Shown one piece after another: positions 1 through 64,000 of a stretch of DNA of 64,000 nt (the first letter of the stretch is position 1; each line of letters opens with the position of its first letter). The position numbers and the translations under genes were made by a program. The notes beneath the pieces were generated by a model. The model was not told where the DNA came from. It ran no database searches and saw nothing but the letters and a program-made list of their open reading frames with translations. The DNA is from an uncultured Poribacteria bacterium. Lineage in GTDB: Bacteria; Poribacteria; WGA-4E; WGA-3G. The DNA lies in assembly GCA_951813565.1 (NCBI GenBank), contig OX638351.1, forward strand, positions 416,001-480,000, read 5' to 3'.

Positions 1-165
1 GAGGGCACAGTGCCTTTATAGATTTTCACGGGTTCTTGAGACTGTGAATTTTGATAATGATTAAAGACAATGACCACGGCTACCAATAGGATTCCTATTC
101 CTCCTCCATAGAGAAAGTGAATGTTTTTCCGCAACATAATAAATACCTTTTATTTTCCTTATTAT

Positions 166-235
166 GTTATACCAATTCTGAAAATCAGAAATGGTATAAC
201 TCTGAGGGACTTTAAGAAAAAGTGCGTAAGTCCTG
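166..235. repeat. Palindromic MITE remnant (GTTATACCAATTCTG...CAGAAATGGTATAAC, 166-200) and a right end GTGCGTAAGTCCTG of an AGGACTTACGC-type MITE
   Basis: Inverted repeat seen directly; the same termini recur at 61758-61903 and 49666-49783. Confidence 0.6.
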
Positions 236-270
236 GAAATATATAGAAATATATAGATTGTTAGATACTG

Positions 271-1755
271 TTACTCAACCTTTTTGGTTTTTGGTATCTT
301 TGAGAGCAGTCCATCTTGTTCAATGACAGCATATTGTGGCATCTTCTCACGGATAGGGGCGACAGCCTGCCAGCTGCCGAAGTTATGCTGCGTAAAAACA
401 ACATAATCTTTTTCAGCATCCGTGTGCGGTATTTCTCCCACCGTTTTAAGGTCCGTCCAGTGCCTGTAAGTAACAGGTTCTCCACTATCCCACTGCCAAC
501 TCCCTTCCTTTTCAACATCATTGAGTCCGATCCAAAACGGAGTTTTCTTCTGTCCGAAGACAGAATATATCCACGCTTGTTCTAACGAGTCTTCGATAGA
601 GACAAGATGTGCACCTTGTTCAATTGCTTTCTGTTGTGCATCGTGCCAATCTTTACAGGGTATTTTCTTGTAAGCGTGTCCGTTTTCAGGGTTTATGACC
701 CACACACCCTCTTTTTGGGGTTCCTGCTTTTCGGTTGCTTTTTGCGCGGAAACCCCCAGAGACTCCATTAGGAAGTTACGATTAAAAGGGGAAGCATTCG
801 GAACCACCAATGTAAAGTCAGGATTAAGGTTAAGTTGAGCGTTCGGTATGGTAGAAGTGTGGTCGACAGTTTTGTTGCCATCAAGCGTAATCACAATATT
901 TTTCGGTGCCGGTGTATTTTTATCCAGTTGAAAAGATTCCGCACCGCCAGTAAGGTCATTATATACCACAGAGAGTCGACACACGCCGAGTGTATCGGTA
1001 TAGTATGTAAAATAACCGTCAGCATCGGTCATGCTTTGTATATGAAAAGTGTCATCCACCAATCCATTTATGACCTGCTGACATTCAATATTTGCGTATG
1101 CGACCGGTGTGCCATCTGCGAAAAGGACGCGAGCGTGTACCCGTAATCGCTGTACCACCTTAATTTTCATATCCGTAATTCTATTTTCAGGTGGTAACAT
1201 AAACGCGTGCCCTGTCTTGATGTCGGCATCTTCGTAAAACTCAAGAATTTCCAAAACGGCAGATTCCCCCATTTGAAGTGAAACGACCCGCTTATCGGGT
1301 TTAGCGGCTACCATTGCCATATTCATTAAAATTCCCACTGGCATGCCCGCTGCGTCATTGATATAGTTTTTTATCAACTGTTTCCACTGTGTCAACATAT
1401 CTGCTTCAATGTGTGGAAGTGGCCATAACTGCATGAATCCTGGGGATATGCCATCAACAGAAAACGCGCCTGCTGCATCTGTGTGAACAAAGGTAACAGG
1501 CATTTTGCCTGGGGAGATGTCTAATAAATACGCTAATGCTAAACCTCCGAATACATCTTCATCTAAAAGAGAGACCAAAACCCCGCTGTCATCGAAATGC
1601 GCCGCCGGTATCAATGCAAATGAGAAGTTGGGAACAGGATTACCATCTATCCCCACTACCGTGCCTGCCATTCCAATCGGTGCATCTTCTGCAATAACAG
1701 TTATGCCCCAAAACGTAAACAATAGTATGAGTGCAAATGTTGTGTATCTTTTCAT
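271..1755 (-). CDS. Secreted protein with carboxypeptidase-regulatory-like (prealbumin-fold) domains and a C-terminal C-type lectin domain
   Basis: Signal peptide MKRYTTFALILL (start moved from 1809 to 1755); GTVVGIDGNPV-type motif; CTLD motifs NGHAYK..W.DAQ..A...GAHLVSI, FWIGLND..EGSWQWDSGEP. Confidence 0.8.
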   Translation of the reverse strand: MKRYTTFALILLFTFWGITVIAEDAPIGMAGTVVGIDGNPVPNFSFALIPAAHFDDSGVLVSLLDEDVFGGLALAYLLDISPGKMPVTFVHTDAAGAFSVDGISPGFMQLWPLPHIEADMLTQWKQLIKNYINDAAGMPVGILMNMAMVAAKPDKRVVSLQMGESAVLEILEFYEDADIKTGHAFMLPPENRITDMKIKVVQRLRVHARVLFADGTPVAYANIECQQVINGLVDDTFHIQSMTDADGYFTYYTDTLGVCRLSVVYNDLTGGAESFQLDKNTPAPKNIVITLDGNKTVDHTSTIPNAQLNLNPDFTLVVPNASPFNRNFLMESLGVSAQKATEKQEPQKEGVWVINPENGHAYKKIPCKDWHDAQQKAIEQGAHLVSIEDSLEQAWIYSVFGQKKTPFWIGLNDVEKEGSWQWDSGEPVTYRHWTDLKTVGEIPHTDAEKDYVVFTQHNFGSWQAVAPIREKMPQYAVIEQDGLLSKIPKTKKVE

Positions 1756-1768
1756 TTTAACTGCTTCT

Positions 1769-3079
1769 TTACCGTTTTTCGGTAGTATCGTCAGGTTTAG
1801 GCATGCCAACGATAAGGTTCTCTTTTTCTAAAATAGCGTAGAAGACATATTTAGTGGTTGGGGTTCCTTTATGTTCAGCTGTCCATACCCCATTTTTACC
1901 CCAAAGCAGCACATTCGCGTCACTGTCTTTTGCAGGTTTCGCGTCGCTGCCTTTTTCAGTGTTAGTTGACTGTGTAGGTGTCACCAACCGTGTAAAGTTC
2001 ACAGGTTCTCCGCTATCCCAATGCGTTGCCCCAGCTTTTAAGCCGATCCAAAAATTGTTCACTGAATCGTATTGCACACCCAACACTTCAAGCAGATAGT
2101 GTTGTTCAGCTGCATCGTTAATAGCGACCAGATACGCCCCCTGTGCTTTTGCTTTTTGTCGCGCTTCCTCAAGCGTTCGGATTCGTATCCGTTTATACGC
2201 GTGTTCGTTTTCAGGGTTGATTACCCATGCCTCTTCGCTTACGAGTTGTTGTATTTCAAGGCTCGTCGCGTCGGTTAGTGCCTTCCTCTTTTCTTGTTCA
2301 ACCGCGGGCAACAACTTTAAGACCACCTCCGCGCGTTGGTGCCTCTCCATTTTCAGAGGAGCAGATTCAGCCGTTAGATCGTTATATGTCACGTTCACAG
2401 TATAAGTAGCAGACCGATGATAAATTTCTTTGGTAAACTGCCCTCTATCATTGAGGAGAACATTTCGTTCAGTTGTACCGAAATTCTCATTGAATGACTG
2501 TTCTAATTTTACGTTTACTGTTGTGTTTTTTAGCGGTGTGCCATCCGCGGTAACCACCTGCACCCGTATGCCGCTCTTGCGTCTAACCGTTACCTCAATA
2601 TCTGGGACGGTTGTCCCTGGTGCAATTGAAAACTGAATCCAGGGATCGTGTGGCTTAATACGAAAAGTGACCCCGCCGATTTTGAAGCGCATAAACTCAT
2701 AATCGTTATCTTGTATTCCTTCGGGAGATGTTATACCTAACATCATCACAGGTTGTGAAACAACGTTAGTGAACGCAAACGCTCCTGTCTTATCAGTTTT
2801 GGACACGGATTGTGTGTAAGGCGGGGCATCCGGGGCATTAGCAGGTGGAACGCCCCTATTTATTATAACCTCAGCAAACATCCATGGATACAATTGCTGT
2901 ACCCACAATTCATGACAGTCTGTTACTAGGTATACGTTAAACCCTTCAATAGGGTCACCTGTTTCATCAATAACTCTACCCGATAAACTTGCTGTCGGTG
3001 CTGCTACGCACTCAAACGCTGTCAAAAGCGACAGCACACTCAATAAAAAAATCAGTTGTTTTAAGTGAAAACGGTTCAT
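1769..3079 (-). CDS. Paralogous secreted protein with carboxypeptidase-regulatory-like domains and a C-type lectin domain
   Basis: AGGAG RBS before MNRFHLK (3079); SGRVIDETGDPI; NEHAYK...GAYLVAIND...FWIGL...WDSGEP. Confidence 0.8.
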   Translation of the reverse strand: MNRFHLKQLIFLLSVLSLLTAFECVAAPTASLSGRVIDETGDPIEGFNVYLVTDCHELWVQQLYPWMFAEVIINRGVPPANAPDAPPYTQSVSKTDKTGAFAFTNVVSQPVMMLGITSPEGIQDNDYEFMRFKIGGVTFRIKPHDPWIQFSIAPGTTVPDIEVTVRRKSGIRVQVVTADGTPLKNTTVNVKLEQSFNENFGTTERNVLLNDRGQFTKEIYHRSATYTVNVTYNDLTAESAPLKMERHQRAEVVLKLLPAVEQEKRKALTDATSLEIQQLVSEEAWVINPENEHAYKRIRIRTLEEARQKAKAQGAYLVAINDAAEQHYLLEVLGVQYDSVNNFWIGLKAGATHWDSGEPVNFTRLVTPTQSTNTEKGSDAKPAKDSDANVLLWGKNGVWTAEHKGTPTTKYVFYAILEKENLIVGMPKPDDTTEKR

Positions 3080-3090
3080 TTTTTTCTCCT

Positions 3091-3153
3091 TATAGCGGAT
3101 TCTACAATTAACTGGACATCTCAAAATGTCCAGTTAATTCTAAAGTTTACTAT
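3091..3153. mobile_element. 63-bp palindromic IS630-type MITE
   Basis: TATAGCGGATTCTACAATTAACTGGACAT...ATGTCCAGTTAATTCTAAAGTTTACTAT; its left arm matches the reverse complement of the right end of the 42179-42313 element; overlaps the stop of the 3140..3559 ORF. Confidence 0.65.
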
Positions 3154-3559
3154 TCTCTTTATTGGTGAGATCATAAGATACAAGAAAACCTCTATTATCA
3201 ACAGTGAAAGCAGCTTCGCCAACATCTTTAATCCGAATGATGAAATAGTTATGATAAACTTCAAGGGTAAAATCCCCTATCTTTCCTTTCGTCCAAGACT
3301 CTGGATCATTAACTTGCCCCAGATAGGTAACTCCGTTCTTGTGCAGCAGTATGTAATTTGTCGGTTGTTTATTAAGCTCATAGTTGTTTTGCTTCATCCA
3401 CTCTAATACAACCTTATGCTGTCCGTCATACCCTCCGGTAGGTGTGTCCTTGTTGATTATCTCCGTAACAGGTGGCGGAAATGACCCAAATCCGTGGCAA
3501 CCCATGAAAAGCGTTAATACGAAAAAATAGATGATTGAAAAGTCTCTATACGACTTCAT
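3140..3559 (-). CDS. Hypothetical lipoprotein
   Basis: AAGGAG RBS; hydrophobic N-terminus with lipobox-like FMGC. Confidence 0.65.
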   Translation of the reverse strand: MKSYRDFSIIYFFVLTLFMGCHGFGSFPPPVTEIINKDTPTGGYDGQHKVVLEWMKQNNYELNKQPTNYILLHKNGVTYLGQVNDPESWTKGKIGDFTLEVYHNYFIIRIKDVGEAAFTVDNRGFLVSYDLTNKENSKL

Positions 3560-3595
3560 TTTATTCTCCTTATATAACCCAAGTTGCTACCTATA

Positions 3596-4039
3596 ACGTG
3601 AGTTTGATAATTAGACCTAAATGTAGATGTCCGTTGGGTAGAGCGAAGCGAAACCTATAGGCGTCAATTTAGTGCCTGATTTTCTTGTGGGAGGGCTTTC
3701 TAAGCCCGATATTGTGAGACTCAAACCGTTATATCGGGGTTGAAAACCCGACAAATGCCAAAAAGCGCATTTGGCGTTGATTTGGCAGCATGCCAAACGC
3801 GCATGCTGCGTTGATTCGCTCCCACAATAGGATATATCCTAAAATTGACGCCTATGGGTAGAGCGAAGCGAAACCCAACAATTCAACCGTCTTGGAAGTA
3901 ATTTAAAGTTGAGTTTCACTCATTTTCCTGTTATTTCGGCATCAAATGGAGAAAAAATCGCTCTTTTATGTCCGATTTTTTGTTTGTTCCGTTCTACCCA
4001 ACGGACAGTGGTTATTGAATTTTATTATCAAACTCACGT
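3596..4039. mobile_element. MITE 'B' (IS982-like ends) containing nested elements
   Basis: Perfect 15-bp TIR ACGTGAGTTTGATAA/TTATCAAACTCACGT; 8-bp TSD TACCTATA (3588-3595, 4040-4047). Confidence 0.85.
3656..3856. mobile_element. MITE 'C' inserted in a REP hairpin
   Basis: TIR ATAGGCGTCAATTT/AAATTGACGCCTAT; 19-bp flanking direct repeat GGTAGAGCGAAGCGAAACC (3637-3655, 3857-3875). Confidence 0.85.
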
Positions 4040-4075
4040 TACCTATAAGTTTTAGACATGGAAACACTGTTTTTA

Positions 4076-4983
4076 TAGTAGATATTGAAAATAAGTTTAC
4101 ATTTTCTGGGATTTATGCTAGCCTTTATAATTATGGCATATTCAACAGATTTACGCAAACGCGTGCTTGATTTCATCAATAATGGTGGCAGTAAAGCCGC
4201 CGCAGAACGCACTTTTCGTGTCTCAAGAAGAACGATCTATAACTGGTTGGAAGCAGAAGACCCCTTCGCCTGTGAAAAACCGGGACCCAAAGGGCCCCGA
4301 GATATTGATTATGACGCACTTCAGCAACATGTTGCCGATTTCCCAGATTCCACACTCGCCGAACGTGCTAAACACTTCGGTGTTTCAACAAATGGCATCT
4401 TTTATGCCTTCTCAAAACTCAATATCACGCGAAAAAAAAGACCACGACCTACAAAGAACAGTGTCCGATAAAACGCCAAGAGTATCTTTCGGCACTTCAA
4501 CAAGAGACACAGGCGCATGGCAAAACACCGGTTTATCTTGACGAAAGTGGTTTCACTGAAACCACTTTCCGTCGGTATGCTTATGCCCCGAAAGGTGTCC
4601 GTGTTGAAGATAAAGTGCCAAGCCATCGGTATACCACCACGACGCTGATTGCTGCAAGGCTTGATGGATGTTTCACAGCACCTGTGCTTTTCGAGGGCAG
4701 TTGCGACGCGGTCGCCTTCAACAGTTGGCTTTCGGAAATGTTGTGTCCATTGCTTGACGATAGCCATGTTGTGATTATGGATAATGCGTCTTTCCACAAA
4801 GGTTCACAGACGGCGGCATTGATCCGGGATTGCGGTGCGAGTTTGTTGTTTTTACCGCCGTATTCACCGGAGTTGAACCCGATTGAGAAGGATTTCGCCA
4901 ACATCAAGCGGATACGTCAATACAACGCTGAGACCTCTATTGATGATATTATAAAAGTGTATAAGTAATTACGGGATTTACTA
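4076..4983 (+). mobile_element. IS630-family insertion sequence
   Basis: Imperfect TIRs TAGTAGAT.../...ATTTACTA flanked by TA; encodes a frameshifted transposase. Confidence 0.9.
4133..4968 (+). CDS. IS630 transposase (OrfA 4133-4471, then -1 programmed frameshift into the DDE OrfB)
   Basis: MAYSTDLRKRV HTH start; slippery AAAAAAAAG at 4432-4440; the -1 frame reads KKTTTYKEQ...VYLDESGF...VIMDNASFH...LPPYSPELNPIE. Confidence 0.9.
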
Positions 4984-5184
4984 TAATAGAGAACAATACA
5001 TATTTCGCAAGTTTTCGTAGTGCAAACTGTTAGTTTGCGGACTAATATGCACAATCTAAATGAAGGTTAAAAAATAAATTCGGTAATTTCAGTCCCGTAG
5101 GGACGATATGTTTATAGAAATGTGATAACCTACCTTTAAACCTCATACATTATGGGCTTTTAAAAGTCCACTAAGGCTTGAGTC

Positions 5185-5964
5185 TCATTCGGTCAACTCA
5201 TAATGCTCCATTAATACTTTTTCAAAGTCATCCGGCGGATTTGCCATTATCTCGTAAATATTAATTTTATCGTAGCCTTTAATGGTGGCATATTGTGCCA
5301 GATTGCGATAAAACGTTGCACCACTGGTCATGAATTCACCAAATTCACCGGGAATTGATTCATGGGAATCTGCAAGTTTTAAGAGATCGGAAGTACGCAC
5401 ATCACCGTTTGTGTCCACATATTTTTGGAGTACCGTTGCTAAATTGTTCATGTCGGTAAGTACGGTGGGACCTCCTGCGGCTTCTTCAAAAAGGCTAATC
5501 AACTCTTGCACTTTTTCTGGGTGCGTTGAAGAGTGTATACCTCCACCTATTATATTGCCTATTTTGTCCCAGAGTTCCCGCGCCTTTCGCCGGTCTTCTC
5601 GTTTTGCTAATTCTTCAGGCGAGAGCGTTTCCTTCATCTCTTCTTCCTCCGCAGCAACATCCTGAAGTAATTTCTCTACATCTGCATCAGAGACTTTCCC
5701 CTCTGCAGCAAGTTCCTTGAGAAATTTCTCTATCTCTGCGTCAGAGGCTTTTCCTGAATCAACTTCTTCAGTGTCAACACTGCCAACGTTTACCTCCTCT
5801 GGCGTTTCTTTTTTCTTCAGGCTTTCCTCTAACATTTTTTCTGCCTCAGCAGCCTCTTGTTCAAGTTGCCGGATATTTGCGCGATCGTGTCGAACCCACA
5901 CCACGGCGGCTCCAACGAGTAGAAAAATGAGAGCGGCAAGTCCCAAGTATTGTATGCGTTTCAT
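5185..5964 (-). CDS. Hypothetical membrane-anchored acidic protein
   Basis: AGGAGG RBS, N-terminal TM helix, 259-aa ORF. Confidence 0.7.
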   Translation of the reverse strand: MKRIQYLGLAALIFLLVGAAVVWVRHDRANIRQLEQEAAEAEKMLEESLKKKETPEEVNVGSVDTEEVDSGKASDAEIEKFLKELAAEGKVSDADVEKLLQDVAAEEEEMKETLSPEELAKREDRRKARELWDKIGNIIGGGIHSSTHPEKVQELISLFEEAAGGPTVLTDMNNLATVLQKYVDTNGDVRTSDLLKLADSHESIPGEFGEFMTSGATFYRNLAQYATIKGYDKINIYEIMANPPDDFEKVLMEHYELTE

Positions 5965-6187
5965 CGTGTTCCTCCTATAAGATTGAAGTTATCCATTCAG
6001 GTCAATTCGGTATAATTACTTGAAAACTTCTTTCGGCGCGCTATGATGAAGTATCAAATTTTACTCAGCATTTCCTAACAGGTAGGATTACCTTTAGATC
6101 GGTTGTTTCAAAGCGCGCTTTTGACACAATGCCACTACTGAACAATATTCAATACTCCATCATGCGCGAATAGCGTCTGTGCTGCTT

Positions 6188-6742
6188 CTAATCATCCTTT
6201 TTTTCCTTTTTACCTTTTTTGGATCGAAGCTCTTGAAGTATCTCAACAACAGTTTCCATCTGTTCCTCTAATTTACTGAGGCGCGGTTCAACGGGATCAG
6301 GTTTATCTTCTTCTACTTCAACAACTTCAATTGTAGATTCCGAAGATTCATCATCCTCCGAATCCGTTTCCCTCATACTAAAGATAGAGCGACTAACAAC
6401 TTCGCCAACATCTTTCATTACATTGCCAATCGTTTCCTTCTCTTTCTTAAAATCGAGGTCGAAATCAAATCCCATTCCTTCTTTGAGATACGTGGCAACT
6501 TGATGGTACGCATAACCGATGTCACCAACAGATGAATCTTCGTTTAAATGTTCAAAAAGTCCCTCTGGCAGTGCCTCTAAATCATACAACCTTGACAATG
6601 CGCTGTTGAATTGTCGGATGCACCGATTTTGACCATTTGAAAAATGGTCAAAAACAGAAGGTTTCTCAAGAATCCTTGTTGTTGCTTCTAACATTCGGAC
6701 AATTCGCCGAACTTCCTTTTGGGTTTCACGTTCATTACTCAT
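6188..6742 (-). CDS. Hypothetical protein
   Basis: AAGGAG RBS; 184-aa ORF with a coiled-coil-like C-terminus. Confidence 0.7.
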   Translation of the reverse strand: MSNERETQKEVRRIVRMLEATTRILEKPSVFDHFSNGQNRCIRQFNSALSRLYDLEALPEGLFEHLNEDSSVGDIGYAYHQVATYLKEGMGFDFDLDFKKEKETIGNVMKDVGEVVSRSIFSMRETDSEDDESSESTIEVVEVEEDKPDPVEPRLSKLEEQMETVVEILQELRSKKGKKEKKDD

Positions 6743-6872
6743 TTTAAAATCTCCTTATCATGGATGCTTTTGACACTATAGAGTCTTTGATATACAAAAA
6801 GGATAGTAAAATTGTCAAAAAATACAATTTTTCGTTTTCCACCTCCATAATTTGCTATACAGAGTGTAATTA

Positions 6873-8081
6873 TCAACCTTTCTTTAATTCGCCTACATTA
6901 CGTCTGATTTTTATTGCCGCCTTAATAATGTCTTCCATATCCTCTTCTGTTCCCATCAAAACATTCTGACCAAAGGCGAGTCCTGATTGACATATTTTTT
7001 CGGTTTCGGCACAGTGAACATCTGAAAAATCAAGGTCGCTACCGAAAAGATTAGAGGAAAGAAACGAAGCACGATACATCGGCGTGTTATACCAATATCC
7101 GATAGGTATACCTTCGGCGCGCATCGCACTGATAAAAGTTCCACGTGATATATCTTCAAACTCTTCAGAATCAAAAATTGCTTTGTAGCCGTGGGAACCG
7201 CATCGGGTTGCACGAGGATCCAGTGGTGTTACCTTGATACCGGGAATCTCACCAAACCATCCGTCTAACCAGCGCATATTCATGTGTCTATGATTAGTTT
7301 CAGCTTCAAGTCGTGTCAAGCGAGAAAGCAGGAGTCCAGCCTGCCACTCTGTCATTCTGAAATTTCCACCAAACGGTTCTATATTACCAGATTCTGCATC
7401 AGGCGGTGTGCGTCCGCAGTTGTGGAGTGCCCACGCACGCTCATAGAGTTCTTTATCATTCATCAAAACGATTCCACCTTCACCAGCACAAAGATTTTTA
7501 GAGGATTGGAAACTGAAGCATCCGAAATCCCCCCAACTTCCTACACCTCTGCCGCGCCATTCTGCCCCGTGTGCTTGCGCGCAATCCTCAATAATTTTCA
7601 GATTGTGGCGATCACCAATCTCTACAAGCGCGTCAAGATCAGTGGGATAACCAGCGATGTGAACAGGTAGGATCGCTTTCGTCTTTTCTGTAATTGCCTC
7701 TTCCACTTTGGAAACGTCCAATAGAAAACTATCGCGGGCAGTGTCAACAAAAACTGGTACGGCATGTGTCATCAAAATAGCAACGACAGTAGCTTGAAAT
7801 GTATATGCGGTGGTAATTACCTCATCACCTGGACCTACCTTAGCCGCTTTTAACGCAATATAGAGTGCGGTAGTGCCGCTATTGACACAAACACCATAGT
7901 TTGCTCCTTGGAATTCAGCGAATTGTTTCGCAAATTCAGGAACTTTTGTTCCGCCAACTCCCCATTGTCTGCTGTTATAGATACTCTCAAATGCTTCTAT
8001 GTCTGCAGGATCAAGAGTAGGCCATGTAGGGTAAGGCTTGGTTCGGATCGGTTCACCGCCATTTATTGCTAAAATAGACAT
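6873..8081 (-). CDS. DegT/DnrJ/EryC1/StrS-family PLP aminotransferase (AHBA-synthase-like)
   Basis: NSGTTAL, IIEDCAQAHGA, FSFQSSKNLCAGEGG, NFRMTEWQA motifs. Confidence 0.92.
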   Translation of the reverse strand: MSILAINGGEPIRTKPYPTWPTLDPADIEAFESIYNSRQWGVGGTKVPEFAKQFAEFQGANYGVCVNSGTTALYIALKAAKVGPGDEVITTAYTFQATVVAILMTHAVPVFVDTARDSFLLDVSKVEEAITEKTKAILPVHIAGYPTDLDALVEIGDRHNLKIIEDCAQAHGAEWRGRGVGSWGDFGCFSFQSSKNLCAGEGGIVLMNDKELYERAWALHNCGRTPPDAESGNIEPFGGNFRMTEWQAGLLLSRLTRLEAETNHRHMNMRWLDGWFGEIPGIKVTPLDPRATRCGSHGYKAIFDSEEFEDISRGTFISAMRAEGIPIGYWYNTPMYRASFLSSNLFGSDLDFSDVHCAETEKICQSGLAFGQNVLMGTEEDMEDIIKAAIKIRRNVGELKKG

Positions 8082-8098
8082 GTCAAGTCTCCATTTTT

Positions 8099-8596
8099 TT
8101 ATTCAGATCCGAAATTTTTTACAAATTCAGGTGGAAATTTTCCTGACACTACTTGACCGATTAAGTCGTCTAACGCATTTTGGGCTTTTTCTGCTAATTC
8201 GGTGGCAATAATACCTTCATCAAGAGCAGTTTCAAACTCATCCTCATCTTGAATTTCATAACTGCCATCGGGGGATACCCATAAATCAAGGAATAGGTCA
8301 ACAATTTCAAATTGATCTGAACTTCGCTTCACTGGCTTCATAATATCGCAATAATAACCTGTCCATTCGTCATCCAGATTGTATATTTTACCGATGTCAT
8401 ACCACAATCCTGTAAATACAAACCAAACCGCTGTAAAGTTGTCCCCTAAAACTGTCTCACCGTTCAGAATGATTGGGGAAGAAGGTTTAATCTGTTGCGA
8501 CGTGACAATAACGTCTTCGTCTTCATAAAGCAGTTGCTGCTGAAAATAATTAATCCGATCTGGTAGTCTTTTATATGTCAGGGTTATTGTTTGCAT
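8099..8596 (-). CDS. DUF402-domain protein
   Basis: GYYCDI...VDLFLDLWVSPDGSYEIQDEDEF signature. Confidence 0.85.
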   Translation of the reverse strand: MQTITLTYKRLPDRINYFQQQLLYEDEDVIVTSQQIKPSSPIILNGETVLGDNFTAVWFVFTGLWYDIGKIYNLDDEWTGYYCDIMKPVKRSSDQFEIVDLFLDLWVSPDGSYEIQDEDEFETALDEGIIATELAEKAQNALDDLIGQVVSGKFPPEFVKNFGSE

Positions 8597-9218
8597 CTTC
8601 CGTTCTTACTTCATCAGCTTGTCTAACTGCTCTGATGAATGCCTTAATTTTTTGGTGATCCTTCTGACGTTTTTCTGATTCAACACCGCTGGCAACATCA
8701 ACAGCGTCCGGCTTAACATATTGGACAGCATCTGCAACGTTTTGTGGTGTTAAACCACCTGCGAGGATTAACCTATTTGTGTGATGTCGCGCTTTCTGAG
8801 CAAGTTTCAAATTGATTGTCCCAGTTGTTATTGATTTTGGTTTATCTACAAGACAGGCACTTACATTGTAAGCATCTATAGTCTTCAATTTAAAATCGCT
8901 ATGAAGTTCAAATACTTTTATGACAGGCAATGAAAGTTGTGTGCAAAATTCTGGTGATTCAACTCCGTGTAATTGGACAGATGTGATACCTGTTTGCATA
9001 GCAATATCTTGAATTTCCTTGTGTTCAGCATTCCTGAAAACGCCAACTGTTGAAATAAACGGAGGTAACGCTCGGATGATTTCAGCTGCATTATTAGGTG
9101 TGGTGTAGCGTGGGGTTTGTGGCACAAAAATAAATCCGAGAGCATCTGCCCCTGCTGCAACTGCTGTCTCTGCATCGGTAAGATTGGTAATACCACAAAT
9201 TTTAACGCGTGTTCGCAT
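8571..9218 (-). CDS. trpF: Phosphoribosylanthranilate isomerase
   Basis: RVKICGIT, QLHG.E, LAGGLTPQNV, VDVASGVE; start taken at MRTRVK. Confidence 0.95.
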   Translation of the reverse strand: MRTRVKICGITNLTDAETAVAAGADALGFIFVPQTPRYTTPNNAAEIIRALPPFISTVGVFRNAEHKEIQDIAMQTGITSVQLHGVESPEFCTQLSLPVIKVFELHSDFKLKTIDAYNVSACLVDKPKSITTGTINLKLAQKARHHTNRLILAGGLTPQNVADAVQYVKPDAVDVASGVESEKRQKDHQKIKAFIRAVRQADEVRTEDANNNPDI

Positions 9219-10203
9219 CAATTGCCTCACGGAAAGCCTTGATATGTGCAGGAGTCGTGCCACAGCAGCCACCGATTAAATATGCCCCCGCTTCTATGAG
9301 CTCGGGGACATAGCCTGCCATCTCTGTCGGTGTTTGTGTGTAGACAGTTTTATAATTCTCATCAAGTTCAGGCATGCCTGCGTTTGGATATGCCATCAAC
9401 CGTTTGCTGTTAATACCTATCTCTGCCAACGCGGTATTCAGCTGCTCGGTACCAGTGATAGCGTAAGGCATTCCTGAGTGCTCTGCGCGCTTTGATTCTG
9501 CGCCACAGTTTAGACCGATAATATCAACATAATCTATAAGTGGGTACCCTTTTGAAAACTCGCCACTGGCAAGGATTTGAAGTAAATCCGAAGCAGAATG
9601 TCCCCAGTCAGTTTTATAGATCACTTTGCCGGTGCGGTGTTCTTTTGTCCATTTATATGTCAAGTTTACTGCTATTGGCAGTCCTGTTTCGCGGGCAATA
9701 TCAACAGCAATTGCTGCTTCTTTCGCGGAAAACATCGTTTCAAGACAGAGAAAATCAACACCTTCCTCTGCAAGTGTGTGGATTACAAGTTTATGCGCTT
9801 CCCGAACTTTATCATTTGCAATGCCAAATGTAGTGTCGCCGCTATCTGCTTCAATTGCCCCTGGCGATGGTCCAACAGAACCCGCAATGTAAACATCTTT
9901 TCCGCTCTCTGAAACTGCACGTTTCGCATGCTGAACGCCAAGTCGTGTGAGTCGTTGCGCATCCGATTTATCTTGTCCTGCCATTTCCAGGTGAAGTGGG
10001 GATACTACAAATGTATTTGTGCCGATTGCTTCTGCACCAACATTGATATAATCTGCATGAATGTCAACAACATCAGCAGGATGCAGTTCGTTGGCAAGTG
10101 CGCTATTGGCAAGTTCTATATCGCGCGCAAATAGCTGCGACCCAAATCCGCCATCATAAAGTATTGGTTTATCAGACTTTAAACGTTCTTGAAAGGTTTT
10201 CAC
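9202..10203 (-). CDS. Homocysteine S-methyltransferase family protein (stand-alone MetH Hcy-binding domain)
   Basis: DGGFGSQL, GTNTF, GSVGP, LETM, Zn ligands GLNC and GGCCGTTP. Confidence 0.9.
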   Translation of the reverse strand: MKTFQERLKSDKPILYDGGFGSQLFARDIELANSALANELHPADVVDIHADYINVGAEAIGTNTFVVSPLHLEMAGQDKSDAQRLTRLGVQHAKRAVSESGKDVYIAGSVGPSPGAIEADSGDTTFGIANDKVREAHKLVIHTLAEEGVDFLCLETMFSAKEAAIAVDIARETGLPIAVNLTYKWTKEHRTGKVIYKTDWGHSASDLLQILASGEFSKGYPLIDYVDIIGLNCGAESKRAEHSGMPYAITGTEQLNTALAEIGINSKRLMAYPNAGMPELDENYKTVYTQTPTEMAGYVPELIEAGAYLIGGCCGTTPAHIKAFREAIDANTR

Positions 10204-10221
10204 GCTTTGTGTCGTTTCTCC

Positions 10222-12132
10222 TTACGTCTTCGTCATATCTGCAGGCATCGGATTGAATTGGCACCCCTCGACAAAAATTTCAAAAAAATCTGCTGTCGTT
10301 TCAAGTTCAATATGCTCAATGTTTTGGACGAATTTTTCAATATCCGCACGTTTTTCCCTTGAAAGCAGGACCGCTTTCGCACCACCTACTGCAGCGTTTC
10401 CAATTTTGAAAACCCGATCTTGAGGGACAGGTGCGAGAAACCCAATGTCAATAGCATCCTGCAGGTTAACGTAGTTGGCAAATCCGCCTGCTAAATAGAG
10501 TTTTGTGATGTCTTGAGGGGAACAACCGAAATGGCGCAGCACAATGTATTGCCCACAGTAGTTTGCTGCTTTTGCTTGTGCTAAGTTGCTCGCGTCATCG
10601 CGTGAGAAGGTAATGCCGTGTTCAGATAAAAGCGGCATTATCCGCTGTTTTCTATCAGCAAAAACACCCTTTGCACTCATCTGATTATGCCGGCGCAGCT
10701 CAGCAAGTAGTGAAATAAGTCCAGAACCGCATAGTCCTTGTGGTTTTTCTGCACCAATTGTTTCGTAGTCAATCTTACCGTCAACCCATTTCACAGATTC
10801 AATTGCACCCGGATAAGCAGGCATTCCGTATTCTATACCACCGCCTTCAAACGCAGGACCGGCAGGACACGATGCAGCGACCATCCGCTTTGCATTACCA
10901 ACAACGACTTCGGTATTTGTACCAACATCAACCAGCATAACAACTTCGTCTTGTGATTGCATGTCAACGGCAATTAAATCTGCTGCGACGTCTGCTCCGA
11001 CGTGGCTTGCGATTAGCGGCAAACTATACACCATCGCCTTCGGATTGGATCGGATACCGAGTCGACGGGATTTTTCAGTGAGTGATGTCGTTGAACGGAT
11101 ACCCTCGCGATATTCATGTTCAATTACAGATTTATACGGTTTTTGACCAATGCTCTGTACATCTTGTTTAAAAAAAATGTCGCGCATTGTTGTATTGCCA
11201 GCAACAACAATTTCGTAAATTTCCTGCCGAACAAAATCGTGCTTTTCACACATCTCCATGATTTGGCTGTTCAATGCTGCTATAAGCGATTTACGTAACT
11301 CACCCTCAAATTCACCGTCATAAGATATACGGTGCATAATATCACTTCCGCCAAAACGTTGTGGATTTTCAAAGGAACTGACTGAAACTGTCTCACCGGT
11401 TTCCAAATCCACGAGATTTGCTACCACAGTTGTAGTGCCGATGTCCAAAGCAAGTCCATAGAGATGTCCGCGAAATCGATCTATAGGTTCATTGTCGTAG
11501 TAGACTATACCCTCACGATGTGTGACCAGTGGATTGGGTGATTGGTCAGTATCAAGTTCAGTCGCGATATGCGTTAGAATTTTTGGTGTGCGCCGTAGCG
11601 GTGTGAATTCAATATGTTCGTCTACATCCAGAACAACGGCTTGGCAAGCGAGGCGATAGTTGTCTCGGAGGAAGGTTTCTGCTTCGTTGGGTGGACGGAG
11701 GCTATCCATACCTTGTTTGATCTCAACGATACACTCGTGGCATTGTCCCGTCCTAAAGCAGGAGGTAGGAACTTGTACCGCTAAATCATCTGCGTAGTCA
11801 AAAACGGTTTTTCCCGGAGAGAGTTGATATTCCTTGCCTTCGCAGGTGATTGTGCCTTTTGCTTTTTGGTAAGTCTGTATCGTGTCGTCAGTTTCATCTA
11901 TTTCCCACGCACTGCGATAATCTAATTTGTCATCTCCTACGCAGAGAAGTCCCGTGCCTTCATCAATTTTGCGCTGGTTTCGGCAACCGAATTTAGCAGT
12001 GCAGTGGTCAAATCGATTTTTGTAGGGGCAGCGGTAGGTAGACTGTTCGTCAGCATGGACGACGAGTTCTTCAAAAATCTGTGTAATTTTATTGAGCCGT
12101 TTTTCGTATTCGGTTTTATCTATTTTTTTCAT
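10222..12132 (-). CDS. ATP-dependent reductive activator of corrinoid proteins (RACo/ASKHA, DUF4445) with a 2Fe-2S domain
   Basis: C-x4-C-x2-C...RLACQ ferredoxin; DIGTTTV, NPQRFGGSD, GNTTM, DVGTNTE, AGPAFEG, GLCGSG, GNAA. Confidence 0.9.
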   Translation of the reverse strand: MKKIDKTEYEKRLNKITQIFEELVVHADEQSTYRCPYKNRFDHCTAKFGCRNQRKIDEGTGLLCVGDDKLDYRSAWEIDETDDTIQTYQKAKGTITCEGKEYQLSPGKTVFDYADDLAVQVPTSCFRTGQCHECIVEIKQGMDSLRPPNEAETFLRDNYRLACQAVVLDVDEHIEFTPLRRTPKILTHIATELDTDQSPNPLVTHREGIVYYDNEPIDRFRGHLYGLALDIGTTTVVANLVDLETGETVSVSSFENPQRFGGSDIMHRISYDGEFEGELRKSLIAALNSQIMEMCEKHDFVRQEIYEIVVAGNTTMRDIFFKQDVQSIGQKPYKSVIEHEYREGIRSTTSLTEKSRRLGIRSNPKAMVYSLPLIASHVGADVAADLIAVDMQSQDEVVMLVDVGTNTEVVVGNAKRMVAASCPAGPAFEGGGIEYGMPAYPGAIESVKWVDGKIDYETIGAEKPQGLCGSGLISLLAELRRHNQMSAKGVFADRKQRIMPLLSEHGITFSRDDASNLAQAKAANYCGQYIVLRHFGCSPQDITKLYLAGGFANYVNLQDAIDIGFLAPVPQDRVFKIGNAAVGGAKAVLLSREKRADIEKFVQNIEHIELETTADFFEIFVEGCQFNPMPADMTKT

Positions 12133-12295
12133 TTATTTTAGTCAGAACGACAATTATGATACATTTGATCAGCGTAGTGATTTCAACACATCCTGTGAAT
12201 GTAAGAGGCGCAATGAATTGCGCGACTACAAACGCGGCAAATAAGAGAAAATGGCTTTGCAATCCAGATCACCTATGATAATGTTTCAAAGTGGT

Positions 12296-13054
12296 TTACC
12301 ATTCTTCGTCTGTTTCTTCAAGAAAGTGTTTGGCTAATTCCACACACGCCAAGGCATCCTTACCGTATCCGTCTGCACCCATATCATCCGCGAATGTCTG
12401 GGTGACTGGGGCACCACCAACCATAATTTTCACTTCTTCACGCAGGTCTTCGTCAATAAATGCATCAATTGTTTTGCCCATGTTCGGCATTGTTGTCGTT
12501 AGCAGTGCGGACATTCCTAAGATAGGTGCTTCGTATTCTTCCACTGCCTCAATGAATTCGTCTTCGGAGGTATCCACACCGAGGTCATGGACGACAAAAC
12601 CTGCCCCGCGCAGCATCATAATGCACAAGTTTTTGCCAATATCATGGAGGTCGCCTTTGACGGTACCCATAATCACCGTGCCTACAGGTTCAATTCCCGA
12701 ATCTGAGAGAATGGGTTCAATATGTGCCATACCTGCTTTCATTGCACGTGCACACGCAAGTACTTCGGGGACAAAGATAAAGTTCTCACGAAACTTGATG
12801 CCGACGATGCCCATTCCGATAATTAGACCATCGTCCATAATTTCCAGTGCTTCTGTGCCTGCTCCGAGTGCTTCTTGTGTCAATTCATCAACGGTGTGAT
12901 GGTCACCGTCAATCAATGCAGCAGAGATGTCCTGCATGTCAGGAGTCGCTTGGGTGAACATCTCAATAAAACGTTCTATCTCTTCAGGACGTTCAAGGTA
13001 TTCTTCAATTTCTTCTCGGATAAATTCGTTCGCGATGTCATTTATAGATGCCAC
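12296..13054 (-). CDS. Corrinoid (B12-binding) protein, MttC/MtgC/MetH cap + B12 domain type
   Basis: IFVPEVL..ARAM, GTVKGDLHDIGKN, SALLTTT, MVGGAPV; GTG start at 13054 after AGGAGG. Confidence 0.92.
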   Translation of the reverse strand: MASINDIANEFIREEIEEYLERPEEIERFIEMFTQATPDMQDISAALIDGDHHTVDELTQEALGAGTEALEIMDDGLIIGMGIVGIKFRENFIFVPEVLACARAMKAGMAHIEPILSDSGIEPVGTVIMGTVKGDLHDIGKNLCIMMLRGAGFVVHDLGVDTSEDEFIEAVEEYEAPILGMSALLTTTMPNMGKTIDAFIDEDLREEVKIMVGGAPVTQTFADDMGADGYGKDALACVELAKHFLEETDEEW

Positions 13055-13120
13055 AGGTTGAATATCCCTCCTTGAAGATATAGGATACCACACCTGTGGA
13101 AAAATGGCAAATTAATTGGA
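13010..13120. repeat. 111-bp direct repeat, copy 1 (upstream region, RBS and first 15 codons of the corrinoid gene)
   Basis: 104/111 identical to 14535-14645 by manual alignment. Confidence 0.95.
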
Positions 13121-13149
13121 ATAAAACTGAGGGAGAGAATATAAAAATA

Positions 13150-13191
13150 AAAAGAGAAGCAGGTAACCGTCCCGTTACTTGCCTCTCTTCT
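13150..13191 (-). terminator. Putative intrinsic terminator after the TolB-like gene
   Basis: Minus strand AGAGAGGCAAGTAAC-GGGACG-GTTACCTGCTTCTCT followed by a T-run. Confidence 0.6.
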
Positions 13192-13242
13192 GATGCAATT
13201 TACCAAATCAACGCTAAATGTGCATAAGTTCTTTGGCGGGTT

Positions 13243-14244
13243 TTACTTCTTGAGTGTTCCCCATTTTAGGACTTTCTTCCCGCGTGGCTTTACAGACAAC
13301 ACATCATCGCTGATCCAATCCATTGAGTAGTCAGACGCTGGATAGTTTGTAAGGTTGGTTATCTGTCCGGTAACGAGGTGATACCGGTAGATGTCATTCT
13401 TCTCACCTATCCCTTCCCGTGCGGCAATCAGCACCTGTTTCCCGTTATCCATCCAACACACACTATTGACTAACCAATTTTTCGGGATATTTAAAATTCT
13501 TCGTGCTTTGCTACCGTGCCGCTGAATCACAACATTGCTGGCAACCCTCTTTGTGATCCCTTCGACTATCGCGAAGTGTGACTCAAAGTACAAAATAGAT
13601 TTGCTATCAGGTGACCAGTGGGGTAACGCACGTTCCCAATCATTGTGAGGTGGCACAAACTCTTTTGCCCCGGTGCCGTCCGCATTCATTACATAGATAG
13701 TTGTCCCCGCATTCAAGAAGCCTCCGTTGATCGCTTGTTCGTAGGCAATATATCTGCCATTAGGTGCCCAAGAAGGTTCATTAGCCCAATCTCGATCCCC
13801 TGGGTTGTGCGTCAGTTGCTTGACTTCTTGGGTTAAAATATCCATCACATAGATGTCCAACCCCTTATTTCGGGTGCTGGCAAACGCGATGTGACGCCCA
13901 TCCGGTGACCAAGTACATCCACCATCAAGTGCACGATCATCTGTAAGCTGCTGCACGTTGCTACCATCCGCATCCATCACGAATATATCATACTTTTGAT
14001 TTGTCTTATGCTGAGCCGCATCTGTATCTCTCTCAAATGCGATGTGTGTGCCATCGGGGGACCATGTAGGTGTCCCATCGACTTGAGGAGCCTCTGTGAA
14101 GGTGAGTCTTTGGACATTGCTGCCGTCATCTTCCATCACATGGATATTGTAAGCCCCATCGCGTTTTGAGATGAACACGATTTTGGCAGCAACAAAACTT
14201 GGTAAGCAGAACAGTAGACAGTAGGTTATCAACTTTTTGAGCAT
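13243..14244 (-). CDS. TolB-like (PD40) beta-propeller secreted protein with a C-terminal VxPxGK...WGxLK motif
   Basis: Repeated P.WSPDG..IAF and DIFVMDADGSNVQQLT; signal peptide; C-terminus SVKPRGKKVLKWGTLKK. Confidence 0.88.
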   Translation of the reverse strand: MLKKLITYCLLFCLPSFVAAKIVFISKRDGAYNIHVMEDDGSNVQRLTFTEAPQVDGTPTWSPDGTHIAFERDTDAAQHKTNQKYDIFVMDADGSNVQQLTDDRALDGGCTWSPDGRHIAFASTRNKGLDIYVMDILTQEVKQLTHNPGDRDWANEPSWAPNGRYIAYEQAINGGFLNAGTTIYVMNADGTGAKEFVPPHNDWERALPHWSPDSKSILYFESHFAIVEGITKRVASNVVIQRHGSKARRILNIPKNWLVNSVCWMDNGKQVLIAAREGIGEKNDIYRYHLVTGQITNLTNYPASDYSMDWISDDVLSVKPRGKKVLKWGTLKK

Positions 14245-14255
14245 CGATAGACTCC

Positions 14256-14579
14256 TTATTGGCCGTCGTATTCGAAAGTATGGGAAGCCTGGGCTTCAAC
14301 ATCATCTACCTCATTGTCATCACCGGTTGATAGGTTTATCCAATAATTGGCTTGCATCGTGTACTCATCCCCGTCATCTGCACCTCTTGAGGCAAGGTCC
14401 ATGGAGAGAGCTATGGATTCACTAAAAGTTTCACCGGGACCTAATGTCCCTCCCCATATATGCTTTTTCTCATCCGGTGCAAGGACTTGGCCATCGTTAG
14501 TCGCATGGCATGAAAGGCGACCTCCCCAGTCTACTTCTTCTCGGATAAATTCGTTCGCGATGTCATTAATTGATGCCAC
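14256..14579 (-). CDS. Chimeric ORF or pseudogene: first 15 codons of the corrinoid gene fused to an unrelated acidic fragment
   Basis: VASINDIANEFIREE is identical to the corrinoid protein N-terminus, then the sequence diverges. Confidence 0.6.
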   Translation of the reverse strand: MASINDIANEFIREEVDWGGRLSCHATNDGQVLAPDEKKHIWGGTLGPGETFSESIALSMDLASRGADDGDEYTMQANYWINLSTGDDNEVDDVEAQASHTFEYDGQ

Positions 14580-14645
14580 AGGTTTCGTATTCCTCCTTGA
14601 AGATATAGGATACCACACCTGTGGAAAAATGGCAAATAAATTGGA
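14535..14645. repeat. 111-bp direct repeat, copy 2
   Basis: See 13010-13120. Confidence 0.95.
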
Positions 14646-14703
14646 GTAATGAGTTGAGGATTGCGTTAAATGGGAAGAATATTGGGCAGAGACATTAATC
14701 AAC

Positions 14704-15288
14704 TTACCAACGCATTGCTGCTTCACGATATAACTTAATCTGTTCCATATTACGAGGCACAGTAACCTGCATAGATTTCCGTTTTCTATTCAAATCTTTT
14801 AGCACAATCGGTGCGCGAAGCATGTTGGTTAATGTCACAATTCCAGACTCAAAGTAAACCCACATGCGTTGTTCTGTATAGGGGTTCAGAACATACGCTG
14901 AATTGAAGTTTTCAGATTGTGCAACGATTTCTGAAAATGAATCGTATTTAGGATAAGTAAGTTCAATGGTTTTGTCATACCCTTCTAAAAATAGTTGATC
15001 CGGTGGCGATTTTGGGGAGTAGCCACTTAATTTACATCTACAAAACTGAATTGGTGTGCCTGATTTATTCGTCATAAGGAGCGAAACTACAATCGCTAAG
15101 CGGTTATTATCATCACGGTTTATAAACCAAGTATCCTCCTGAATTATCGCTACCGTTAAACCGGGGATTTGTCGCCATCTGTGGTAAACAACCGCTAATG
15201 CGATAAAACACCCTAATCCAAGTATTACCCAATTGCCGGTTGGCGTAGCGATAAATTTTAGGAGTTCTTTGAAAATCTGTTGTAACAC
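14704..15288 (-). CDS. Hypothetical membrane-anchored protein
   Basis: Overlaps the tsaC end, AAGGAG RBS, one TM helix. Confidence 0.7.
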   Translation of the reverse strand: MLQQIFKELLKFIATPTGNWVILGLGCFIALAVVYHRWRQIPGLTVAIIQEDTWFINRDDNNRLAIVVSLLMTNKSGTPIQFCRCKLSGYSPKSPPDQLFLEGYDKTIELTYPKYDSFSEIVAQSENFNSAYVLNPYTEQRMWVYFESGIVTLTNMLRAPIVLKDLNRKRKSMQVTVPRNMEQIKLYREAAMRW

Positions 15289-15884
15289 ATCAACTCCTTA
15301 GCAAGCGTTTCGGAGGAAATAACACCCTCTCGGCGAATCTGCGGGGGTGATACGGATATATCGTAGACAGTTGAAGGAATACGTCCAGGTGTTTGTCCGT
15401 CATCTACGATAAAGTCAATTTTTGATGACAATTCCTGACCAAATTCTTGGGGAGAGGTTGCCGCAGGTTGCCCTGAGAGATTTGCGCTTGTAATAGCGAT
15501 GGGTCCGCCAAAATTCTGAAGTATCTCTAATAGTAGCGGCTGATTTGGAATGCGTAACCCAACGGTCGTACCACCTGCCGTTAGCTGCGGAAGCAGATTT
15601 TTTGATTCAACAATGATTGTTAGTCCACCTGGCCAAAACCTTTCAGTGAGATGAAAAAAGAACCCTGGTAGGTTTTGCGCGACCTGTTGGACATCTTCAA
15701 CGGAACCGAGAACTAAAGGGATCGGTTTCTCTTCAGGTCTACCTTTTAAGGTATATAGTTTTTGTACTGCCTCTGCATTAAATGGGTCAACCCCCAACCC
15801 GTATACCGTATCGGTAGGAATAGCAATAATACCGCCCGATTTTAGGCAATCTACTGCTGCTTTAATACGTAAATCAGATTCCAA
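15258..15884 (-). CDS. tsaC: L-threonylcarbamoyladenylate synthase (Sua5/YrdC)
   Basis: PTDTVYGL, LKGRP..KP, FWPGGLT, TSANLSG, PSTV. Confidence 0.95.
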   Translation of the reverse strand: MESDLRIKAAVDCLKSGGIIAIPTDTVYGLGVDPFNAEAVQKLYTLKGRPEEKPIPLVLGSVEDVQQVAQNLPGFFFHLTERFWPGGLTIIVESKNLLPQLTAGGTTVGLRIPNQPLLLEILQNFGGPIAITSANLSGQPAATSPQEFGQELSSKIDFIVDDGQTPGRIPSTVYDISVSPPQIRREGVISSETLAKELMCYNRFSKNS

Positions 15885-15978
15885 GTAACTCTCCTTTTAT
15901 ACCCAATCATTTTAGTTTTCCAACACAGTATTGGGAAAATCGGGCGGACAAGGTCTCCCTCCCACAAGAGTTCTACCG

Positions 15979-17001
15979 TTATACATCAACAATAGACCCG
16001 TTTGCTGCAGCATTAAGGGAAAGTTCGTCTCTTAGTCCCTGCTGATACTTTTCGTAAGCGATTCCAGCAATCATTGCACCGTTATCTGTGCATAGATTAA
16101 TTGGCGGATAGTAGACATCTGCACCGATTTCTTCAGCAGCATCCTTCAAAGAAGTGCGCAGTTGGCTGTTTGCAGCGACTCCTCCGGTCAAGGTTATAGT
16201 GCGCGCACTTGTGGTTTTTGCAGCATGAACGGTTTTTGCCACAAGCACATCAACGACTGCTGCTTGAAAACTGGCAGCGATGTCTTCAATGCTAATTTCT
16301 CCGTTTGCTATTGTTCCCGCACGTTCTGCCTTCTCCACAAAATATCGTACGGACGTTTTGACCCCACTAAAACTGAATTGGTAATCACCGCTACGGAGCA
16401 TCGGACGCGGAAAGTCTATCGCTGTAGGATTACCTTTTTGTGCCAGTTCGTCAATAATCCTACCACCTGGGAAACCGAGTCCGAGATACTTAGCGACCTT
16501 ATCATAAACTTCGCCTGCTGCATCGTCCTGTGTCGTTCCCAGGACTTTATATTTCCAACCCTCATGCACTTCCACGAGCAATGTATGTCCACCTGAGACT
16601 GTCAAACAGATATGCGGGAAAGTCAGGGTATCATGCACCATGTAATTGGCATAGATGTGTCCTTCAATATGATTAATACCGAGTAAGGGTAAATTGTGGC
16701 AGTAGGCAAGGCTTTTTGCTGCTGCCACACCAACGAGCAAAGCGCCAATCAATCCGGGGCGATTTGTCACTGCAATAGCATCTAAATTATCAAAAGTGAC
16801 CCCTGCTTCAGCCAAAGATTTATTGACGATATAGTTGATTGCTTCAATATGTTTGCGCGACGCCAATTCTGGCACAACGCCGCCATATTCTTGATGTGCT
16901 TTTATCTGTGAGGCGACTACATTTGATAGGACTTCCCGTCCATTAACGACGATTGCTGCAGCGGTTTCATCACAAGATGTATCAATTCCAAGTATTTTCA
17001 T
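15979..17001 (-). CDS. tsaD: tRNA N6-adenosine threonylcarbamoyltransferase
   Basis: ILGIDTSCDET, GGVVPELASRKH, HIEGH, DDAAGEVYDK, CTDNGAMIA. Confidence 0.97.
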   Translation of the reverse strand: MKILGIDTSCDETAAAIVVNGREVLSNVVASQIKAHQEYGGVVPELASRKHIEAINYIVNKSLAEAGVTFDNLDAIAVTNRPGLIGALLVGVAAAKSLAYCHNLPLLGINHIEGHIYANYMVHDTLTFPHICLTVSGGHTLLVEVHEGWKYKVLGTTQDDAAGEVYDKVAKYLGLGFPGGRIIDELAQKGNPTAIDFPRPMLRSGDYQFSFSGVKTSVRYFVEKAERAGTIANGEISIEDIAASFQAAVVDVLVAKTVHAAKTTSARTITLTGGVAANSQLRTSLKDAAEEIGADVYYPPINLCTDNGAMIAGIAYEKYQQGLRDELSLNAAANGSIVDV

Positions 17002-17012
17002 AGTTAATTTCT

Positions 17013-17106
17013 TATAGTAAAATCCTAAACACGTGAGTACGTGTTAGTAGGCACGGTTTGAAACCGCGCTTACTGTAGTGTTTAAATAATTTATGGACTT
17101 TACTAC
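17013..17106. mobile_element. IS630-type MITE carrying a GTAG REP-like hairpin
   Basis: TATAGTAAAATCC...GGACTTTACTA ends; internal GTAGGCACGGTTTGAAACCGCGCTTAC. Confidence 0.7.
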
Positions 17107-17110
17107 ATAA

Positions 17111-17258
17111 ACCTAAATTGCTACTTACAAGGTTTCGACCAAGCAGACACTGTTTTTTAGTGAAAACAAGGATTTTCTGCTGGTTCTGACGTCTTCTGTG
17201 ATAAATCGGGTTCGAAACCCATCCTACAAGAGCCTTGCAAAAAGGTGGCAACTTAGGT
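17111..17258. mobile_element. MITE 'A' with IS982-type ends
   Basis: ACCTAAATTGCTAC.../...GTGGCAACTTAGGT; near-TSD TACATAA/TACAAAA; left end matches the end upstream of the IS982 transposase fragment (46636). Confidence 0.75.
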
Positions 17259-17342
17259 TACAAAAATAGAATAAAAACGGTTATGGAAATTCTAAAGTAA
17301 CACTTTTCAACTCTATAGGTCAAAGAATTAAGTTGCCAAATC

Positions 17343-19055
17343 TTACTCTTTATTTTGTAATTTGCGTCTTTCGTCCATAAGCCCAACCAAGACACAAGCA
17401 CCCATCCCCAATAGCACAATCGCAAACGGGAAACCTGTAACGAGGGAGGCAGCCTGTAACGCTTCTAACCCGCCGCCAAGCAGCAGGGCAATCGCTACTA
17501 AACCCTCTGCAGTACACCAGAACACGCGTTGCGGGATCGGTGCGTCAACCTTGCCACCAGCTGCAATGATGTCAATAATCAGAGAACCAGAGTCGGATGA
17601 GGTAACGAAGAAGATGATTGTCAACAGCATTGCAGCACATGAGAGGAACATTGACCACGGTAGCGCGCCTAACATTTCGAACAGAGCAATTGGGTAATTA
17701 TATGCCTCAACTTGTTCGGTTACGCCGGTGTAGCCATCGGCTAAGAATTGATGTATAGCAGTGCCACCAAATGCACTGAACCAGAGCAGACACAATAGCG
17801 TAGGCAGAAGCAGCACGAAGATGACAAACTCGCGAACAGTGCGTCCTTTTGAAATCCGTGCAATGAATGTGCCGATGAACGGTGCCCAAGCGATCCACCA
17901 TGCCCAGTAGAAAGTTGTCCAATCGTGTAGGAAACCAGTGTCCTCACGTCCAATCCAGTTGCTAAGCGGCACAATTTTCATGACATAGGTTCCAAGCCCA
18001 GTGAAAATATTTCGGAAAATATAACCAGTTGGACCGAGAATAAAAACAGTTACCAGCAATATAAACGCGAGAATAATGTTGAACTGACTGAGACGTTTGA
18101 TACCTACATTAATTCCAGTCATCACTGATACCAATGCGATTGCCGTAATCACTACAATGAGCACTATCATGGTGAGGGCGTTTGCAGGTATCCCAAATAG
18201 ATCGTTAAGACCAGAAGTTACCTGTTGCACTCCTAAACCGAGGGAGGTTGCCAACCCGAAGATGCCTGCAAATATGGCGAATGTATCAATGATGTGTCCG
18301 GTCCACCCCCAAATCCGATCACCGAATATGGGATAAAACGCGGAGCGAATGAGCAGAGGTAATCCACGGTTGTAAGCGTAAAACGCGAGGGCGAGTCCAA
18401 CAACACCGTAGATAGCCCACCCTTGTAGTCCCCAGTGAAAGACTGTTGCTGCTATACCCAAGGAAGCCGCCGCTTGAACTTTGGGATCCGCGATGTCAGG
18501 AACATTTTTAACACTGTAATCTGCCTCTGGGTCATAAGAGGGATCGTCAATGGCAGGAATATCTTTAGCATTGTAAATTGCTTTTGCTTCATAAACCGTT
18601 TCTGTCCCGAGCGGCGAATATTCAACAACACCACTATCCCCCTGAAAATAGGTAACTGGCTCCGACACGCCAAAGAAGAGAAGCCCAATTCCTACCCCTG
18701 CTGCAAAGAGCATGGCGAGCCATGTTAAGTAAGAATACTCGGGTTTGGCATCTGGACCGCCTAACCGAATTTTACCGAGAGGTGAAAGTGCTACAAACAA
18801 GCAAAATAGAAAGACGAGATTGACAGTACTCATGAACAACCAATCAAGGTTCGTTGTAAGCCAGACTCGGACATTTCCGAAGAGTGTTGTCGCTTGCTCT
18901 TGAAAGATAAGTGAGCCTAAGATAAAAACGATAATAGTGATACTGGAAATTACGAATACAGGAGTCAAGTAAATCTCTAAACCGAACAGTTTCTTGTACT
19001 TGCTTTCATCTATCTGATGTGGCATCTGTTGGGGTTGTTTTCCTTCTTCGTTCAT
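17343..19055 (-). CDS. BCCT-family betaine/carnitine/choline transporter
   Basis: WLAMLFAAGVGIGLLFFGVSEP, FHWGLQGWAIY, WTTFYWAWWIAWAPF, FFVTSSDSG. Confidence 0.95.
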   Translation of the reverse strand: MNEEGKQPQQMPHQIDESKYKKLFGLEIYLTPVFVISSITIIVFILGSLIFQEQATTLFGNVRVWLTTNLDWLFMSTVNLVFLFCLFVALSPLGKIRLGGPDAKPEYSYLTWLAMLFAAGVGIGLLFFGVSEPVTYFQGDSGVVEYSPLGTETVYEAKAIYNAKDIPAIDDPSYDPEADYSVKNVPDIADPKVQAAASLGIAATVFHWGLQGWAIYGVVGLALAFYAYNRGLPLLIRSAFYPIFGDRIWGWTGHIIDTFAIFAGIFGLATSLGLGVQQVTSGLNDLFGIPANALTMIVLIVVITAIALVSVMTGINVGIKRLSQFNIILAFILLVTVFILGPTGYIFRNIFTGLGTYVMKIVPLSNWIGREDTGFLHDWTTFYWAWWIAWAPFIGTFIARISKGRTVREFVIFVLLLPTLLCLLWFSAFGGTAIHQFLADGYTGVTEQVEAYNYPIALFEMLGALPWSMFLSCAAMLLTIIFFVTSSDSGSLIIDIIAAGGKVDAPIPQRVFWCTAEGLVAIALLLGGGLEALQAASLVTGFPFAIVLLGMGACVLVGLMDERRKLQNKE

Positions 19056-19077
19056 TTCAAGATTCTCCTTTTAGAGT

Positions 19078-19106
19078 GGTGAGCGCGCTAACAAAACGCG
19101 TTCACC
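19078..19106. other. Intercistronic hairpin between the porin-like and BCCT genes
   Basis: GGTGAGCGCG-CTAACAAAA-CGCGTTCACC. Confidence 0.45.
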
Positions 19107-19125
19107 TTAGGATGGCGTCCGCCAA

Positions 19126-20403
19126 TTAGAAATAGGAACCGAAGTTAAAATTAAGCCGCCAATGCCACATGTTATTTCCGTTTGCACCAACGTGATTAAC
19201 GCCCGTAATGATATTATTGTAGTCATCTTCCGTGTTCCCAACAAAGAAGTTGCCATCGGTAAGTGCTACATCACTATACAGATACAGCGCGCCTAAGATT
19301 GTCCAGCTTGCACCGACTGTCACAAGAGTACTCGGGTTATACTCCTCTACTGTCTTGAGGATAGTGCTCCACTCTACATAAGGTGTAACGCTGTCTATCC
19401 ATGAAATACCTGATGTATCTATCCCACCATAGCGGAGCGATAGAGCAGGTAACATTCCTTTTGACGCGATGGGCCATGCGAAGTCGTAAGCACCCATCGG
19501 AATTAGGTCGCCGGTGCCCCAAGGCGTTTCCTCAGCAATATTATACGCGTAATAGGAAAACTGTGAATAGAGCGTGAAGCCTGCGACGGTGTTTTTCAGG
19601 TGTGCGGAAACGGCATAGTGGTTACCGCTATCATCGTCACCTACATTTGTCGCTTTAAGTAATCCGTATTGAAGTGATACGCCAACGTCAGCGGCGTCAG
19701 CAAGGGTATAGATAGCACGGAGATTTAATTGATGTTGTTCATCATATCCGTTTTCCTCTGCCCCCCATTCAACTGTTCCTTTTTCATCGGCTTTCTCTTC
19801 CCATTTGACCACATCATAACCGTATCGTGAACTGGCAAGACTATTTCCTATCGTCTGGGGTTCGCTCATGAGGTAGTATCCGGCACTAAGCATCAATTTA
19901 TCAAAAGTGCCATCCCATCTGATACCTAAATCCGGATCGTCTGCGAGTCCAACATAAAAATGCTGGTCAAAGAACCAGCTTGTAGAAACGCCGTAAGCAG
20001 TCGGTCCGAAGGGTACCCGCACAATACCTGCTTTGAGTGTGCCGATATCACCTAAATTATATCCTAACCACGCGGTGTGTATCATGCTATAGCCGTCATA
20101 CCATCGATATTCAAGCCTACTGGTGATGTTTTGGTAGTCAAGGTCGGCATTCAGACGGAAAATCTCAAGGTCCGCATCACCGATTTTTTCCCCTCGGGGA
20201 TGTGGGTTTTCTTCATCGCCATAACTGCCGTAGACGTAGTTTACCCGCATCGCCCCGCCGATTTTTACAGGACTTTTCTTGGGTGCTTCAACCTCAGCTG
20301 CTTCTGCGGTTTCTTCGGTTGTATCAGCCATCGCGAATGAAGCAAAAATTAGCAAAAACGCGACACCGAAACCAAAGAAATATTGATACTTCCGGTTTTT
20401 CAT
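19126..20403 (-). CDS. Putative outer-membrane beta-barrel/porin upstream of the BCCT transporter
   Basis: Signal peptide; IGGAMRVNY N-terminal strand; amphipathic C-terminus RLNFNFGSYF ending in Phe. Confidence 0.75.
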   Translation of the reverse strand: MKNRKYQYFFGFGVAFLLIFASFAMADTTEETAEAAEVEAPKKSPVKIGGAMRVNYVYGSYGDEENPHPRGEKIGDADLEIFRLNADLDYQNITSRLEYRWYDGYSMIHTAWLGYNLGDIGTLKAGIVRVPFGPTAYGVSTSWFFDQHFYVGLADDPDLGIRWDGTFDKLMLSAGYYLMSEPQTIGNSLASSRYGYDVVKWEEKADEKGTVEWGAEENGYDEQHQLNLRAIYTLADAADVGVSLQYGLLKATNVGDDDSGNHYAVSAHLKNTVAGFTLYSQFSYYAYNIAEETPWGTGDLIPMGAYDFAWPIASKGMLPALSLRYGGIDTSGISWIDSVTPYVEWSTILKTVEEYNPSTLVTVGASWTILGALYLYSDVALTDGNFFVGNTEDDYNNIITGVNHVGANGNNMWHWRLNFNFGSYF

Positions 20404-20576
20404 GAAAAAGCGGATTATGAAACTTTTATGTTTATACACCAGCTTATCTCTTTAGGTAAGTAATACTCTCTCAGAAGGTTTTGCCTAAATAACGAAGCAG
20501 AAGCGGACGTTCCCTCTCAACCGCGCGCCACCACAAGCAATTTTGATATAATACCATAAACACCAAAAAGTTAAAT

Positions 20577-20612
20577 AAAAAAACTCGCCCACAAAACTTT
20601 GTGGGCGAGTTA
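20577..20612 (-). terminator. Rho-independent terminator
   Basis: AACTCGCCCACAAA-AC-TTTGTGGGCGAGTT palindrome with a T-run on the minus strand, just after the 20620 ORF. Confidence 0.85.
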
Positions 20613-20619
20613 GCAACAA

Positions 20620-22512
20620 CTATTGCATCTGTCCCATTTGAGACATCAAAACAACAGTTTGAATCAACTGCTTGAAATCTCCAAGAGTGATGAGTAGTTT
20701 AGCACCAACTCCACCATCTTGAACTTTACCCGAAAAACCGATGCTATAGTTTTCTGGAATACCCGTTAGGATAGTTGAGAACATCTGCATTTGTGCAGCT
20801 ACGTTGGGGTCTGACTCTGCTGCCAGATTCATGATACCTTTTGCCAAGGTTAAAGGAGAAATTCCAAAAAACAGGTTGTTATCGCTCCCCAACTTTTCGA
20901 GAAGCTTTTGGTAACTCACGTTTTCAGCTATGCTTTCACCTATTTTGGCTTTGCTGTCAAGCGCTGATTTTAGCAGCATTGGATCACCTGTACCGAAGAA
21001 GAGGTGTCCTTCTGAAAAAGCATAAGACCATTGCCATTCCTGGGGAATAAGATTTACAGTTTCGGGGGGCATATCAACGAAAATAGCACCGAAATTGGGA
21101 AAAACGAGTGTCTTAATTTCAATACCGTTATGCATTATTGGGTCTCCAATATAAACACCATCGTACATACTGAGCTGCGGCATATCCCCCATCGTATCTT
21201 TCATAATCTGCATTGTCTTTTGGAGATTATCCAAGAACTGGTTTTCATAATAGTCTTTTACCTTTTGCTCATCTTTCAATGAGTAGATAACGAGATAATC
21301 AGGAATAAAACTATCTTTAAAATTAGCGGAGAAACTCCACTCATCCCCCATAAATTCATAAACATCTTTCATCTGTTGGAGAAGATCCTCAAAAACTTTA
21401 GCCTGTTCTGTATTTTCTTTCAAAAAAGGCTCCATCCAAGACATGCTCATATCTGCCAATAACTGTGGGTTCCCTTGGAATGCCCCATTAATGAAAGCAA
21501 TGTTAGGTAAGTCATTAAGTAGGACTAATCCATCAGGAGTCATGTCTTTTAATTTCGCTTGAATTTGTCCATCAGTTTTGAATTGGAGGAACGTTGCAAG
21601 CTGCACATCAGTTCCTTCAACTTGCAGTGTTGCACCAATAGATTTTAACTCTTCAACAAAATCTATAAACATACCAAACATATTTTCCATCATTGGAACC
21701 GCAGCCATAGATCCAGGATCACTTTCAATAGTATCGATTGTTGATAGCAATTCTTCTTTGATTGATTCACTAAAGGGGGCAATAATAGATTCCAAGTTGA
21801 AGTGGGCTGCTAACTGATCATTACCCTCTATGATATTCGTTAGGAATGAAGTGTAATCAGGGTTCTGTGCAATGGATTCCATTGTACCTTTACTAATATC
21901 GATAACATTCTGACAAACCTCTGGCAGTTGTGAGAAGACCAGTGTGTTTTCCAAAATAGCGAAACTTCCGCTACCTTCAGGGGAACTCCAGTAGGTTACG
22001 CCATTATATTGGATAGGCGCACTTCCTTCCGCTTCAGTCTCAATTTCCTGCTTCATTGCCTCTGGGTCTGTTAGATGAACAATTGCAGATAGACTCATCG
22101 GATCTAAACTGGTAAGAAAAACAGCAAAATCTTGGTTCAAATCCAAGCCAATCACCTCTAACTCGGCTAAACTTTCAAATCCAGCGCCGAATGCCCCTGC
22201 TAAGATTTTTGCCAGAAGTTCTGGTGATTCGCCAGCTTGAGGGACCAGGTCCGACGCTACTGCGTTAATTCTGTATTCCAATTCCTGTATGCTGGGACAA
22301 TAGATTACACCTAAGGCGGTTTCAGGGATTAAGTGTAATACACTGTTCTCGGGAATATTAAGAGGTGCAACCTCAGATTTTTGGGTAGTTGTGTCACTTT
22401 GGTGACTATCAGCCTGTGCAACGTTAATTGGTTGGGTAACAAAATAAGTGCCAAATAAAATAGTTGCCAAGAGCGAGATAACGATAAGTGGAAAAGTGAA
22501 ACGTTTGTTCAT
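20620..22512 (-). CDS. Exported hypothetical protein (DUF3352-like)
   Basis: Signal/anchor MNKRFTFPLIVISLL; long acidic ORF; AAGGAG RBS; family call is tentative. Confidence 0.7.
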   Translation of the reverse strand: MNKRFTFPLIVISLLATILFGTYFVTQPINVAQADSHQSDTTTQKSEVAPLNIPENSVLHLIPETALGVIYCPSIQELEYRINAVASDLVPQAGESPELLAKILAGAFGAGFESLAELEVIGLDLNQDFAVFLTSLDPMSLSAIVHLTDPEAMKQEIETEAEGSAPIQYNGVTYWSSPEGSGSFAILENTLVFSQLPEVCQNVIDISKGTMESIAQNPDYTSFLTNIIEGNDQLAAHFNLESIIAPFSESIKEELLSTIDTIESDPGSMAAVPMMENMFGMFIDFVEELKSIGATLQVEGTDVQLATFLQFKTDGQIQAKLKDMTPDGLVLLNDLPNIAFINGAFQGNPQLLADMSMSWMEPFLKENTEQAKVFEDLLQQMKDVYEFMGDEWSFSANFKDSFIPDYLVIYSLKDEQKVKDYYENQFLDNLQKTMQIMKDTMGDMPQLSMYDGVYIGDPIMHNGIEIKTLVFPNFGAIFVDMPPETVNLIPQEWQWSYAFSEGHLFFGTGDPMLLKSALDSKAKIGESIAENVSYQKLLEKLGSDNNLFFGISPLTLAKGIMNLAAESDPNVAAQMQMFSTILTGIPENYSIGFSGKVQDGGVGAKLLITLGDFKQLIQTVVLMSQMGQMQ

Positions 22513-22570
22513 TTTCTTTTTCTCCTTAGAGCAAGATAAGCCAATAGCATATCCGCTCTGAATGAGGGTG

Positions 22571-23659
22571 TTATTTTTTATTTTCTGCAATTTTTGCTTC
22601 AAGTGTATCAATCTCAGCGTTGGAGGTTAACACGCTGATTTCGACTTCGTAGTGGCGGCGACCGCCAGGTTCAATATGTTGTAAGGTTCCGCGTTCGCGT
22701 TCTGATGCCCTACCGTCAACTCGGCAGTTCGATGGTTCTAAACCCATCACATAGGCACCTTGTCCACACATTTTCCACTGGACAAAGTTGGGAAATTGTG
22801 TTTTGTGGTATCGCACAGCGATTCCGATGCCTTGACCGTCCTTAAAATTCCGGTTGATAAGTGCAACCCGAATGTGGTTGTCAACATCAGGTTCCATTTC
22901 ATGATAGTAAACCTGTTCTTGAAAATCAACAGTGGGTGGTTCACCAAAATTATAATTTGACAAATTGTCTTTCGCGTGGTCATCCCGCGGTGTTACTTGG
23001 GAGGAGGGTGCCAAGAGTTCACTTCCATCAGCAAGTATTGGGAAACCGATATTAATATGGAAAAGATACATATGTGGACAATCCTGATATCCAAGGTTTT
23101 CAACAATATCTTCAATATGCAGCTTATTCGATCCTAATTCCGTCCAGATACGGCGGGTGCGGCATAAATGTACACCTAATGCAGAGGTTTCTGTAACTTT
23201 TCCTTGTACCCATAAGATGTAACGGTCCCCTTCCCAACGGCTATCAACCCAAACGTTCTTCGCTGGAATATGAGAAACTCTCCCGTGGAGTCCGAGCTCC
23301 TCGTCTCCATCTTTGTTGGGTGCCCCTGCTTGTGTCATGCCACATGTTGTAAGCAACCCGCCGTAGAATCCACGTAACCATCCGAGTCCTTCAGGTTCAT
23401 AATACGCAGCTGCTACATCACCGGTACCTGAACGCCAACATAGTGGGATTCCGTTATAATCTGCGTTAGATATATCCAGACCACGGTTCGGCAGAACAGT
23501 GAAATTCAAACCTGAACCGGTCCGGAATCCGATTGCATCCGTGCCCTTTTCGTTTCCATCAGTCAGTTGGTAAACCTTGGCTTCGGCTACTTGTGATATA
23601 TCCCCCAAGTGGCGAAGCAGTTGTATTCTATCATAAGCTTCTCCAAATAGATGTATCAA
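22571..23659 (-). CDS. Aldose 1-epimerase family protein (DUF4432)
   Basis: RGLDI, GGLLTTCG, GLHGR, YLFHINIGFP, YVMGLEP. Confidence 0.88.
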   Translation of the reverse strand: MIHLFGEAYDRIQLLRHLGDISQVAEAKVYQLTDGNEKGTDAIGFRTGSGLNFTVLPNRGLDISNADYNGIPLCWRSGTGDVAAAYYEPEGLGWLRGFYGGLLTTCGMTQAGAPNKDGDEELGLHGRVSHIPAKNVWVDSRWEGDRYILWVQGKVTETSALGVHLCRTRRIWTELGSNKLHIEDIVENLGYQDCPHMYLFHINIGFPILADGSELLAPSSQVTPRDDHAKDNLSNYNFGEPPTVDFQEQVYYHEMEPDVDNHIRVALINRNFKDGQGIGIAVRYHKTQFPNFVQWKMCGQGAYVMGLEPSNCRVDGRASERERGTLQHIEPGGRRHYEVEISVLTSNAEIDTLEAKIAENKK

Positions 23660-23811
23660 ATCATCATTCTCCTTAGCGTTACAGATGTGTGGATCAGATC
23701 AAGCAATTTTCAGTTGACGGAATTGTAGCATAAACGTATAGAAAACACAAGCACGGATTCTAACCTTATTGAGAAACAACGATGGAAAAAGATAGAAAAA
23801 AATAGCAAACC

Positions 23812-24978
23812 TTATACTTCTGAACGCAAAATCTCTGCTGCTTTATGTATAGTTTGCAGCTTCTGCACAGCAATTTCTATTGTATTTACAGGACGATCAG
23901 CAAATGTGCCGAAGCCACAATCTGGATTGAGATATATCTGTTCTGGATTACGATGTTTTAAAAGTGATCGGACCTTGGCTAACACGAAATCAACAGATTC
24001 TACTTCTGTGGTGCGCGGATCAACAACACCGAGTCCAATTTCCTTATCCGTAGGAAGTTCACTCAAAACATCAATGCTGCCAGCGCGTTCTGTAGCATAT
24101 TCCAACACAAACTGATTGACATTCATCTTGCTAAAATAGGGTATCAGCAGATCGTAAGAGCCTCGAAGCAGGACATCTTCCTGTTGACTCCAGTTGCCGC
24201 GGCAGACATGGAGTGCAGTTCTCATTTTTCCATCTATTCCTTCAACGACACGATTCATCAGTTGGACTGCGAAATCAAGTTCTTCCTCTGGACTGCTCTT
24301 CTCTGAAAGTGCGGCACACATAAACGTGTGCGTTTCATGCGGTCCTGTAAAGGCGACTTCGGTCAGCACAGGTTCATCAAATTGCACAAATTCACAGCCT
24401 GCCTCTTGTAAATCGTGCAATTCCTGTCGAAGTATTGCGACAACATCATCGCCCAAGGATTCTTTGTCAGGATAAAATTCATAGGAAAGTTTCTTTACCC
24501 ACATTGAACGGGTTAAAAGATAAGGACCGGGAAGTGTAACCTTGATAGGTTTTGTTGTGTGCTGTTTGAGAAAAATAAAATCGTTCAAGACAAGTGGGAA
24601 AGTACGTTTCAACTTTCCATCAACGACCGGATTTTTTAGGGCAAAGGCGGGAACGTCTAATGCGTTGAGTAATTGTTCAAATGCTGCTTTGTCTTCAACA
24701 TAGTCAAGCATTTCCGCAAGAGTCATCAATCGGATGCCATCAATACATCCAGTGATGAAGGAATAGAAATTGTCGCGACGTTGCTCACCATCACTGACGA
24801 TATTGACTCCGTTTGCTTCTTGCAATTCAAGACTTTCCAGCACTGCCTCGTCTGCTATGGTATTGAAGTCAGCATCTGTAACGCGTCCCTTCTGCTTGTT
24901 TCGCAATGCCCGTGACACTAATTTTGAACGGGGCATGCTTCCGACGACGGTCACGGGAAATTGTGGTAAATTGTTCAT
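23812..24978 (-). CDS. Cobalamin-independent methionine synthase II family protein (MetE core)
   Basis: TVVGSMPR, SDGEQRR, QFDEP, Zn ligands HVCRGN, LEY, NPDCGF. Confidence 0.9.
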   Translation of the reverse strand: MNNLPQFPVTVVGSMPRSKLVSRALRNKQKGRVTDADFNTIADEAVLESLELQEANGVNIVSDGEQRRDNFYSFITGCIDGIRLMTLAEMLDYVEDKAAFEQLLNALDVPAFALKNPVVDGKLKRTFPLVLNDFIFLKQHTTKPIKVTLPGPYLLTRSMWVKKLSYEFYPDKESLGDDVVAILRQELHDLQEAGCEFVQFDEPVLTEVAFTGPHETHTFMCAALSEKSSPEEELDFAVQLMNRVVEGIDGKMRTALHVCRGNWSQQEDVLLRGSYDLLIPYFSKMNVNQFVLEYATERAGSIDVLSELPTDKEIGLGVVDPRTTEVESVDFVLAKVRSLLKHRNPEQIYLNPDCGFGTFADRPVNTIEIAVQKLQTIHKAAEILRSEV

Positions 24979-25090
24979 GGTTAAATTCTCCTACATTCAT
25001 TTTACTTTAACATTAATGGTATGTAGACTAATATGAGTACTTTGATAGTGTTGGTGAACGTCAAAGACTCGTTTGAGTTTTCTTATCTTT

Positions 25091-25306
25091 TTATTCAACT
25101 AATTTTCTTTCCAAAACAATGATCACTTTGTTTGAAGAGGTGCTGTTAAATATCGGCAGGATTGTATCACAAAGCCTCCATCCTACTTTTCCTTCAGTAT
25201 TTAACGTAGTTTCTAAATCTGGAACATCAAAAGACTGAAATCCTAATAACCCTTTTGATTCAAGCGTAACGTCAAGTTTTACCGTTTTATATTCGTATTT
25301 CGTCAT
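25091..25306 (-). CDS. DUF4177-domain small protein
   Basis: KYEYKTV...LNTEGKVGWRL...IVLERK. Confidence 0.8.
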   Translation of the reverse strand: MTKYEYKTVKLDVTLESKGLLGFQSFDVPDLETTLNTEGKVGWRLCDTILPIFNSTSSNKVIIVLERKLVE

Positions 25307-25318
25307 TGCAATACCTCG

Positions 25319-25798
25319 TTAAGACTCTTTTACATAAGGACGTTTGTCAAGGTAATAGACAAGATGCCCTTCGTTTTCATTGAAACCAATTGAGCGATAA
25401 AATGCCTCTTCACAATTTTCAACGATGTAACCTGTGATGAAAGTCGCTCCCATTTTTTCAAGTTCAAGACATAGGCGTTCACCCAACAGAACCCCTAATC
25501 TGCTATTATCTGATTCAATTAGCGATCCGTTGTTGTATTTCAGGTTATCTCCTTGATAGCGGACGTCAATGGAAAATTCCATGATGTGTGCGGAAAGTCC
25601 GTCAAAGGTAGCGCGTGCAAGTCCGATGAGTTCAGTTTCAAGGTAGGCGGCTACGATGAGATGCGGATGTTCCAGTATCCGTGCTGCGACTTCTTTACCA
25701 AACCCTACTTCACAAATATTGTTTCGTTTATAGAAGTTGAATAACGCATCGGCAGTGATAATGGGATTAACTTGGATGTTTATGCGTTGTGGTGTCAT
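25319..25798 (-). CDS. GNAT-like hypothetical protein
   Basis: LIGLARA...IDVRYQG...FYRSIGF; start at MTPQRI because the longer ORF runs into the IS1595 end. Confidence 0.65.
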   Translation of the reverse strand: MTPQRINIQVNPIITADALFNFYKRNNICEVGFGKEVAARILEHPHLIVAAYLETELIGLARATFDGLSAHIMEFSIDVRYQGDNLKYNNGSLIESDNSRLGVLLGERLCLELEKMGATFITGYIVENCEEAFYRSIGFNENEGHLVYYLDKRPYVKES

Positions 25799-25873
25799 AG
25801 TTCCTTTATTATTTTCGCAATTAGTAGTTTTGGACTTGGATTTTTTCAGTTTTTTCAAGCGTTCCATTTTACG

Positions 25874-27151
25874 TCAGTGAACCAACATGCTTTCCTTGAT
25901 AAACTTTGAGAAGATGTCTATATTTCTATAGTTATACTTGTAGCAGGCTTCAGCAACGTAAAGCGGACTATAACAGTAGCATTTAATCTGTATATTTCTT
26001 GATATTTACAGATACAATTGTTTTCTTCTGCGTGTCTCTGACTTTACTGTATACCATCGCGATGCGTTAGTCGGTGTCCGTTCAATGTTCACCGAGGTAG
26101 GTAAAGCGTATGACGAAACAAAAAAAGGAACGCAGTAAGCAAATGATAAGCGGAAAGCATAAAAAACTTATCTGGTAGCGTGTCGTCGCAGCGCAAAATA
26201 AACCAAGCAGACGATTGCATAGAAATATAATGAGCGTGTATAAGTTGAACTTATGCACTTTGTGAGATCACACCTGAGTGTCGTCCAGACACTTTGCAAA
26301 ACGTATATAGAAGTGAAATACTTAGTATTGCACGGAAATATACAGTTTAAAAGGATCGGTGTGTATCCTGTTTCATAATGGTGATGTGAACCGAACCACG
26401 CACGTTTCAATAAAGACCAAAATCCTTCAATGGTATTTGTATGGGTATCCCCATCAGCAAACTGTTCATTGTGATTGATAACTGTGTGTTTCATTTCTTT
26501 GCCGATAAGTTTGTAAGCTTGATATTCGTCTGTTATCAGTTCAGATTCCTTTAGGTTTGCGACACTGCGAATAAACTTGAGTATACTGCGTCCTGTCAGT
26601 TGTTGTGCGACTTGTGCGACAACCTTACCGCCTCTTTGGACTGCACCGATAATCGCAGTTTTCTCTGTGCCACGACCGCGTTTACTCGGTTCGTCATCCT
26701 CACGCTTGTTCGGTTTGCGGGGTTTACCGCCAATGTAGGTCTCATCTGCTTCTATGATACCTTCAAGCAGTGCGCCCCCTTTCTTTGCCATCTCCGCGCG
26801 AATACGAGCCATTATGAACCATGCTGTCTTTTGGTTCAAATCTAAGTCGCGCGCTAGTTGACAGCTGGACAAACTCTTTTTCGCATTCGCAATCAGCGAG
26901 ATCGCCAAAAACCATTTCTGTAATGCGACTTTTGTGCCGTGAAATACCGTCTCGCAAGTGACCTTGAAAGTGGCGTGGCAATCGTGGCAATTCCAGCGTC
27001 CGATGCGTCCTTCCTTCGTTTCTGTTCGCTTACCCACATGACTGCTTTCACAGTGGGGACATTCCGGTTTACCTTTCCAGCGGATCTTCTCTAAATGTGC
27101 GATACAACTCTCTTGATCTGGGAATCGTTCCATAACCTTGATTAGGTCCAT
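25874..27151 (-). pseudogene. IS1595 transposase split by a 390-bp insertion
   Basis: Zn ribbon CPHC...CHDC, EADETYIGG, ITDEY, HTNTIEGFWSLLKR; the natural C-terminus PLYVAEACYKYNYR... resumes at 25966-25874. Confidence 0.9.
25967..26356 (+). mobile_element. 390-bp non-autonomous insertion, possibly IS607-derived
   Basis: Flanked by CGG on both sides; subterminal 17-bp IR (25982-25998 / 26335-26351, 1 mismatch); no transposase. Confidence 0.75.
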
Positions 27152-27542
27152 CAGAATACTCCTCTGAATAGGAGTTGCTTTTTCTGACGGATATCTGATA
27201 CAATATCAGATAAGGTTGAACCGTCAAAAAGCAACTCGCTTTTTTAGGTTTAATTAGGGGGTGACAACCCCTAACTTCTTATCTATATTATACCATATAA
27301 ACCCAGTATACACAAGGGTTTATTAGACTTTTTCCAAAAAATTATCAAGTCCAAAACTACTAATTGCGTAAAAATAATACCATATTGCATATATATCGGC
27401 AAGAAATTTTATTATTCAATAGGAATGGTAGTTTTCTGTTGATGATCGATTGAATAGGATGTAATGTGATACCATTTTTTTCTTGTGGATTCAGGTGAAA
27501 TATGCTACACTTAACCCAAAGTTAAAGCAAGAGGTAAATCTA

Positions 27543-28856
27543 ATGGTTCAACCCAAAGCCCCACGCGCTTTTCATGTGATGACGAAGCCGATCGGACCGA
27601 TTTGCAATTTAGATTGCGAATACTGCTTTTATCTGGATAAAGAGAAACTCTACCCCGAAACTCGCTCTTTCCGGATGAACGACGAGACTTTGGAGAATTA
27701 CGTCAAGCAATATATTGAGGCACAACAAGTTAACGAAGTTACGTTCGCGTGGCAAGGCGGCGAACCAACGTTAATGGGCGTGGATTTTTTTCGACAGGCA
27801 GTCCGATATCAACAGAAATATAGACGCACCGGCATGACGATACAAAATACGTTTCAAACGAATGCCACGCTACTGGATGATGAATGGGGTCAATTTTTCA
27901 AGCAGAACAAGTTTCTAATCGGAGTAAGTATTGACGGACCACCTGAGATTCACGATAAGTATCGTTATGATAAACGCGGTCGCCCTTCATCAGAACAGGT
28001 AATTCGGGGGTTGCGGATTTTACAGAAGCATAACGTTGACTATAATATACTTTGCGTTGTGAACAGCCATAATGCCGAATATCCGAAGGAGGTCTACAAC
28101 TATTTCAAAGGGCTTAGGGCGGAGTTCATGCAGTTTATTCCAGCGGTTGAACATTTTGATGGCAAAAATGTGTCTCCGCGCTCGGTCACGGCAAAGCAGT
28201 ATGGTAAATTCCTGTCTGCCATTTTTGATGAGTGGGTGGTGAATGACATCGGCAAAATTTTTGTCCAGATTTTCGATGTGGCGTTAGAAGCATGGTTAGG
28301 TTATAACCCAAGTTTGTGTGTTTTCAATGAGACTTGTGGTGATGCGATGGCAATTGAACATAATGGCGATCTGTATTCTTGTGATCATTACGTCACACCT
28401 GACTACTATATCGGCAACATAGAAGAGACCCCAATAGCGGATATGGTTGATGCACCTTTTCAACGCAAATTTGGCACAGATAAACGGGATACACTACCGG
28501 AGTACTGCCGTAATTGCGATGTGAAGTTCGTCTGCAATGGTGGCTGTCCAAAAAATCGAATTATCAAAACCCCGGATGGAGAGGACGGTTTGAACTATCT
28601 CTGTGCTGGTTATAAGCATTTCTTCACTCACATTGACGAACCGATGAAACTGATGGCTTCGGCGCTCCAAGCGGGAAAACCCGCAAATAGTATTATCCCG
28701 ATGATGCGGGAACAACGGCAAACAAAGAGTAAAGGCAATAATTTGAGAACTCAGACCACTTCTTCTACGTCATCACAGAAGATTGGACGTAACTCGCCTT
28801 GCCCGTGTGGTAGTGGACGGAAATATAAGCAGTGTTGTTTGGGGAAGAATGTATGA
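27543..28856 (+). CDS. Anaerobic sulfatase maturase (radical SAM/SPASM, anSME) with a C-terminal SEC-C motif
   Basis: CNLDCEYC, WQGGEPTL, SPASM C..C.....CNGGCP, GRNSPCPCGSGRKYKQCC. Confidence 0.95.
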   Translation: MVQPKAPRAFHVMTKPIGPICNLDCEYCFYLDKEKLYPETRSFRMNDETLENYVKQYIEAQQVNEVTFAWQGGEPTLMGVDFFRQAVRYQQKYRRTGMTIQNTFQTNATLLDDEWGQFFKQNKFLIGVSIDGPPEIHDKYRYDKRGRPSSEQVIRGLRILQKHNVDYNILCVVNSHNAEYPKEVYNYFKGLRAEFMQFIPAVEHFDGKNVSPRSVTAKQYGKFLSAIFDEWVVNDIGKIFVQIFDVALEAWLGYNPSLCVFNETCGDAMAIEHNGDLYSCDHYVTPDYYIGNIEETPIADMVDAPFQRKFGTDKRDTLPEYCRNCDVKFVCNGGCPKNRIIKTPDGEDGLNYLCAGYKHFFTHIDEPMKLMASALQAGKPANSIIPMMREQRQTKSKGNNLRTQTTSSTSSQKIGRNSPCPCGSGRKYKQCCLGKNV

Positions 28857-28923
28857 ACTACAAGATAAATGTCTTATAAATGAAGTCTGTTTCTGATTTT
28901 GCGAAAGACATAGAAGGAGATAT

Positions 28924-30435
28924 ATGGATAAAACCAGACCAAATATTTTGCTTATCACCAGCGACCAACAACATTGGAACACTTTGGGTTGCCTTAACCC
29001 CGAAATTCAGACACCTCATTTAGATTCTTTAGCACAAGACGGCACACTCTTTCATAGAGCCTACTGTCCTAACCCAACTTGCACGCCGACACGCGCTTCC
29101 ATCATTACAGGCAAATATCCGAGTCAACACGGGGCATGGTCTCTCGGAACAAAACTTTCTGAAGATGAACATACCGTCGGTGAAAATTTTTCAGACGCAG
29201 GCTACCAAACTGCCTTAGTCGGAAAGGCACACTTCCAACCCTTACACGGAACAGACGAATTTCCATCACTGGAATCTTACCCTATTTTACAAGATTTAGA
29301 CTTCTGGCGAAACTTTAATGAACCATTTTACGGGTTTGAGCATGTTGAATTGGCACGTAACCACGCTGATGAAGCACACGTCGGGCAGCACTATGCTATC
29401 TGGATGGAGGAAAAGGGACTTACCAATTGGCGCGACTATTTTGCGCCACCGACAGGGAATGCGCGAGGACAATATCGAAAGTGGCCGATCCCTGAAGAAT
29501 ATCATTACGATACTTGGATCGCTGAACGCACGAACGCACTGATGGAGACTTATCAACAGAATGGCGAGAACTTTTTCTTGTGGGCAAGTTTCTTTGATCC
29601 GCACCCGAAATATCTTGTGCCAGAACCGTGGGATACGATGTATGACCCTGAAACCTTGACGGTGCCTTCTGTAACAGAGGGAGAACATGACAACAACCCT
29701 CCCCATTTTCAAATGACGCAGCAGCAAAAACCTGATTTTTCTGAATGGCGCGAAAGCGGTAAGGGTGTTCACGGATTTAGGTCGCATTTACGGGATCGAG
29801 ACGAACTCGCTAAAGATATTGCTGTGTATTACGGCATGGTAAGTCTGATGGATAAGTATATCGGCAATATCTTGGCGAAACTTGACGAACTCGGACTCGC
29901 TGATAATACATTGGTTGTCTTCACTTCTGACCATGGGCATTTTTACGGACAACACGGTCTGATTGCAAAAGGTGCGTTCCACTACGAAGATGTTATTAAA
30001 GTGCCTTTTATCGTTCGGTATCCCGGACATGTACCTGCAGGAAAACAATCTGATGCGTTGCAAACCTTAGTTGATTTAGCGCCTTCGTTCCTTAGTGCAG
30101 CGGGAATTGACTTACCACTTCCGATGACAGGTGTGGATCAGACGCCAGTCTGGTATGGACAACAAGCACAGGCACGTGACCATATCATTGTTGAAAACCA
30201 TCATGAACCGACAACTGTACACGTAAAAACCTACGTTAATGACCGATACAAACTTACTGTCTATTACAACCGCGAATATGGCGAACTGTTTGATATGCAC
30301 GAAGATCCGGGTGAAATCAACAATCTCTGGGATTCACCTGAACATGCAAAATTGAAGGCGGAATTAGTAATGAAGTTGTTGTTTGCGGAAATGGGAAAAG
30401 AGTCTCTGTGGATGCCGAGAACTTCGGGGGCATAA
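28924..30435 (+). CDS. Cys-type sulfatase
   Basis: PNILLITSDQ, CTPTRASIITG, GKAH, FTSDHG. Confidence 0.95.
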   Translation: MDKTRPNILLITSDQQHWNTLGCLNPEIQTPHLDSLAQDGTLFHRAYCPNPTCTPTRASIITGKYPSQHGAWSLGTKLSEDEHTVGENFSDAGYQTALVGKAHFQPLHGTDEFPSLESYPILQDLDFWRNFNEPFYGFEHVELARNHADEAHVGQHYAIWMEEKGLTNWRDYFAPPTGNARGQYRKWPIPEEYHYDTWIAERTNALMETYQQNGENFFLWASFFDPHPKYLVPEPWDTMYDPETLTVPSVTEGEHDNNPPHFQMTQQQKPDFSEWRESGKGVHGFRSHLRDRDELAKDIAVYYGMVSLMDKYIGNILAKLDELGLADNTLVVFTSDHGHFYGQHGLIAKGAFHYEDVIKVPFIVRYPGHVPAGKQSDALQTLVDLAPSFLSAAGIDLPLPMTGVDQTPVWYGQQAQARDHIIVENHHEPTTVHVKTYVNDRYKLTVYYNREYGELFDMHEDPGEINNLWDSPEHAKLKAELVMKLLFAEMGKESLWMPRTSGA

Positions 30436-30461
30436 TAACATCATTAGGTAGAAAAACACTC

Positions 30462-30632
30462 ACGGTTGACTACTGCTTTGTCAACATATTATTGTCCGTC
30501 ACGATTCGGAGATCGCTCCTATCAATGGAACGCTTATGGTAGGAGGGAACTCCGATTCCCGACTACTTTCAAGCCTTATTAATTATCACTTGACGAGGCA
30601 CTACATTGAAGTTGTTAAATGTAGTCAACCGT
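30462..30632. mobile_element. MITE with two REP-like hairpins
   Basis: 12-bp TIR ACGGTTGACTAC/GTAGTCAACCGT; internal CGATTCGGAGATCGCTCCTA and GTAGGAGGGAACTCCGATTCCCGACTAC, also present inverted at 42215-42273. Confidence 0.7.
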
Positions 30633-30642
30633 AAATCTTAAA

Positions 30643-31980
30643 CTGATTTACCCCCAGTTTTTGTAGAAACAAATGTGCATAAGGTTTTTCAGATACTTTG
30701 TGTGAGGAGGTCAATGCTGGACTGCTACGGACTTTATCCCGCACAATCGGTTATAGTAATACGAGTCAAGGAAAATGTCAGGTTCCCAGGTTGTCTCCAG
30801 TATTCTTTTTATAGCAAAAATGAGTGAATATGTTTTTGTGTATTATAGGTTTTTATCCACCGCTCCCCAGATTTTTCAAAATGGAGGAAACAGATACCAT
30901 AACTCACATAAACGATAAACCATAATAATACGATCCGTGGTAGTTCTTGCTGCTTCAATCGTAAATGCCGGAACCCGAATAGTGTCTTTATATCTCGGAA
31001 ACATTCTTCTATCTGCCTCCGCTTTTTATAGGTCCGTTTTTATAGGTCCGATAGAGTTGTGCGTTCTGTCCACTATTTGAAATGAGATAAAGCGGTTCTT
31101 TATGGCGAACATCTCTAAAAACATAAAGGTTCAGTTTGAGTTCCTTTGTGCTGTGATAAGATATGTTAGGATAGACATCTGTATTTTTCAGTGTCTCAAG
31201 TTTGATGCGTTGTCCTTTGTGGTAAAAACAAGCATTTGGACAAACGCATCCGACAAACTCAATACCAGTTTCCATCAGAGGTTTCATCAGATACCTTGCG
31301 CGCGCACATCCTCTGTCAAACACGAGGATCGGTCTTTGGACATTCGGTAGGCGGTTTCAAACTGCTTGATGAACTGGCAACAAAACTCTTGAACAAGCAC
31401 ATTATGGCTCGGGTAGACCATCTTGTCAAAAGCGTCTTTTTTGTAGATTTTCCAATAGATCGGAATAGCGCGTTTGCGAAATGGCACAGCAATAACAATA
31501 ATCCTGTAGTCTCGGAGAATATCATTCTCATCTACAAGCAGGGTGCGGGGCACACGCCCTGTTTTGTCATATAACCACGATAAGACAAAGACACACCACG
31601 CCTCCATAGCAATAGATGTAGGAAAGTTTGAGTTGATAAACCGGAGCAGTCGTTTTTGTTTCGTTTTATAATGGGCAACGCAAACGGGTAAGTGTGCCGA
31701 AATCGTCCTTATTTGAAATGTTTTCGTGTGAAGACACGCCAATATGACCAAAATAAGATTTCTGAGAGCAGGACGTTTCAACACTTTTTTGAACCCTTGT
31801 TTTACTTGTGGGATGAGCACGCGTGGATAGACTTTGTCCGATGCAATCTGTTTCAGTGGAATACCTCTAAAATATACGCTATAAAATAAAATTTGAAAGC
31901 AGTTTAGCATACAAAACACTTTTGCACAACTATTATGAGAATACAAACAAATATGGCCCCTCAAAAACTGGGGAAATCAG
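30643..31980 (-). mobile_element. Degenerate IS4-superfamily element with a frameshifted transposase pseudogene
   Basis: Imperfect TIR CTGATTT(A)CCCC(C)AGTTTTTG; fragments LLVDEND...RAIPIYW, FDRG, and YKKRRQIEECFRDIK (Y..R..IE..FRD.K signature) in different frames. Confidence 0.8.
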
Positions 31981-32162
31981 CACTAAAACAGCTTGACATC
32001 CTTCTTAAGAATTTGTTAAAATGGACTACCAAAAAACGGATATAAGAAACTTTGAAATAGCTGAGTTCTTCCCAATTTGTAGAATGTTGAAACCTTCCAT
32101 GTGTAAAAGTGTATAAATAATTTTAAATTCTACAATAATTAAAAAATTAAAGAGGTATCCCG

Positions 32163-33509
32163 ATGAAAAGAAAAACAAACCTCAAAAGAAATACAATCGC
32201 CTACGTAGTTTTAATCCTGTTCGCTGCCGCTATTACTGCAGGGGCATCACCAACTGACCAACCTGACGATTTGGGAATATTAAGCGCTTTTGAAAACGCT
32301 ATTACTAAGATCGTAGATCAGAGTAAACCTGCTGTTGTCAGTCTTACCGTAAAAAATGATGAACAAAAAAACAATAACAAACCGCCGATATCCGGAGGCT
32401 CCGGTTTTATTTTCCGGAGAGATGGTCATATCTTAACAAATGAACACGTAGTGAGTGGGGCAAAAAGCATCAAGGTGGAATTGTTTGATGGCAGCACGTT
32501 TGATGCAAGAGTCGTTGGGAGCGATCCGAACACTGACATAGCGGTTATTAAGATTGAGCGAGATGAAGAGTTTCCGTTTCTCTCAATTGCGGAATCCGCG
32601 AAGGTCCGGGTTGGACAATTTGCTATTGCTATCGGTGACCCAATAGGTTATAGACATACTGTAACGGCTGGTATCGTCGGTGGCAAAGGTCGCTGTTCTC
32701 ATCCACCAAAAACAAAACTCTTTCAGTATCATAATAATTATATCCAAACAGATGCTTGGATTAACAAAGGTAGTAGTGGTGGGCCCTTGCTGAATATTCA
32801 AGGTGAGGTTATCGGTATCACTACGTTAAACCCGGGAGAGGGATCAAGCTTAGCGATTAATAGTGATCTCGCGAAAACAATTGGGAATAAATTGATTGCG
32901 CACGGAAGAGTTATCCGTGGCTACATTGATGCAGATATGCACAATGTTTCACAAGGTCTAAAAATTACAAGAGTAAAACCTAACACGACTGCATTCCAGT
33001 GCGGTTTAAAACGTAACGACATCATCGTTGAATTCGATGAAAAAAAGGTGTCAGGACTTTATGAATTCAGATTGATGGTTGCGGAGTGCCCAATCGGCAA
33101 GCAATATCCTATTAAGGTGCTACGACAAAAAGAAGAAGTGAAACTCAATGTGGCCATTGATGAGATGCCACTTGAATTGGTAGGACGTCCTGCTAAAACT
33201 GAGTCTGTTTCATGGAAAACACTTGGCTTAGCCATGCGAAAATTAGAGAATGGGATTTTTCAAAGATATACCTACCTAAGTGAAAAAGATCGTGGCATAA
33301 TCGTTGAAAAAGTTAAGAATGGTTCTCCAGGATTCAATGCGAATATTCCGCGTAATGCCCTCATCGTTGCTATCAATGGGCAAGAAATTGTTGACGTTCA
33401 AACTTTTGAAACGTTTCTTCAAGATAAACAAGACATATCAAATGTTACGCTTGATATTAAAAGTATTAATGGCACAGAAAAAGTAACGGTGGAGTTAAAT
33501 AATAATTAG
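32163..33509 (+). CDS. HtrA/DegP-family serine protease with two PDZ domains
   Basis: GSGFIF, TNEHV, DIAVIK, IQTDAWINKGSSGGPL. Confidence 0.92.
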   Translation: MKRKTNLKRNTIAYVVLILFAAAITAGASPTDQPDDLGILSAFENAITKIVDQSKPAVVSLTVKNDEQKNNNKPPISGGSGFIFRRDGHILTNEHVVSGAKSIKVELFDGSTFDARVVGSDPNTDIAVIKIERDEEFPFLSIAESAKVRVGQFAIAIGDPIGYRHTVTAGIVGGKGRCSHPPKTKLFQYHNNYIQTDAWINKGSSGGPLLNIQGEVIGITTLNPGEGSSLAINSDLAKTIGNKLIAHGRVIRGYIDADMHNVSQGLKITRVKPNTTAFQCGLKRNDIIVEFDEKKVSGLYEFRLMVAECPIGKQYPIKVLRQKEEVKLNVAIDEMPLELVGRPAKTESVSWKTLGLAMRKLENGIFQRYTYLSEKDRGIIVEKVKNGSPGFNANIPRNALIVAINGQEIVDVQTFETFLQDKQDISNVTLDIKSINGTEKVTVELNNN

Positions 33510-33614
33510 CCCATAACGGGTGTCAGTAAAGTCTCATATCTGATACCCGTACACATTACACTGCATGCTTACAAAGCACGCTTCTTTGTAGATGTCCATT
33601 CTTAAATCTCACTT

Positions 33615-33727
33615 TATAGTAAAATCCGAAAATATGTTCACATTTCAATGAACAACAATCCACACACACTCGCGCTGGCGAGGTTTCCTAACCTCGCCAA
33701 TGTACAGGTAATTGTGGCTTTTACTAT
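33615..33727. mobile_element. IS630-type MITE with a hairpin cargo
   Basis: TATAGTAAAATCC...GGCTTTTACTATA; internal TGGCGAGGTT-TCCT-AACCTCGCCA. Confidence 0.75.
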
Positions 33728-33780
33728 AAAACTCAAAATTTGATATAATTTAAATAAAACTTTCTGAAAAAGGATTTTTT

Positions 33781-35112
33781 ATGAAAAAAAAGAGCTATTT
33801 GTATTGTCCTTTTTTTATTTTTCTCCTCATTTTCTCTTCATGTGCCTATCAAACCGACCAACCGACCAATTTGGAGTTGTTGAGTTCCATTGAAAACGCT
33901 TTTATTGAGATTGCTGAACAAAGTAAACCCGCTATTGTTAGTATCGTCTCAGGAAATTCAAGAAGGCGATTAAATCGGTTCGGGTCAGGGTTTATTTTTC
34001 GGCAAGACGGTTATATTTTAACAAATGACCACATCGTTCACGGTGCAAAATATATCGGCGTGGGTTTGTTAGACGGCACTAAACTTGATGCTAAATTAGT
34101 CGGAACAGATATCAACACAGATATTGCTGTCCTAAAGGTTGACAGAGATCAAGGGTTCCCGACTCTGCCGTTAGCGGATTCGGAAAAGGTTCGGGTTGGG
34201 CAATTTGCCATTGCCATTGGCAATCCTTTCCAACTTGATTATACCGTAACGACTGGTGTTGTCAGCGGTAAAAGACGTTCTGTTCTTGGTGGACTGACTT
34301 TTATTCGATACCAAAACTTTATCCAGACGGATGCATGGATCAATACCGGTAGCAGCGGTGGGCCTTTGCTCAATATCTATGGAGAAGTCATTGGTATTAA
34401 CGCGCTAATTCGGAAAGTTGAAAACACCCCTGCTCCGATGAGAGCAGGGGCCGGATTTGCTATTTCCAGTAACCTCGTTAAAACAATTGGCAATCAACTG
34501 ATTGCAAACGGTAAAATTATCCGTGGCTATCTTGGTATTAAGATGGCGGAGGTGCCGCAAGGTATTCGTATTGATGAAGTTGTTTTTGGTGCCCCTGCTG
34601 ACCGAGCAGGTTTAGAGTGGCATGACATTATCGTTGAATACAATGGAAAAAAAGTCCAAAAATCTCTTGAATTCCGACTGCTCATTGCGGAATCACAGGT
34701 TGGCAAAGAATCTGTTATCAAAGTGTTGCGGCGTGGGCAGGAAAGAACATTCAATGTGACTATTGCCGAGATGCCACCGGAAATGGCAGGATTACCTTTT
34801 GAAGACGAATCTGTTTCATGGAAAATGCTCGGGTTAGCAGTCCGAAAGTTGGAGAAGGGTGATTCTCAGAGATACACTTATCTGACAGAAAAAGATCACG
34901 GTGTAATCGTTGAAAGAGTTAAAGAAAACGCACCAGGGTCCAATGCAAAAATTCCACGCGGTGCACTTATCCTCGCAATTAATGGAAAAGAAATATCTGA
35001 CGTTCAAACCCTTGAAGCGTTGCTTCAGGCTGAACGAGATGCATTAGAACTAACCTTTGATATTAAGAGTAGCCACGGCACAGAAAAATTAACAGTTCAT
35101 TTACAAAAGTAG
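33781..35112 (+). CDS. HtrA/DegP-family serine protease, lipoprotein, tandem paralog
   Basis: Lipobox-like FSSC; TNDHI, DIAVLK, IQTDAWINTGSSGGPL; PDZ domains. Confidence 0.92.
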   Translation: MKKKSYLYCPFFIFLLIFSSCAYQTDQPTNLELLSSIENAFIEIAEQSKPAIVSIVSGNSRRRLNRFGSGFIFRQDGYILTNDHIVHGAKYIGVGLLDGTKLDAKLVGTDINTDIAVLKVDRDQGFPTLPLADSEKVRVGQFAIAIGNPFQLDYTVTTGVVSGKRRSVLGGLTFIRYQNFIQTDAWINTGSSGGPLLNIYGEVIGINALIRKVENTPAPMRAGAGFAISSNLVKTIGNQLIANGKIIRGYLGIKMAEVPQGIRIDEVVFGAPADRAGLEWHDIIVEYNGKKVQKSLEFRLLIAESQVGKESVIKVLRRGQERTFNVTIAEMPPEMAGLPFEDESVSWKMLGLAVRKLEKGDSQRYTYLTEKDHGVIVERVKENAPGSNAKIPRGALILAINGKEISDVQTLEALLQAERDALELTFDIKSSHGTEKLTVHLQK

Positions 35113-35190
35113 TTTCGCATAATAATAAGATTCCTATGCATCCTCCCTCTAACTTGAAAACCCGTATTGACAACGATATACTGGGAACAC

Positions 35191-37173
35191 ATGACGCAAA
35201 CACCAAAAACACTAACCCTTAGAGACATTTTTAGTCCTGGCGGTATTATCTCGGAACATCTATCAGGATACGAATTTCGTCAGGAGCAGCTTCACATGGC
35301 GAATGCAGTTGCTCGCGCGTTCGCTGCATCCGAACATCTGATTGTTGAAGCAGGAACCGGTGTCGGAAAAAGCTTCGCATATCTTATACCTGCTATCTCA
35401 CTTGCCCTTAAAACAGACCAGACAGTTGTTATCTCAACTAATACTATCAGTTTGCAGGAACAACTCGTTACTAAAGATATCCCATTTTTGCATGGCGTAC
35501 TCCCTCGTGATTTCAAGGCGGTCCTTGCGAAAGGACGGCGGAATTATCTTTCGCGGCGGCGATTGGAGAGTCTACTCACTTACGAACGCGGGTTATTTGA
35601 CACGATGGAAGAGGTTGATCAGGTCAAGGACATTGTCGCATGGGTGGAAATGACCGAAGATGGAAGTCGTGCTGATCTACCAATACAACCAATGTCTCAA
35701 ATCTGGGATAAGGTAGCATCCGATAGGGATAACTGTCTCGGTCGCAAATGTCCTACCTATGATGTCTGTTTCTACTTCAAGGCGCGAAACGAGATGCACG
35801 AAGCTGATCTTCTCGTCGTTAACCATCATCTCCTCTTTAGTGATTTGGCAATCCGACAGAATGACCCATCAGTTGGGATTCTTCCTGATTATGACTACCT
35901 AATTATTGATGAAGCCCATCATCTTGAAGCCACAGCAACGCACCATACCAGCCTTGAAATCAGCAACACTAAGGTCAAATGGTTCTTAGATTCACTCCAT
36001 AACCAGCGGAACGATAGTGGTACTGCAACACGATTCAACTCAACAAATCTAATTGATGCAGTTGATGAAGCACGTGAACAAGCAAACCTATTTTTCGAGT
36101 CTGTTGCAGCATATTTCGCAGATACAGATGGGTATACTGCGACAAAACGAATTGATGAAAACAGTGTTCCTGAAGTTTTTGCAAAAGGGAATGTATTAGA
36201 TACTCCTTTGTCGCACATTGAAAAAACACTTAAACAGCTTCACGATAATGCGACAACAGATGACGATGAACAGGAGTTGGCTTCATACTATAACCAGTGT
36301 AAACGACTCAGATCAGAACTGGACATGATGATTCGGCAACCAGATTCAGATTATATTTACTGGATAGAAACTTCAAGGTGGGGACGAACATCCCGCATTC
36401 TCCTCAACGCTACACCTATAAATGTCAGTCAGATGTTACAAGAAAATCTCTTTGATGCTAAAGAGAGCGTTGTGATGACAAGTGCGACACTTGCAACTAA
36501 TCGCAATTTCGATTACTTTAAAAAACGGATCGGTATAAATGAATGTCAGGAATTGCTTGTTCATTCTCCATTTAACTTTAAGGAGCAGGTAAAAATTCAT
36601 ATTCCGCGTTCTATGCCGGACCCAAACAGTACCGAATTTATCCCTGCTGCTGTTCGCGAAATAAAACATTATCTCAAATTAACACACGGCAAAGCATTTG
36701 TCCTGTTTACCAGTTATAAAATGATGGACGAAGTTTACGAGGAGGTCGCTCCCTATCTCGCTGAAATCGGCATTGATACTTTCAAACAGGGAGGAGAACT
36801 TTCACGGACAGATATGTTACAGGCGTTCCGTGAGGATACAAATTCTGTTCTTTTTGGAACTTCCAGTTTCTGGGAAGGCGTTGATGTGCGGGGTGAAGCG
36901 TTGAGTAACGTGGTTATCACAAAGCTGCCGTTTGAAGTGCCAACACATCCGGTGATGGAAGCACGCGTTAAACAGATTAAGGAACAAGGTGGAAATGACT
37001 TCTTGGAATTCAGCTTACCTGAAGCGATACTCCGCCTCAAACAAGGGTTTGGACGACTTATTCGCACACAAACTGATCAAGGTATCGTGGTAATTCTGGA
37101 TGCACGTATCAGAACCCGCAGTTATGGCAAACTATTTTTAGATTCTCTTCCGTCATGTGATATTGTTGCCTGA
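35191..37173 (+). CDS. DinG/YoaA-family ATP-dependent helicase
   Basis: EAGTGVGKS, IDEAHHLE, TSATL, SFWEGVDV, LKQGFGRLIR. Confidence 0.93.
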   Translation: MTQTPKTLTLRDIFSPGGIISEHLSGYEFRQEQLHMANAVARAFAASEHLIVEAGTGVGKSFAYLIPAISLALKTDQTVVISTNTISLQEQLVTKDIPFLHGVLPRDFKAVLAKGRRNYLSRRRLESLLTYERGLFDTMEEVDQVKDIVAWVEMTEDGSRADLPIQPMSQIWDKVASDRDNCLGRKCPTYDVCFYFKARNEMHEADLLVVNHHLLFSDLAIRQNDPSVGILPDYDYLIIDEAHHLEATATHHTSLEISNTKVKWFLDSLHNQRNDSGTATRFNSTNLIDAVDEAREQANLFFESVAAYFADTDGYTATKRIDENSVPEVFAKGNVLDTPLSHIEKTLKQLHDNATTDDDEQELASYYNQCKRLRSELDMMIRQPDSDYIYWIETSRWGRTSRILLNATPINVSQMLQENLFDAKESVVMTSATLATNRNFDYFKKRIGINECQELLVHSPFNFKEQVKIHIPRSMPDPNSTEFIPAAVREIKHYLKLTHGKAFVLFTSYKMMDEVYEEVAPYLAEIGIDTFKQGGELSRTDMLQAFREDTNSVLFGTSSFWEGVDVRGEALSNVVITKLPFEVPTHPVMEARVKQIKEQGGNDFLEFSLPEAILRLKQGFGRLIRTQTDQGIVVILDARIRTRSYGKLFLDSLPSCDIVA

Positions 37174-37213
37174 ATTTCTGTATGTTGCTTTATGAGATAC
37201 TTTTCTACAACCT

Positions 37214-37254
37214 AAAAAAAAGCGTTTGATGTGGTTGGCACATCAAACGCTTTT
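37214..37254. terminator. Bidirectional terminator between convergent genes
   Basis: AAAAGCGTTTGATGTG-GTTGG-CACATCAAACGCTTTT. Confidence 0.85.
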
Positions 37255-37298
37255 GCGGTTTGAAGTGGAAAAGTATTTATAGTAAAATCTTTGCAGCC

Positions 37299-38474
37299 TT
37301 AGTAACGTTGTGGTGCAGGTTGAGCATTCCGAATGCCTCTGTCGTGTGTAAACGGAAACTTGAACTCTACCGTTTGATAACGCTGTGCACCTTCAGGAGG
37401 TGGTGCTTTTTCAATCGGCAAAATCACAGTGAGTCGAACAGCATTTCGCTTTACTTGTGTGAACGGAACGAAACCTTCCACACTCTCACCAGGTTTCACA
37501 CCGACGCGATGCGCGCCAACCTGTCTTTCAACAATAGGCATTCGCTTTTCAAGTAAAATCTGACGCGCATTTTTAAGCCCATTTGTAATATAAAGTCCAG
37601 AAGAGCGTATGTCATAGGTGAACCGCTCCGCTAAATCATCATAATCGAGCCCTGGATAGACGTTATCACCTTGGTCAGCTACCGTACATTTTGTTACATC
37701 TAAAATGATGTGTTCTGTACGATTGTTGGTAATCTTTACATAGTACACATCCGTATTGTCGCCTTGGTTCCCAGCTGCCGCATTTTCGTAAAAGGGAGAA
37801 GAAGCATTACCCCGATTATACTTGCGATCCAAATCTGCTCTACGCCAATAACAAATAGAAACAGTGATTCCATCCTTTGTTTTGGTGAGGATAGGTTGTC
37901 TTGCCTGTATATCAAAAGCCTGCGGATAATCCGAGATAAGTATGACATCTACGACCTTTCTGTCCTCGTTTTCCTTGGGCAATTCAATCTGCGGTTCTAC
38001 TTCTGCCCAGTCAGTCAAAAAATCATTCCATTCATCAACAGCATACGCGTACTCCGAAAAAGCGAAAAAATACGTTAAATCCAGAGTGTTTACCTTATCC
38101 CCTTTAATCAAACGAAAACCGACTGTTTGTAGTCCATGTTTATCTAAAACAGTCTGAGTAAGGTCTCCAGAAGGTATTACTGGAATAGCCACATCTGCGG
38201 AAGGATTTTCGGCTTTTTCCATTAACACACTTGCGATATTATCCACTGGTTGAATCGGAGCCAAACTTGATAAGGACTGGCCACAACCTGACACGACAAC
38301 CCCTAACAAAAAGAACATCCCCAGATTCAGCAGTGTCAAATTTACCTGCTGTACCTTAATTCGCTTGCTTCGGCATGAACTCCTCCTCATAGATCTCGGA
38401 GCTTCCTTGCAAGACTTTGTTTGCTTATTGAACTTGAACCATTTCATTGATAAAATCGCCTCCTTGTCTACCAT
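37299..38474 (-). CDS. Hypothetical lipoprotein (start uncertain, probably downstream)
   Basis: Long ORF; lipobox-like VVSGC after a hydrophobic stretch. Confidence 0.65.
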   Translation of the reverse strand: MVDKEAILSMKWFKFNKQTKSCKEAPRSMRRSSCRSKRIKVQQVNLTLLNLGMFFLLGVVVSGCGQSLSSLAPIQPVDNIASVLMEKAENPSADVAIPVIPSGDLTQTVLDKHGLQTVGFRLIKGDKVNTLDLTYFFAFSEYAYAVDEWNDFLTDWAEVEPQIELPKENEDRKVVDVILISDYPQAFDIQARQPILTKTKDGITVSICYWRRADLDRKYNRGNASSPFYENAAAGNQGDNTDVYYVKITNNRTEHIILDVTKCTVADQGDNVYPGLDYDDLAERFTYDIRSSGLYITNGLKNARQILLEKRMPIVERQVGAHRVGVKPGESVEGFVPFTQVKRNAVRLTVILPIEKAPPPEGAQRYQTVEFKFPFTHDRGIRNAQPAPQRY

Positions 38475-38598
38475 TTGAGAATGGTAACTTGATTTAGTTG
38501 TTTGTCATAAAACATAAGTCCAAGATACCATACTTGCGATTTTTCGTCAACAACATAATACAGTTTTATTAGAGAAGGACATGTCCAAAATCTATAAA

Positions 38599-40767
38599 TT
38601 ATCTGAGGATACTAAATTTGCCAATTTCTCGAACAACCGAATCTGCTTGAGTTGCAGCGATGTGGTAAATATAGATACCGGAAGCGAGCGGTATTCCACG
38701 AAGGTTTGAGCCATCCCATTGAAATTTTCCAGGAGCAAATACATCTTGATGTGTCTTACTATAGACTTTCTCCCCTTTAATAGTAAAGATTTCAAGAGAC
38801 ACAGTATCTGCGGACTGGGAAGCAGAGAGTTGATATGCAAACGTCATTTCCGATAACGATGCTCGAAAAGGATTTGGATACACGCGGGTTTGTGCAAGCG
38901 CGAAAGATTGAGGTTCTATCTGTTCGATTAACAACTTGTATGACGCGACGCTGCTGAAACCACCGTCGGACGTTATCATCAAATATAACGTCTGTTGAGA
39001 AGTGGGTTGGTAAACGATTTGGTAGCCGAGGAGATCAGGTGCTTTTTCACCTATTGCTAATATTTCCCCTGTCGCTGTTAAAAGGGATAAAAGGTAATTC
39101 CGGTTCGCTGGAATCTCCGACAACGTAGCGCGAACTGTTATGCCGCCAGCAGCTTCAATCTGATAATAATCTTGAGTATCCGAAGCATCATATAGAAAGG
39201 AGTAATAAGGTTGGGCATAGAAAATTGGAAATGCTGTTACTATGGTATCGTTAGGTTCATAGGTATCACCAAACGAAACAAGCACCTGCATGATCGCCCC
39301 CTCAGCACTTATATTGGTAATGGAAATACCTGATGGAGTTCCATCGCTCGCGCTACTATTAGGCAAAGTTCCTGGGGTAAATGCCGTTTGGTCATCATCT
39401 GCAGAATAGGCTGCACCTTCAGTGATGGTGTGAATGTCTATAAAGCCAGGATCATCGGGGCGAATGCCAAGATGCTCAGGATCATTTGGGTCTTCAAGCC
39501 ATATCTGTTGACCGGCATCGTAGCTACCAAGCGGACGGACCTGTGTTTCATCAATGTGCCAAATGAGGATACCAGACTCCGGAAGATAGGTATCAAAAAT
39601 AGCCCCTGAGGCTTTATAGCGGTTTTCGATAAGAAAAAATTCTCTGTTAGTCGCGGCGGTAGGCAATAGAGGTTCACCATCAATAGAGATGTGCGATTCT
39701 CGTGCGTGCGGAATATCAATTTTAAAGAGTTTGTCTGTTTTCGGGGGCAGTTCAAAACTTGGAACAGTTACTTGCCCACTTTGTGTGATGTTAACAGGTT
39801 GAATCCAACCGAGACGTCCGTTTTCGGGACGAGCGTCAAAATCCCATTTGAGATAACCGATGATGTGGCTGGGCGCCAATCCGTTTCCGACACCAGAGAC
39901 TTCTGGGCCCTGATACGGACCGAATGCTCCCATCAATCCCCATTTATGGTCACGAGCATCTGTGAAGTTTAAACCGTAGACGTCCGGGGCGCCAAAGTCA
40001 TGGAAAAATTCATGAAAGTAGATACCCAAGTGAGGTTTATCAAAATCTGGTTCTTCGGCGACGATGATAGCAGTATCAACTCGCATACCATCAACAATAA
40101 TGTTGACGTTTGGTGTTAAGACCGACCAGATATCATCAATTACACCGGAAGACGCTTCATCATTACCCGCATGAATGATAAATAGGTGGTCAACGATACC
40201 ATCTTTATCACGGTCATACTTTGAAAAATCAACGGTTGCATCTACAGCACGACACGCTTCGGCGATTAGTTCCCGATAACGTGGTATGTGTCTTGCCCCT
40301 TCTCCGTAATAACCCATTTGTTCCTTTGCGCGTATCCATGCATCGCCAGCAGGTAGAACACCTCCGACAGGACCTGGCTGCACATCCATCTGATGATAAG
40401 AATTTTCGCGATAGTAGGTTTTTAGGGAGACACCTGTTTCAGCAAACAGATATTGATTGAATTCCGCGCTGCTTCTTTTACCGGGCTGATCACTAAAATC
40501 AATTTTGAGAGCAAGGACATATTCAATACCATCTGGTTGTAATACACCCTGCTCTTTAGCAAAGCAGCATCCATCTAATGCTTGTAAATATGTTGAGATG
40601 CTGAGTTCAGAATTCTGCCCAGAAGTGGATTTCGGGGTTAATTTTCCAGTAATCGGATCGCTGTCAAAATAGAGATACGGGTTAGGTGGGGCAGCAAGAC
40701 TGGATATTGTGAACGCGAGAAGGAATGCTAAGCAGAAAATCAGACATGTAGAAGGTCTTTCAATCAA
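38599..40767 (-). CDS. M6-family (immune inhibitor A-like) metalloprotease with a PPC-like domain and a FlgD-Ig/T9SS-type C-terminal domain
   Basis: YYRENSY, DFSKYDRDKDGIVD, HAG, HEFFHDFGAPD, FFLIENR, GILIWHID, DTYEPND, VYPNPF...WDG.N..G..LASGIYIY; start approximate (coupled to the upstream stop). Confidence 0.88.
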   Translation of the reverse strand: MIERPSTCLIFCLAFLLAFTISSLAAPPNPYLYFDSDPITGKLTPKSTSGQNSELSISTYLQALDGCCFAKEQGVLQPDGIEYVLALKIDFSDQPGKRSSAEFNQYLFAETGVSLKTYYRENSYHQMDVQPGPVGGVLPAGDAWIRAKEQMGYYGEGARHIPRYRELIAEACRAVDATVDFSKYDRDKDGIVDHLFIIHAGNDEASSGVIDDIWSVLTPNVNIIVDGMRVDTAIIVAEEPDFDKPHLGIYFHEFFHDFGAPDVYGLNFTDARDHKWGLMGAFGPYQGPEVSGVGNGLAPSHIIGYLKWDFDARPENGRLGWIQPVNITQSGQVTVPSFELPPKTDKLFKIDIPHARESHISIDGEPLLPTAATNREFFLIENRYKASGAIFDTYLPESGILIWHIDETQVRPLGSYDAGQQIWLEDPNDPEHLGIRPDDPGFIDIHTITEGAAYSADDDQTAFTPGTLPNSSASDGTPSGISITNISAEGAIMQVLVSFGDTYEPNDTIVTAFPIFYAQPYYSFLYDASDTQDYYQIEAAGGITVRATLSEIPANRNYLLSLLTATGEILAIGEKAPDLLGYQIVYQPTSQQTLYLMITSDGGFSSVASYKLLIEQIEPQSFALAQTRVYPNPFRASLSEMTFAYQLSASQSADTVSLEIFTIKGEKVYSKTHQDVFAPGKFQWDGSNLRGIPLASGIYIYHIAATQADSVVREIGKFSILR

Positions 40768-42079
40768 ATTCACCACCACATTTCCTGCACAAGATATAGA
40801 ATTGGATGTCATCGGAATGTGCGTGTTGTTTGATAAGATCAACTGCTTGGTCAGGTAAATCTGCTTCACATTTATGGCACTTGAAGAGTGAACCCTCATG
40901 TTCAGGAAATTTTCTGATATCGCCCCAAATGTCATGGAGCCAGTATTTAAATTCCCACGGAAATTCGGTTTCAACAGCTTTTGATATTTCAACTGCATGT
41001 CGAATTAATTTTTGACACTCTTCAAAGGTTGCTGGTTCATACGGATGAGGCTCTGTGTGAAGGGGGATCGGATTGCCTTCGGAAGCGGTTTCTGGGTTGA
41101 ATCTACGGGAACGTGTCAGCAAAATTTGGTCTAATCTGGTGCCCTGTTCTCTCCCTTTTGACCAGACTCGGTAATAGCCTCGTCGTTTGACATTAAAATA
41201 ACCAGGGACTGACTTACCAAGCGGGTGTGTTGAAGTATCCCATAGCCAACGGTTCCATTTGGAGTTGTCGCCGGGAACTGCCCAAATTTTGATTGCATTC
41301 GGACCACCTTTTTCATCCCAAGGATACGGTTCTACATCTTCAATACCGATCCAGTAAGAATCTTGACTTCCCGATTTATAATAGGTACGAATCCATACGT
41401 ACCATTTACCCGTTTTCGGTATGAAAACTTCATAAATACCGCGAGCACCTCTGGCACTTTCAATGGCTTTTCCGTTAGAGGCACCTTCTTCATCCACAAT
41501 CGTCACACCATTATCAAAATGTATCGCAGTTTCGGCTTCAATAGTGATCGTGTTTCTTGGGACGCGAATCAATTCCTGTTTTGTATTTTTTGCTTCTGGT
41601 TCAGTTTCTTCTTCTTTTTCTTCTCCTGGGAGTGCTTGTTCTGGTTCCGCATAACTACTTCCGAACCGTTGACATGCGCGTTCAAATTGTTTTTCGGAAA
41701 GGTTTGCATCGTAAAAGCAATCTCGAACACCTTTCTTCCATAAGTCCAGGAGAAGGAACATGGCTTTTAAATTTCCATCAGGCCGTTTACGGGTGCCAAC
41801 GACAATAAGCATGCCGGTATCACGTGAACGACTGACAAGACACAGATGGAGTGGATATTCAGGTGGTGCGACTTTTCGGCTTTTTACAATGAGCGGACTA
41901 TAGTATTTACAATGATGGTCACATCCGGGGATTTTCGCTCGTTTAGCACTACAACATTCCGGGCAAATTATCATGCCGCTCAGGGCAGGGCATGCACGCT
42001 TGCCATTACCAGAACGGCATGTGCGGCACCTTTGTGTTTTAGTGCGTTTCTGTCTGGTAGGAAGTCTTTGATGGCGCAT
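40760..42079 (-). CDS. Hypothetical protein with N- and C-terminal Cys clusters and an internal beta-sandwich-like domain
   Basis: CRTC...C...CPECC...C...C; C-terminal CHKC...CRKC; internal IEAE...WYVWIR...DSYWI...RE.GTRLDQILLT. Confidence 0.75.
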   Translation of the reverse strand: MRHQRLPTRQKRTKTQRCRTCRSGNGKRACPALSGMIICPECCSAKRAKIPGCDHHCKYYSPLIVKSRKVAPPEYPLHLCLVSRSRDTGMLIVVGTRKRPDGNLKAMFLLLDLWKKGVRDCFYDANLSEKQFERACQRFGSSYAEPEQALPGEEKEEETEPEAKNTKQELIRVPRNTITIEAETAIHFDNGVTIVDEEGASNGKAIESARGARGIYEVFIPKTGKWYVWIRTYYKSGSQDSYWIGIEDVEPYPWDEKGGPNAIKIWAVPGDNSKWNRWLWDTSTHPLGKSVPGYFNVKRRGYYRVWSKGREQGTRLDQILLTRSRRFNPETASEGNPIPLHTEPHPYEPATFEECQKLIRHAVEISKAVETEFPWEFKYWLHDIWGDIRKFPEHEGSLFKCHKCEADLPDQAVDLIKQHAHSDDIQFYILCRKCGGEFD

Positions 42080-42178
42080 GGTTTAATAGTTTTCGCTTCA
42101 TTAATTTGTATGTGGCACAACTTGAATGCTGAAGTTGCTATTTGCAATATTAACGAACGGCATTTCGCCGCCGAAACT

Positions 42179-42313
42179 TATAGTAAATTATGTAAATAAG
42201 TTCACATATATTCTGTAGGAGCGATCTCCGAATCGAGACGAAACCACTGTTAGTCGGGAATCGGAGTTCCCTCGGACAGCTCAGATGTCCAGTTAATTGT
42301 AGAATCCACTATA
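42179..42313. mobile_element. IS630-type MITE with a REP-like doublet
   Basis: Left end TATAGTAAATTATGTAAATAAGTTCACAT resembles the IS630 left end TATAGTAGATATTGAAAATAAGTTTACAT; right end ...GAATCCACTATA. Confidence 0.75.
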
Positions 42314-42377
42314 AACAAAACTGTTAACTTGGGCGGTTAACCAGCTCAGCAAGATATTCTGCAATTTTGTCTGCAAC

Positions 42378-44723
42378 TTATTCGGCATCCACATCTACAT
42401 CTACATGCACATCGGGAGCGTTACTTGGGCGATTAACCAGGTCAGCGAGGTATTCTGCGATTTTGTCTGTGATTTGTCCAGCATCCACATCAGCAAAGTT
42501 AAAAAGTTCCTTAAGCATCGGTGAAATCGCTCCTGTATCAAGCAACGCATTCGCGAGGCGCCCCATGCTGCTTCGGTTGATACCGCCTTTGCCATCACTA
42601 CCTCCCATATCGAGAATTTTGATATTGTCAATTTTCTCTACGGGACGCATCAGTTGTTCAACAATCTCTGGTGCTTCTTCAATCAGTTCCAAGATAGCTT
42701 CTTGAACAAGGACACGTTGTTCAGCAACATTACGTGCTTCATATTCTGCCATTTCACCTTGTGCTTTGGCACGGGCCTCCGACAACACAGCATCTGCAAG
42801 ACGTTCAATCGGTTGCGCTTGTGCCTCAGCACCGATGATTGCAACATCACGTTGCCATTCAGCGCCTTTCACTTGTTCAGTAGCAGTGACCTCAACCTCA
42901 GCACCCATGCGTTCTGCTTCAGCGACTAACTTCTCTTTCTCTGCAAGTGCTGTAAGCTGCTGTTTATTCGCAACGTCAATCTTCCTATCTTCGTCAGTGA
43001 GAGCAACGCGTAATTCTTGACCAATGCGGGACTGTTCCACCGTCAACATCTTATTAATTTCAGTAAGTTCCACTTGTTTGTTCTGGTCAATCTGTGCAGT
43101 TTCTACGACGAGGTTTTTCTCAATCTCGCGTTGTTGTACCTGTTGTTCTTGGGCGAATTTCGCGGTTTGAACGGTCAACTCTCGTTCAACATCTCGCAAT
43201 TCAACACCTTCTTCCTGAACAATGCGTGCTTTTTCTACGAAGAGTTGTTTTTCAAACTCACGCTCTTGTACCTGTTGTTCCATACCGATTTTATTGACTT
43301 CGACGGATAACGTCTTGGCGATCTCTGTGAGTTCCACCTGTTTGTTCTGGTCAATCTGTGCAGTTTCTACGACGAGGTTTTTCTCAATCTCGCGTTGTTG
43401 TACCTGTTGTTCTTGGGCGAACTTGGCAGTCTGCACAGTCAATTCTCGTTCAACATCCCGCAACTGCACACCCTCTTCCTGAACGATGCGTGCTTTTTCT
43501 ACCATGAGTTGCTTTTCTATCTCTCGAACTTCAATTGTCTGTTCCTGTTCAATTTTCTCCATTTGAACAGTAAGATGTTGTGCGATTTCAGCAAGTTGAA
43601 CAACTTTGGTTTGGTCAATTTGTGCGGTTTCAACGACGAGGTTCTTCTCGATTTCTCGCTGTTGTACCTGTTGCTCTTGCGCAAACGTCTCGGTTTGCAC
43701 CTTCAATTCTAACTCAACTTCTCGTAACTGTACACCCTCTTCTTGAGAGATACGAGCGCGTTCAACCTCTAATTTCATTTCGTATTCACGTTCTTGAACG
43801 CTCTGTTCCATCTCAAACTGATATTTAATGGTATCAGCTTCACGTTCCGCAGCATAGATAGCAATATTTTTCTGTTGATCAGATTCTCCCCATGCTTGCT
43901 CCTGTTCTAATTCAAGTTCTCGGAGCCGTGCCTCAACATTAATTTGTACAATGGCAACGTCTTTCGCTTTAATGGCAGCCTCTTTATCGCGTTCTTGCTC
44001 AGCGGTAATTTCAGTAATTTCCCGGATACCGACAGCATCAAAACGATTGTCCGGATTGAGCATTTCAATGGGGGTTTGATCGACCCTGATGATGGAAACG
44101 GTGTCAAGTGTCAATCCATTATCGAGTTTCAGATTTTCACCGCACGCATTTTGAACGTTATCAGCGAATTGTAGACGTTTCTGTAGGAGGTCCTGGATTT
44201 CACTTTCGGCTGCAACGCTTCTTATGGCACCATCTAACATCGGTTCAATTAATTCGCGGATAGTTTCTGGCGTCATGGATTTATCGCCAAGGGCCTGAGC
44301 GGCTTTTAAAATGTCTTCGTCATCCGGATCAACCTTAAGATAAAAAACGACTTCAACGTCGGCGCGGTTGAAGTCGTTAGTAATTAGGGAGTCAGAGGTC
44401 TCTCGAACCACCTCAATTCGCATGGTGTTGAGAGAGATTTCTTTGATTTCATGAATAATCGTGTTAACCCAGAGACCTCCAGTAATACGAATCTTTTCCT
44501 TCGCACCCCCTGTTCTGACCAAAGCCACATCTGCTTTCGGTATCCTATAGCGGATAACGGATAATACACTAACAGTCAAAGCCCCAATGAAGACAACCGC
44601 TATAACACCCATCCACCGCAGAACGTTAGTTTGGTTCTCAGCATCAATTAGTCGATCATAAGCGAAATACCCGATGACACTCACAACGACAATTAAAAAT
44701 ATAACAGCAAGAATGAGACGCAT
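42378..44723 (-). CDS. Flotillin/SPFH (band 7) family protein with an expanded coiled coil
   Basis: Two N-terminal TMs; ALVRTG..., ISLNTMRIEV, NRFDAVG, RPVEKIDNIKIL (YqiK/flotillin-like). Confidence 0.9.
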   Translation of the reverse strand: MRLILAVIFLIVVVSVIGYFAYDRLIDAENQTNVLRWMGVIAVVFIGALTVSVLSVIRYRIPKADVALVRTGGAKEKIRITGGLWVNTIIHEIKEISLNTMRIEVVRETSDSLITNDFNRADVEVVFYLKVDPDDEDILKAAQALGDKSMTPETIRELIEPMLDGAIRSVAAESEIQDLLQKRLQFADNVQNACGENLKLDNGLTLDTVSIIRVDQTPIEMLNPDNRFDAVGIREITEITAEQERDKEAAIKAKDVAIVQINVEARLRELELEQEQAWGESDQQKNIAIYAAEREADTIKYQFEMEQSVQEREYEMKLEVERARISQEEGVQLREVELELKVQTETFAQEQQVQQREIEKNLVVETAQIDQTKVVQLAEIAQHLTVQMEKIEQEQTIEVREIEKQLMVEKARIVQEEGVQLRDVERELTVQTAKFAQEQQVQQREIEKNLVVETAQIDQNKQVELTEIAKTLSVEVNKIGMEQQVQEREFEKQLFVEKARIVQEEGVELRDVERELTVQTAKFAQEQQVQQREIEKNLVVETAQIDQNKQVELTEINKMLTVEQSRIGQELRVALTDEDRKIDVANKQQLTALAEKEKLVAEAERMGAEVEVTATEQVKGAEWQRDVAIIGAEAQAQPIERLADAVLSEARAKAQGEMAEYEARNVAEQRVLVQEAILELIEEAPEIVEQLMRPVEKIDNIKILDMGGSDGKGGINRSSMGRLANALLDTGAISPMLKELFNFADVDAGQITDKIAEYLADLVNRPSNAPDVHVDVDVDAE
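43050..43830 (-). repeat. Three 264-bp (88-aa) tandem coding repeats in the flotillin
   Basis: FAQEQQVQQREIEKNLVVETAQIDQ occurs three times; DNA offset 264 bp (e.g. 43068 vs 43332). Confidence 0.9.
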
Positions 44724-44763
44724 TAATTTCTCCTATTGTAAACATCACTTTCAGAAATTGTTT

Positions 44764-46179
44764 CTATTGGAAGATTAGATCACTGTTTTGGTGTGTCCGA
44801 TAACGCCCCTTGAGCGGTTGGCGTGGAGAGGTTTGCCACGCGAGACTCGCAAGATAACAGAGTGTATTTTCAATTAAAGGTTTAGCGACAGCGGTTTTAT
44901 GAGCATCCCGTGTATCTACGGCAAAACCAACGTAGTATCCGTCACCCCACTGTAACTGGATGCCGATAGGACCGCTATTATCTTCTCTAACTACCAACTT
45001 TCGATAACTTGGGTCATTGGTAATCCAATGGTCATCCGTCACCAAATTATCAACATTGATCCTATGAGGCCATGTAAACATACCAGTTTTTTGACCATCA
45101 TCGGTAATAGTCACGTTGGAATCCTCAGCACCAACGACGTCAATAGGATGACGATCTACAGGTAGCCAACTACCGCGCCATGCCGATTCAGATGCGTGGA
45201 CACCGTCAGGTGGCACTATATTATTATCCATAGCGGATGTCCACACAACCCCACCCTTTCTAACGAAATCTTTGATCGCGTCATCCGCGTCTTCAACAAA
45301 ATACTCTCCGTCATGCCCGGTGGCAAACCATGTGAACCAAATAATATCATAATTGGAGAGTGTTACGTTAGAGAGTTTTATAGCATTATTTGGGTCGCCT
45401 CGGTTATCAGGGTTATCGTTAATATGGACTGTTGTATATTGAAATTCTAAACCTTCAAGCGTAGTAAGAGATTGCAATACGGCAGGTTCGCCCGTTAGGT
45501 TATCGCCCACAACAATCAGCACACGGAAGACACCTAAGGGCACAATCTTTATGGAGGACATGATGTCGGAAAACGATTGTGAGTGTGGCAGGTCGCGAAG
45601 ATTTCTAATTGACTTTTTGAATTCCCGAGAGTTTAGGTCTAAATTGATCCTACGCCCTTCAAAATTCACATGCTCGTAGAAGATGATATGGCATCCACTA
45701 AAAGGAAAATTCGGACCACGCTGAATTCGGACAGAAGATATCATATCATTCATACCGATTTCGAACATTGAACTAACATCACGCATGATAAGGCTTCGTT
45801 GACCGCTGAAATCTACATCACGAAACACCTCTATGATTACAGGGACAGCACCGTACACCGGCGGGGTTGGATGCGCAGCAGGGCTAAAACTTATAGCTGT
45901 AATCGCATCACCGAAATTGTAAGGTATTTCGTGGATATTTGGATAGAACCCTGGTGCTAAGACTAATCGTCTTCCTTGATAATTTGCATGCTCATGAAAA
46001 ATCGCTTTGTAGTTAGGAGACGCACTAAAGCCGGGGCCCTGGTATATCTTAATAGAAGATATTACGTCCTGGGCACCTATCTCTGTTGTGTTCGGGATGG
46101 ATTCTACGAGGGTTATCTTGCGTCCTTGATAATTGACATGTTCAAAGACTTCAACAACTAACCTCGGCGTACTCGCCAT
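44764..46179 (-). CDS. Beta/gamma-crystallin domain protein with a C-terminal Rossmann/GATase-like domain
   Basis: Four Greek-key motifs (FEHVNYQG...DVISSIK; HEHANYQG...DAITAIS; FRDVDFSG...NDMISSVR; YEHVNFEG...DIMSSIK); YDIIWF...IKDFVRKGGVV. Confidence 0.82.
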   Translation of the reverse strand: MASTPRLVVEVFEHVNYQGRKITLVESIPNTTEIGAQDVISSIKIYQGPGFSASPNYKAIFHEHANYQGRRLVLAPGFYPNIHEIPYNFGDAITAISFSPAAHPTPPVYGAVPVIIEVFRDVDFSGQRSLIMRDVSSMFEIGMNDMISSVRIQRGPNFPFSGCHIIFYEHVNFEGRRINLDLNSREFKKSIRNLRDLPHSQSFSDIMSSIKIVPLGVFRVLIVVGDNLTGEPAVLQSLTTLEGLEFQYTTVHINDNPDNRGDPNNAIKLSNVTLSNYDIIWFTWFATGHDGEYFVEDADDAIKDFVRKGGVVWTSAMDNNIVPPDGVHASESAWRGSWLPVDRHPIDVVGAEDSNVTITDDGQKTGMFTWPHRINVDNLVTDDHWITNDPSYRKLVVREDNSGPIGIQLQWGDGYYVGFAVDTRDAHKTAVAKPLIENTLCYLASLAWQTSPRQPLKGRYRTHQNSDLIFQ

Positions 46180-46635
46180 TTACCAATCCTTCGCTGAAGG
46201 TCATTATGTCTATTTTAGTTTAATAACTTATTATATCATTGAATTAAAGGTTTGTCAAGGAAAAAGAAAAGCAAAATGGTAACATAGCCATTCAATTTTG
46301 AGGCAGTACTGGAGAAAGGAAACCTTGTAAGCTCGCTAAATGCGCCTACGGAATTTGATGCCTCTTACTTTTTAGGTTAGGACTTATGCAATATACATTG
46401 AAACTCAATTTTCTTCATTTTTTTATTTTATGCACCCTTTTCACCCTAAAACTTTGTCTTTAAGTTATGTTATGTAAGGTATCGTATACCACATTCCTAA
46501 AAGTTTTTATAAGGACGTAGTCAACAAGTAGGAAATTGCAAACTTTTTTAGGCATTTTCACCCTTTTTGCTTTAATACTGTGTCTTTAAGTAACTAAACT
46601 TTGGACAATTTTAATAGTTCCGGTATAGTAAATTA

Positions 46636-47086
46636 ACCTAAGTTGCTACCTATAATATACTTTTAATTCCATGGGATTTGCTCTATAATGTTTTTATTCC
46701 AACAAAACAAAAGGAGAAACCCCATGGAATTAACCATTGTAGCAATTTATACGATTTGTGACGATCTTTTAATTTCACTCGGTCATCAAACGCATCCACA
46801 AGCACAAATGACAGATGCTGAAGTGATGACAACTGCGATTATCGCAGCACAATATTTTGGAGGCAATCATCGAAGAACTTGCTGTGTTCTGAAAACTCTC
46901 GGATACATCCCGAATATGTTAGGACACTCCCGATATAATCGTCCATTTCATCGGATACCTCATTTGTTTCAAATACTTTTTGAGTATTTCGCAGAAGTCT
47001 CTAAATCTAATAATCCGAATGGTATTTATGCGATTGACACCTATCCCGTTGCTGTATGTGACAACATTCGTATTAGTCGGTGTCGC
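46636..47086 (+). pseudogene. Truncated IS982-family element (left end plus transposase 5' fragment 46724-47086)
   Basis: Left end ACCTAAGTTGC; AIYTICDDLL, MTDAEVMT, SRYNR, AIDTYPVAVCDNIRI, then an abrupt break. Confidence 0.85.
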
Positions 47087-47088
47087 AG

Positions 47089-48210
47089 CTGGATGCTGCG
47101 CTGGCGGCAATAGAGACAGCCTATACGCTCTATGCATAGCAGCATGACACCTATTTGGGCGTAATGGCGCCACATCTTGGCAGAGAAAAATCTACGCTTG
47201 CTATGTCATCAAGTACGGGTCAAACGTCTTTTTCTCACATCGGTAGCACCAGTGGTGACCCACATTCTGTTGATAAACTCTGGGGCAAAGATCATTGGGA
47301 TATGGATAACCTCCAAGAAAGATATGCGTGTAAATCTGGCAATCCTTGTATGGATTCCTACCGGACGCCGTACGAAGCGTTGACAGCACATCAGTGGACT
47401 TGTGGGTCGGATTACTTTATTGTGAGCCATAGGGCACCTGGGTGTGGTGAAAAGTATTATAAATGTCCTAATCATGGTATTCCTGATTCTCACAATACCT
47501 TTAAATGCAACAGATATAATCTGGTTGTCAAAGCAGGGGAAAGTGGTCGTGTCAGAGAATACTGCGGTATCAACTTCCGCTATTGCACCAAATTCACTTA
47601 TGATTCTTATGGGAATATCACCACAATTACATCGGCTGGTAGGTGTTCTAAATTGCTCGGTGTTGGGCAATCAGGGTCACACGATCATGGTATTTCAGAG
47701 GACCCAGACACATCTCCTGGTCGTCACCGACATTCTGAAGAGACGGAGACCACCATCCCGTATGCGTGTGGTGATCATAGCGGTGTTCGACGTGCAGCGA
47801 GTGGTCATGTCGCTGCGGGCTGTGGTAATCCGAATCACTTTATTTGTGATCTCGGTAATCACGCGCCGACAAGCTGTGGACTTCTTGATCACTTTAATTG
47901 TGATAGCCTAACGCATGTTGAGGAACAATGCACGATAACTAATTCAAACGGGGAACGATGCACGTATATGTTCTGGCGATGTGGGAATCTGACGCACACG
48001 CATACGTATCCTACGCCACCACCGCCACCGCCACCGAGTGCGACTTGTGCGAATGGACATTCTTACAACCCCGATAATCGTCCTGAAAATAATCAGCATC
48101 GGACCCGCACGTGCAGACACTGTTCGCAGACGTGGGAAGTGTGCGGAACGGGCAAACCGCTGTGTAACAAACCAAACCGCAAACAGAATGGTTGGAAGTG
48201 TCGGGAATAG
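47089..48210 (+). pseudogene. Cys/His-rich multi-zinc-finger-like protein, 5'-truncated
   Basis: About 23 Cys and many His in 351 aa; the frame extends back to the IS982 junction through an in-frame TAG at 47137. Confidence 0.65.
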
Positions 48211-48229
48211 AGTAGTTTGGCAAACCTCA

Positions 48230-48256
48230 CAGGCAGGTATCTGCCTTTTCTTTTTA
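48230..48256 (+). terminator. Putative terminator
   Basis: AGGCAG-GTAT-CTGCCT followed by a T-rich tract. Confidence 0.55.
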
Positions 48257-48453
48257 CAAGTGTATTTTTGCACTTGACATCCCAGAAAAAATATGATAGA
48301 TTTTTACAACATAGTGTTCAAAAAATTACCTTTATTAGGAGAATCTGCTCAATTGAATTTTAAAAGTCATGTATAATAGTTGATAAACACTCGGACTGTT
48401 CCTCCCGACTGTATATTTTGAAAATCTTCTACAAAAGATAGAGGGTAACACCG

Positions 48454-49326
48454 ATGCGCAATAACAAAATTTTTGTTTTATTCTGCTTTATGGGTATCAG
48501 TGCGTTTATGGTCTACTTTCTTATAAAGATAGAAGACGCCGAGCAGAAAAAGAAAGCTGCCGTTATACCAGTTGAACTGCCATATACTTGGGTAGGCAAT
48601 ATTAGCAAAACGACAATCGCTGAACCTTCTGGCGTAACCTATCACCCAATACGGCGGACTCTATTCGTCGTAGACGATGGTGGACATATTCATGAAATTC
48701 GTCCAGATGGCACGGTTATTCAGACAAAGGCATTGCAAGCGCGCGACTTGGAAGGAATTACGACTCACCCAAAAACCGGATGGCTTTATGTGGCTGTTGA
48801 GGATGAGGAAGCCATTTTGGAAATTAGCCCACAGACACTTACGGTCCATCGGGAGTTTAAAATCAATCGTTCTTTTGAAGGAAAATCGCTTCTAAAAAAA
48901 GGAGGTATGGGGATAGAGGCAATCACCTTTGTTCCGGATGCTTCACACCCGGAGGGTGGTACCTTTTGGATTGGCAATCAATCATTTAGTCGCAAACCTG
49001 ACGGAGAACCTTCAGTTATATGTGAAGTCGTTGTGCCTCTTCTCACTTCTAAAGCAGTGAAAGCTGAAGGAAATATTATTCGTTTTTTTGAGATGGAGTT
49101 CCTGGATATTTCTGGACTCACCTACAACGCAAAAGCCGATTCTCTTGTGCTAATCAGTGATACAACAAACCTATTGGTCGAACTCAAAAGAGATGGAACA
49201 CTCCTACATCGCTACCTATTACCGGGTGATGACCAAGAAGGGATAACGTTAGATGGACTCGGCTACATGTATATTGCCCAAGAAAGCGGCCAAATCATCA
49301 AGTTAGCTGACCGTAGACTTCGTTGA
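48454..49326 (+). CDS. SdiA-regulated/YjiK-like beta-propeller protein
   Basis: EPSGVTY, DLEGIT, GIEAITF, DISGLTY, DQEGITLD repeats; N-terminal anchor. Confidence 0.8.
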   Translation: MRNNKIFVLFCFMGISAFMVYFLIKIEDAEQKKKAAVIPVELPYTWVGNISKTTIAEPSGVTYHPIRRTLFVVDDGGHIHEIRPDGTVIQTKALQARDLEGITTHPKTGWLYVAVEDEEAILEISPQTLTVHREFKINRSFEGKSLLKKGGMGIEAITFVPDASHPEGGTFWIGNQSFSRKPDGEPSVICEVVVPLLTSKAVKAEGNIIRFFEMEFLDISGLTYNAKADSLVLISDTTNLLVELKRDGTLLHRYLLPGDDQEGITLDGLGYMYIAQESGQIIKLADRRLR

Positions 49327-49344
49327 AAAGAGAATTGTAATCTT

Positions 49345-49548
49345 TCATTCGGTATCTTGAAGGCGAAGCACAACTACTTCTGGCATCAAATCTAAAATAG
49401 GATTGAGAGAAGCATATTGTTCAGCGGTGTACCCGCAATCTACACGCCACAACACTTGCACATTGCCCTCATCATAGATAACACCGGTGGCAAGTTTATT
49501 ACCTTTAGCATCTTCTAACTGAAAACTTCTGCGGCGTTTCGTGTCCAT
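49345..49548 (-). CDS. Small hypothetical protein
   Basis: 67-aa ORF with plausible composition. Confidence 0.5.
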   Translation of the reverse strand: MDTKRRRSFQLEDAKGNKLATGVIYDEGNVQVLWRVDCGYTAEQYASLNPILDLMPEVVVLRLQDTE

Positions 49549-49665
49549 AGCAGGACCCTTGCGATGGTGGTTGATGTCAATCTAAGTTATAAAGGTGTAA
49601 TAGTTCAGGATTCACTGCGTTCTGAAGCAATTATCCCACACTCCAGCACTACAAAGAGTCAATTA

Positions 49666-49783
49666 TAGGACTTACGCCATTTTCACGTTTTTTTAATAAT
49701 TATGATTAAAATGTCGTAATTTCAGCAGGATTCTGAGTTTCCAGCGCGCTTACAAAGTGCCTACCGATTGTGCGTAAGTCCTG
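49666..49783. mobile_element. MITE 'D'
   Basis: TIR AGGACTTACGC/GCGTAAGTCCT; 5-bp TSD AATTA (49661-49665, 49784-49788). Confidence 0.8.
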
Positions 49784-49885
49784 AATTAGTGATATATTTC
49801 TTGTTAGAGGGGTTTTCAACCCCGATTTCTTCTGTAGGAGGCGCAATTAATTGCGCGACTACAAACACATATATTCTTAAATTGA

Positions 49886-50455
49886 ACGTGAACTTGATAA
49901 TTAGAATAAATATAGATGTCCGTTGGGTAGAGCGAAGCGAAACCCAATCAACGCTATGAATGCCTTTTGGCGGAATACGCTTTTGGTATTCCGCATGATT
50001 CAGCCAAATCAACGCAGCATGCGCCAAATCAAGAAATCAACGGTATGAATCATGGCGAATGCCATATCAACGCCAAATGCGCTTTTTGGCATTTGGCGGG
50101 TGTAAACTTAAGCACATAATTACCAGATTGTCTCTTGTGGGAGGGGTTTTCAACCCCGATTTCTGATGCTATAGCTTATTATATCGGGCGGACAAGGTCT
50201 CCCTCCCACAAGAGAAAATACAGCATTTTTTCTTAAGTTGACACTTATGGGTAGAGCAGTAGCGAAACCCAACAATTCAACCGTCTTGAGAGTAATAAAG
50301 AGTTGGGTTTCACTTATTTTTTCGGAAATATCGTCCTCAAATAGCTCAACAACCTCTCTTTACGGTCTGTTTTTATTGTCCATTTCCGTTCTACCCCACC
50401 GAATGCCATAGGCGCATTCGGTGTTGATTCCCTACGGGATTTATCAAACTCACGT
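49886..50455. mobile_element. MITE 'B' copy 2 with a nested MITE C and TTGATT hairpins
   Basis: ACGTGAACTTGATAA/TTATCAAACTCACGT; 8-bp TSD TAAATTGA; internal sequence homologous to 3596-4039. Confidence 0.85.
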
Positions 50456-50594
50456 TAAATTGACAGTTATAGGGTTTCACTGCGTTTTACTCAACCTACG
50501 CTGAATTCTTGTCCCGATAGGTTTGGTTTCCTAACCGTACCTTTAACTAATGTCCAATTAATTCTAAAAGCTACTATATTTTATAGTATACACA

Positions 50595-51431
50595 TCAAAG
50601 GTCAACAAAATCGGCGTCTACGCGATGCGGAATCACACCATTTTCATGACCACGGTTGAGCAATTCCTGCACCGCTGTCCTACCGCTCTCTCCATAATCT
50701 AAAGTATAATCATTAACATACATTCCAACGAATTTGTCAGCAAGGTCAGTTTCCATGTCTCGTGCGTAGGTCATTGCATATTCAAGTCCGTGTTCCCGGT
50801 GTTCAAGTGAATATTGAATACTCTGTTTCAATAGTGCTGTGATTGAACGTATTTTTTCTGTGCCGAGGTTGCGGCGAATAACGTTTGCACCAAGAGGTAG
50901 TGGTAATCCAGTCTCTTCGTGCCACCATTCACCTAAATCAACTATTTTGTGAAGTCCTTCGCGCGCGTAAGTTAGTTGTCCTTCATGGATGATGAGTCCT
51001 GCGTCAACTTCGCCTTGTTGAACAGCCTCAATAATCTGATCAAAGCGGTACGTTTTTGTTTCAATATCCGGTTGGAAGAGTTTCATTGTCAGATATGCTG
51101 TGGTCATCTCTCCAGGGATTGCAATCCGTTTACCGGTAAGAGTTTTTATTGGTGCTTTGGAAACGATTAAAGGTCCATACTTATCCCCGATGCTTGCACC
51201 GCACGGCATGAATGCATAATCATTTGCGACATAGGCATACGCGTGAACAGAAATCGCTGTAACTTCAAGTTCTGCTGCCAGTGCGCGTTTGTTCAGGGTT
51301 TCAATGTCTTCTATAACGTGGACAATTTCAAACGATTCAGTTGGAATAAGCCCTTTTGCAAGAGCATAGAACATGAAGGCATCATCAGAATCAGGACTAT
51401 GTCCGATCCTAATTATCTCTGTCTCAGACAT
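50595..51431 (-). CDS. mqnD: 1,4-dihydroxy-6-naphthoate synthase (futalosine menaquinone pathway)
   Basis: IGHSPDSDDAFMFY, DIETLN, IAIPGEMTTA, LIIHEGQLTY, GLPLPLG, MYVNDYT. Confidence 0.92.
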   Translation of the reverse strand: MSETEIIRIGHSPDSDDAFMFYALAKGLIPTESFEIVHVIEDIETLNKRALAAELEVTAISVHAYAYVANDYAFMPCGASIGDKYGPLIVSKAPIKTLTGKRIAIPGEMTTAYLTMKLFQPDIETKTYRFDQIIEAVQQGEVDAGLIIHEGQLTYAREGLHKIVDLGEWWHEETGLPLPLGANVIRRNLGTEKIRSITALLKQSIQYSLEHREHGLEYAMTYARDMETDLADKFVGMYVNDYTLDYGESGRTAVQELLNRGHENGVIPHRVDADFVDL

Positions 51432-51486
51432 CGTGCTTTTCCTTTCTTACATTGTTATTGCTGTCTGTTTGTGTTATCATGATAAC

Positions 51487-52422
51487 ATGGCGGCACGAAA
51501 ATATCTCTATCTTATGGCGATTCCGTCTCAACTTACAGAACTGGCATCCGCGGAATCGGTTGCGTTGACCGGTGTTGCTCCAGATGCGTATGGCATCACA
51601 GTTTCGGGAACGTGTGTTGATGTACGCTGTGGCGCTTATGTCAAAAGTTGCACCGAAGTTCTCTTTGAAACTGATAGCGTCTCAGAACTCTATGTGAACA
51701 TCCGCTCTGCAGATTTATATGCGGACGACTTTCGGGTGTCCGTTGTTAAAAAGCCTCGTAACATGAATGTTGACTCAATGGCGTTAACACGTCAGATAGG
51801 TAGTATCATTGGCGGTAAGCCAAATTTATCATCTCCACAAGTTGTCTTTCTAACCGTTATTACCCCTAAAAAAATATGGTTCGGTCGCCTTCTTTCGGAA
51901 TCTGATGGCATGTGGGTTGCACACGATCAGCGTCCGCACGTGACTTCCAGTTCACTCCCTGCAAGGCTGGCTCGCGCATTTGTTAACCTTGTAGCTTCTC
52001 CCGGTGACCATCTGCTTGATCCCTGTTGCGGTACCGGGACAATTGTAATGTCGGCTGCACATTGCGGCATTCATGCATCAGGTTACGATATCAATCCGCG
52101 CATGGTCGGTGCAACAACCAAGAATCTTGATCATTACGGACTTACGGCTGACGTGCAATTAGGCGATGCGCGCACGATACAGCAAAGGTTCAACGTAGTT
52201 GCTACAGATCTGCCTTACGGTATAAACCTTGTTAAGGATACCGCCGCCACAAAAGAGATTCTAACAAATCTACGGTCCTGTGCTCCGAAAACTGGATTTA
52301 TTGACATTCGCGATCTCAGCCAACCGCTTGCTGATTTGGGGTATCAAGTAAAGACTATTATTCCTGTCCCAAAGATGCGTCTTGTCCGGCGTATTTTCAT
52401 TGCCATCAGTGATGATCAATAG
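51487..52422 (+). CDS. TRM11/UPF0020-like SAM-dependent RNA methyltransferase
   Basis: SSLPARLARA, LDPCCGTGTI, TDLPYG. Confidence 0.8.
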   Translation: MAARKYLYLMAIPSQLTELASAESVALTGVAPDAYGITVSGTCVDVRCGAYVKSCTEVLFETDSVSELYVNIRSADLYADDFRVSVVKKPRNMNVDSMALTRQIGSIIGGKPNLSSPQVVFLTVITPKKIWFGRLLSESDGMWVAHDQRPHVTSSSLPARLARAFVNLVASPGDHLLDPCCGTGTIVMSAAHCGIHASGYDINPRMVGATTKNLDHYGLTADVQLGDARTIQQRFNVVATDLPYGINLVKDTAATKEILTNLRSCAPKTGFIDIRDLSQPLADLGYQVKTIIPVPKMRLVRRIFIAISDDQ

Positions 52423-52847
52423 TCATCAATATTTTCATAAAAATCAGTTTCTGGCAAGTACTCACCTTCGTCGAGTTCCTCTTCTTCATAGTCTTCATAT
52501 TCATCTAAATCCAAAAGCGAGTCAAGTTCGCTGAGATTGTCAATGTAGATTTTACAAATCCAACCATCACCTTCCGGGACGCTATTGATGAGTTCGATAT
52601 CTTCTTCAAGTGCTAAATTGACTTCGTAAATCTCTCCAGCAACAGGTGCATAGAGATAAAAGTTTCCGCCAGTTTCGGTTTCAATTCTACCAACAATTTC
52701 ACCTTGTTCACATTCTTGTTCAGGGGACACATCAACAAAAATAATCTCACCGTAAAGGTGTTGAGCGCGCTCTGTAATGCCGATAGTTCCCTCTGTGTCA
52801 ACAACTTCAATCCATTCGTGCGTAGTCGTATATTTTACGGTGCTCAA
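52416..52847 (-). CDS. Glycine cleavage H-like protein lacking the canonical lipoyl-Lys
   Basis: KYTTTHEWI, TIGITERAQ..GEIIFV, APVAGEIYEVN, INS.P..DGWI; IETET in place of VESVK. Confidence 0.85.
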   Translation of the reverse strand: MSTVKYTTTHEWIEVVDTEGTIGITERAQHLYGEIIFVDVSPEQECEQGEIVGRIETETGGNFYLYAPVAGEIYEVNLALEEDIELINSVPEGDGWICKIYIDNLSELDSLLDLDEYEDYEEEELDEGEYLPETDFYENIDDY

Positions 52848-52867
52848 CGTGCATTCCTCCAAAAAAT

Positions 52868-52930
52868 TACAGTAAAACTAATCATTTATACACTGCGGTA
52901 GGTGTTCACATGTTTTTAGATTTTACTATA
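52868..52930. mobile_element. Short IS630-type MITE
   Basis: TACAGTAAAACTAA...TAGATTTTACTATA. Confidence 0.55.
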
Positions 52931-52934
52931 AACA

Positions 52935-53537
52935 TCACTGTAAACCTTGTATTTTAATCCCGATGCTTTGAAGTTGTGCGTGGAAAGTTTCCAGCACTTT
53001 TTGCTGAATCTGAATTGCGATAATTGGGTCTGGGTCATATTCAATATTTACTACTTGTCCTCCCAAGCGTTTACATAGTGTAACAACTGCCCCTATATGG
53101 CTATAGGGGACCTTTAAGTATAGGTCGTGATAAAAAGTACAAATCTCTAAGATGGCATTTTCGAGGCATGCGCGTGCACACGCGCTGTACGCTCTAATCA
53201 ATCCACCAATTCCAAGGTTGATACCTCCATAATACCTTGCAACAACGATTATTGTGTTAGATAATCCAGCAGCACGAATTGTGCCGAGGATAGGGGGACC
53301 TGCTGAATGTGTCGGTTCACCCGCATCTGTCGAATATTCTATTTTTTCATCGCCATTACCGAGTCTGTAAGCATAACAGTAGTGGGTAGCTTGACGGATT
53401 CGTGTTCTGACACCAGCAACAAATCTTTTAACAGCATCAGGGTTATTTACTGCCGATGCTTCTCCAAAAAACCTTGATTTTTTGACTACATGTTTAGCAG
53501 TAGCGATTCCAACAATTGTTTGGTACTCGCCTGACAT
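52935..53537 (-). CDS. YigZ/IMPACT family protein
   Basis: VKKSRF, ATHYCYAY, DAGEPTHSAG, RYYGGINLGIGGLIRAY. Confidence 0.92.
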   Translation of the reverse strand: MSGEYQTIVGIATAKHVVKKSRFFGEASAVNNPDAVKRFVAGVRTRIRQATHYCYAYRLGNGDEKIEYSTDAGEPTHSAGPPILGTIRAAGLSNTIIVVARYYGGINLGIGGLIRAYSACARACLENAILEICTFYHDLYLKVPYSHIGAVVTLCKRLGGQVVNIEYDPDPIIAIQIQQKVLETFHAQLQSIGIKIQGLQ

Positions 53538-53651
53538 AATTCATACACCCGTAACATCGGACACTGCGTCCGTCTAAGTGTTTGGAAGTTTTCCGATAAA
53601 TGTATATTTTAAAATAAGATGTTCAAGACAGTATAAAGGTATCAAAAGCGT

Positions 53652-54806
53652 TTAAAAATCCTGTCCAATGGAAAAGGTATAGACAGCAGAACCTTGAGCA
53701 ATTTGAATGCGTTCATCCTCGGATACAGTCGGCATGAATTGAGGAATATAAGCGGCATTTAGTATTATGTTTCCAAACCGCACGCCAAATCCTAAGCAGA
53801 GACCTTCCGCTTTCCAATTTCGTTCTTCCATCTCAAGTGTAGCATCTTCTAAAAGAAAAACAGAAGCATAACGTTTTTCAATATCCCTGAGGTATCCAAT
53901 TCTACCGCCAATACGATCATGAAACCAAAACTCAGCCCCGAGGTTAACTCGCATGCCATCACTAAAAGGCGGGTGTAAATCTAACCCGAGACGCAAAGCC
54001 GTGTTTGCAATTTCGCGTTGATATGTTATACCAGCAATAACATCACGGCGAATTTTATCTGGAATAGTAGGGTCAACAAATGATAACCCATTACTCAAAT
54101 TACGGACGACAAGACCTACCTGAATTGCGTCTCCAAATCTCTGAATAAGTCCAATATTATAGGCATACCCACGTCCGAAATGCTCTACCCCCAACACATC
54201 AGTAACCTTAGACCGCAACCATTTTGCATCAAATCCAACGACAGTGCTTCCAAAGTAATTTAAACCGTAACCGAGTCCGACAGCAAGGTTATTTTCTGGA
54301 AAGTTGTTGAGTGCTTTTCCTTGATGGCTAACACGGCGAAAATTGCCCTCATGTGCTGTAGATAAAGCAAAACCTATAGTGCCGAACTTGCCTATTGGAA
54401 ATGCCCAATTCAATGTTTCAACGCCCGAAGCGCGCTGTTCATACTGGCTATAATCCTCGTAGTTCGCATTGAAATTCGGTTTAGAAATTAGCGCGATGGT
54501 ACGCGGAAAACGGGTCATGTGAATTACAAATCGATCTCCTTTAGTAACGCTTATTCCAGCAGGGTTGTTACCAAGAGCGTTTGCGCCACTGGTTGCCCCA
54601 ACAAAACTACCACCCATTCCACGATGTTCAGCGCCAAGCAACTGTTTGAGAAATCTGTCTGCTTCTGCGGTTGTGTTTGCCACTGAGGCAATGCTATTTG
54701 AAATGGAAAAACAGAAAACGAGGTAAAATACACAAATCAACAACGAAATTTGTAAACACTGTAGTGACAGAATCCAATTGTGCGAAATTTGCAATTTTCT
54801 TTTCAC
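53652..54806 (-). CDS. PorV/PorQ-like outer-membrane beta-barrel
   Basis: GAEHRGMGG....A.....NNPAG motif, amphipathic strands, terminal Phe; GTG start at 54806 (the longer ORF extends into a MITE). Confidence 0.72.
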   Translation of the reverse strand: MKRKLQISHNWILSLQCLQISLLICVFYLVFCFSISNSIASVANTTAEADRFLKQLLGAEHRGMGGSFVGATSGANALGNNPAGISVTKGDRFVIHMTRFPRTIALISKPNFNANYEDYSQYEQRASGVETLNWAFPIGKFGTIGFALSTAHEGNFRRVSHQGKALNNFPENNLAVGLGYGLNYFGSTVVGFDAKWLRSKVTDVLGVEHFGRGYAYNIGLIQRFGDAIQVGLVVRNLSNGLSFVDPTIPDKIRRDVIAGITYQREIANTALRLGLDLHPPFSDGMRVNLGAEFWFHDRIGGRIGYLRDIEKRYASVFLLEDATLEMEERNWKAEGLCLGFGVRFGNIILNAAYIPQFMPTVSEDERIQIAQGSAVYTFSIGQDF

Positions 54807-54865
54807 CTTCTTACTTACTCCAAAGATATGTGTGAGTATATTATGTAACGTCAGTATATTATGTA

Positions 54866-55694
54866 ACGGGAGTTCGGAAATGCCGTAGGTTGGGTAGAAT
54901 AACGTGAAACCCATAGGTGTAAACTTAAGGATTTTAACCTCTGTTTTTCTGTTTCAGCCCGCCAAATGCGTTATGCACGTTTGGCGTTGATTTGGACATG
55001 GTAGTAGGCACGCGCCGCGTGCCGTCCACAAGTGAATAGATTACGGCGGCCGGAGTATGCCTACTACTTTGCATTGCACATCTTTTCTTAAGTTGACACT
55101 ATGTGTCTCCTGTGTTTAACCCAATAGGTGTAAACTTAAGGATACACCTTCTTGTGGGAGTGAATCAACGCCAAATGCGCTTTTTGGCATTTGGCGGGTT
55201 TTCAACCCCGATTTACTTGGTTGAATCTCGAAAATCGGTCGGACAAGGTCTCCCTCCCACAAGAGAAAATCCAACATTTTTTTCTTAAGTTTACACCCGC
55301 AGCATGCCATACGCGCATGCTGCGTTGATTTATGGGTTTCGCTCCGCTTTATCCATAGGTGTCAATTTAGCGGTTCGCCACATTAGTAGGCGCGTTTTAT
55401 AAACGCGTCGTTAGACAATTTTTAGCACAGATATAGCGCGTGGACAAAACGCGCTACCTTTGGGTAATAAATCGGGCTTAGAAAGCCCTCCCACAAGAAA
55501 ATCAGGCACTAAGTTTACACCTATGGGTTTCGCTGCGCTTTATCCCGCCAAATCATGCAGCATACCATACGGGGAATGCCTAAAGACGAATGCACATATG
55601 GCATTCGCCATGATTCATACCGTTGATTTGGCGTATGCTGCATGATTTGGTGTTGATTCCCTACATTTACATTTGGATATTATCAAACTCACGT
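54866..55694. mobile_element. MITE 'B' copy 3 containing three tandem MITE C copies, REP hairpins and TTGATT hairpins
   Basis: Degenerate left end ACGGGAGTTCGGAAA, right end TTATCAAACTCACGT, 6-bp TSD TATGTA; MITE C at 54912-55103, 55123-55334, 55354-55525. Confidence 0.75.
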
Positions 55695-55797
55695 TATGTA
55701 TATGAGAATCTGGTAGACTACGCACATGTAAACGAAAACACGAAATTTAGTTGATAGAACAACTCTTTTTCTTCAATAGAACGAATCTTTTTCTTAA

Positions 55798-56193
55798 CTA
55801 AGCAGAACAAAGTGTCACTTGTGCTACAGCGTAATCAACTGCATGTGATAGACTAACAAAACTTGTAACGACACCGAGTTCTGATGCGTATTCCTTTACT
55901 TTTCCGTGTAAAATAAGCGATGGTTTCCCAACAGTATTCGCGCAAATTTCTACATCCTGCCAGTACATCCCGACTGTTAAACCTGTACCGAGTGCTTTCA
56001 GAGTCGCCTCCTTTGCGGCGAACCGAGCGGCAAGTCTCGAATAACGAACCGGTGTTTTTCCACAATATGCAAGTTCCTGAGGCGTATAGACGCGATGTTC
56101 AAACTTACTCCCCCACCGAAGCGAGAGTAGTCTAATCCGTTCGACCTCAATAATATCTATGCCAATCCCTTGGATTTTTTGTTGGAGCATCAA
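55798..56193 (-). CDS. acpS: Holo-[acyl-carrier-protein] synthase
   Basis: GIGIDIIE, LAARFAAKEA.LKALGTG, VSLSH. Confidence 0.95.
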   Translation of the reverse strand: MMLQQKIQGIGIDIIEVERIRLLSLRWGSKFEHRVYTPQELAYCGKTPVRYSRLAARFAAKEATLKALGTGLTVGMYWQDVEICANTVGKPSLILHGKVKEYASELGVVTSFVSLSHAVDYAVAQVTLCSA

Positions 56194-56213
56194 TTTTGTG
56201 AGTTGTTTCTGAT

Positions 56214-57044
56214 TTACCGATAAAGGGCATCTGTCATCCGTGCTGCGCGGGTTGTAGCCTTCACATCATGAACACGTACAATATCTGCTCCATGTGCGAT
56301 TGCCCAACATACTGTTGCGATAGTGCCTTCAACCCTTTCGGTCACAGGTAGATCTAACAGGTTACCGATAAAAGATTTCCGTGATGTCCCGATTAATATC
56401 GGTTTGTTTAGTTGCTTGAATACGTCAAGATGCTTTAGAATCTGTAAGTTCTGTTTGATAGTTTTGCCAAATCCGATGCCGGGGTCTACAATGATACGGT
56501 CAGGGTCGATCCCATTTTGCGTTGCATCACCAATCCAATTTTTTAATGCCTCGCAAACCTCTTTCACAACATTTTCATACTGTGGTGCGCGTTGCATGGT
56601 GCGTGGTGTTCCCTTCATATGCATAAGGATAACACCAGCTTCCATTTCTGCTGCGACGTGCACCATCGCGATATCCCCGCGAAGTGCAGTAATATCGTTG
56701 ATGATGTGTGCCCCAGCTGCAAGCGCGTGTTTCGCCACCACAGCTTTTACTGTATCAATAGAGAGCGGAACGTCCAGTTTTTCAGAAACGAGTCCTCGGA
56801 TAACAGGTAATACCCTGTCTAATTCTATGTCTGCAGGCACCGGTTCTGCCCCTGGACGCGATGATTCTCCTCCAATGTCAATAATAGTCGCCCCCTCTGC
56901 TACCATGGTTTTAGCATGTGTAATCGCGGTATCAATATTATTAAGGTAAGCACCGCCATCTGAAAAAGAATCGGGGGTGACGTTCAGGACACCCATGATA
57001 TGGGTACTGCCGCCAAAAGTGAGCGATTTACCACGGCAGTTCAT
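56214..57044 (-). CDS. folP: Dihydropteroate synthase
   Basis: [46 protein letters not shown]. Confidence 0.97.
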
Positions 57045-58936
57045 GTGAGGGGTTTAGCTGGTAACTGTGGTCGGGGCCCGAGGATCTCTTCTATCTCTTC
57101 TGTAATTAGTGTTTCCCGTTCTAATAAGGCATCAGCGAGCAATTTCAAACCATCAAAGTTTATCTCTATAATCTCTTTCGCCTTTTTGTAACACTCCATT
57201 ATGATGTCGTAAACGGCTTTATCAATAGCGATCGCTGTGTCTTCACTGTAATCTTGGTGTACTGCCAATTCTTTGCCAAGGAAGACCTGTTCGTCTCTTC
57301 TGCCAAAAGCCAATGGGCCCAACGGACTCATGCCCCATTGTGTAACCATTCGACGGGCAAGATGGGTTGCCTGTTCAAAATCGTTTTGTGCACCAGTCGT
57401 CTGTTCACCGAAGATAATTTCTTCGGCAACACGCCCACCGAGTGCAAAGATAATATGTGCGAGCAACCTTTTCTTACTTAGGTTATGCCGTTCTTCAAGT
57501 GGGAGCATAGCCGTTACACCAAGTGCTCTACCACGAGGCACGATTGTACATTTATAGTTAGGATCACTTTCTGGCACAAAATGCAACATGAGTGCATGTC
57601 CTGCTTCATGATAGGCAGTGATACGTCTTTCTTCCTCACTAATCACCAAACTACGGCGTTCAGGACCCATCAAGACGCGATCTTTAGCTTCATCAAAGCA
57701 ACTCATGTCGATCGTTTCTTTGTCTTGCCTCGCGGCAAGCAATGCTGCTTCATTCGCCATATTTTTTAGGTCCGCGCCTGAGAATCCTGGCGTTGCTTTT
57801 GCTAATATTTCCAAGTCAACATCCTCAGAGATTTTGTAGGGTTCTTTTGTGTGAACTCCGAGAATGGCTTGTCTGCCTCGGACATCGGGTAAATCAACGA
57901 TAATCTGACGGTCAAACCTGCCGGGACGTAATAGGGCAGGGTCAAGAACATCGGGACGGTTTGTAGCTGCAATCACAATAACGCCTTCAGATGCCTCAAA
58001 ACCTTGCATTCCAACAAGAAGTTGATTTAAAGTTTGTTCGCGTTCATCGTGTCCACCGCCGATGCCAGCACCTCGGTGACGCCCAACAGCATCAAGCTCA
58101 TCAATAAAAATGATACAAGGTGCGTTTTTCTTGCCTGTTTCAAATAGGTCACGGACTCTGGATGCACCAACCCCGACAAACATTTCAACAAAATCGGAGC
58201 CGCTTATGTCGAAAAATGGCACATCTGCTTCACCCGCAACGGCTTGTGCCAGCATCGTTTTACCTGTACCGGGAGGACCGACTAACAGCACACCTGTAGG
58301 AATTGTCCCACCAAGCCGCTCAAACTTCTTAGGTGCTTTGAGAAATTCTATAATTTCTTCAAGTGCTTCTTTCGCCTCGTCTACCCCCGCAACATCTTCA
58401 AAGGTAACCTTCTTATCACTTTCAGTATAGAGTGTAGCGCGGCTTTTACCAAAGGAAAGTGCGCGGTTTCCGCTTCCCTGCATCTGCCGAGATAGGAAAA
58501 TCATCAGACCCAGGAATATCAATAATGGCACTACCGTCGTACCGAAAACAAGCAACCATTCGGGGAAATTAGAAGCAGGTTTAGCATCGTAGGGAATTTT
58601 ATTTTTATCAAGTTTTTCCTGAATTTTGTAATCATCATTTGGGTCACGACTCGTCTTAAATTCTCCCGACCATTTGGGTGGGAGAACTACCGCTTTTTCC
58701 TCCATATCTCGCACGATTCCTGGCAGGTAATTCTCAGCAAATTTACCCGTAATCCATTCATCATCAAGAATCAAGTAGCCGTCAAAGAGGTTGGCTTCCT
58801 GTGTTATATAGTTATGAAAGTCAGATGTTGCTAACTGGTGAACCTGGTCACTGCGGTTGATAAGTTGGTAGATAGCGACAATAACGACTAACCCCAAAAT
58901 AAACCACACAAACATGTTTTTTGTGTTCTTGTTCAC
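57041..58936 (-). CDS. ftsH: ATP-dependent zinc metalloprotease FtsH
   Basis: Two TMs, [41 protein letters not shown]. Confidence 0.98.
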
Positions 58937-59286
58937 AACCTATTGCCTCGTTCTACATTAAAATTTATCGTACTTGGAGCGATGCTGTAGACCATAGCAC
59001 GCATTCAGGATAGATCTCAATTAAGTACGCCCAAGCAATTTTAGTGATAATATGCTTGCTTCGCGTGTATCTTTGGAAATATGTTTAAAACTTTGTGAGT
59101 AAATTATAACATACTTTTTGCTTAATAGCAACTGAATTTGAAAAATTCTTCTCTCTCTCACCACTACTAATAAAGTTCTAACTGATTATACTTTTTCCTT
59201 AGTGGCAATTTAGACATCTTGAAACACGAAGGAGTGTCCCAAATTTACACTTAAAATTAATTTTAGTTGACAAAAGTAAATTAACT

Positions 59287-60036
59287 ATGATACACTGGAG
59301 TACAATCATGTCCATAAGGAGGAATAATGAAGTGGTTAAACAGGTACTTTTGGTCGGTGTGCTGTTATTTACAATGATGCCTTACGCTTTAGGGCATCTT
59401 ACCGACGAAAAACTTCAAAATTTCCAATATGACGCGGAACTCGTCCCTGTCGCACCCATCGTTGATGGATACCTTGACGACCCCGTATGGGAAGACGCGT
59501 ACCTTGGTAAACTCAACCAAGAAATTATTGGCGGGTATAAGTGGCCTGAATCCGATGATTTCACCGGATCATTCAAAGCGGTTTGGCGTAGCGGATTCCT
59601 TTATGTCGCTATCAAAATACAAGATGATCAGTTTGAAAAATATCAATCTAAACTCTTAAGGGAAGACCGACTTATCCTCCAAATTGACGAGTTTCACTAT
59701 CAACGTAAGGATGATCTCCACCGCTATGAAATTCCTATTGGAGTAGAGACAGGCATTCTGCAATCCCCTTTAGCATCAGTGGCTTGGGGAAATGATGGGC
59801 AAACTTGTGAATTAAGTTTTCGGCTTGGAGACATCGCAAGTAAAGATAGTGTTATAGGTTTTAGTATAGCCTATGATGACGTTGATAACGGTCAACTACA
59901 AAATACAATTGCTTGGGCACCAGAAGGCTATACAGAACAGAATAACATGCTCCCCGATATCGTTTTCACAGCGAAGATAAATCCTAATGCGCAACAAAAA
60001 TTGATCCGATGGGGACAAATAAAGAGACTCTATTAA
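59287..60036 (+). CDS. Secreted CBM9-like/DOMON sugar-binding protein with a C-terminal K..WG.IK motif
   Basis: APIVDGYLDDPVW, W....LYVAIKIQDD, IGFSIAYDDVD; C-terminus QKLIRWGQIKRLY. Confidence 0.75.
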   Translation: MIHWSTIMSIRRNNEVVKQVLLVGVLLFTMMPYALGHLTDEKLQNFQYDAELVPVAPIVDGYLDDPVWEDAYLGKLNQEIIGGYKWPESDDFTGSFKAVWRSGFLYVAIKIQDDQFEKYQSKLLREDRLILQIDEFHYQRKDDLHRYEIPIGVETGILQSPLASVAWGNDGQTCELSFRLGDIASKDSVIGFSIAYDDVDNGQLQNTIAWAPEGYTEQNNMLPDIVFTAKINPNAQQKLIRWGQIKRLY

Positions 60037-60079
60037 TAACACATATCAGGGCAATTCCAACATTCAGCACATCCTAAAA

Positions 60080-60295
60080 ATGTTGGAATTTGCCCTAAAT
60101 TTTGAGGAACCGGTGTATTATATCGGAAAAACTTTAGAACTTATGGGTATAGTATGTTTAGGTGCCGCACTCTATTTAGGTCTTTTTAATCCTTTTGGGT
60201 ATAGTGAAGCCAAAGCCATGGGTGTTGAGATGGGTTTCTTAGCACTCGGCATCGTTGTCTTTTTCATTGGAAGGCTTATTGAAAAACAGCATTAG
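60080..60295 (+). CDS. Small two-TM membrane protein
   Basis: Two hydrophobic helices; start uncertain. Confidence 0.6.
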   Translation: MLEFALNFEEPVYYIGKTLELMGIVCLGAALYLGLFNPFGYSEAKAMGVEMGFLALGIVVFFIGRLIEKQH

Positions 60296-60407
60296 AATTT
60301 ATCGTCTGTTCCCCCTAACTCAACAAATCCCGATCAGGTCTTACCTGTTTGAAACTCCTTTAACATAAAATTGAAACTATAATGTTGAACGTCATTCCAT
60401 ATTCTGC

Positions 60408-61499
60408 TCACTCTGTCTGTGGAGATGATGGGTTCGTGGGTTGGTCTGCGCGGATATATCCATAAACCGGGATACGAATCGGTAAGGAAGTTACCGAGGT
60501 TGTCATACGGATTTCTTCACGTAACAGGGAAGGTGATTTTGATATATCCCATGATACTTTGAACCATCTTTCGTAACGTGATGAATCTGTTTTAGGTTTT
60601 ACCGTGTTGGATATATCAACAATTTCTAAATAGTTGGATGCCTGAATACTTAACACTGTAAACTCGATTTTTGCAGAAAGTGTAAATTTTAGCGAAGGTA
60701 TTGTCCCCCCATTTACTGCACCATAGGAGAGATTTTCCGGTTTAACTGTCACAGGTCCTACAATTCTTGCTACAATTGGTAATGTCAATGTCCGTTCATT
60801 CGGAAAAGCTACTGTGAGTAGCGCGGAAATAGGTGGCCCAACATTGTAAGGGTGACCCTCAGAATTAACCTCTCTATTGCTTTTAGGTACTCGCAATTGA
60901 ATCGTGATTATAAAACACTCTGAACGCAAATCAGGTGCTATATCCCATGTTAACATTGGATATTCTGAAGGTAAGAGACGAATCTCTTGTTGATTGAGTG
61001 GCGCGTTGACACACAGCTTAATTCGCCTTTCATAAGGTGTCTCAGGTAAGATTTCTCCGAAATCACAAACCTCTGCACTCAACGTAGCAAACCGTTTTAC
61101 TGATGCAACAATCGTCAAATAGACTTGCGGCGTTTTAGGGCTATCTGTAAAAAAAATTGCAGTCGCTGGAGTCGTATCATCAGGTAGGATTTGCGGATCA
61201 AGAAGTACCTTGAACGTTCCTTCTGTATTTGAGGGAATAACATTTGGCCCCTCAATTTCAGCGTAACTACATCCTGTTTGAATTCTATTAATATGGATTG
61301 GTCTGTTTCCGATGTTTTGTGCCAAAACCGTTTGTGTTACCTGTCCTTCCCATTCAGGAACTGTTCCAAAGTCAAGTCGTGTTTCAGAGAGGACTAACTC
61401 CCCCGAAAATTCTCGTTGGTTATTGACTAAGATGACTATTAATCCTGAAATTAGTAGTGCAGGAATGACAACTGTCGTCAGAATTTTGCGTTTTGACAT
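60408..61499 (-). CDS. DUF1573-domain Ig-like protein
   Basis: DFGTV......N.G..PI.I..IQTGCS; repeated DFGEI/SYGAV Ig-like units. Confidence 0.75.
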   Translation of the reverse strand: MSKRKILTTVVIPALLISGLIVILVNNQREFSGELVLSETRLDFGTVPEWEGQVTQTVLAQNIGNRPIHINRIQTGCSYAEIEGPNVIPSNTEGTFKVLLDPQILPDDTTPATAIFFTDSPKTPQVYLTIVASVKRFATLSAEVCDFGEILPETPYERRIKLCVNAPLNQQEIRLLPSEYPMLTWDIAPDLRSECFIITIQLRVPKSNREVNSEGHPYNVGPPISALLTVAFPNERTLTLPIVARIVGPVTVKPENLSYGAVNGGTIPSLKFTLSAKIEFTVLSIQASNYLEIVDISNTVKPKTDSSRYERWFKVSWDISKSPSLLREEIRMTTSVTSLPIRIPVYGYIRADQPTNPSSPQTE

Positions 61500-61757
61500 A
61501 GCCCTATTTTTGGTGTTGTGCCAGTCTATCTTATCGCGCTTTGATCTAAACGAATTAGGATTGGATTTATAGTATATCTTACCACCTTGCCATTGTCTAT
61601 AAAAAAACCATTTGATTTGACATTTTTTTTCTTTTGTGGTATTTTTATAATAGTATTAGAAAGTCTGAATTTTACAATGGATCTTCTATTTTTTAACAAA
61701 GGCATAAGACGAGAGCTGAAAGAGTTTTTCGATGTATCTGGTTAATAAAACATAGTT

Positions 61758-61903
61758 ATACCAATTCTAATATACAATGTCCCATTTAACATACTGTAAT
61801 TTAATGGAATATCTATAGAAGATAAGAATGTCCGAGGCGCAATGAATTGCGCGACTACGAACGGTCTATTTCTTAAAGGGAAGTTATTTTTAAGAAATGG
61901 TAT
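61758..61903. mobile_element. MITE with ATACCAATTCT/AGAAATGGTAT ends and REP cargo
   Basis: Same termini as the 166-200 palindrome; internal GAGGCGCAATGAATTGCGCGACTAC, also at 12205 and 49838. Confidence 0.6.
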
Positions 61904-61953
61904 TATTTTAAATTTGGGATGATTTAAGTTGTAGGGAGGCATACAATAGATTT

Positions 61954-63159
61954 ATGAAGAAACTCACAATTTTTCCAATGATTCTAATCTTATTCGTCTG
62001 TTTTGCTTGTGATACGAAACAGAAAGGCCGCAGCTATCTATCGGTAGGGAGAGATAAGCTGATTGAAAGTGGACTCGCAATTGAAGCAGTCCAGCTTCTC
62101 ACGGAGGCAGAAAAGAAAGAGGAAGATAAAACAGAACCACGAGCGCTGCTTGTAATAGCATATTCACACGCGCTGGCATCAGGCGTGACAAAAGGGCAGG
62201 ACTTTGAGTCAGAATATAAAAGACAGAGAGCTGAAAGAATAGATGCCTTGAATGAAGCAGAGATAAACAAAATGATCGAAATTCTCAGCAAACGTTCGGA
62301 GGTCCAGCAAAACGGCTTTCAAGCATTGGTGGAAAAAGGAACAGATGCTGCAGTTTTACTAATTGATAACCTCGCTGAAGGTTTATACCCAAAGGCAGAT
62401 AGCAATTTCATAACAACGCTAACCAAGATGGGTTCTAAGGCAGTTGATCCTATATTAGATAAAATAGCTGATGCGGACGTAAATCCCAATGTAAAAATAA
62501 TACTAATTCGGGTGATTGGCGAAATTGGTGATGAGAAAGTAGTTGAAAGGTTAAACGCTATTGACATGACCAACATCAGCGACGCATTCAAAATATCAAT
62601 TTACGCGACCCTCTATAGGCTTGGTGAAAAAAAATATAAATCTGAAATTCTCTCAGGCTTAACCTCAAATGAGGCAGGCGTGCGTCGTGCTGCTGCAAAA
62701 GTTATGGCTAATCTTGAGAATGTTAACACAACCACTCTCATCACAGCGCTTAAAGATAGTGATTCACAGGTGGTTACTGACATTGCAAAGGCGCTCGCTG
62801 TCCACAAAAATAAAGATGCTGTTAAACCTTTAGCAAATATCCTCAAGAGTGAACATGGCGCGAGTGCAAAGAAAGCGGTCGTAAATACACTTATCGCCTA
62901 TGCTGAGGCTGGAAGTGGTCTCACAAAAGGGTTAGCAAAACATCTTTCTCTCATGCTCATCAATAAAGAAGTAAGCAGTTCAGAAGACCGCGTCCGTTTA
63001 TTGCAATTACTCAAACATCCTGTAATGGTAAAGAAGCTTAAAGCGGCAATAGTGGTTGATGATCTTGACGCAAAACTCTATGATTACCTCCAAACAGATG
63101 AAGAAAGTGCATTTGTGAAAGTCGAACTCAATGAACTTCTCAATCTTATTAGAAAATAG
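61954..63159 (+). CDS. HEAT-repeat lipoprotein
   Basis: Lipobox CFAC; VRRAAAKVM, LITALKDSDSQV, AVKPLANIL HEAT-like repeats. Confidence 0.8.
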   Translation: MKKLTIFPMILILFVCFACDTKQKGRSYLSVGRDKLIESGLAIEAVQLLTEAEKKEEDKTEPRALLVIAYSHALASGVTKGQDFESEYKRQRAERIDALNEAEINKMIEILSKRSEVQQNGFQALVEKGTDAAVLLIDNLAEGLYPKADSNFITTLTKMGSKAVDPILDKIADADVNPNVKIILIRVIGEIGDEKVVERLNAIDMTNISDAFKISIYATLYRLGEKKYKSEILSGLTSNEAGVRRAAAKVMANLENVNTTTLITALKDSDSQVVTDIAKALAVHKNKDAVKPLANILKSEHGASAKKAVVNTLIAYAEAGSGLTKGLAKHLSLMLINKEVSSSEDRVRLLQLLKHPVMVKKLKAAIVVDDLDAKLYDYLQTDEESAFVKVELNELLNLIRK

Positions 63160-63534
63160 ACACCTATATGGGTGCGAATCTGTGTATTGATTAACTTTAT
63201 ACGTTGTATGAGGGAGGTTCGGATTTTGATTGGATAAGGGAACCACTTTGATGACATTGGTGTGTATCACGCTTCTAAACTACGGTAGATTTTAGAATTA
63301 CTTGAACGCTCCTTCGCCGACGATGTTTCTTGTCTACCGGGACGATAGTATCTCTTTATTTCATAATTCATTCCTATTATTAAAATTTGCTTGACACAAA
63401 AATGTATCTGTTTTATTATATTTTCTAAATGCTAATTCCCTCGGACTCCTGAGGAGAAATTATATTATCTCAATCTATACCGTACCATTGGATTTTGCAT
63501 TTACGTTGATGTTAGGAGGAAAAACGAACTTAAC

Positions 63535-64000
63535 ATGAAAAAACTTTTAACGATCTGCCTTGTTTTAATATGGGTTGTGTCGTTTGGCTGTGAGCAGAAA
63601 AAAATCATTCCTGAAATTTCACCGGGGAGAGATAAGTTGTTAGGAGCTGGTCTCGCAATAGAGGCAGTTGAGCATCTTAAACTGGCCGAAATCGAAGAGG
63701 AAAATAAGGATGAAGCTCGATCACTCTTGCTAATTGCGTATAGTCATGCGCTTTCAACGAACCTTACGTGGCTAAAAAGCAACAATTTGGAAACAGAATA
63801 TCGGAGCGAACGCGCCCGACGCCTTGCTGAACTGAACACATCTGAGATAAGGGAAATTTTTCAAATTCTTAATGAGAGGCACCGCGTTCAAAAAGATGCC
63901 AGACAAATCCTAATTGACAAAGGCATCCCCGTTATTCTCTCCATTCTGGAGAGTTTTAATAAAAACCGATATCCGAAAGCTGATGACGATTTTATCATTA
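63535..64000 (+). CDS. Tandem paralog of the HEAT-repeat lipoprotein (runs off the window end)
   Basis: AGGAGG RBS; MKKLLTICL...FGCEQK...DKLLGAGLAIEAVEHL..AE..EENKDEARSLLLIAYSHAL matches the 61954 protein. Confidence 0.8.
   Translation, partial: MKKLLTICLVLIWVVSFGCEQKKIIPEISPGRDKLLGAGLAIEAVEHLKLAEIEEENKDEARSLLLIAYSHALSTNLTWLKSNNLETEYRSERARRLAELNTSEIREIFQILNERHRVQKDARQILIDKGIPVILSILESFNKNRYPKADDDFII

Follow-up and report, generated by a model that had tools for sequence, protein, structure and literature searches.

The small dispersed repeats of the Nostocaceae (SDR1-8), reportedly described by Elhai et al. in 2008 (Genome Res), are said to be 21-27 nt long, to carry compensatory changes in their stems and to insert into themselves; to our knowledge, no enzyme is known for them, and how elements of under 40 bases move is an open question. 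The MITEs of DDE insertion sequences have terminal inverted repeats and a target-site duplication. In the excerpted text of two reports, SDR5 inserts into HIP1 (PMC4390886, PMC5861425), and in that of two others TnpA-REP, the REP-associated Y1 transposase (RAYT), cuts at C|T, at C|A and at a site that overlaps the CTAC of the iREP, the resulting 3'-OH being proposed as a primer for host synthesis (PMC8266576, PMC3333891).

Here we describe a hairpin unit ending in TTGATT, one of the smallest mobile-looking DNAs, from the genome of an uncultured Poribacteria bacterium that lives as a sponge symbiont (G000). The unit appears closest to the Nostoc repeats as described above: it shows compensatory stem changes, insertion into other repeats and into itself, and empty alleles. 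Unlike SDRs, it occurs in another phylum, measures 34-36 nt (against 21-27 nt), has an invariant 3' TTGATT tail and, where SDRs use HIP1 or heptamer repeats, targets C|N steps in GTAG REPs. It also shares with SDRs, as far as the excerpts of PMC4390886 and PMC5861425 describe them, a very short and structured sequence, restriction to a clade and precise insertion into other repeats. Our search of the literature, mostly of openly accessible papers, found no description of the TTGATT hairpin family.

The unit consists of a single 9-10-bp hairpin with a 7-8-nt loop, the invariant TTGATT and two variable end bases. Simple units are 33-36 nt long, and the usual form, running from G through TTGATT to two more bases, spans 34-36 nt. 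The window, that is, the whole 64,000-nt stretch analyzed, contains 12 TTGATT ends of the family plus one degenerate TTGATA end (Table 1), and the roughly 12 units listed in the preliminary description were recovered in all nine of their stretches. About 940 TTGATT-tailed units occur in the host genome, and the family was found in 88 of 112 genomes of one Poribacteria family but in only 1 of 64 genomes outside it.

Table 1. TTGATT-tailed units and their host repeats in the window
Feature	Position	Strand	Evidence
REP-like host palindrome (GGGGTTGAAAACCC^CTCCCAC) divided by two units in tandem	3733-3826	+	The 16-mer across the junction left by excising 3750-3818 occurs 30 times genome-wide; that left by excising 3749-3816 does not occur
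Unit, 35 nt, G...TTGATT-TG, lying at C^G within the next unit's foot	3750-3784	+	12 exact 22-nt empties genome-wide
Unit, 34 nt, GCAGCATGC variant, tail TTGATT-CG, at C^C of host REP	3785-3818	+	Sequence, empty-allele search
34-nt unit, older and with mismatches, tail TG, at C^G just past a stop codon in non-repeat DNA	13204-13237	-	Orthologous comparison
Four or more units, nested or partly deleted, stacked in a repeat with the end ACACC	49946-50098	-	Ends at 50035, 50007 and 49946 plus degenerate TTGATA; duplicated tail TTGATT-TC-TTGATT
CACCG variant in GTAG-type REP, target bases lost	50397-50431	+	Copied passively with host repeat; 23 copies, same right flank
34-nt unit, tail TG; the general rule implies a C^G site	54961-54994	+	Sequence; search gave no exact empty allele
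Unit, 35 nt, tail TTGATT-CA, at C^C; same host REP family as 3733-3826	55161-55195	-	26 exact 22-nt empty junctions; hairpin z = -3.7
Unit, 33 nt, C...TTGATT, at CC|TATG	55298-55330	+	5 exact 22-nt empties; hairpin z = -3.3
Long-stem outer unit (~20-bp stem) with composite unit in its loop	55546-55660	+	Sequence, hairpin analysis
Inner composite GGGGAATGCC...CATACCG-TTGATT-TG, set in the outer unit's loop at C^G (CATAC^GC)	55571-55630	+	Sequence; loop site is the commonest target of the GGGGAATGCC variant

Chance was excluded as the source of this pattern. Six hairpins with at least 8 of 10 pairs precede TTGATT in the window, whereas 100 first-order Markov simulations averaged 0.14 and never gave more than 2. 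A scan of the host genome returned 305 matches, compared with 1 to 21 for ten control hexamers. Across 92 distinct stems located by sequence anchors, Watson-Crick pairing reached 0.66, against 0.54 +/- 0.016 (maximum, 0.59) in 2,000 arm shuffles. Covariation of the stems, as claimed earlier, was thus upheld overall, with the exception of the CACCG variant cited in its favor: 23 of its 29 copies in the host genome run on into the same CCC flank of one host repeat, and the variant is essentially one event. Also supported was the earlier view of a minimal, nonautonomous element with asymmetric ends, in which structure is conserved above sequence.

Comparison of filled and empty alleles redefined the boundaries. 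The preliminary description had taken the unit as ~33 bp from C to TTGATT, a rule that gave exact empty alleles for 5 of 433 simple units, compared with 210 of 433, in 54 contexts, when the first C was dropped and two bases were added after TTGATT [rule C^(G...TTGATT+2)]. A T-replacement rule accounted for 22 further units, and 197 of the 433 had no exact empty allele under any rule. The exact empties span 68 distinct contexts. In the window, the stretches 3749-3816, 3749-3782 and 55163-55196 gave exact 22-nt empties (1, 12 and 26, respectively) under the shifted boundary only, and five of the nine deletions tested gave none under any boundary rule. Deleting 55298-55330 does restore ACACC|TATG, as first reported, with its five exact empties, but this is the sole one of the nine deletions that fits the 33-nt boundary; empties at this site read ACACC-T-ATGG in 95 of 105 cases.

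The two joins differ. The left join is precise and falls after a target C (C|G, C|C, C|T or C|A) in every resolvable host-site class, C|G or C|C being the commonest. All eight outermost junctions in the window follow CC, as originally noted, although CC does not hold as a general rule (235 of 305 genome-wide); the invariant is the join after C. The right join is loose, with 0 to 3 target bases lost (1 to 3 at many sites), and junctions show microhomology and small deletions. Filled and empty alleles in paralogues and orthologues revealed no target-site duplication. Of the clean insertion without duplication first proposed, the lack of duplication stood, and the cleanness did not hold generally. 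Of 246 empties at the inverted GTAG tag, with four left flanks, 242 read CC-T-AC, and filled copies continue with CAC in 31 of 45 cases and with TAC in none. A reading of the ends as terminal inverted repeats plus duplication (CAAAT/ATTTG, with a GC duplication) was rejected because targets continuing GA or GT lack the duplication. The idea that the first stem pairs dictate the target, under which A-variants should land at C^A, was not supported: those of genome G018 lie at C^G, but all as copies of one context, which makes this a weak test.

Units also occur within genes. One lies in a DDE transposase gene as a clean 36-nt insertion at C^G, and all 6 aligned copies of that gene are empty; one in a ligase-like gene is 36 nt long and in frame (2 filled, 3 empty); and one in an OGG_N glycosylase gene adds a net 33 nt in frame, 6 of 19 aligned relatives being empty. 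In-gene copies are common to species at ~85% identity. For the older unit at 13204-13237, the orthologue is empty in G005 (L027), filled but diverged in G046 (L015) and nested in G045 (L017). These pairs bear on whether the units might be fixed internal parts of longer repeats that never moved independently. Identical flanks do recur in many copies, as with the CACCG variant, of which one host holds 23 copies, and with the same unit in 3 transposase copies, and no within-species empty allele was seen, in contigs of four runs that break at repeats and are uninformative in this respect. Nonetheless, exact empties exist in the 68 contexts, insertions in three unrelated genes have empty orthologues or paralogues, and units have inserted into their own loop and foot. 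The in-gene filled/empty pairs already contradict the fixed-part reading, which we consider very improbable. We regard the TTGATT hairpin, with high confidence, as a mobile micro-element.

TTGATT is sequence invariant (782 occurrences compared with 3 to 8 for single-base variants), and the distance from the stem to the end of the unit is fixed at 8 nt, irrespective of the final two bases (n = 782: TG, 448; CA, 123; TC, 77; CC, 46; CG, 38; TA, 37). On the strand with the tail 3', G.T wobbles outnumber A.C mismatches 88 to 38 (259 distinct sequences, P = 1e-5) and, in a second count, 53 to 18; because of this excess, the hairpin-then-tail strand is probably the folded, single-stranded form, in keeping with the polarity first suggested. 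Such a strand might be RNA: a stable 34-36-nt fragment, made up of the hairpin and an 8-nt U-rich tail like a terminator or decay product, could be copied into DNA breaks by reverse transcriptase (RT) or a host polymerase via 1 or 2 bases of microhomology. For the Nostoc SDRs, an RNA intermediate has reportedly been proposed. The fixed end and the G.T(U) excess would suit an RNA template, as would the terminator-like score of one window unit and the family's TTGATT-TC-TTGATT tail duplication, which resembles slippage. Yet TTGATT is more than merely U-rich, orientation relative to transcription shows no consistent bias (271 versus 247), RT was detected in 18 of 40 genomes and not in G006 (446 units), G040, G012, G042, G017 or G014, and Cas1 was not found in the high-copy G006, G040 and G017. 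We judge RNA templating unlikely. Rfam gave no matches in the window. An apparent antisense bias after stop codons proved to be a measuring artifact that disappeared when unit midpoints were used, and the GC skew of the genome is mosaic and offers no usable replichore frame for strand bias.

Several known systems share parts of this pattern. Like REP, BIME and REPIN sequences with their RAYT (a Y1 HUH nuclease), as characterized in the excerpts of PMC3333891, PMC8266576, PMC3116915 and PMC6006769, the units are small hairpins with hundreds of extragenic copies, mosaics and tandem arrays. They differ in having no GTAG/GTGG guide 5' of the hairpin's foot and, instead, a conserved motif 3' of the folded hairpin, in occurring as single units and not doublets, in having C|G as main site, and in being inserts into REPs with no cognate REPtron. 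Identity with REPs was rejected on the missing tag and on the finding that no rayt gene is flanked by units as its own REPs. With IS200/IS605 elements and PATEs, as the excerpts of PMC6006769 and PMC10055086 present them, the units share asymmetric ends, a hairpin near a short 3' tail, a strand-specific fold and no target duplication, but they have one hairpin instead of LE and RE hairpins with guides. They further differ in that only the C before the join is constant, with no fixed target tetranucleotide, in their variable end bases and in the frequent loss of 1 to 3 target bases; by eye, their ends show no likeness to those of the host genome's own IS200/IS605 elements. Classical peel-and-paste HUH chemistry, invoked in the preliminary description, is misfitted by the target loss, the variable two-base end and the lack of a fixed tetranucleotide, and an IS200/IS605 PATE was discarded on the single hairpin, the tetranucleotide and the absence of ends shared with tnpA loci. 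Like DDE MITEs, the units are nonautonomous, short, multicopy and nested in other repeats; unlike them, they are far shorter and lack terminal inverted repeats and target-site duplication. Unlike IS110/IS1111, their junctions repeat no core dinucleotide.

No mobilizing enzyme was found among the 26 of 79 window ORFs scanned, in agreement with the earlier expectation that it lies elsewhere. The accompanying proposal of a Y1 HUH, RAYT or IS110 gene flanked by the same motif was not borne out: no unit ends lie within 1.5 kb of the five IS200-type tnpA loci (L001-L005), units occur in 4 of 30 RAYT loci, none of which is flanked by units as its own REPs (GTAG palindromes are present in most), and IS110 (PF02371) had no match in the host genome, the sole genome covered. 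Cas1 was found in 29 of 40 genomes, an IS607-type resolvase in 2 of 5 and Ku in 0 of 5 (a positive control was detected); RT showed no link to unit number (40 versus 57). None of these five candidates tracks the family. The Y2 transposase (PF04986) matched in 0 of 5 genomes, control genomes also being without a match. A dedicated transposase that is unrecognized or lost (a divergent HUH or other family), carried by an autonomous element with the same ends, would account for the specific recognition that the invariant tail and conserved fold imply; the units are old, being shared across the family of 112 genomes, with in-gene copies common to species at ~85% identity, and the enzyme could have been lost from many genomes. 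Against it, the 106 right ends (of ~940) without a matched left end in the host genome nearly all keep a hairpin within 75 nt and include no long element, no parent was seen among multicopy repeats over 400 bp (the largest cluster, of 206 intervals, not being resolved), and the IS110 and resolvase searches gave the sparse results above. Viral sequences likewise yielded no phage copies: all 25 matches to a unit 16-mer lack the hairpin. A dedicated transposase is, in our estimation, improbable.

Only 21 of 602 units have two unique flanks, and hairpin-rich DNA is accordingly the main target. This could reflect host repair or recombination alone, in which housekeeping enzymes, without the help of a dedicated transposase, would incorporate a very stable single-stranded hairpin that has paired through microhomology at a stalled fork or at a nick induced by hairpins in REPs. 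That all 40 genomes of the genus contain units, whatever their mobile-element content, is consistent with such a process, as are the microhomology and small deletions at junctions. It leaves unexplained, however, why TTGATT is invariant, why the length is fixed and why joins strictly follow C, as well as the clean C^G insertions in genes, and the Ku result also speaks against it; we think it an unlikely sole cause.

Our favored, though tentative, explanation, to which we assign somewhat less than an even chance, is that the unit was inserted as a single strand at nicks made by RAYT. The nick would leave a 3'-OH after the target C, to which the unit would be joined or from which it would be copied, and microhomology of about one base, lying two bases beyond TTGATT, would resolve the far end. 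A large part of the copy number would then be due to tandem duplication and to host REPs, MITE-like repeats and IS copies that carry units along passively as they are copied. The link is suggested by landing sites and co-occurrence. Units land after C, as RAYT cut, and the classes C|TAC (of inverted REPs), C|T and C|A coincide with TnpA-REP cut sites; the majority lie at C|G or C|C, and C|G, the commonest, is not among the cut sites given in the excerpts of PMC3333891 and PMC8266576. Median unit number was 62 in genomes with a RAYT over the cutoff (n = 25) versus 19 in those without (n = 15; Mann-Whitney P = 8e-4), a correlation that ignores kinship. Genome G044 (one contig, 92% complete, 55 units, stacks intact) had no Y1_Tnp or RAYT match, and G051 (226 units) and G014 (103 units) had no match over the RAYT cutoff.

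Further considerations run counter to a RAYT nick: RAYT might raise the number of REP landing pads and do no more; target bases should stay intact under simple HUH strand transfer; and the folded strand has its conserved motif 3' of the hairpin, whereas the GTAG guide of REPs lies 5'.

A bolder form, which we put forward as rather unlikely, casts the unit as a 34-base hyperparasite living off the REP-RAYT system and spreading through a naturally occurring reaction akin to prime editing: the 3'-OH of a nick after C would be extended on a hairpin-plus-TTGATT strand (DNA or RNA) as template, with 0 to 3 target bases replaced and the far end closed by one-base microhomology. If true, this would be an undescribed transposition chemistry that could also explain SDR-type micro-elements in other phyla, and a sequence-directed, duplication-free 34-nt insertion would, if its chemistry is new, be of interest to genome editing. 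Because the family offers ~940 copies in one single-contig genome, 88 genomes, junction rules, a folded strand and a candidate enzyme, sub-40-base movement becomes testable with oligonucleotides and purified RAYT. The units also shape the genomes of this sponge symbiont group, since they disrupt REP hairpins along with their GTAG tags and lengthen genes, one for a DNA glycosylase among them, by 11 or 12 in-frame codons.

The hairpin units are real and constitute a very small, clade-restricted insertion element. All stretches named in the preliminary description were found in the window as written, and 12 TTGATT ends of the family plus one degenerate end were counted there; under a strict threshold, hairpin plus TTGATT occurred 6 times, compared with a mean of 0.14 over 100 simulated windows. 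Fold z scores ranged from -3.3 to -4.1 for the nested unit and for four units or strands taken singly. The window spans G000:C1:416001-480000 of the source genome (one contig of 5.43 Mb, 43% GC); across this genome, the combination was found 305 times, against 1 to 21 for ten control hexamers, and a broader pattern gave about 940 right (TTGATT) ends in 523 clusters. An arm-plus-tail pattern was present in all 40 genomes of the genus searched (4 to 571 copies each; reversed controls, 0 to 2) and, in a phylum search, in 87 of the taxonomic family's 111 other genomes and in 1 of 64 outside it, this last match being without a clear hairpin. A species-wide collection yielded at least 106 stretches; among the 80 matches listed, 78 fell in records titled Candidatus Poribacteria, the other two being a true unit in an unnamed bacterium and a Steroidobacteraceae match without family context. 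The hairpin was absent from all 25 viral matches, and Rfam gave zero matches to the window.

A simple unit comprises a 9- to 10-bp stem, a 7- to 8-nt loop, TTGATT, and two further bases; there are also bulged variants (GGGGAATGCC...CATACCG) measuring 35 to 36 nt, as well as units with long stems or of composite form. TTGATT is invariant (782 occurrences versus 3 to 8 for single-base variants) and is followed by a pyrimidine in 774 of 782 cases, with the end-base pair varying among TG, CA, TC, CC, CG, and TA. The covariation of stems reported previously was borne out: pairing was 0.66 over 92 distinct stems located by sequence anchors versus 0.54 in shuffles. The third stem pair is frequently an A.G mismatch (105/465). 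On the strand reading hairpin then tail, G.T exceeded A.C (88 versus 38 over 259 distinct unit sequences; p=1e-5), as was the case for single-mismatch unit stems (25 versus 10) and in a recount of unit stems (53 versus 18); a crude control with GTAG palindromes gave 45 versus 35. From this excess we infer that the hairpin-then-tail strand is probably the folded or single-stranded form, be it RNA or DNA, which agrees with the polarity first proposed and runs counter to a reading of the motif as a 5' AATCAAC tag.

Boundaries were assessed by applying three deletion rules to 433 simple units, with an exact 8+8 empty (unit-free) junction as the criterion. Removal of G...TTGATT plus two bases after a target C produced exact empties for 210 units, spanning 54 contexts with tandem junctions among them; 22 had exact empties solely by the rule that the unit replaces a T, one unit satisfied two rules, and 197 had none by any of the three. 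The 33-nt boundary of the preliminary description accounted for just 5 and must be revised, as must its rule of insertion after CC: the third C of CCC is usually the target's, and targets such as GAGGC^GC and CATAC^GC (caret marking the join) are without CC. What precedes the left join is a C in each resolvable class (C|G, C|C, C|T, C|A). At the right end, joining is loose. Of 246 empties at the inverted GTAG tag, drawn from four left flanks, 242 have CC-T-AC; of 45 filled copies there, 31 continue with CAC, 14 with other sequence, and none with TAC. In the GGGGTCCC host, a T present in 28 of 30 empties is lost upon insertion, and at loop insertion sites 2 to 4 target bases are lost. Junctions carried no target duplication, as had been claimed. 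We judge host repair by itself to be an unlikely origin of the insertions.

Units also lie within genes. A DDE_Tnp_1 transposase gene, presumably of the ISAs1 type, carries a clean 36-nt unit at C^G, and all six aligned copies from three relatives are empty at that site. A second 36-nt unit, lying in frame in a gene read by eye as lipoate-protein ligase, also occurs in relatives G006 and G046, the site being empty in G040, G002, and G012. An OGG_N glycosylase gene contains an in-frame unit (net +33), with 6 of 19 aligned relatives empty; in the three distant genomes tabulated for this site the filler is a strongly diverged 33-nt stretch, while nearer genomes are empty, a pattern attributable to recurrent insertion there, to exact excision of the unit, or to transfer of alleles. 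Units land in their own foot and their own loop, and tandem arrays reach 315 bp. In some arrays, two variants alternate strictly with a 69-bp period. Both flanks are unique for just 21 of 602 units, and passive copies are many (23 CACCG copies within one host repeat; three transposase copies bearing one unit), which cautions against over-counting independent insertions. We find it highly improbable that the units are fixed parts of longer repeats. The contigs from four sequencing runs in which present mobility was sought break at the repeats.

Positions of units, arrays, and other features. Bare coordinates are window positions; G000:C1 is the source genome's contig, other G numbers are genomes of relatives, and L numbers are loci.
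Feature	Position	Observation
Unit	13204-13237	Orthologous site empty in G005, filled in G046
Repeat mosaic	54850-55700	REP and MITE-like repeats over about 850 bp, with a conserved gene on either side; absent in six close relatives (about 100 bp there); other relatives carry different repeats
Fragment	46688-47113 (+)	Weak IS982-family transposase match, below cut-off
1.3-kb stretch	30643-31980	Two copies in G000; possibly an insertion sequence
225-aa ORF	31287-31964 (-)	No NCBIfam match
Glycosylase site (L382-L401)	G000:C1:4444534-4445496	Also filled in distant G035, G016, G042; nearer genomes empty
Arrays of at least three units	G000:C1:57879-58085 and 15 more	
Double-tailed forms AATCAA-hairpin-TTGATT (L159, L152, L173, L155)	G000:C1:1460149 and ten more	11 in G000; present in 25 of 40 genomes
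L011	G000:C1:3988991-3992061	Stand-alone reverse transcriptase adjoining cas1 and a CRISPR-like array; a unit-bearing REP separates reverse transcriptase and cas1
L012	G000:C1:811737-813284	515-aa RVT_1 protein, by eye retron- or Abi-like
CAAGTTGCTAC...GGGTTTTTCGTTGATT-CTGG repeat	G000:C1:6084, 101068, 987971 and seven more	Separate 10-copy repeat; has TTGATT, without family hairpin

The enzyme that moves the family is unproven. Among the 26 of 79 window ORFs scanned, the sole match was a weak one to IS982, consistent with the earlier statement that the window holds no mobilising enzyme. The source genome encodes ten Y1_Tnp matches, three of them above the cut-off for RAYT (REP-associated Y1 transposase, TnpA-REP), and two reverse transcriptases, one adjoining cas1; IS110 was not found in it, nor was a long element with unit ends seen. 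A dedicated enzyme, lost or unrecognised, seems to us unlikely. RAYT loci are flanked mostly by GTAG palindromes, with units in just 4 of 30. The median unit count was 62 in genomes with a RAYT above cut-off versus 19 in those without (p=8e-4, the genomes being kin and not independent); relative G044, where intact stacks hold 55 units, has zero Y1 matches, and G051 and G014 have more than 100 units each and no RAYT above cut-off. Passages of PMC3333891 and PMC8266576 describe how TnpA-REP cleaves single-stranded DNA, with C|T and C|A as the cut sites and, in E. coli, one site that overlaps the CTAC of an iREP, and propose that the freed 3'-OH primes host synthesis or is trimmed. In our preferred reading, a RAYT nick would supply a 3'-OH after C, the unit strand would then be joined to it or copied, and the far end would be closed by one-base microhomology two bases beyond TTGATT. 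We hold this reading only tentatively, at somewhat less than an even chance, since the commonest site is C|G, the units have the reverse polarity to REPs, and there is no cognate RAYT. RNA-templated insertion of the unit is doubtful by comparison; reverse transcriptase presence showed no link to unit number. The units had no consistent orientation relative to transcription. Cas1, Ku, and resolvase were each rejected as the mover, since their distribution does not follow the family.

The family lacks several defining properties of IS200/IS605 PATEs as set out in passages of PMC6006769 and PMC10055086. It likewise lacks defining properties of REPs, IS110, and MITEs, and behaves like the small dispersed repeats (SDRs) of Nostoc. 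We assign it to the SDR kind, as a new variant in Poribacteria; no description of this unit family was found in the literature searched. SDR5 inserts into HIP1 according to citing passages in PMC4390886 and PMC5861425, SDRs are mentioned in a passage of PMC3116915, and PMC2884548 lists the paper on them among its references.

Among related genomes, G044 has a double-tailed form between convergent genes, after an ORF read as rpoC, with a one-sided relative in G010; double-tailed forms possibly reflect recombination between inverted copies, kept as a two-way terminator. In G051, G015, G016, and G046 (L330-L333, L341-L343), small contigs carry reverse transcriptase open frames as long as 1400 aa, which seem to represent contamination of the bins with eukaryotic retroelements.
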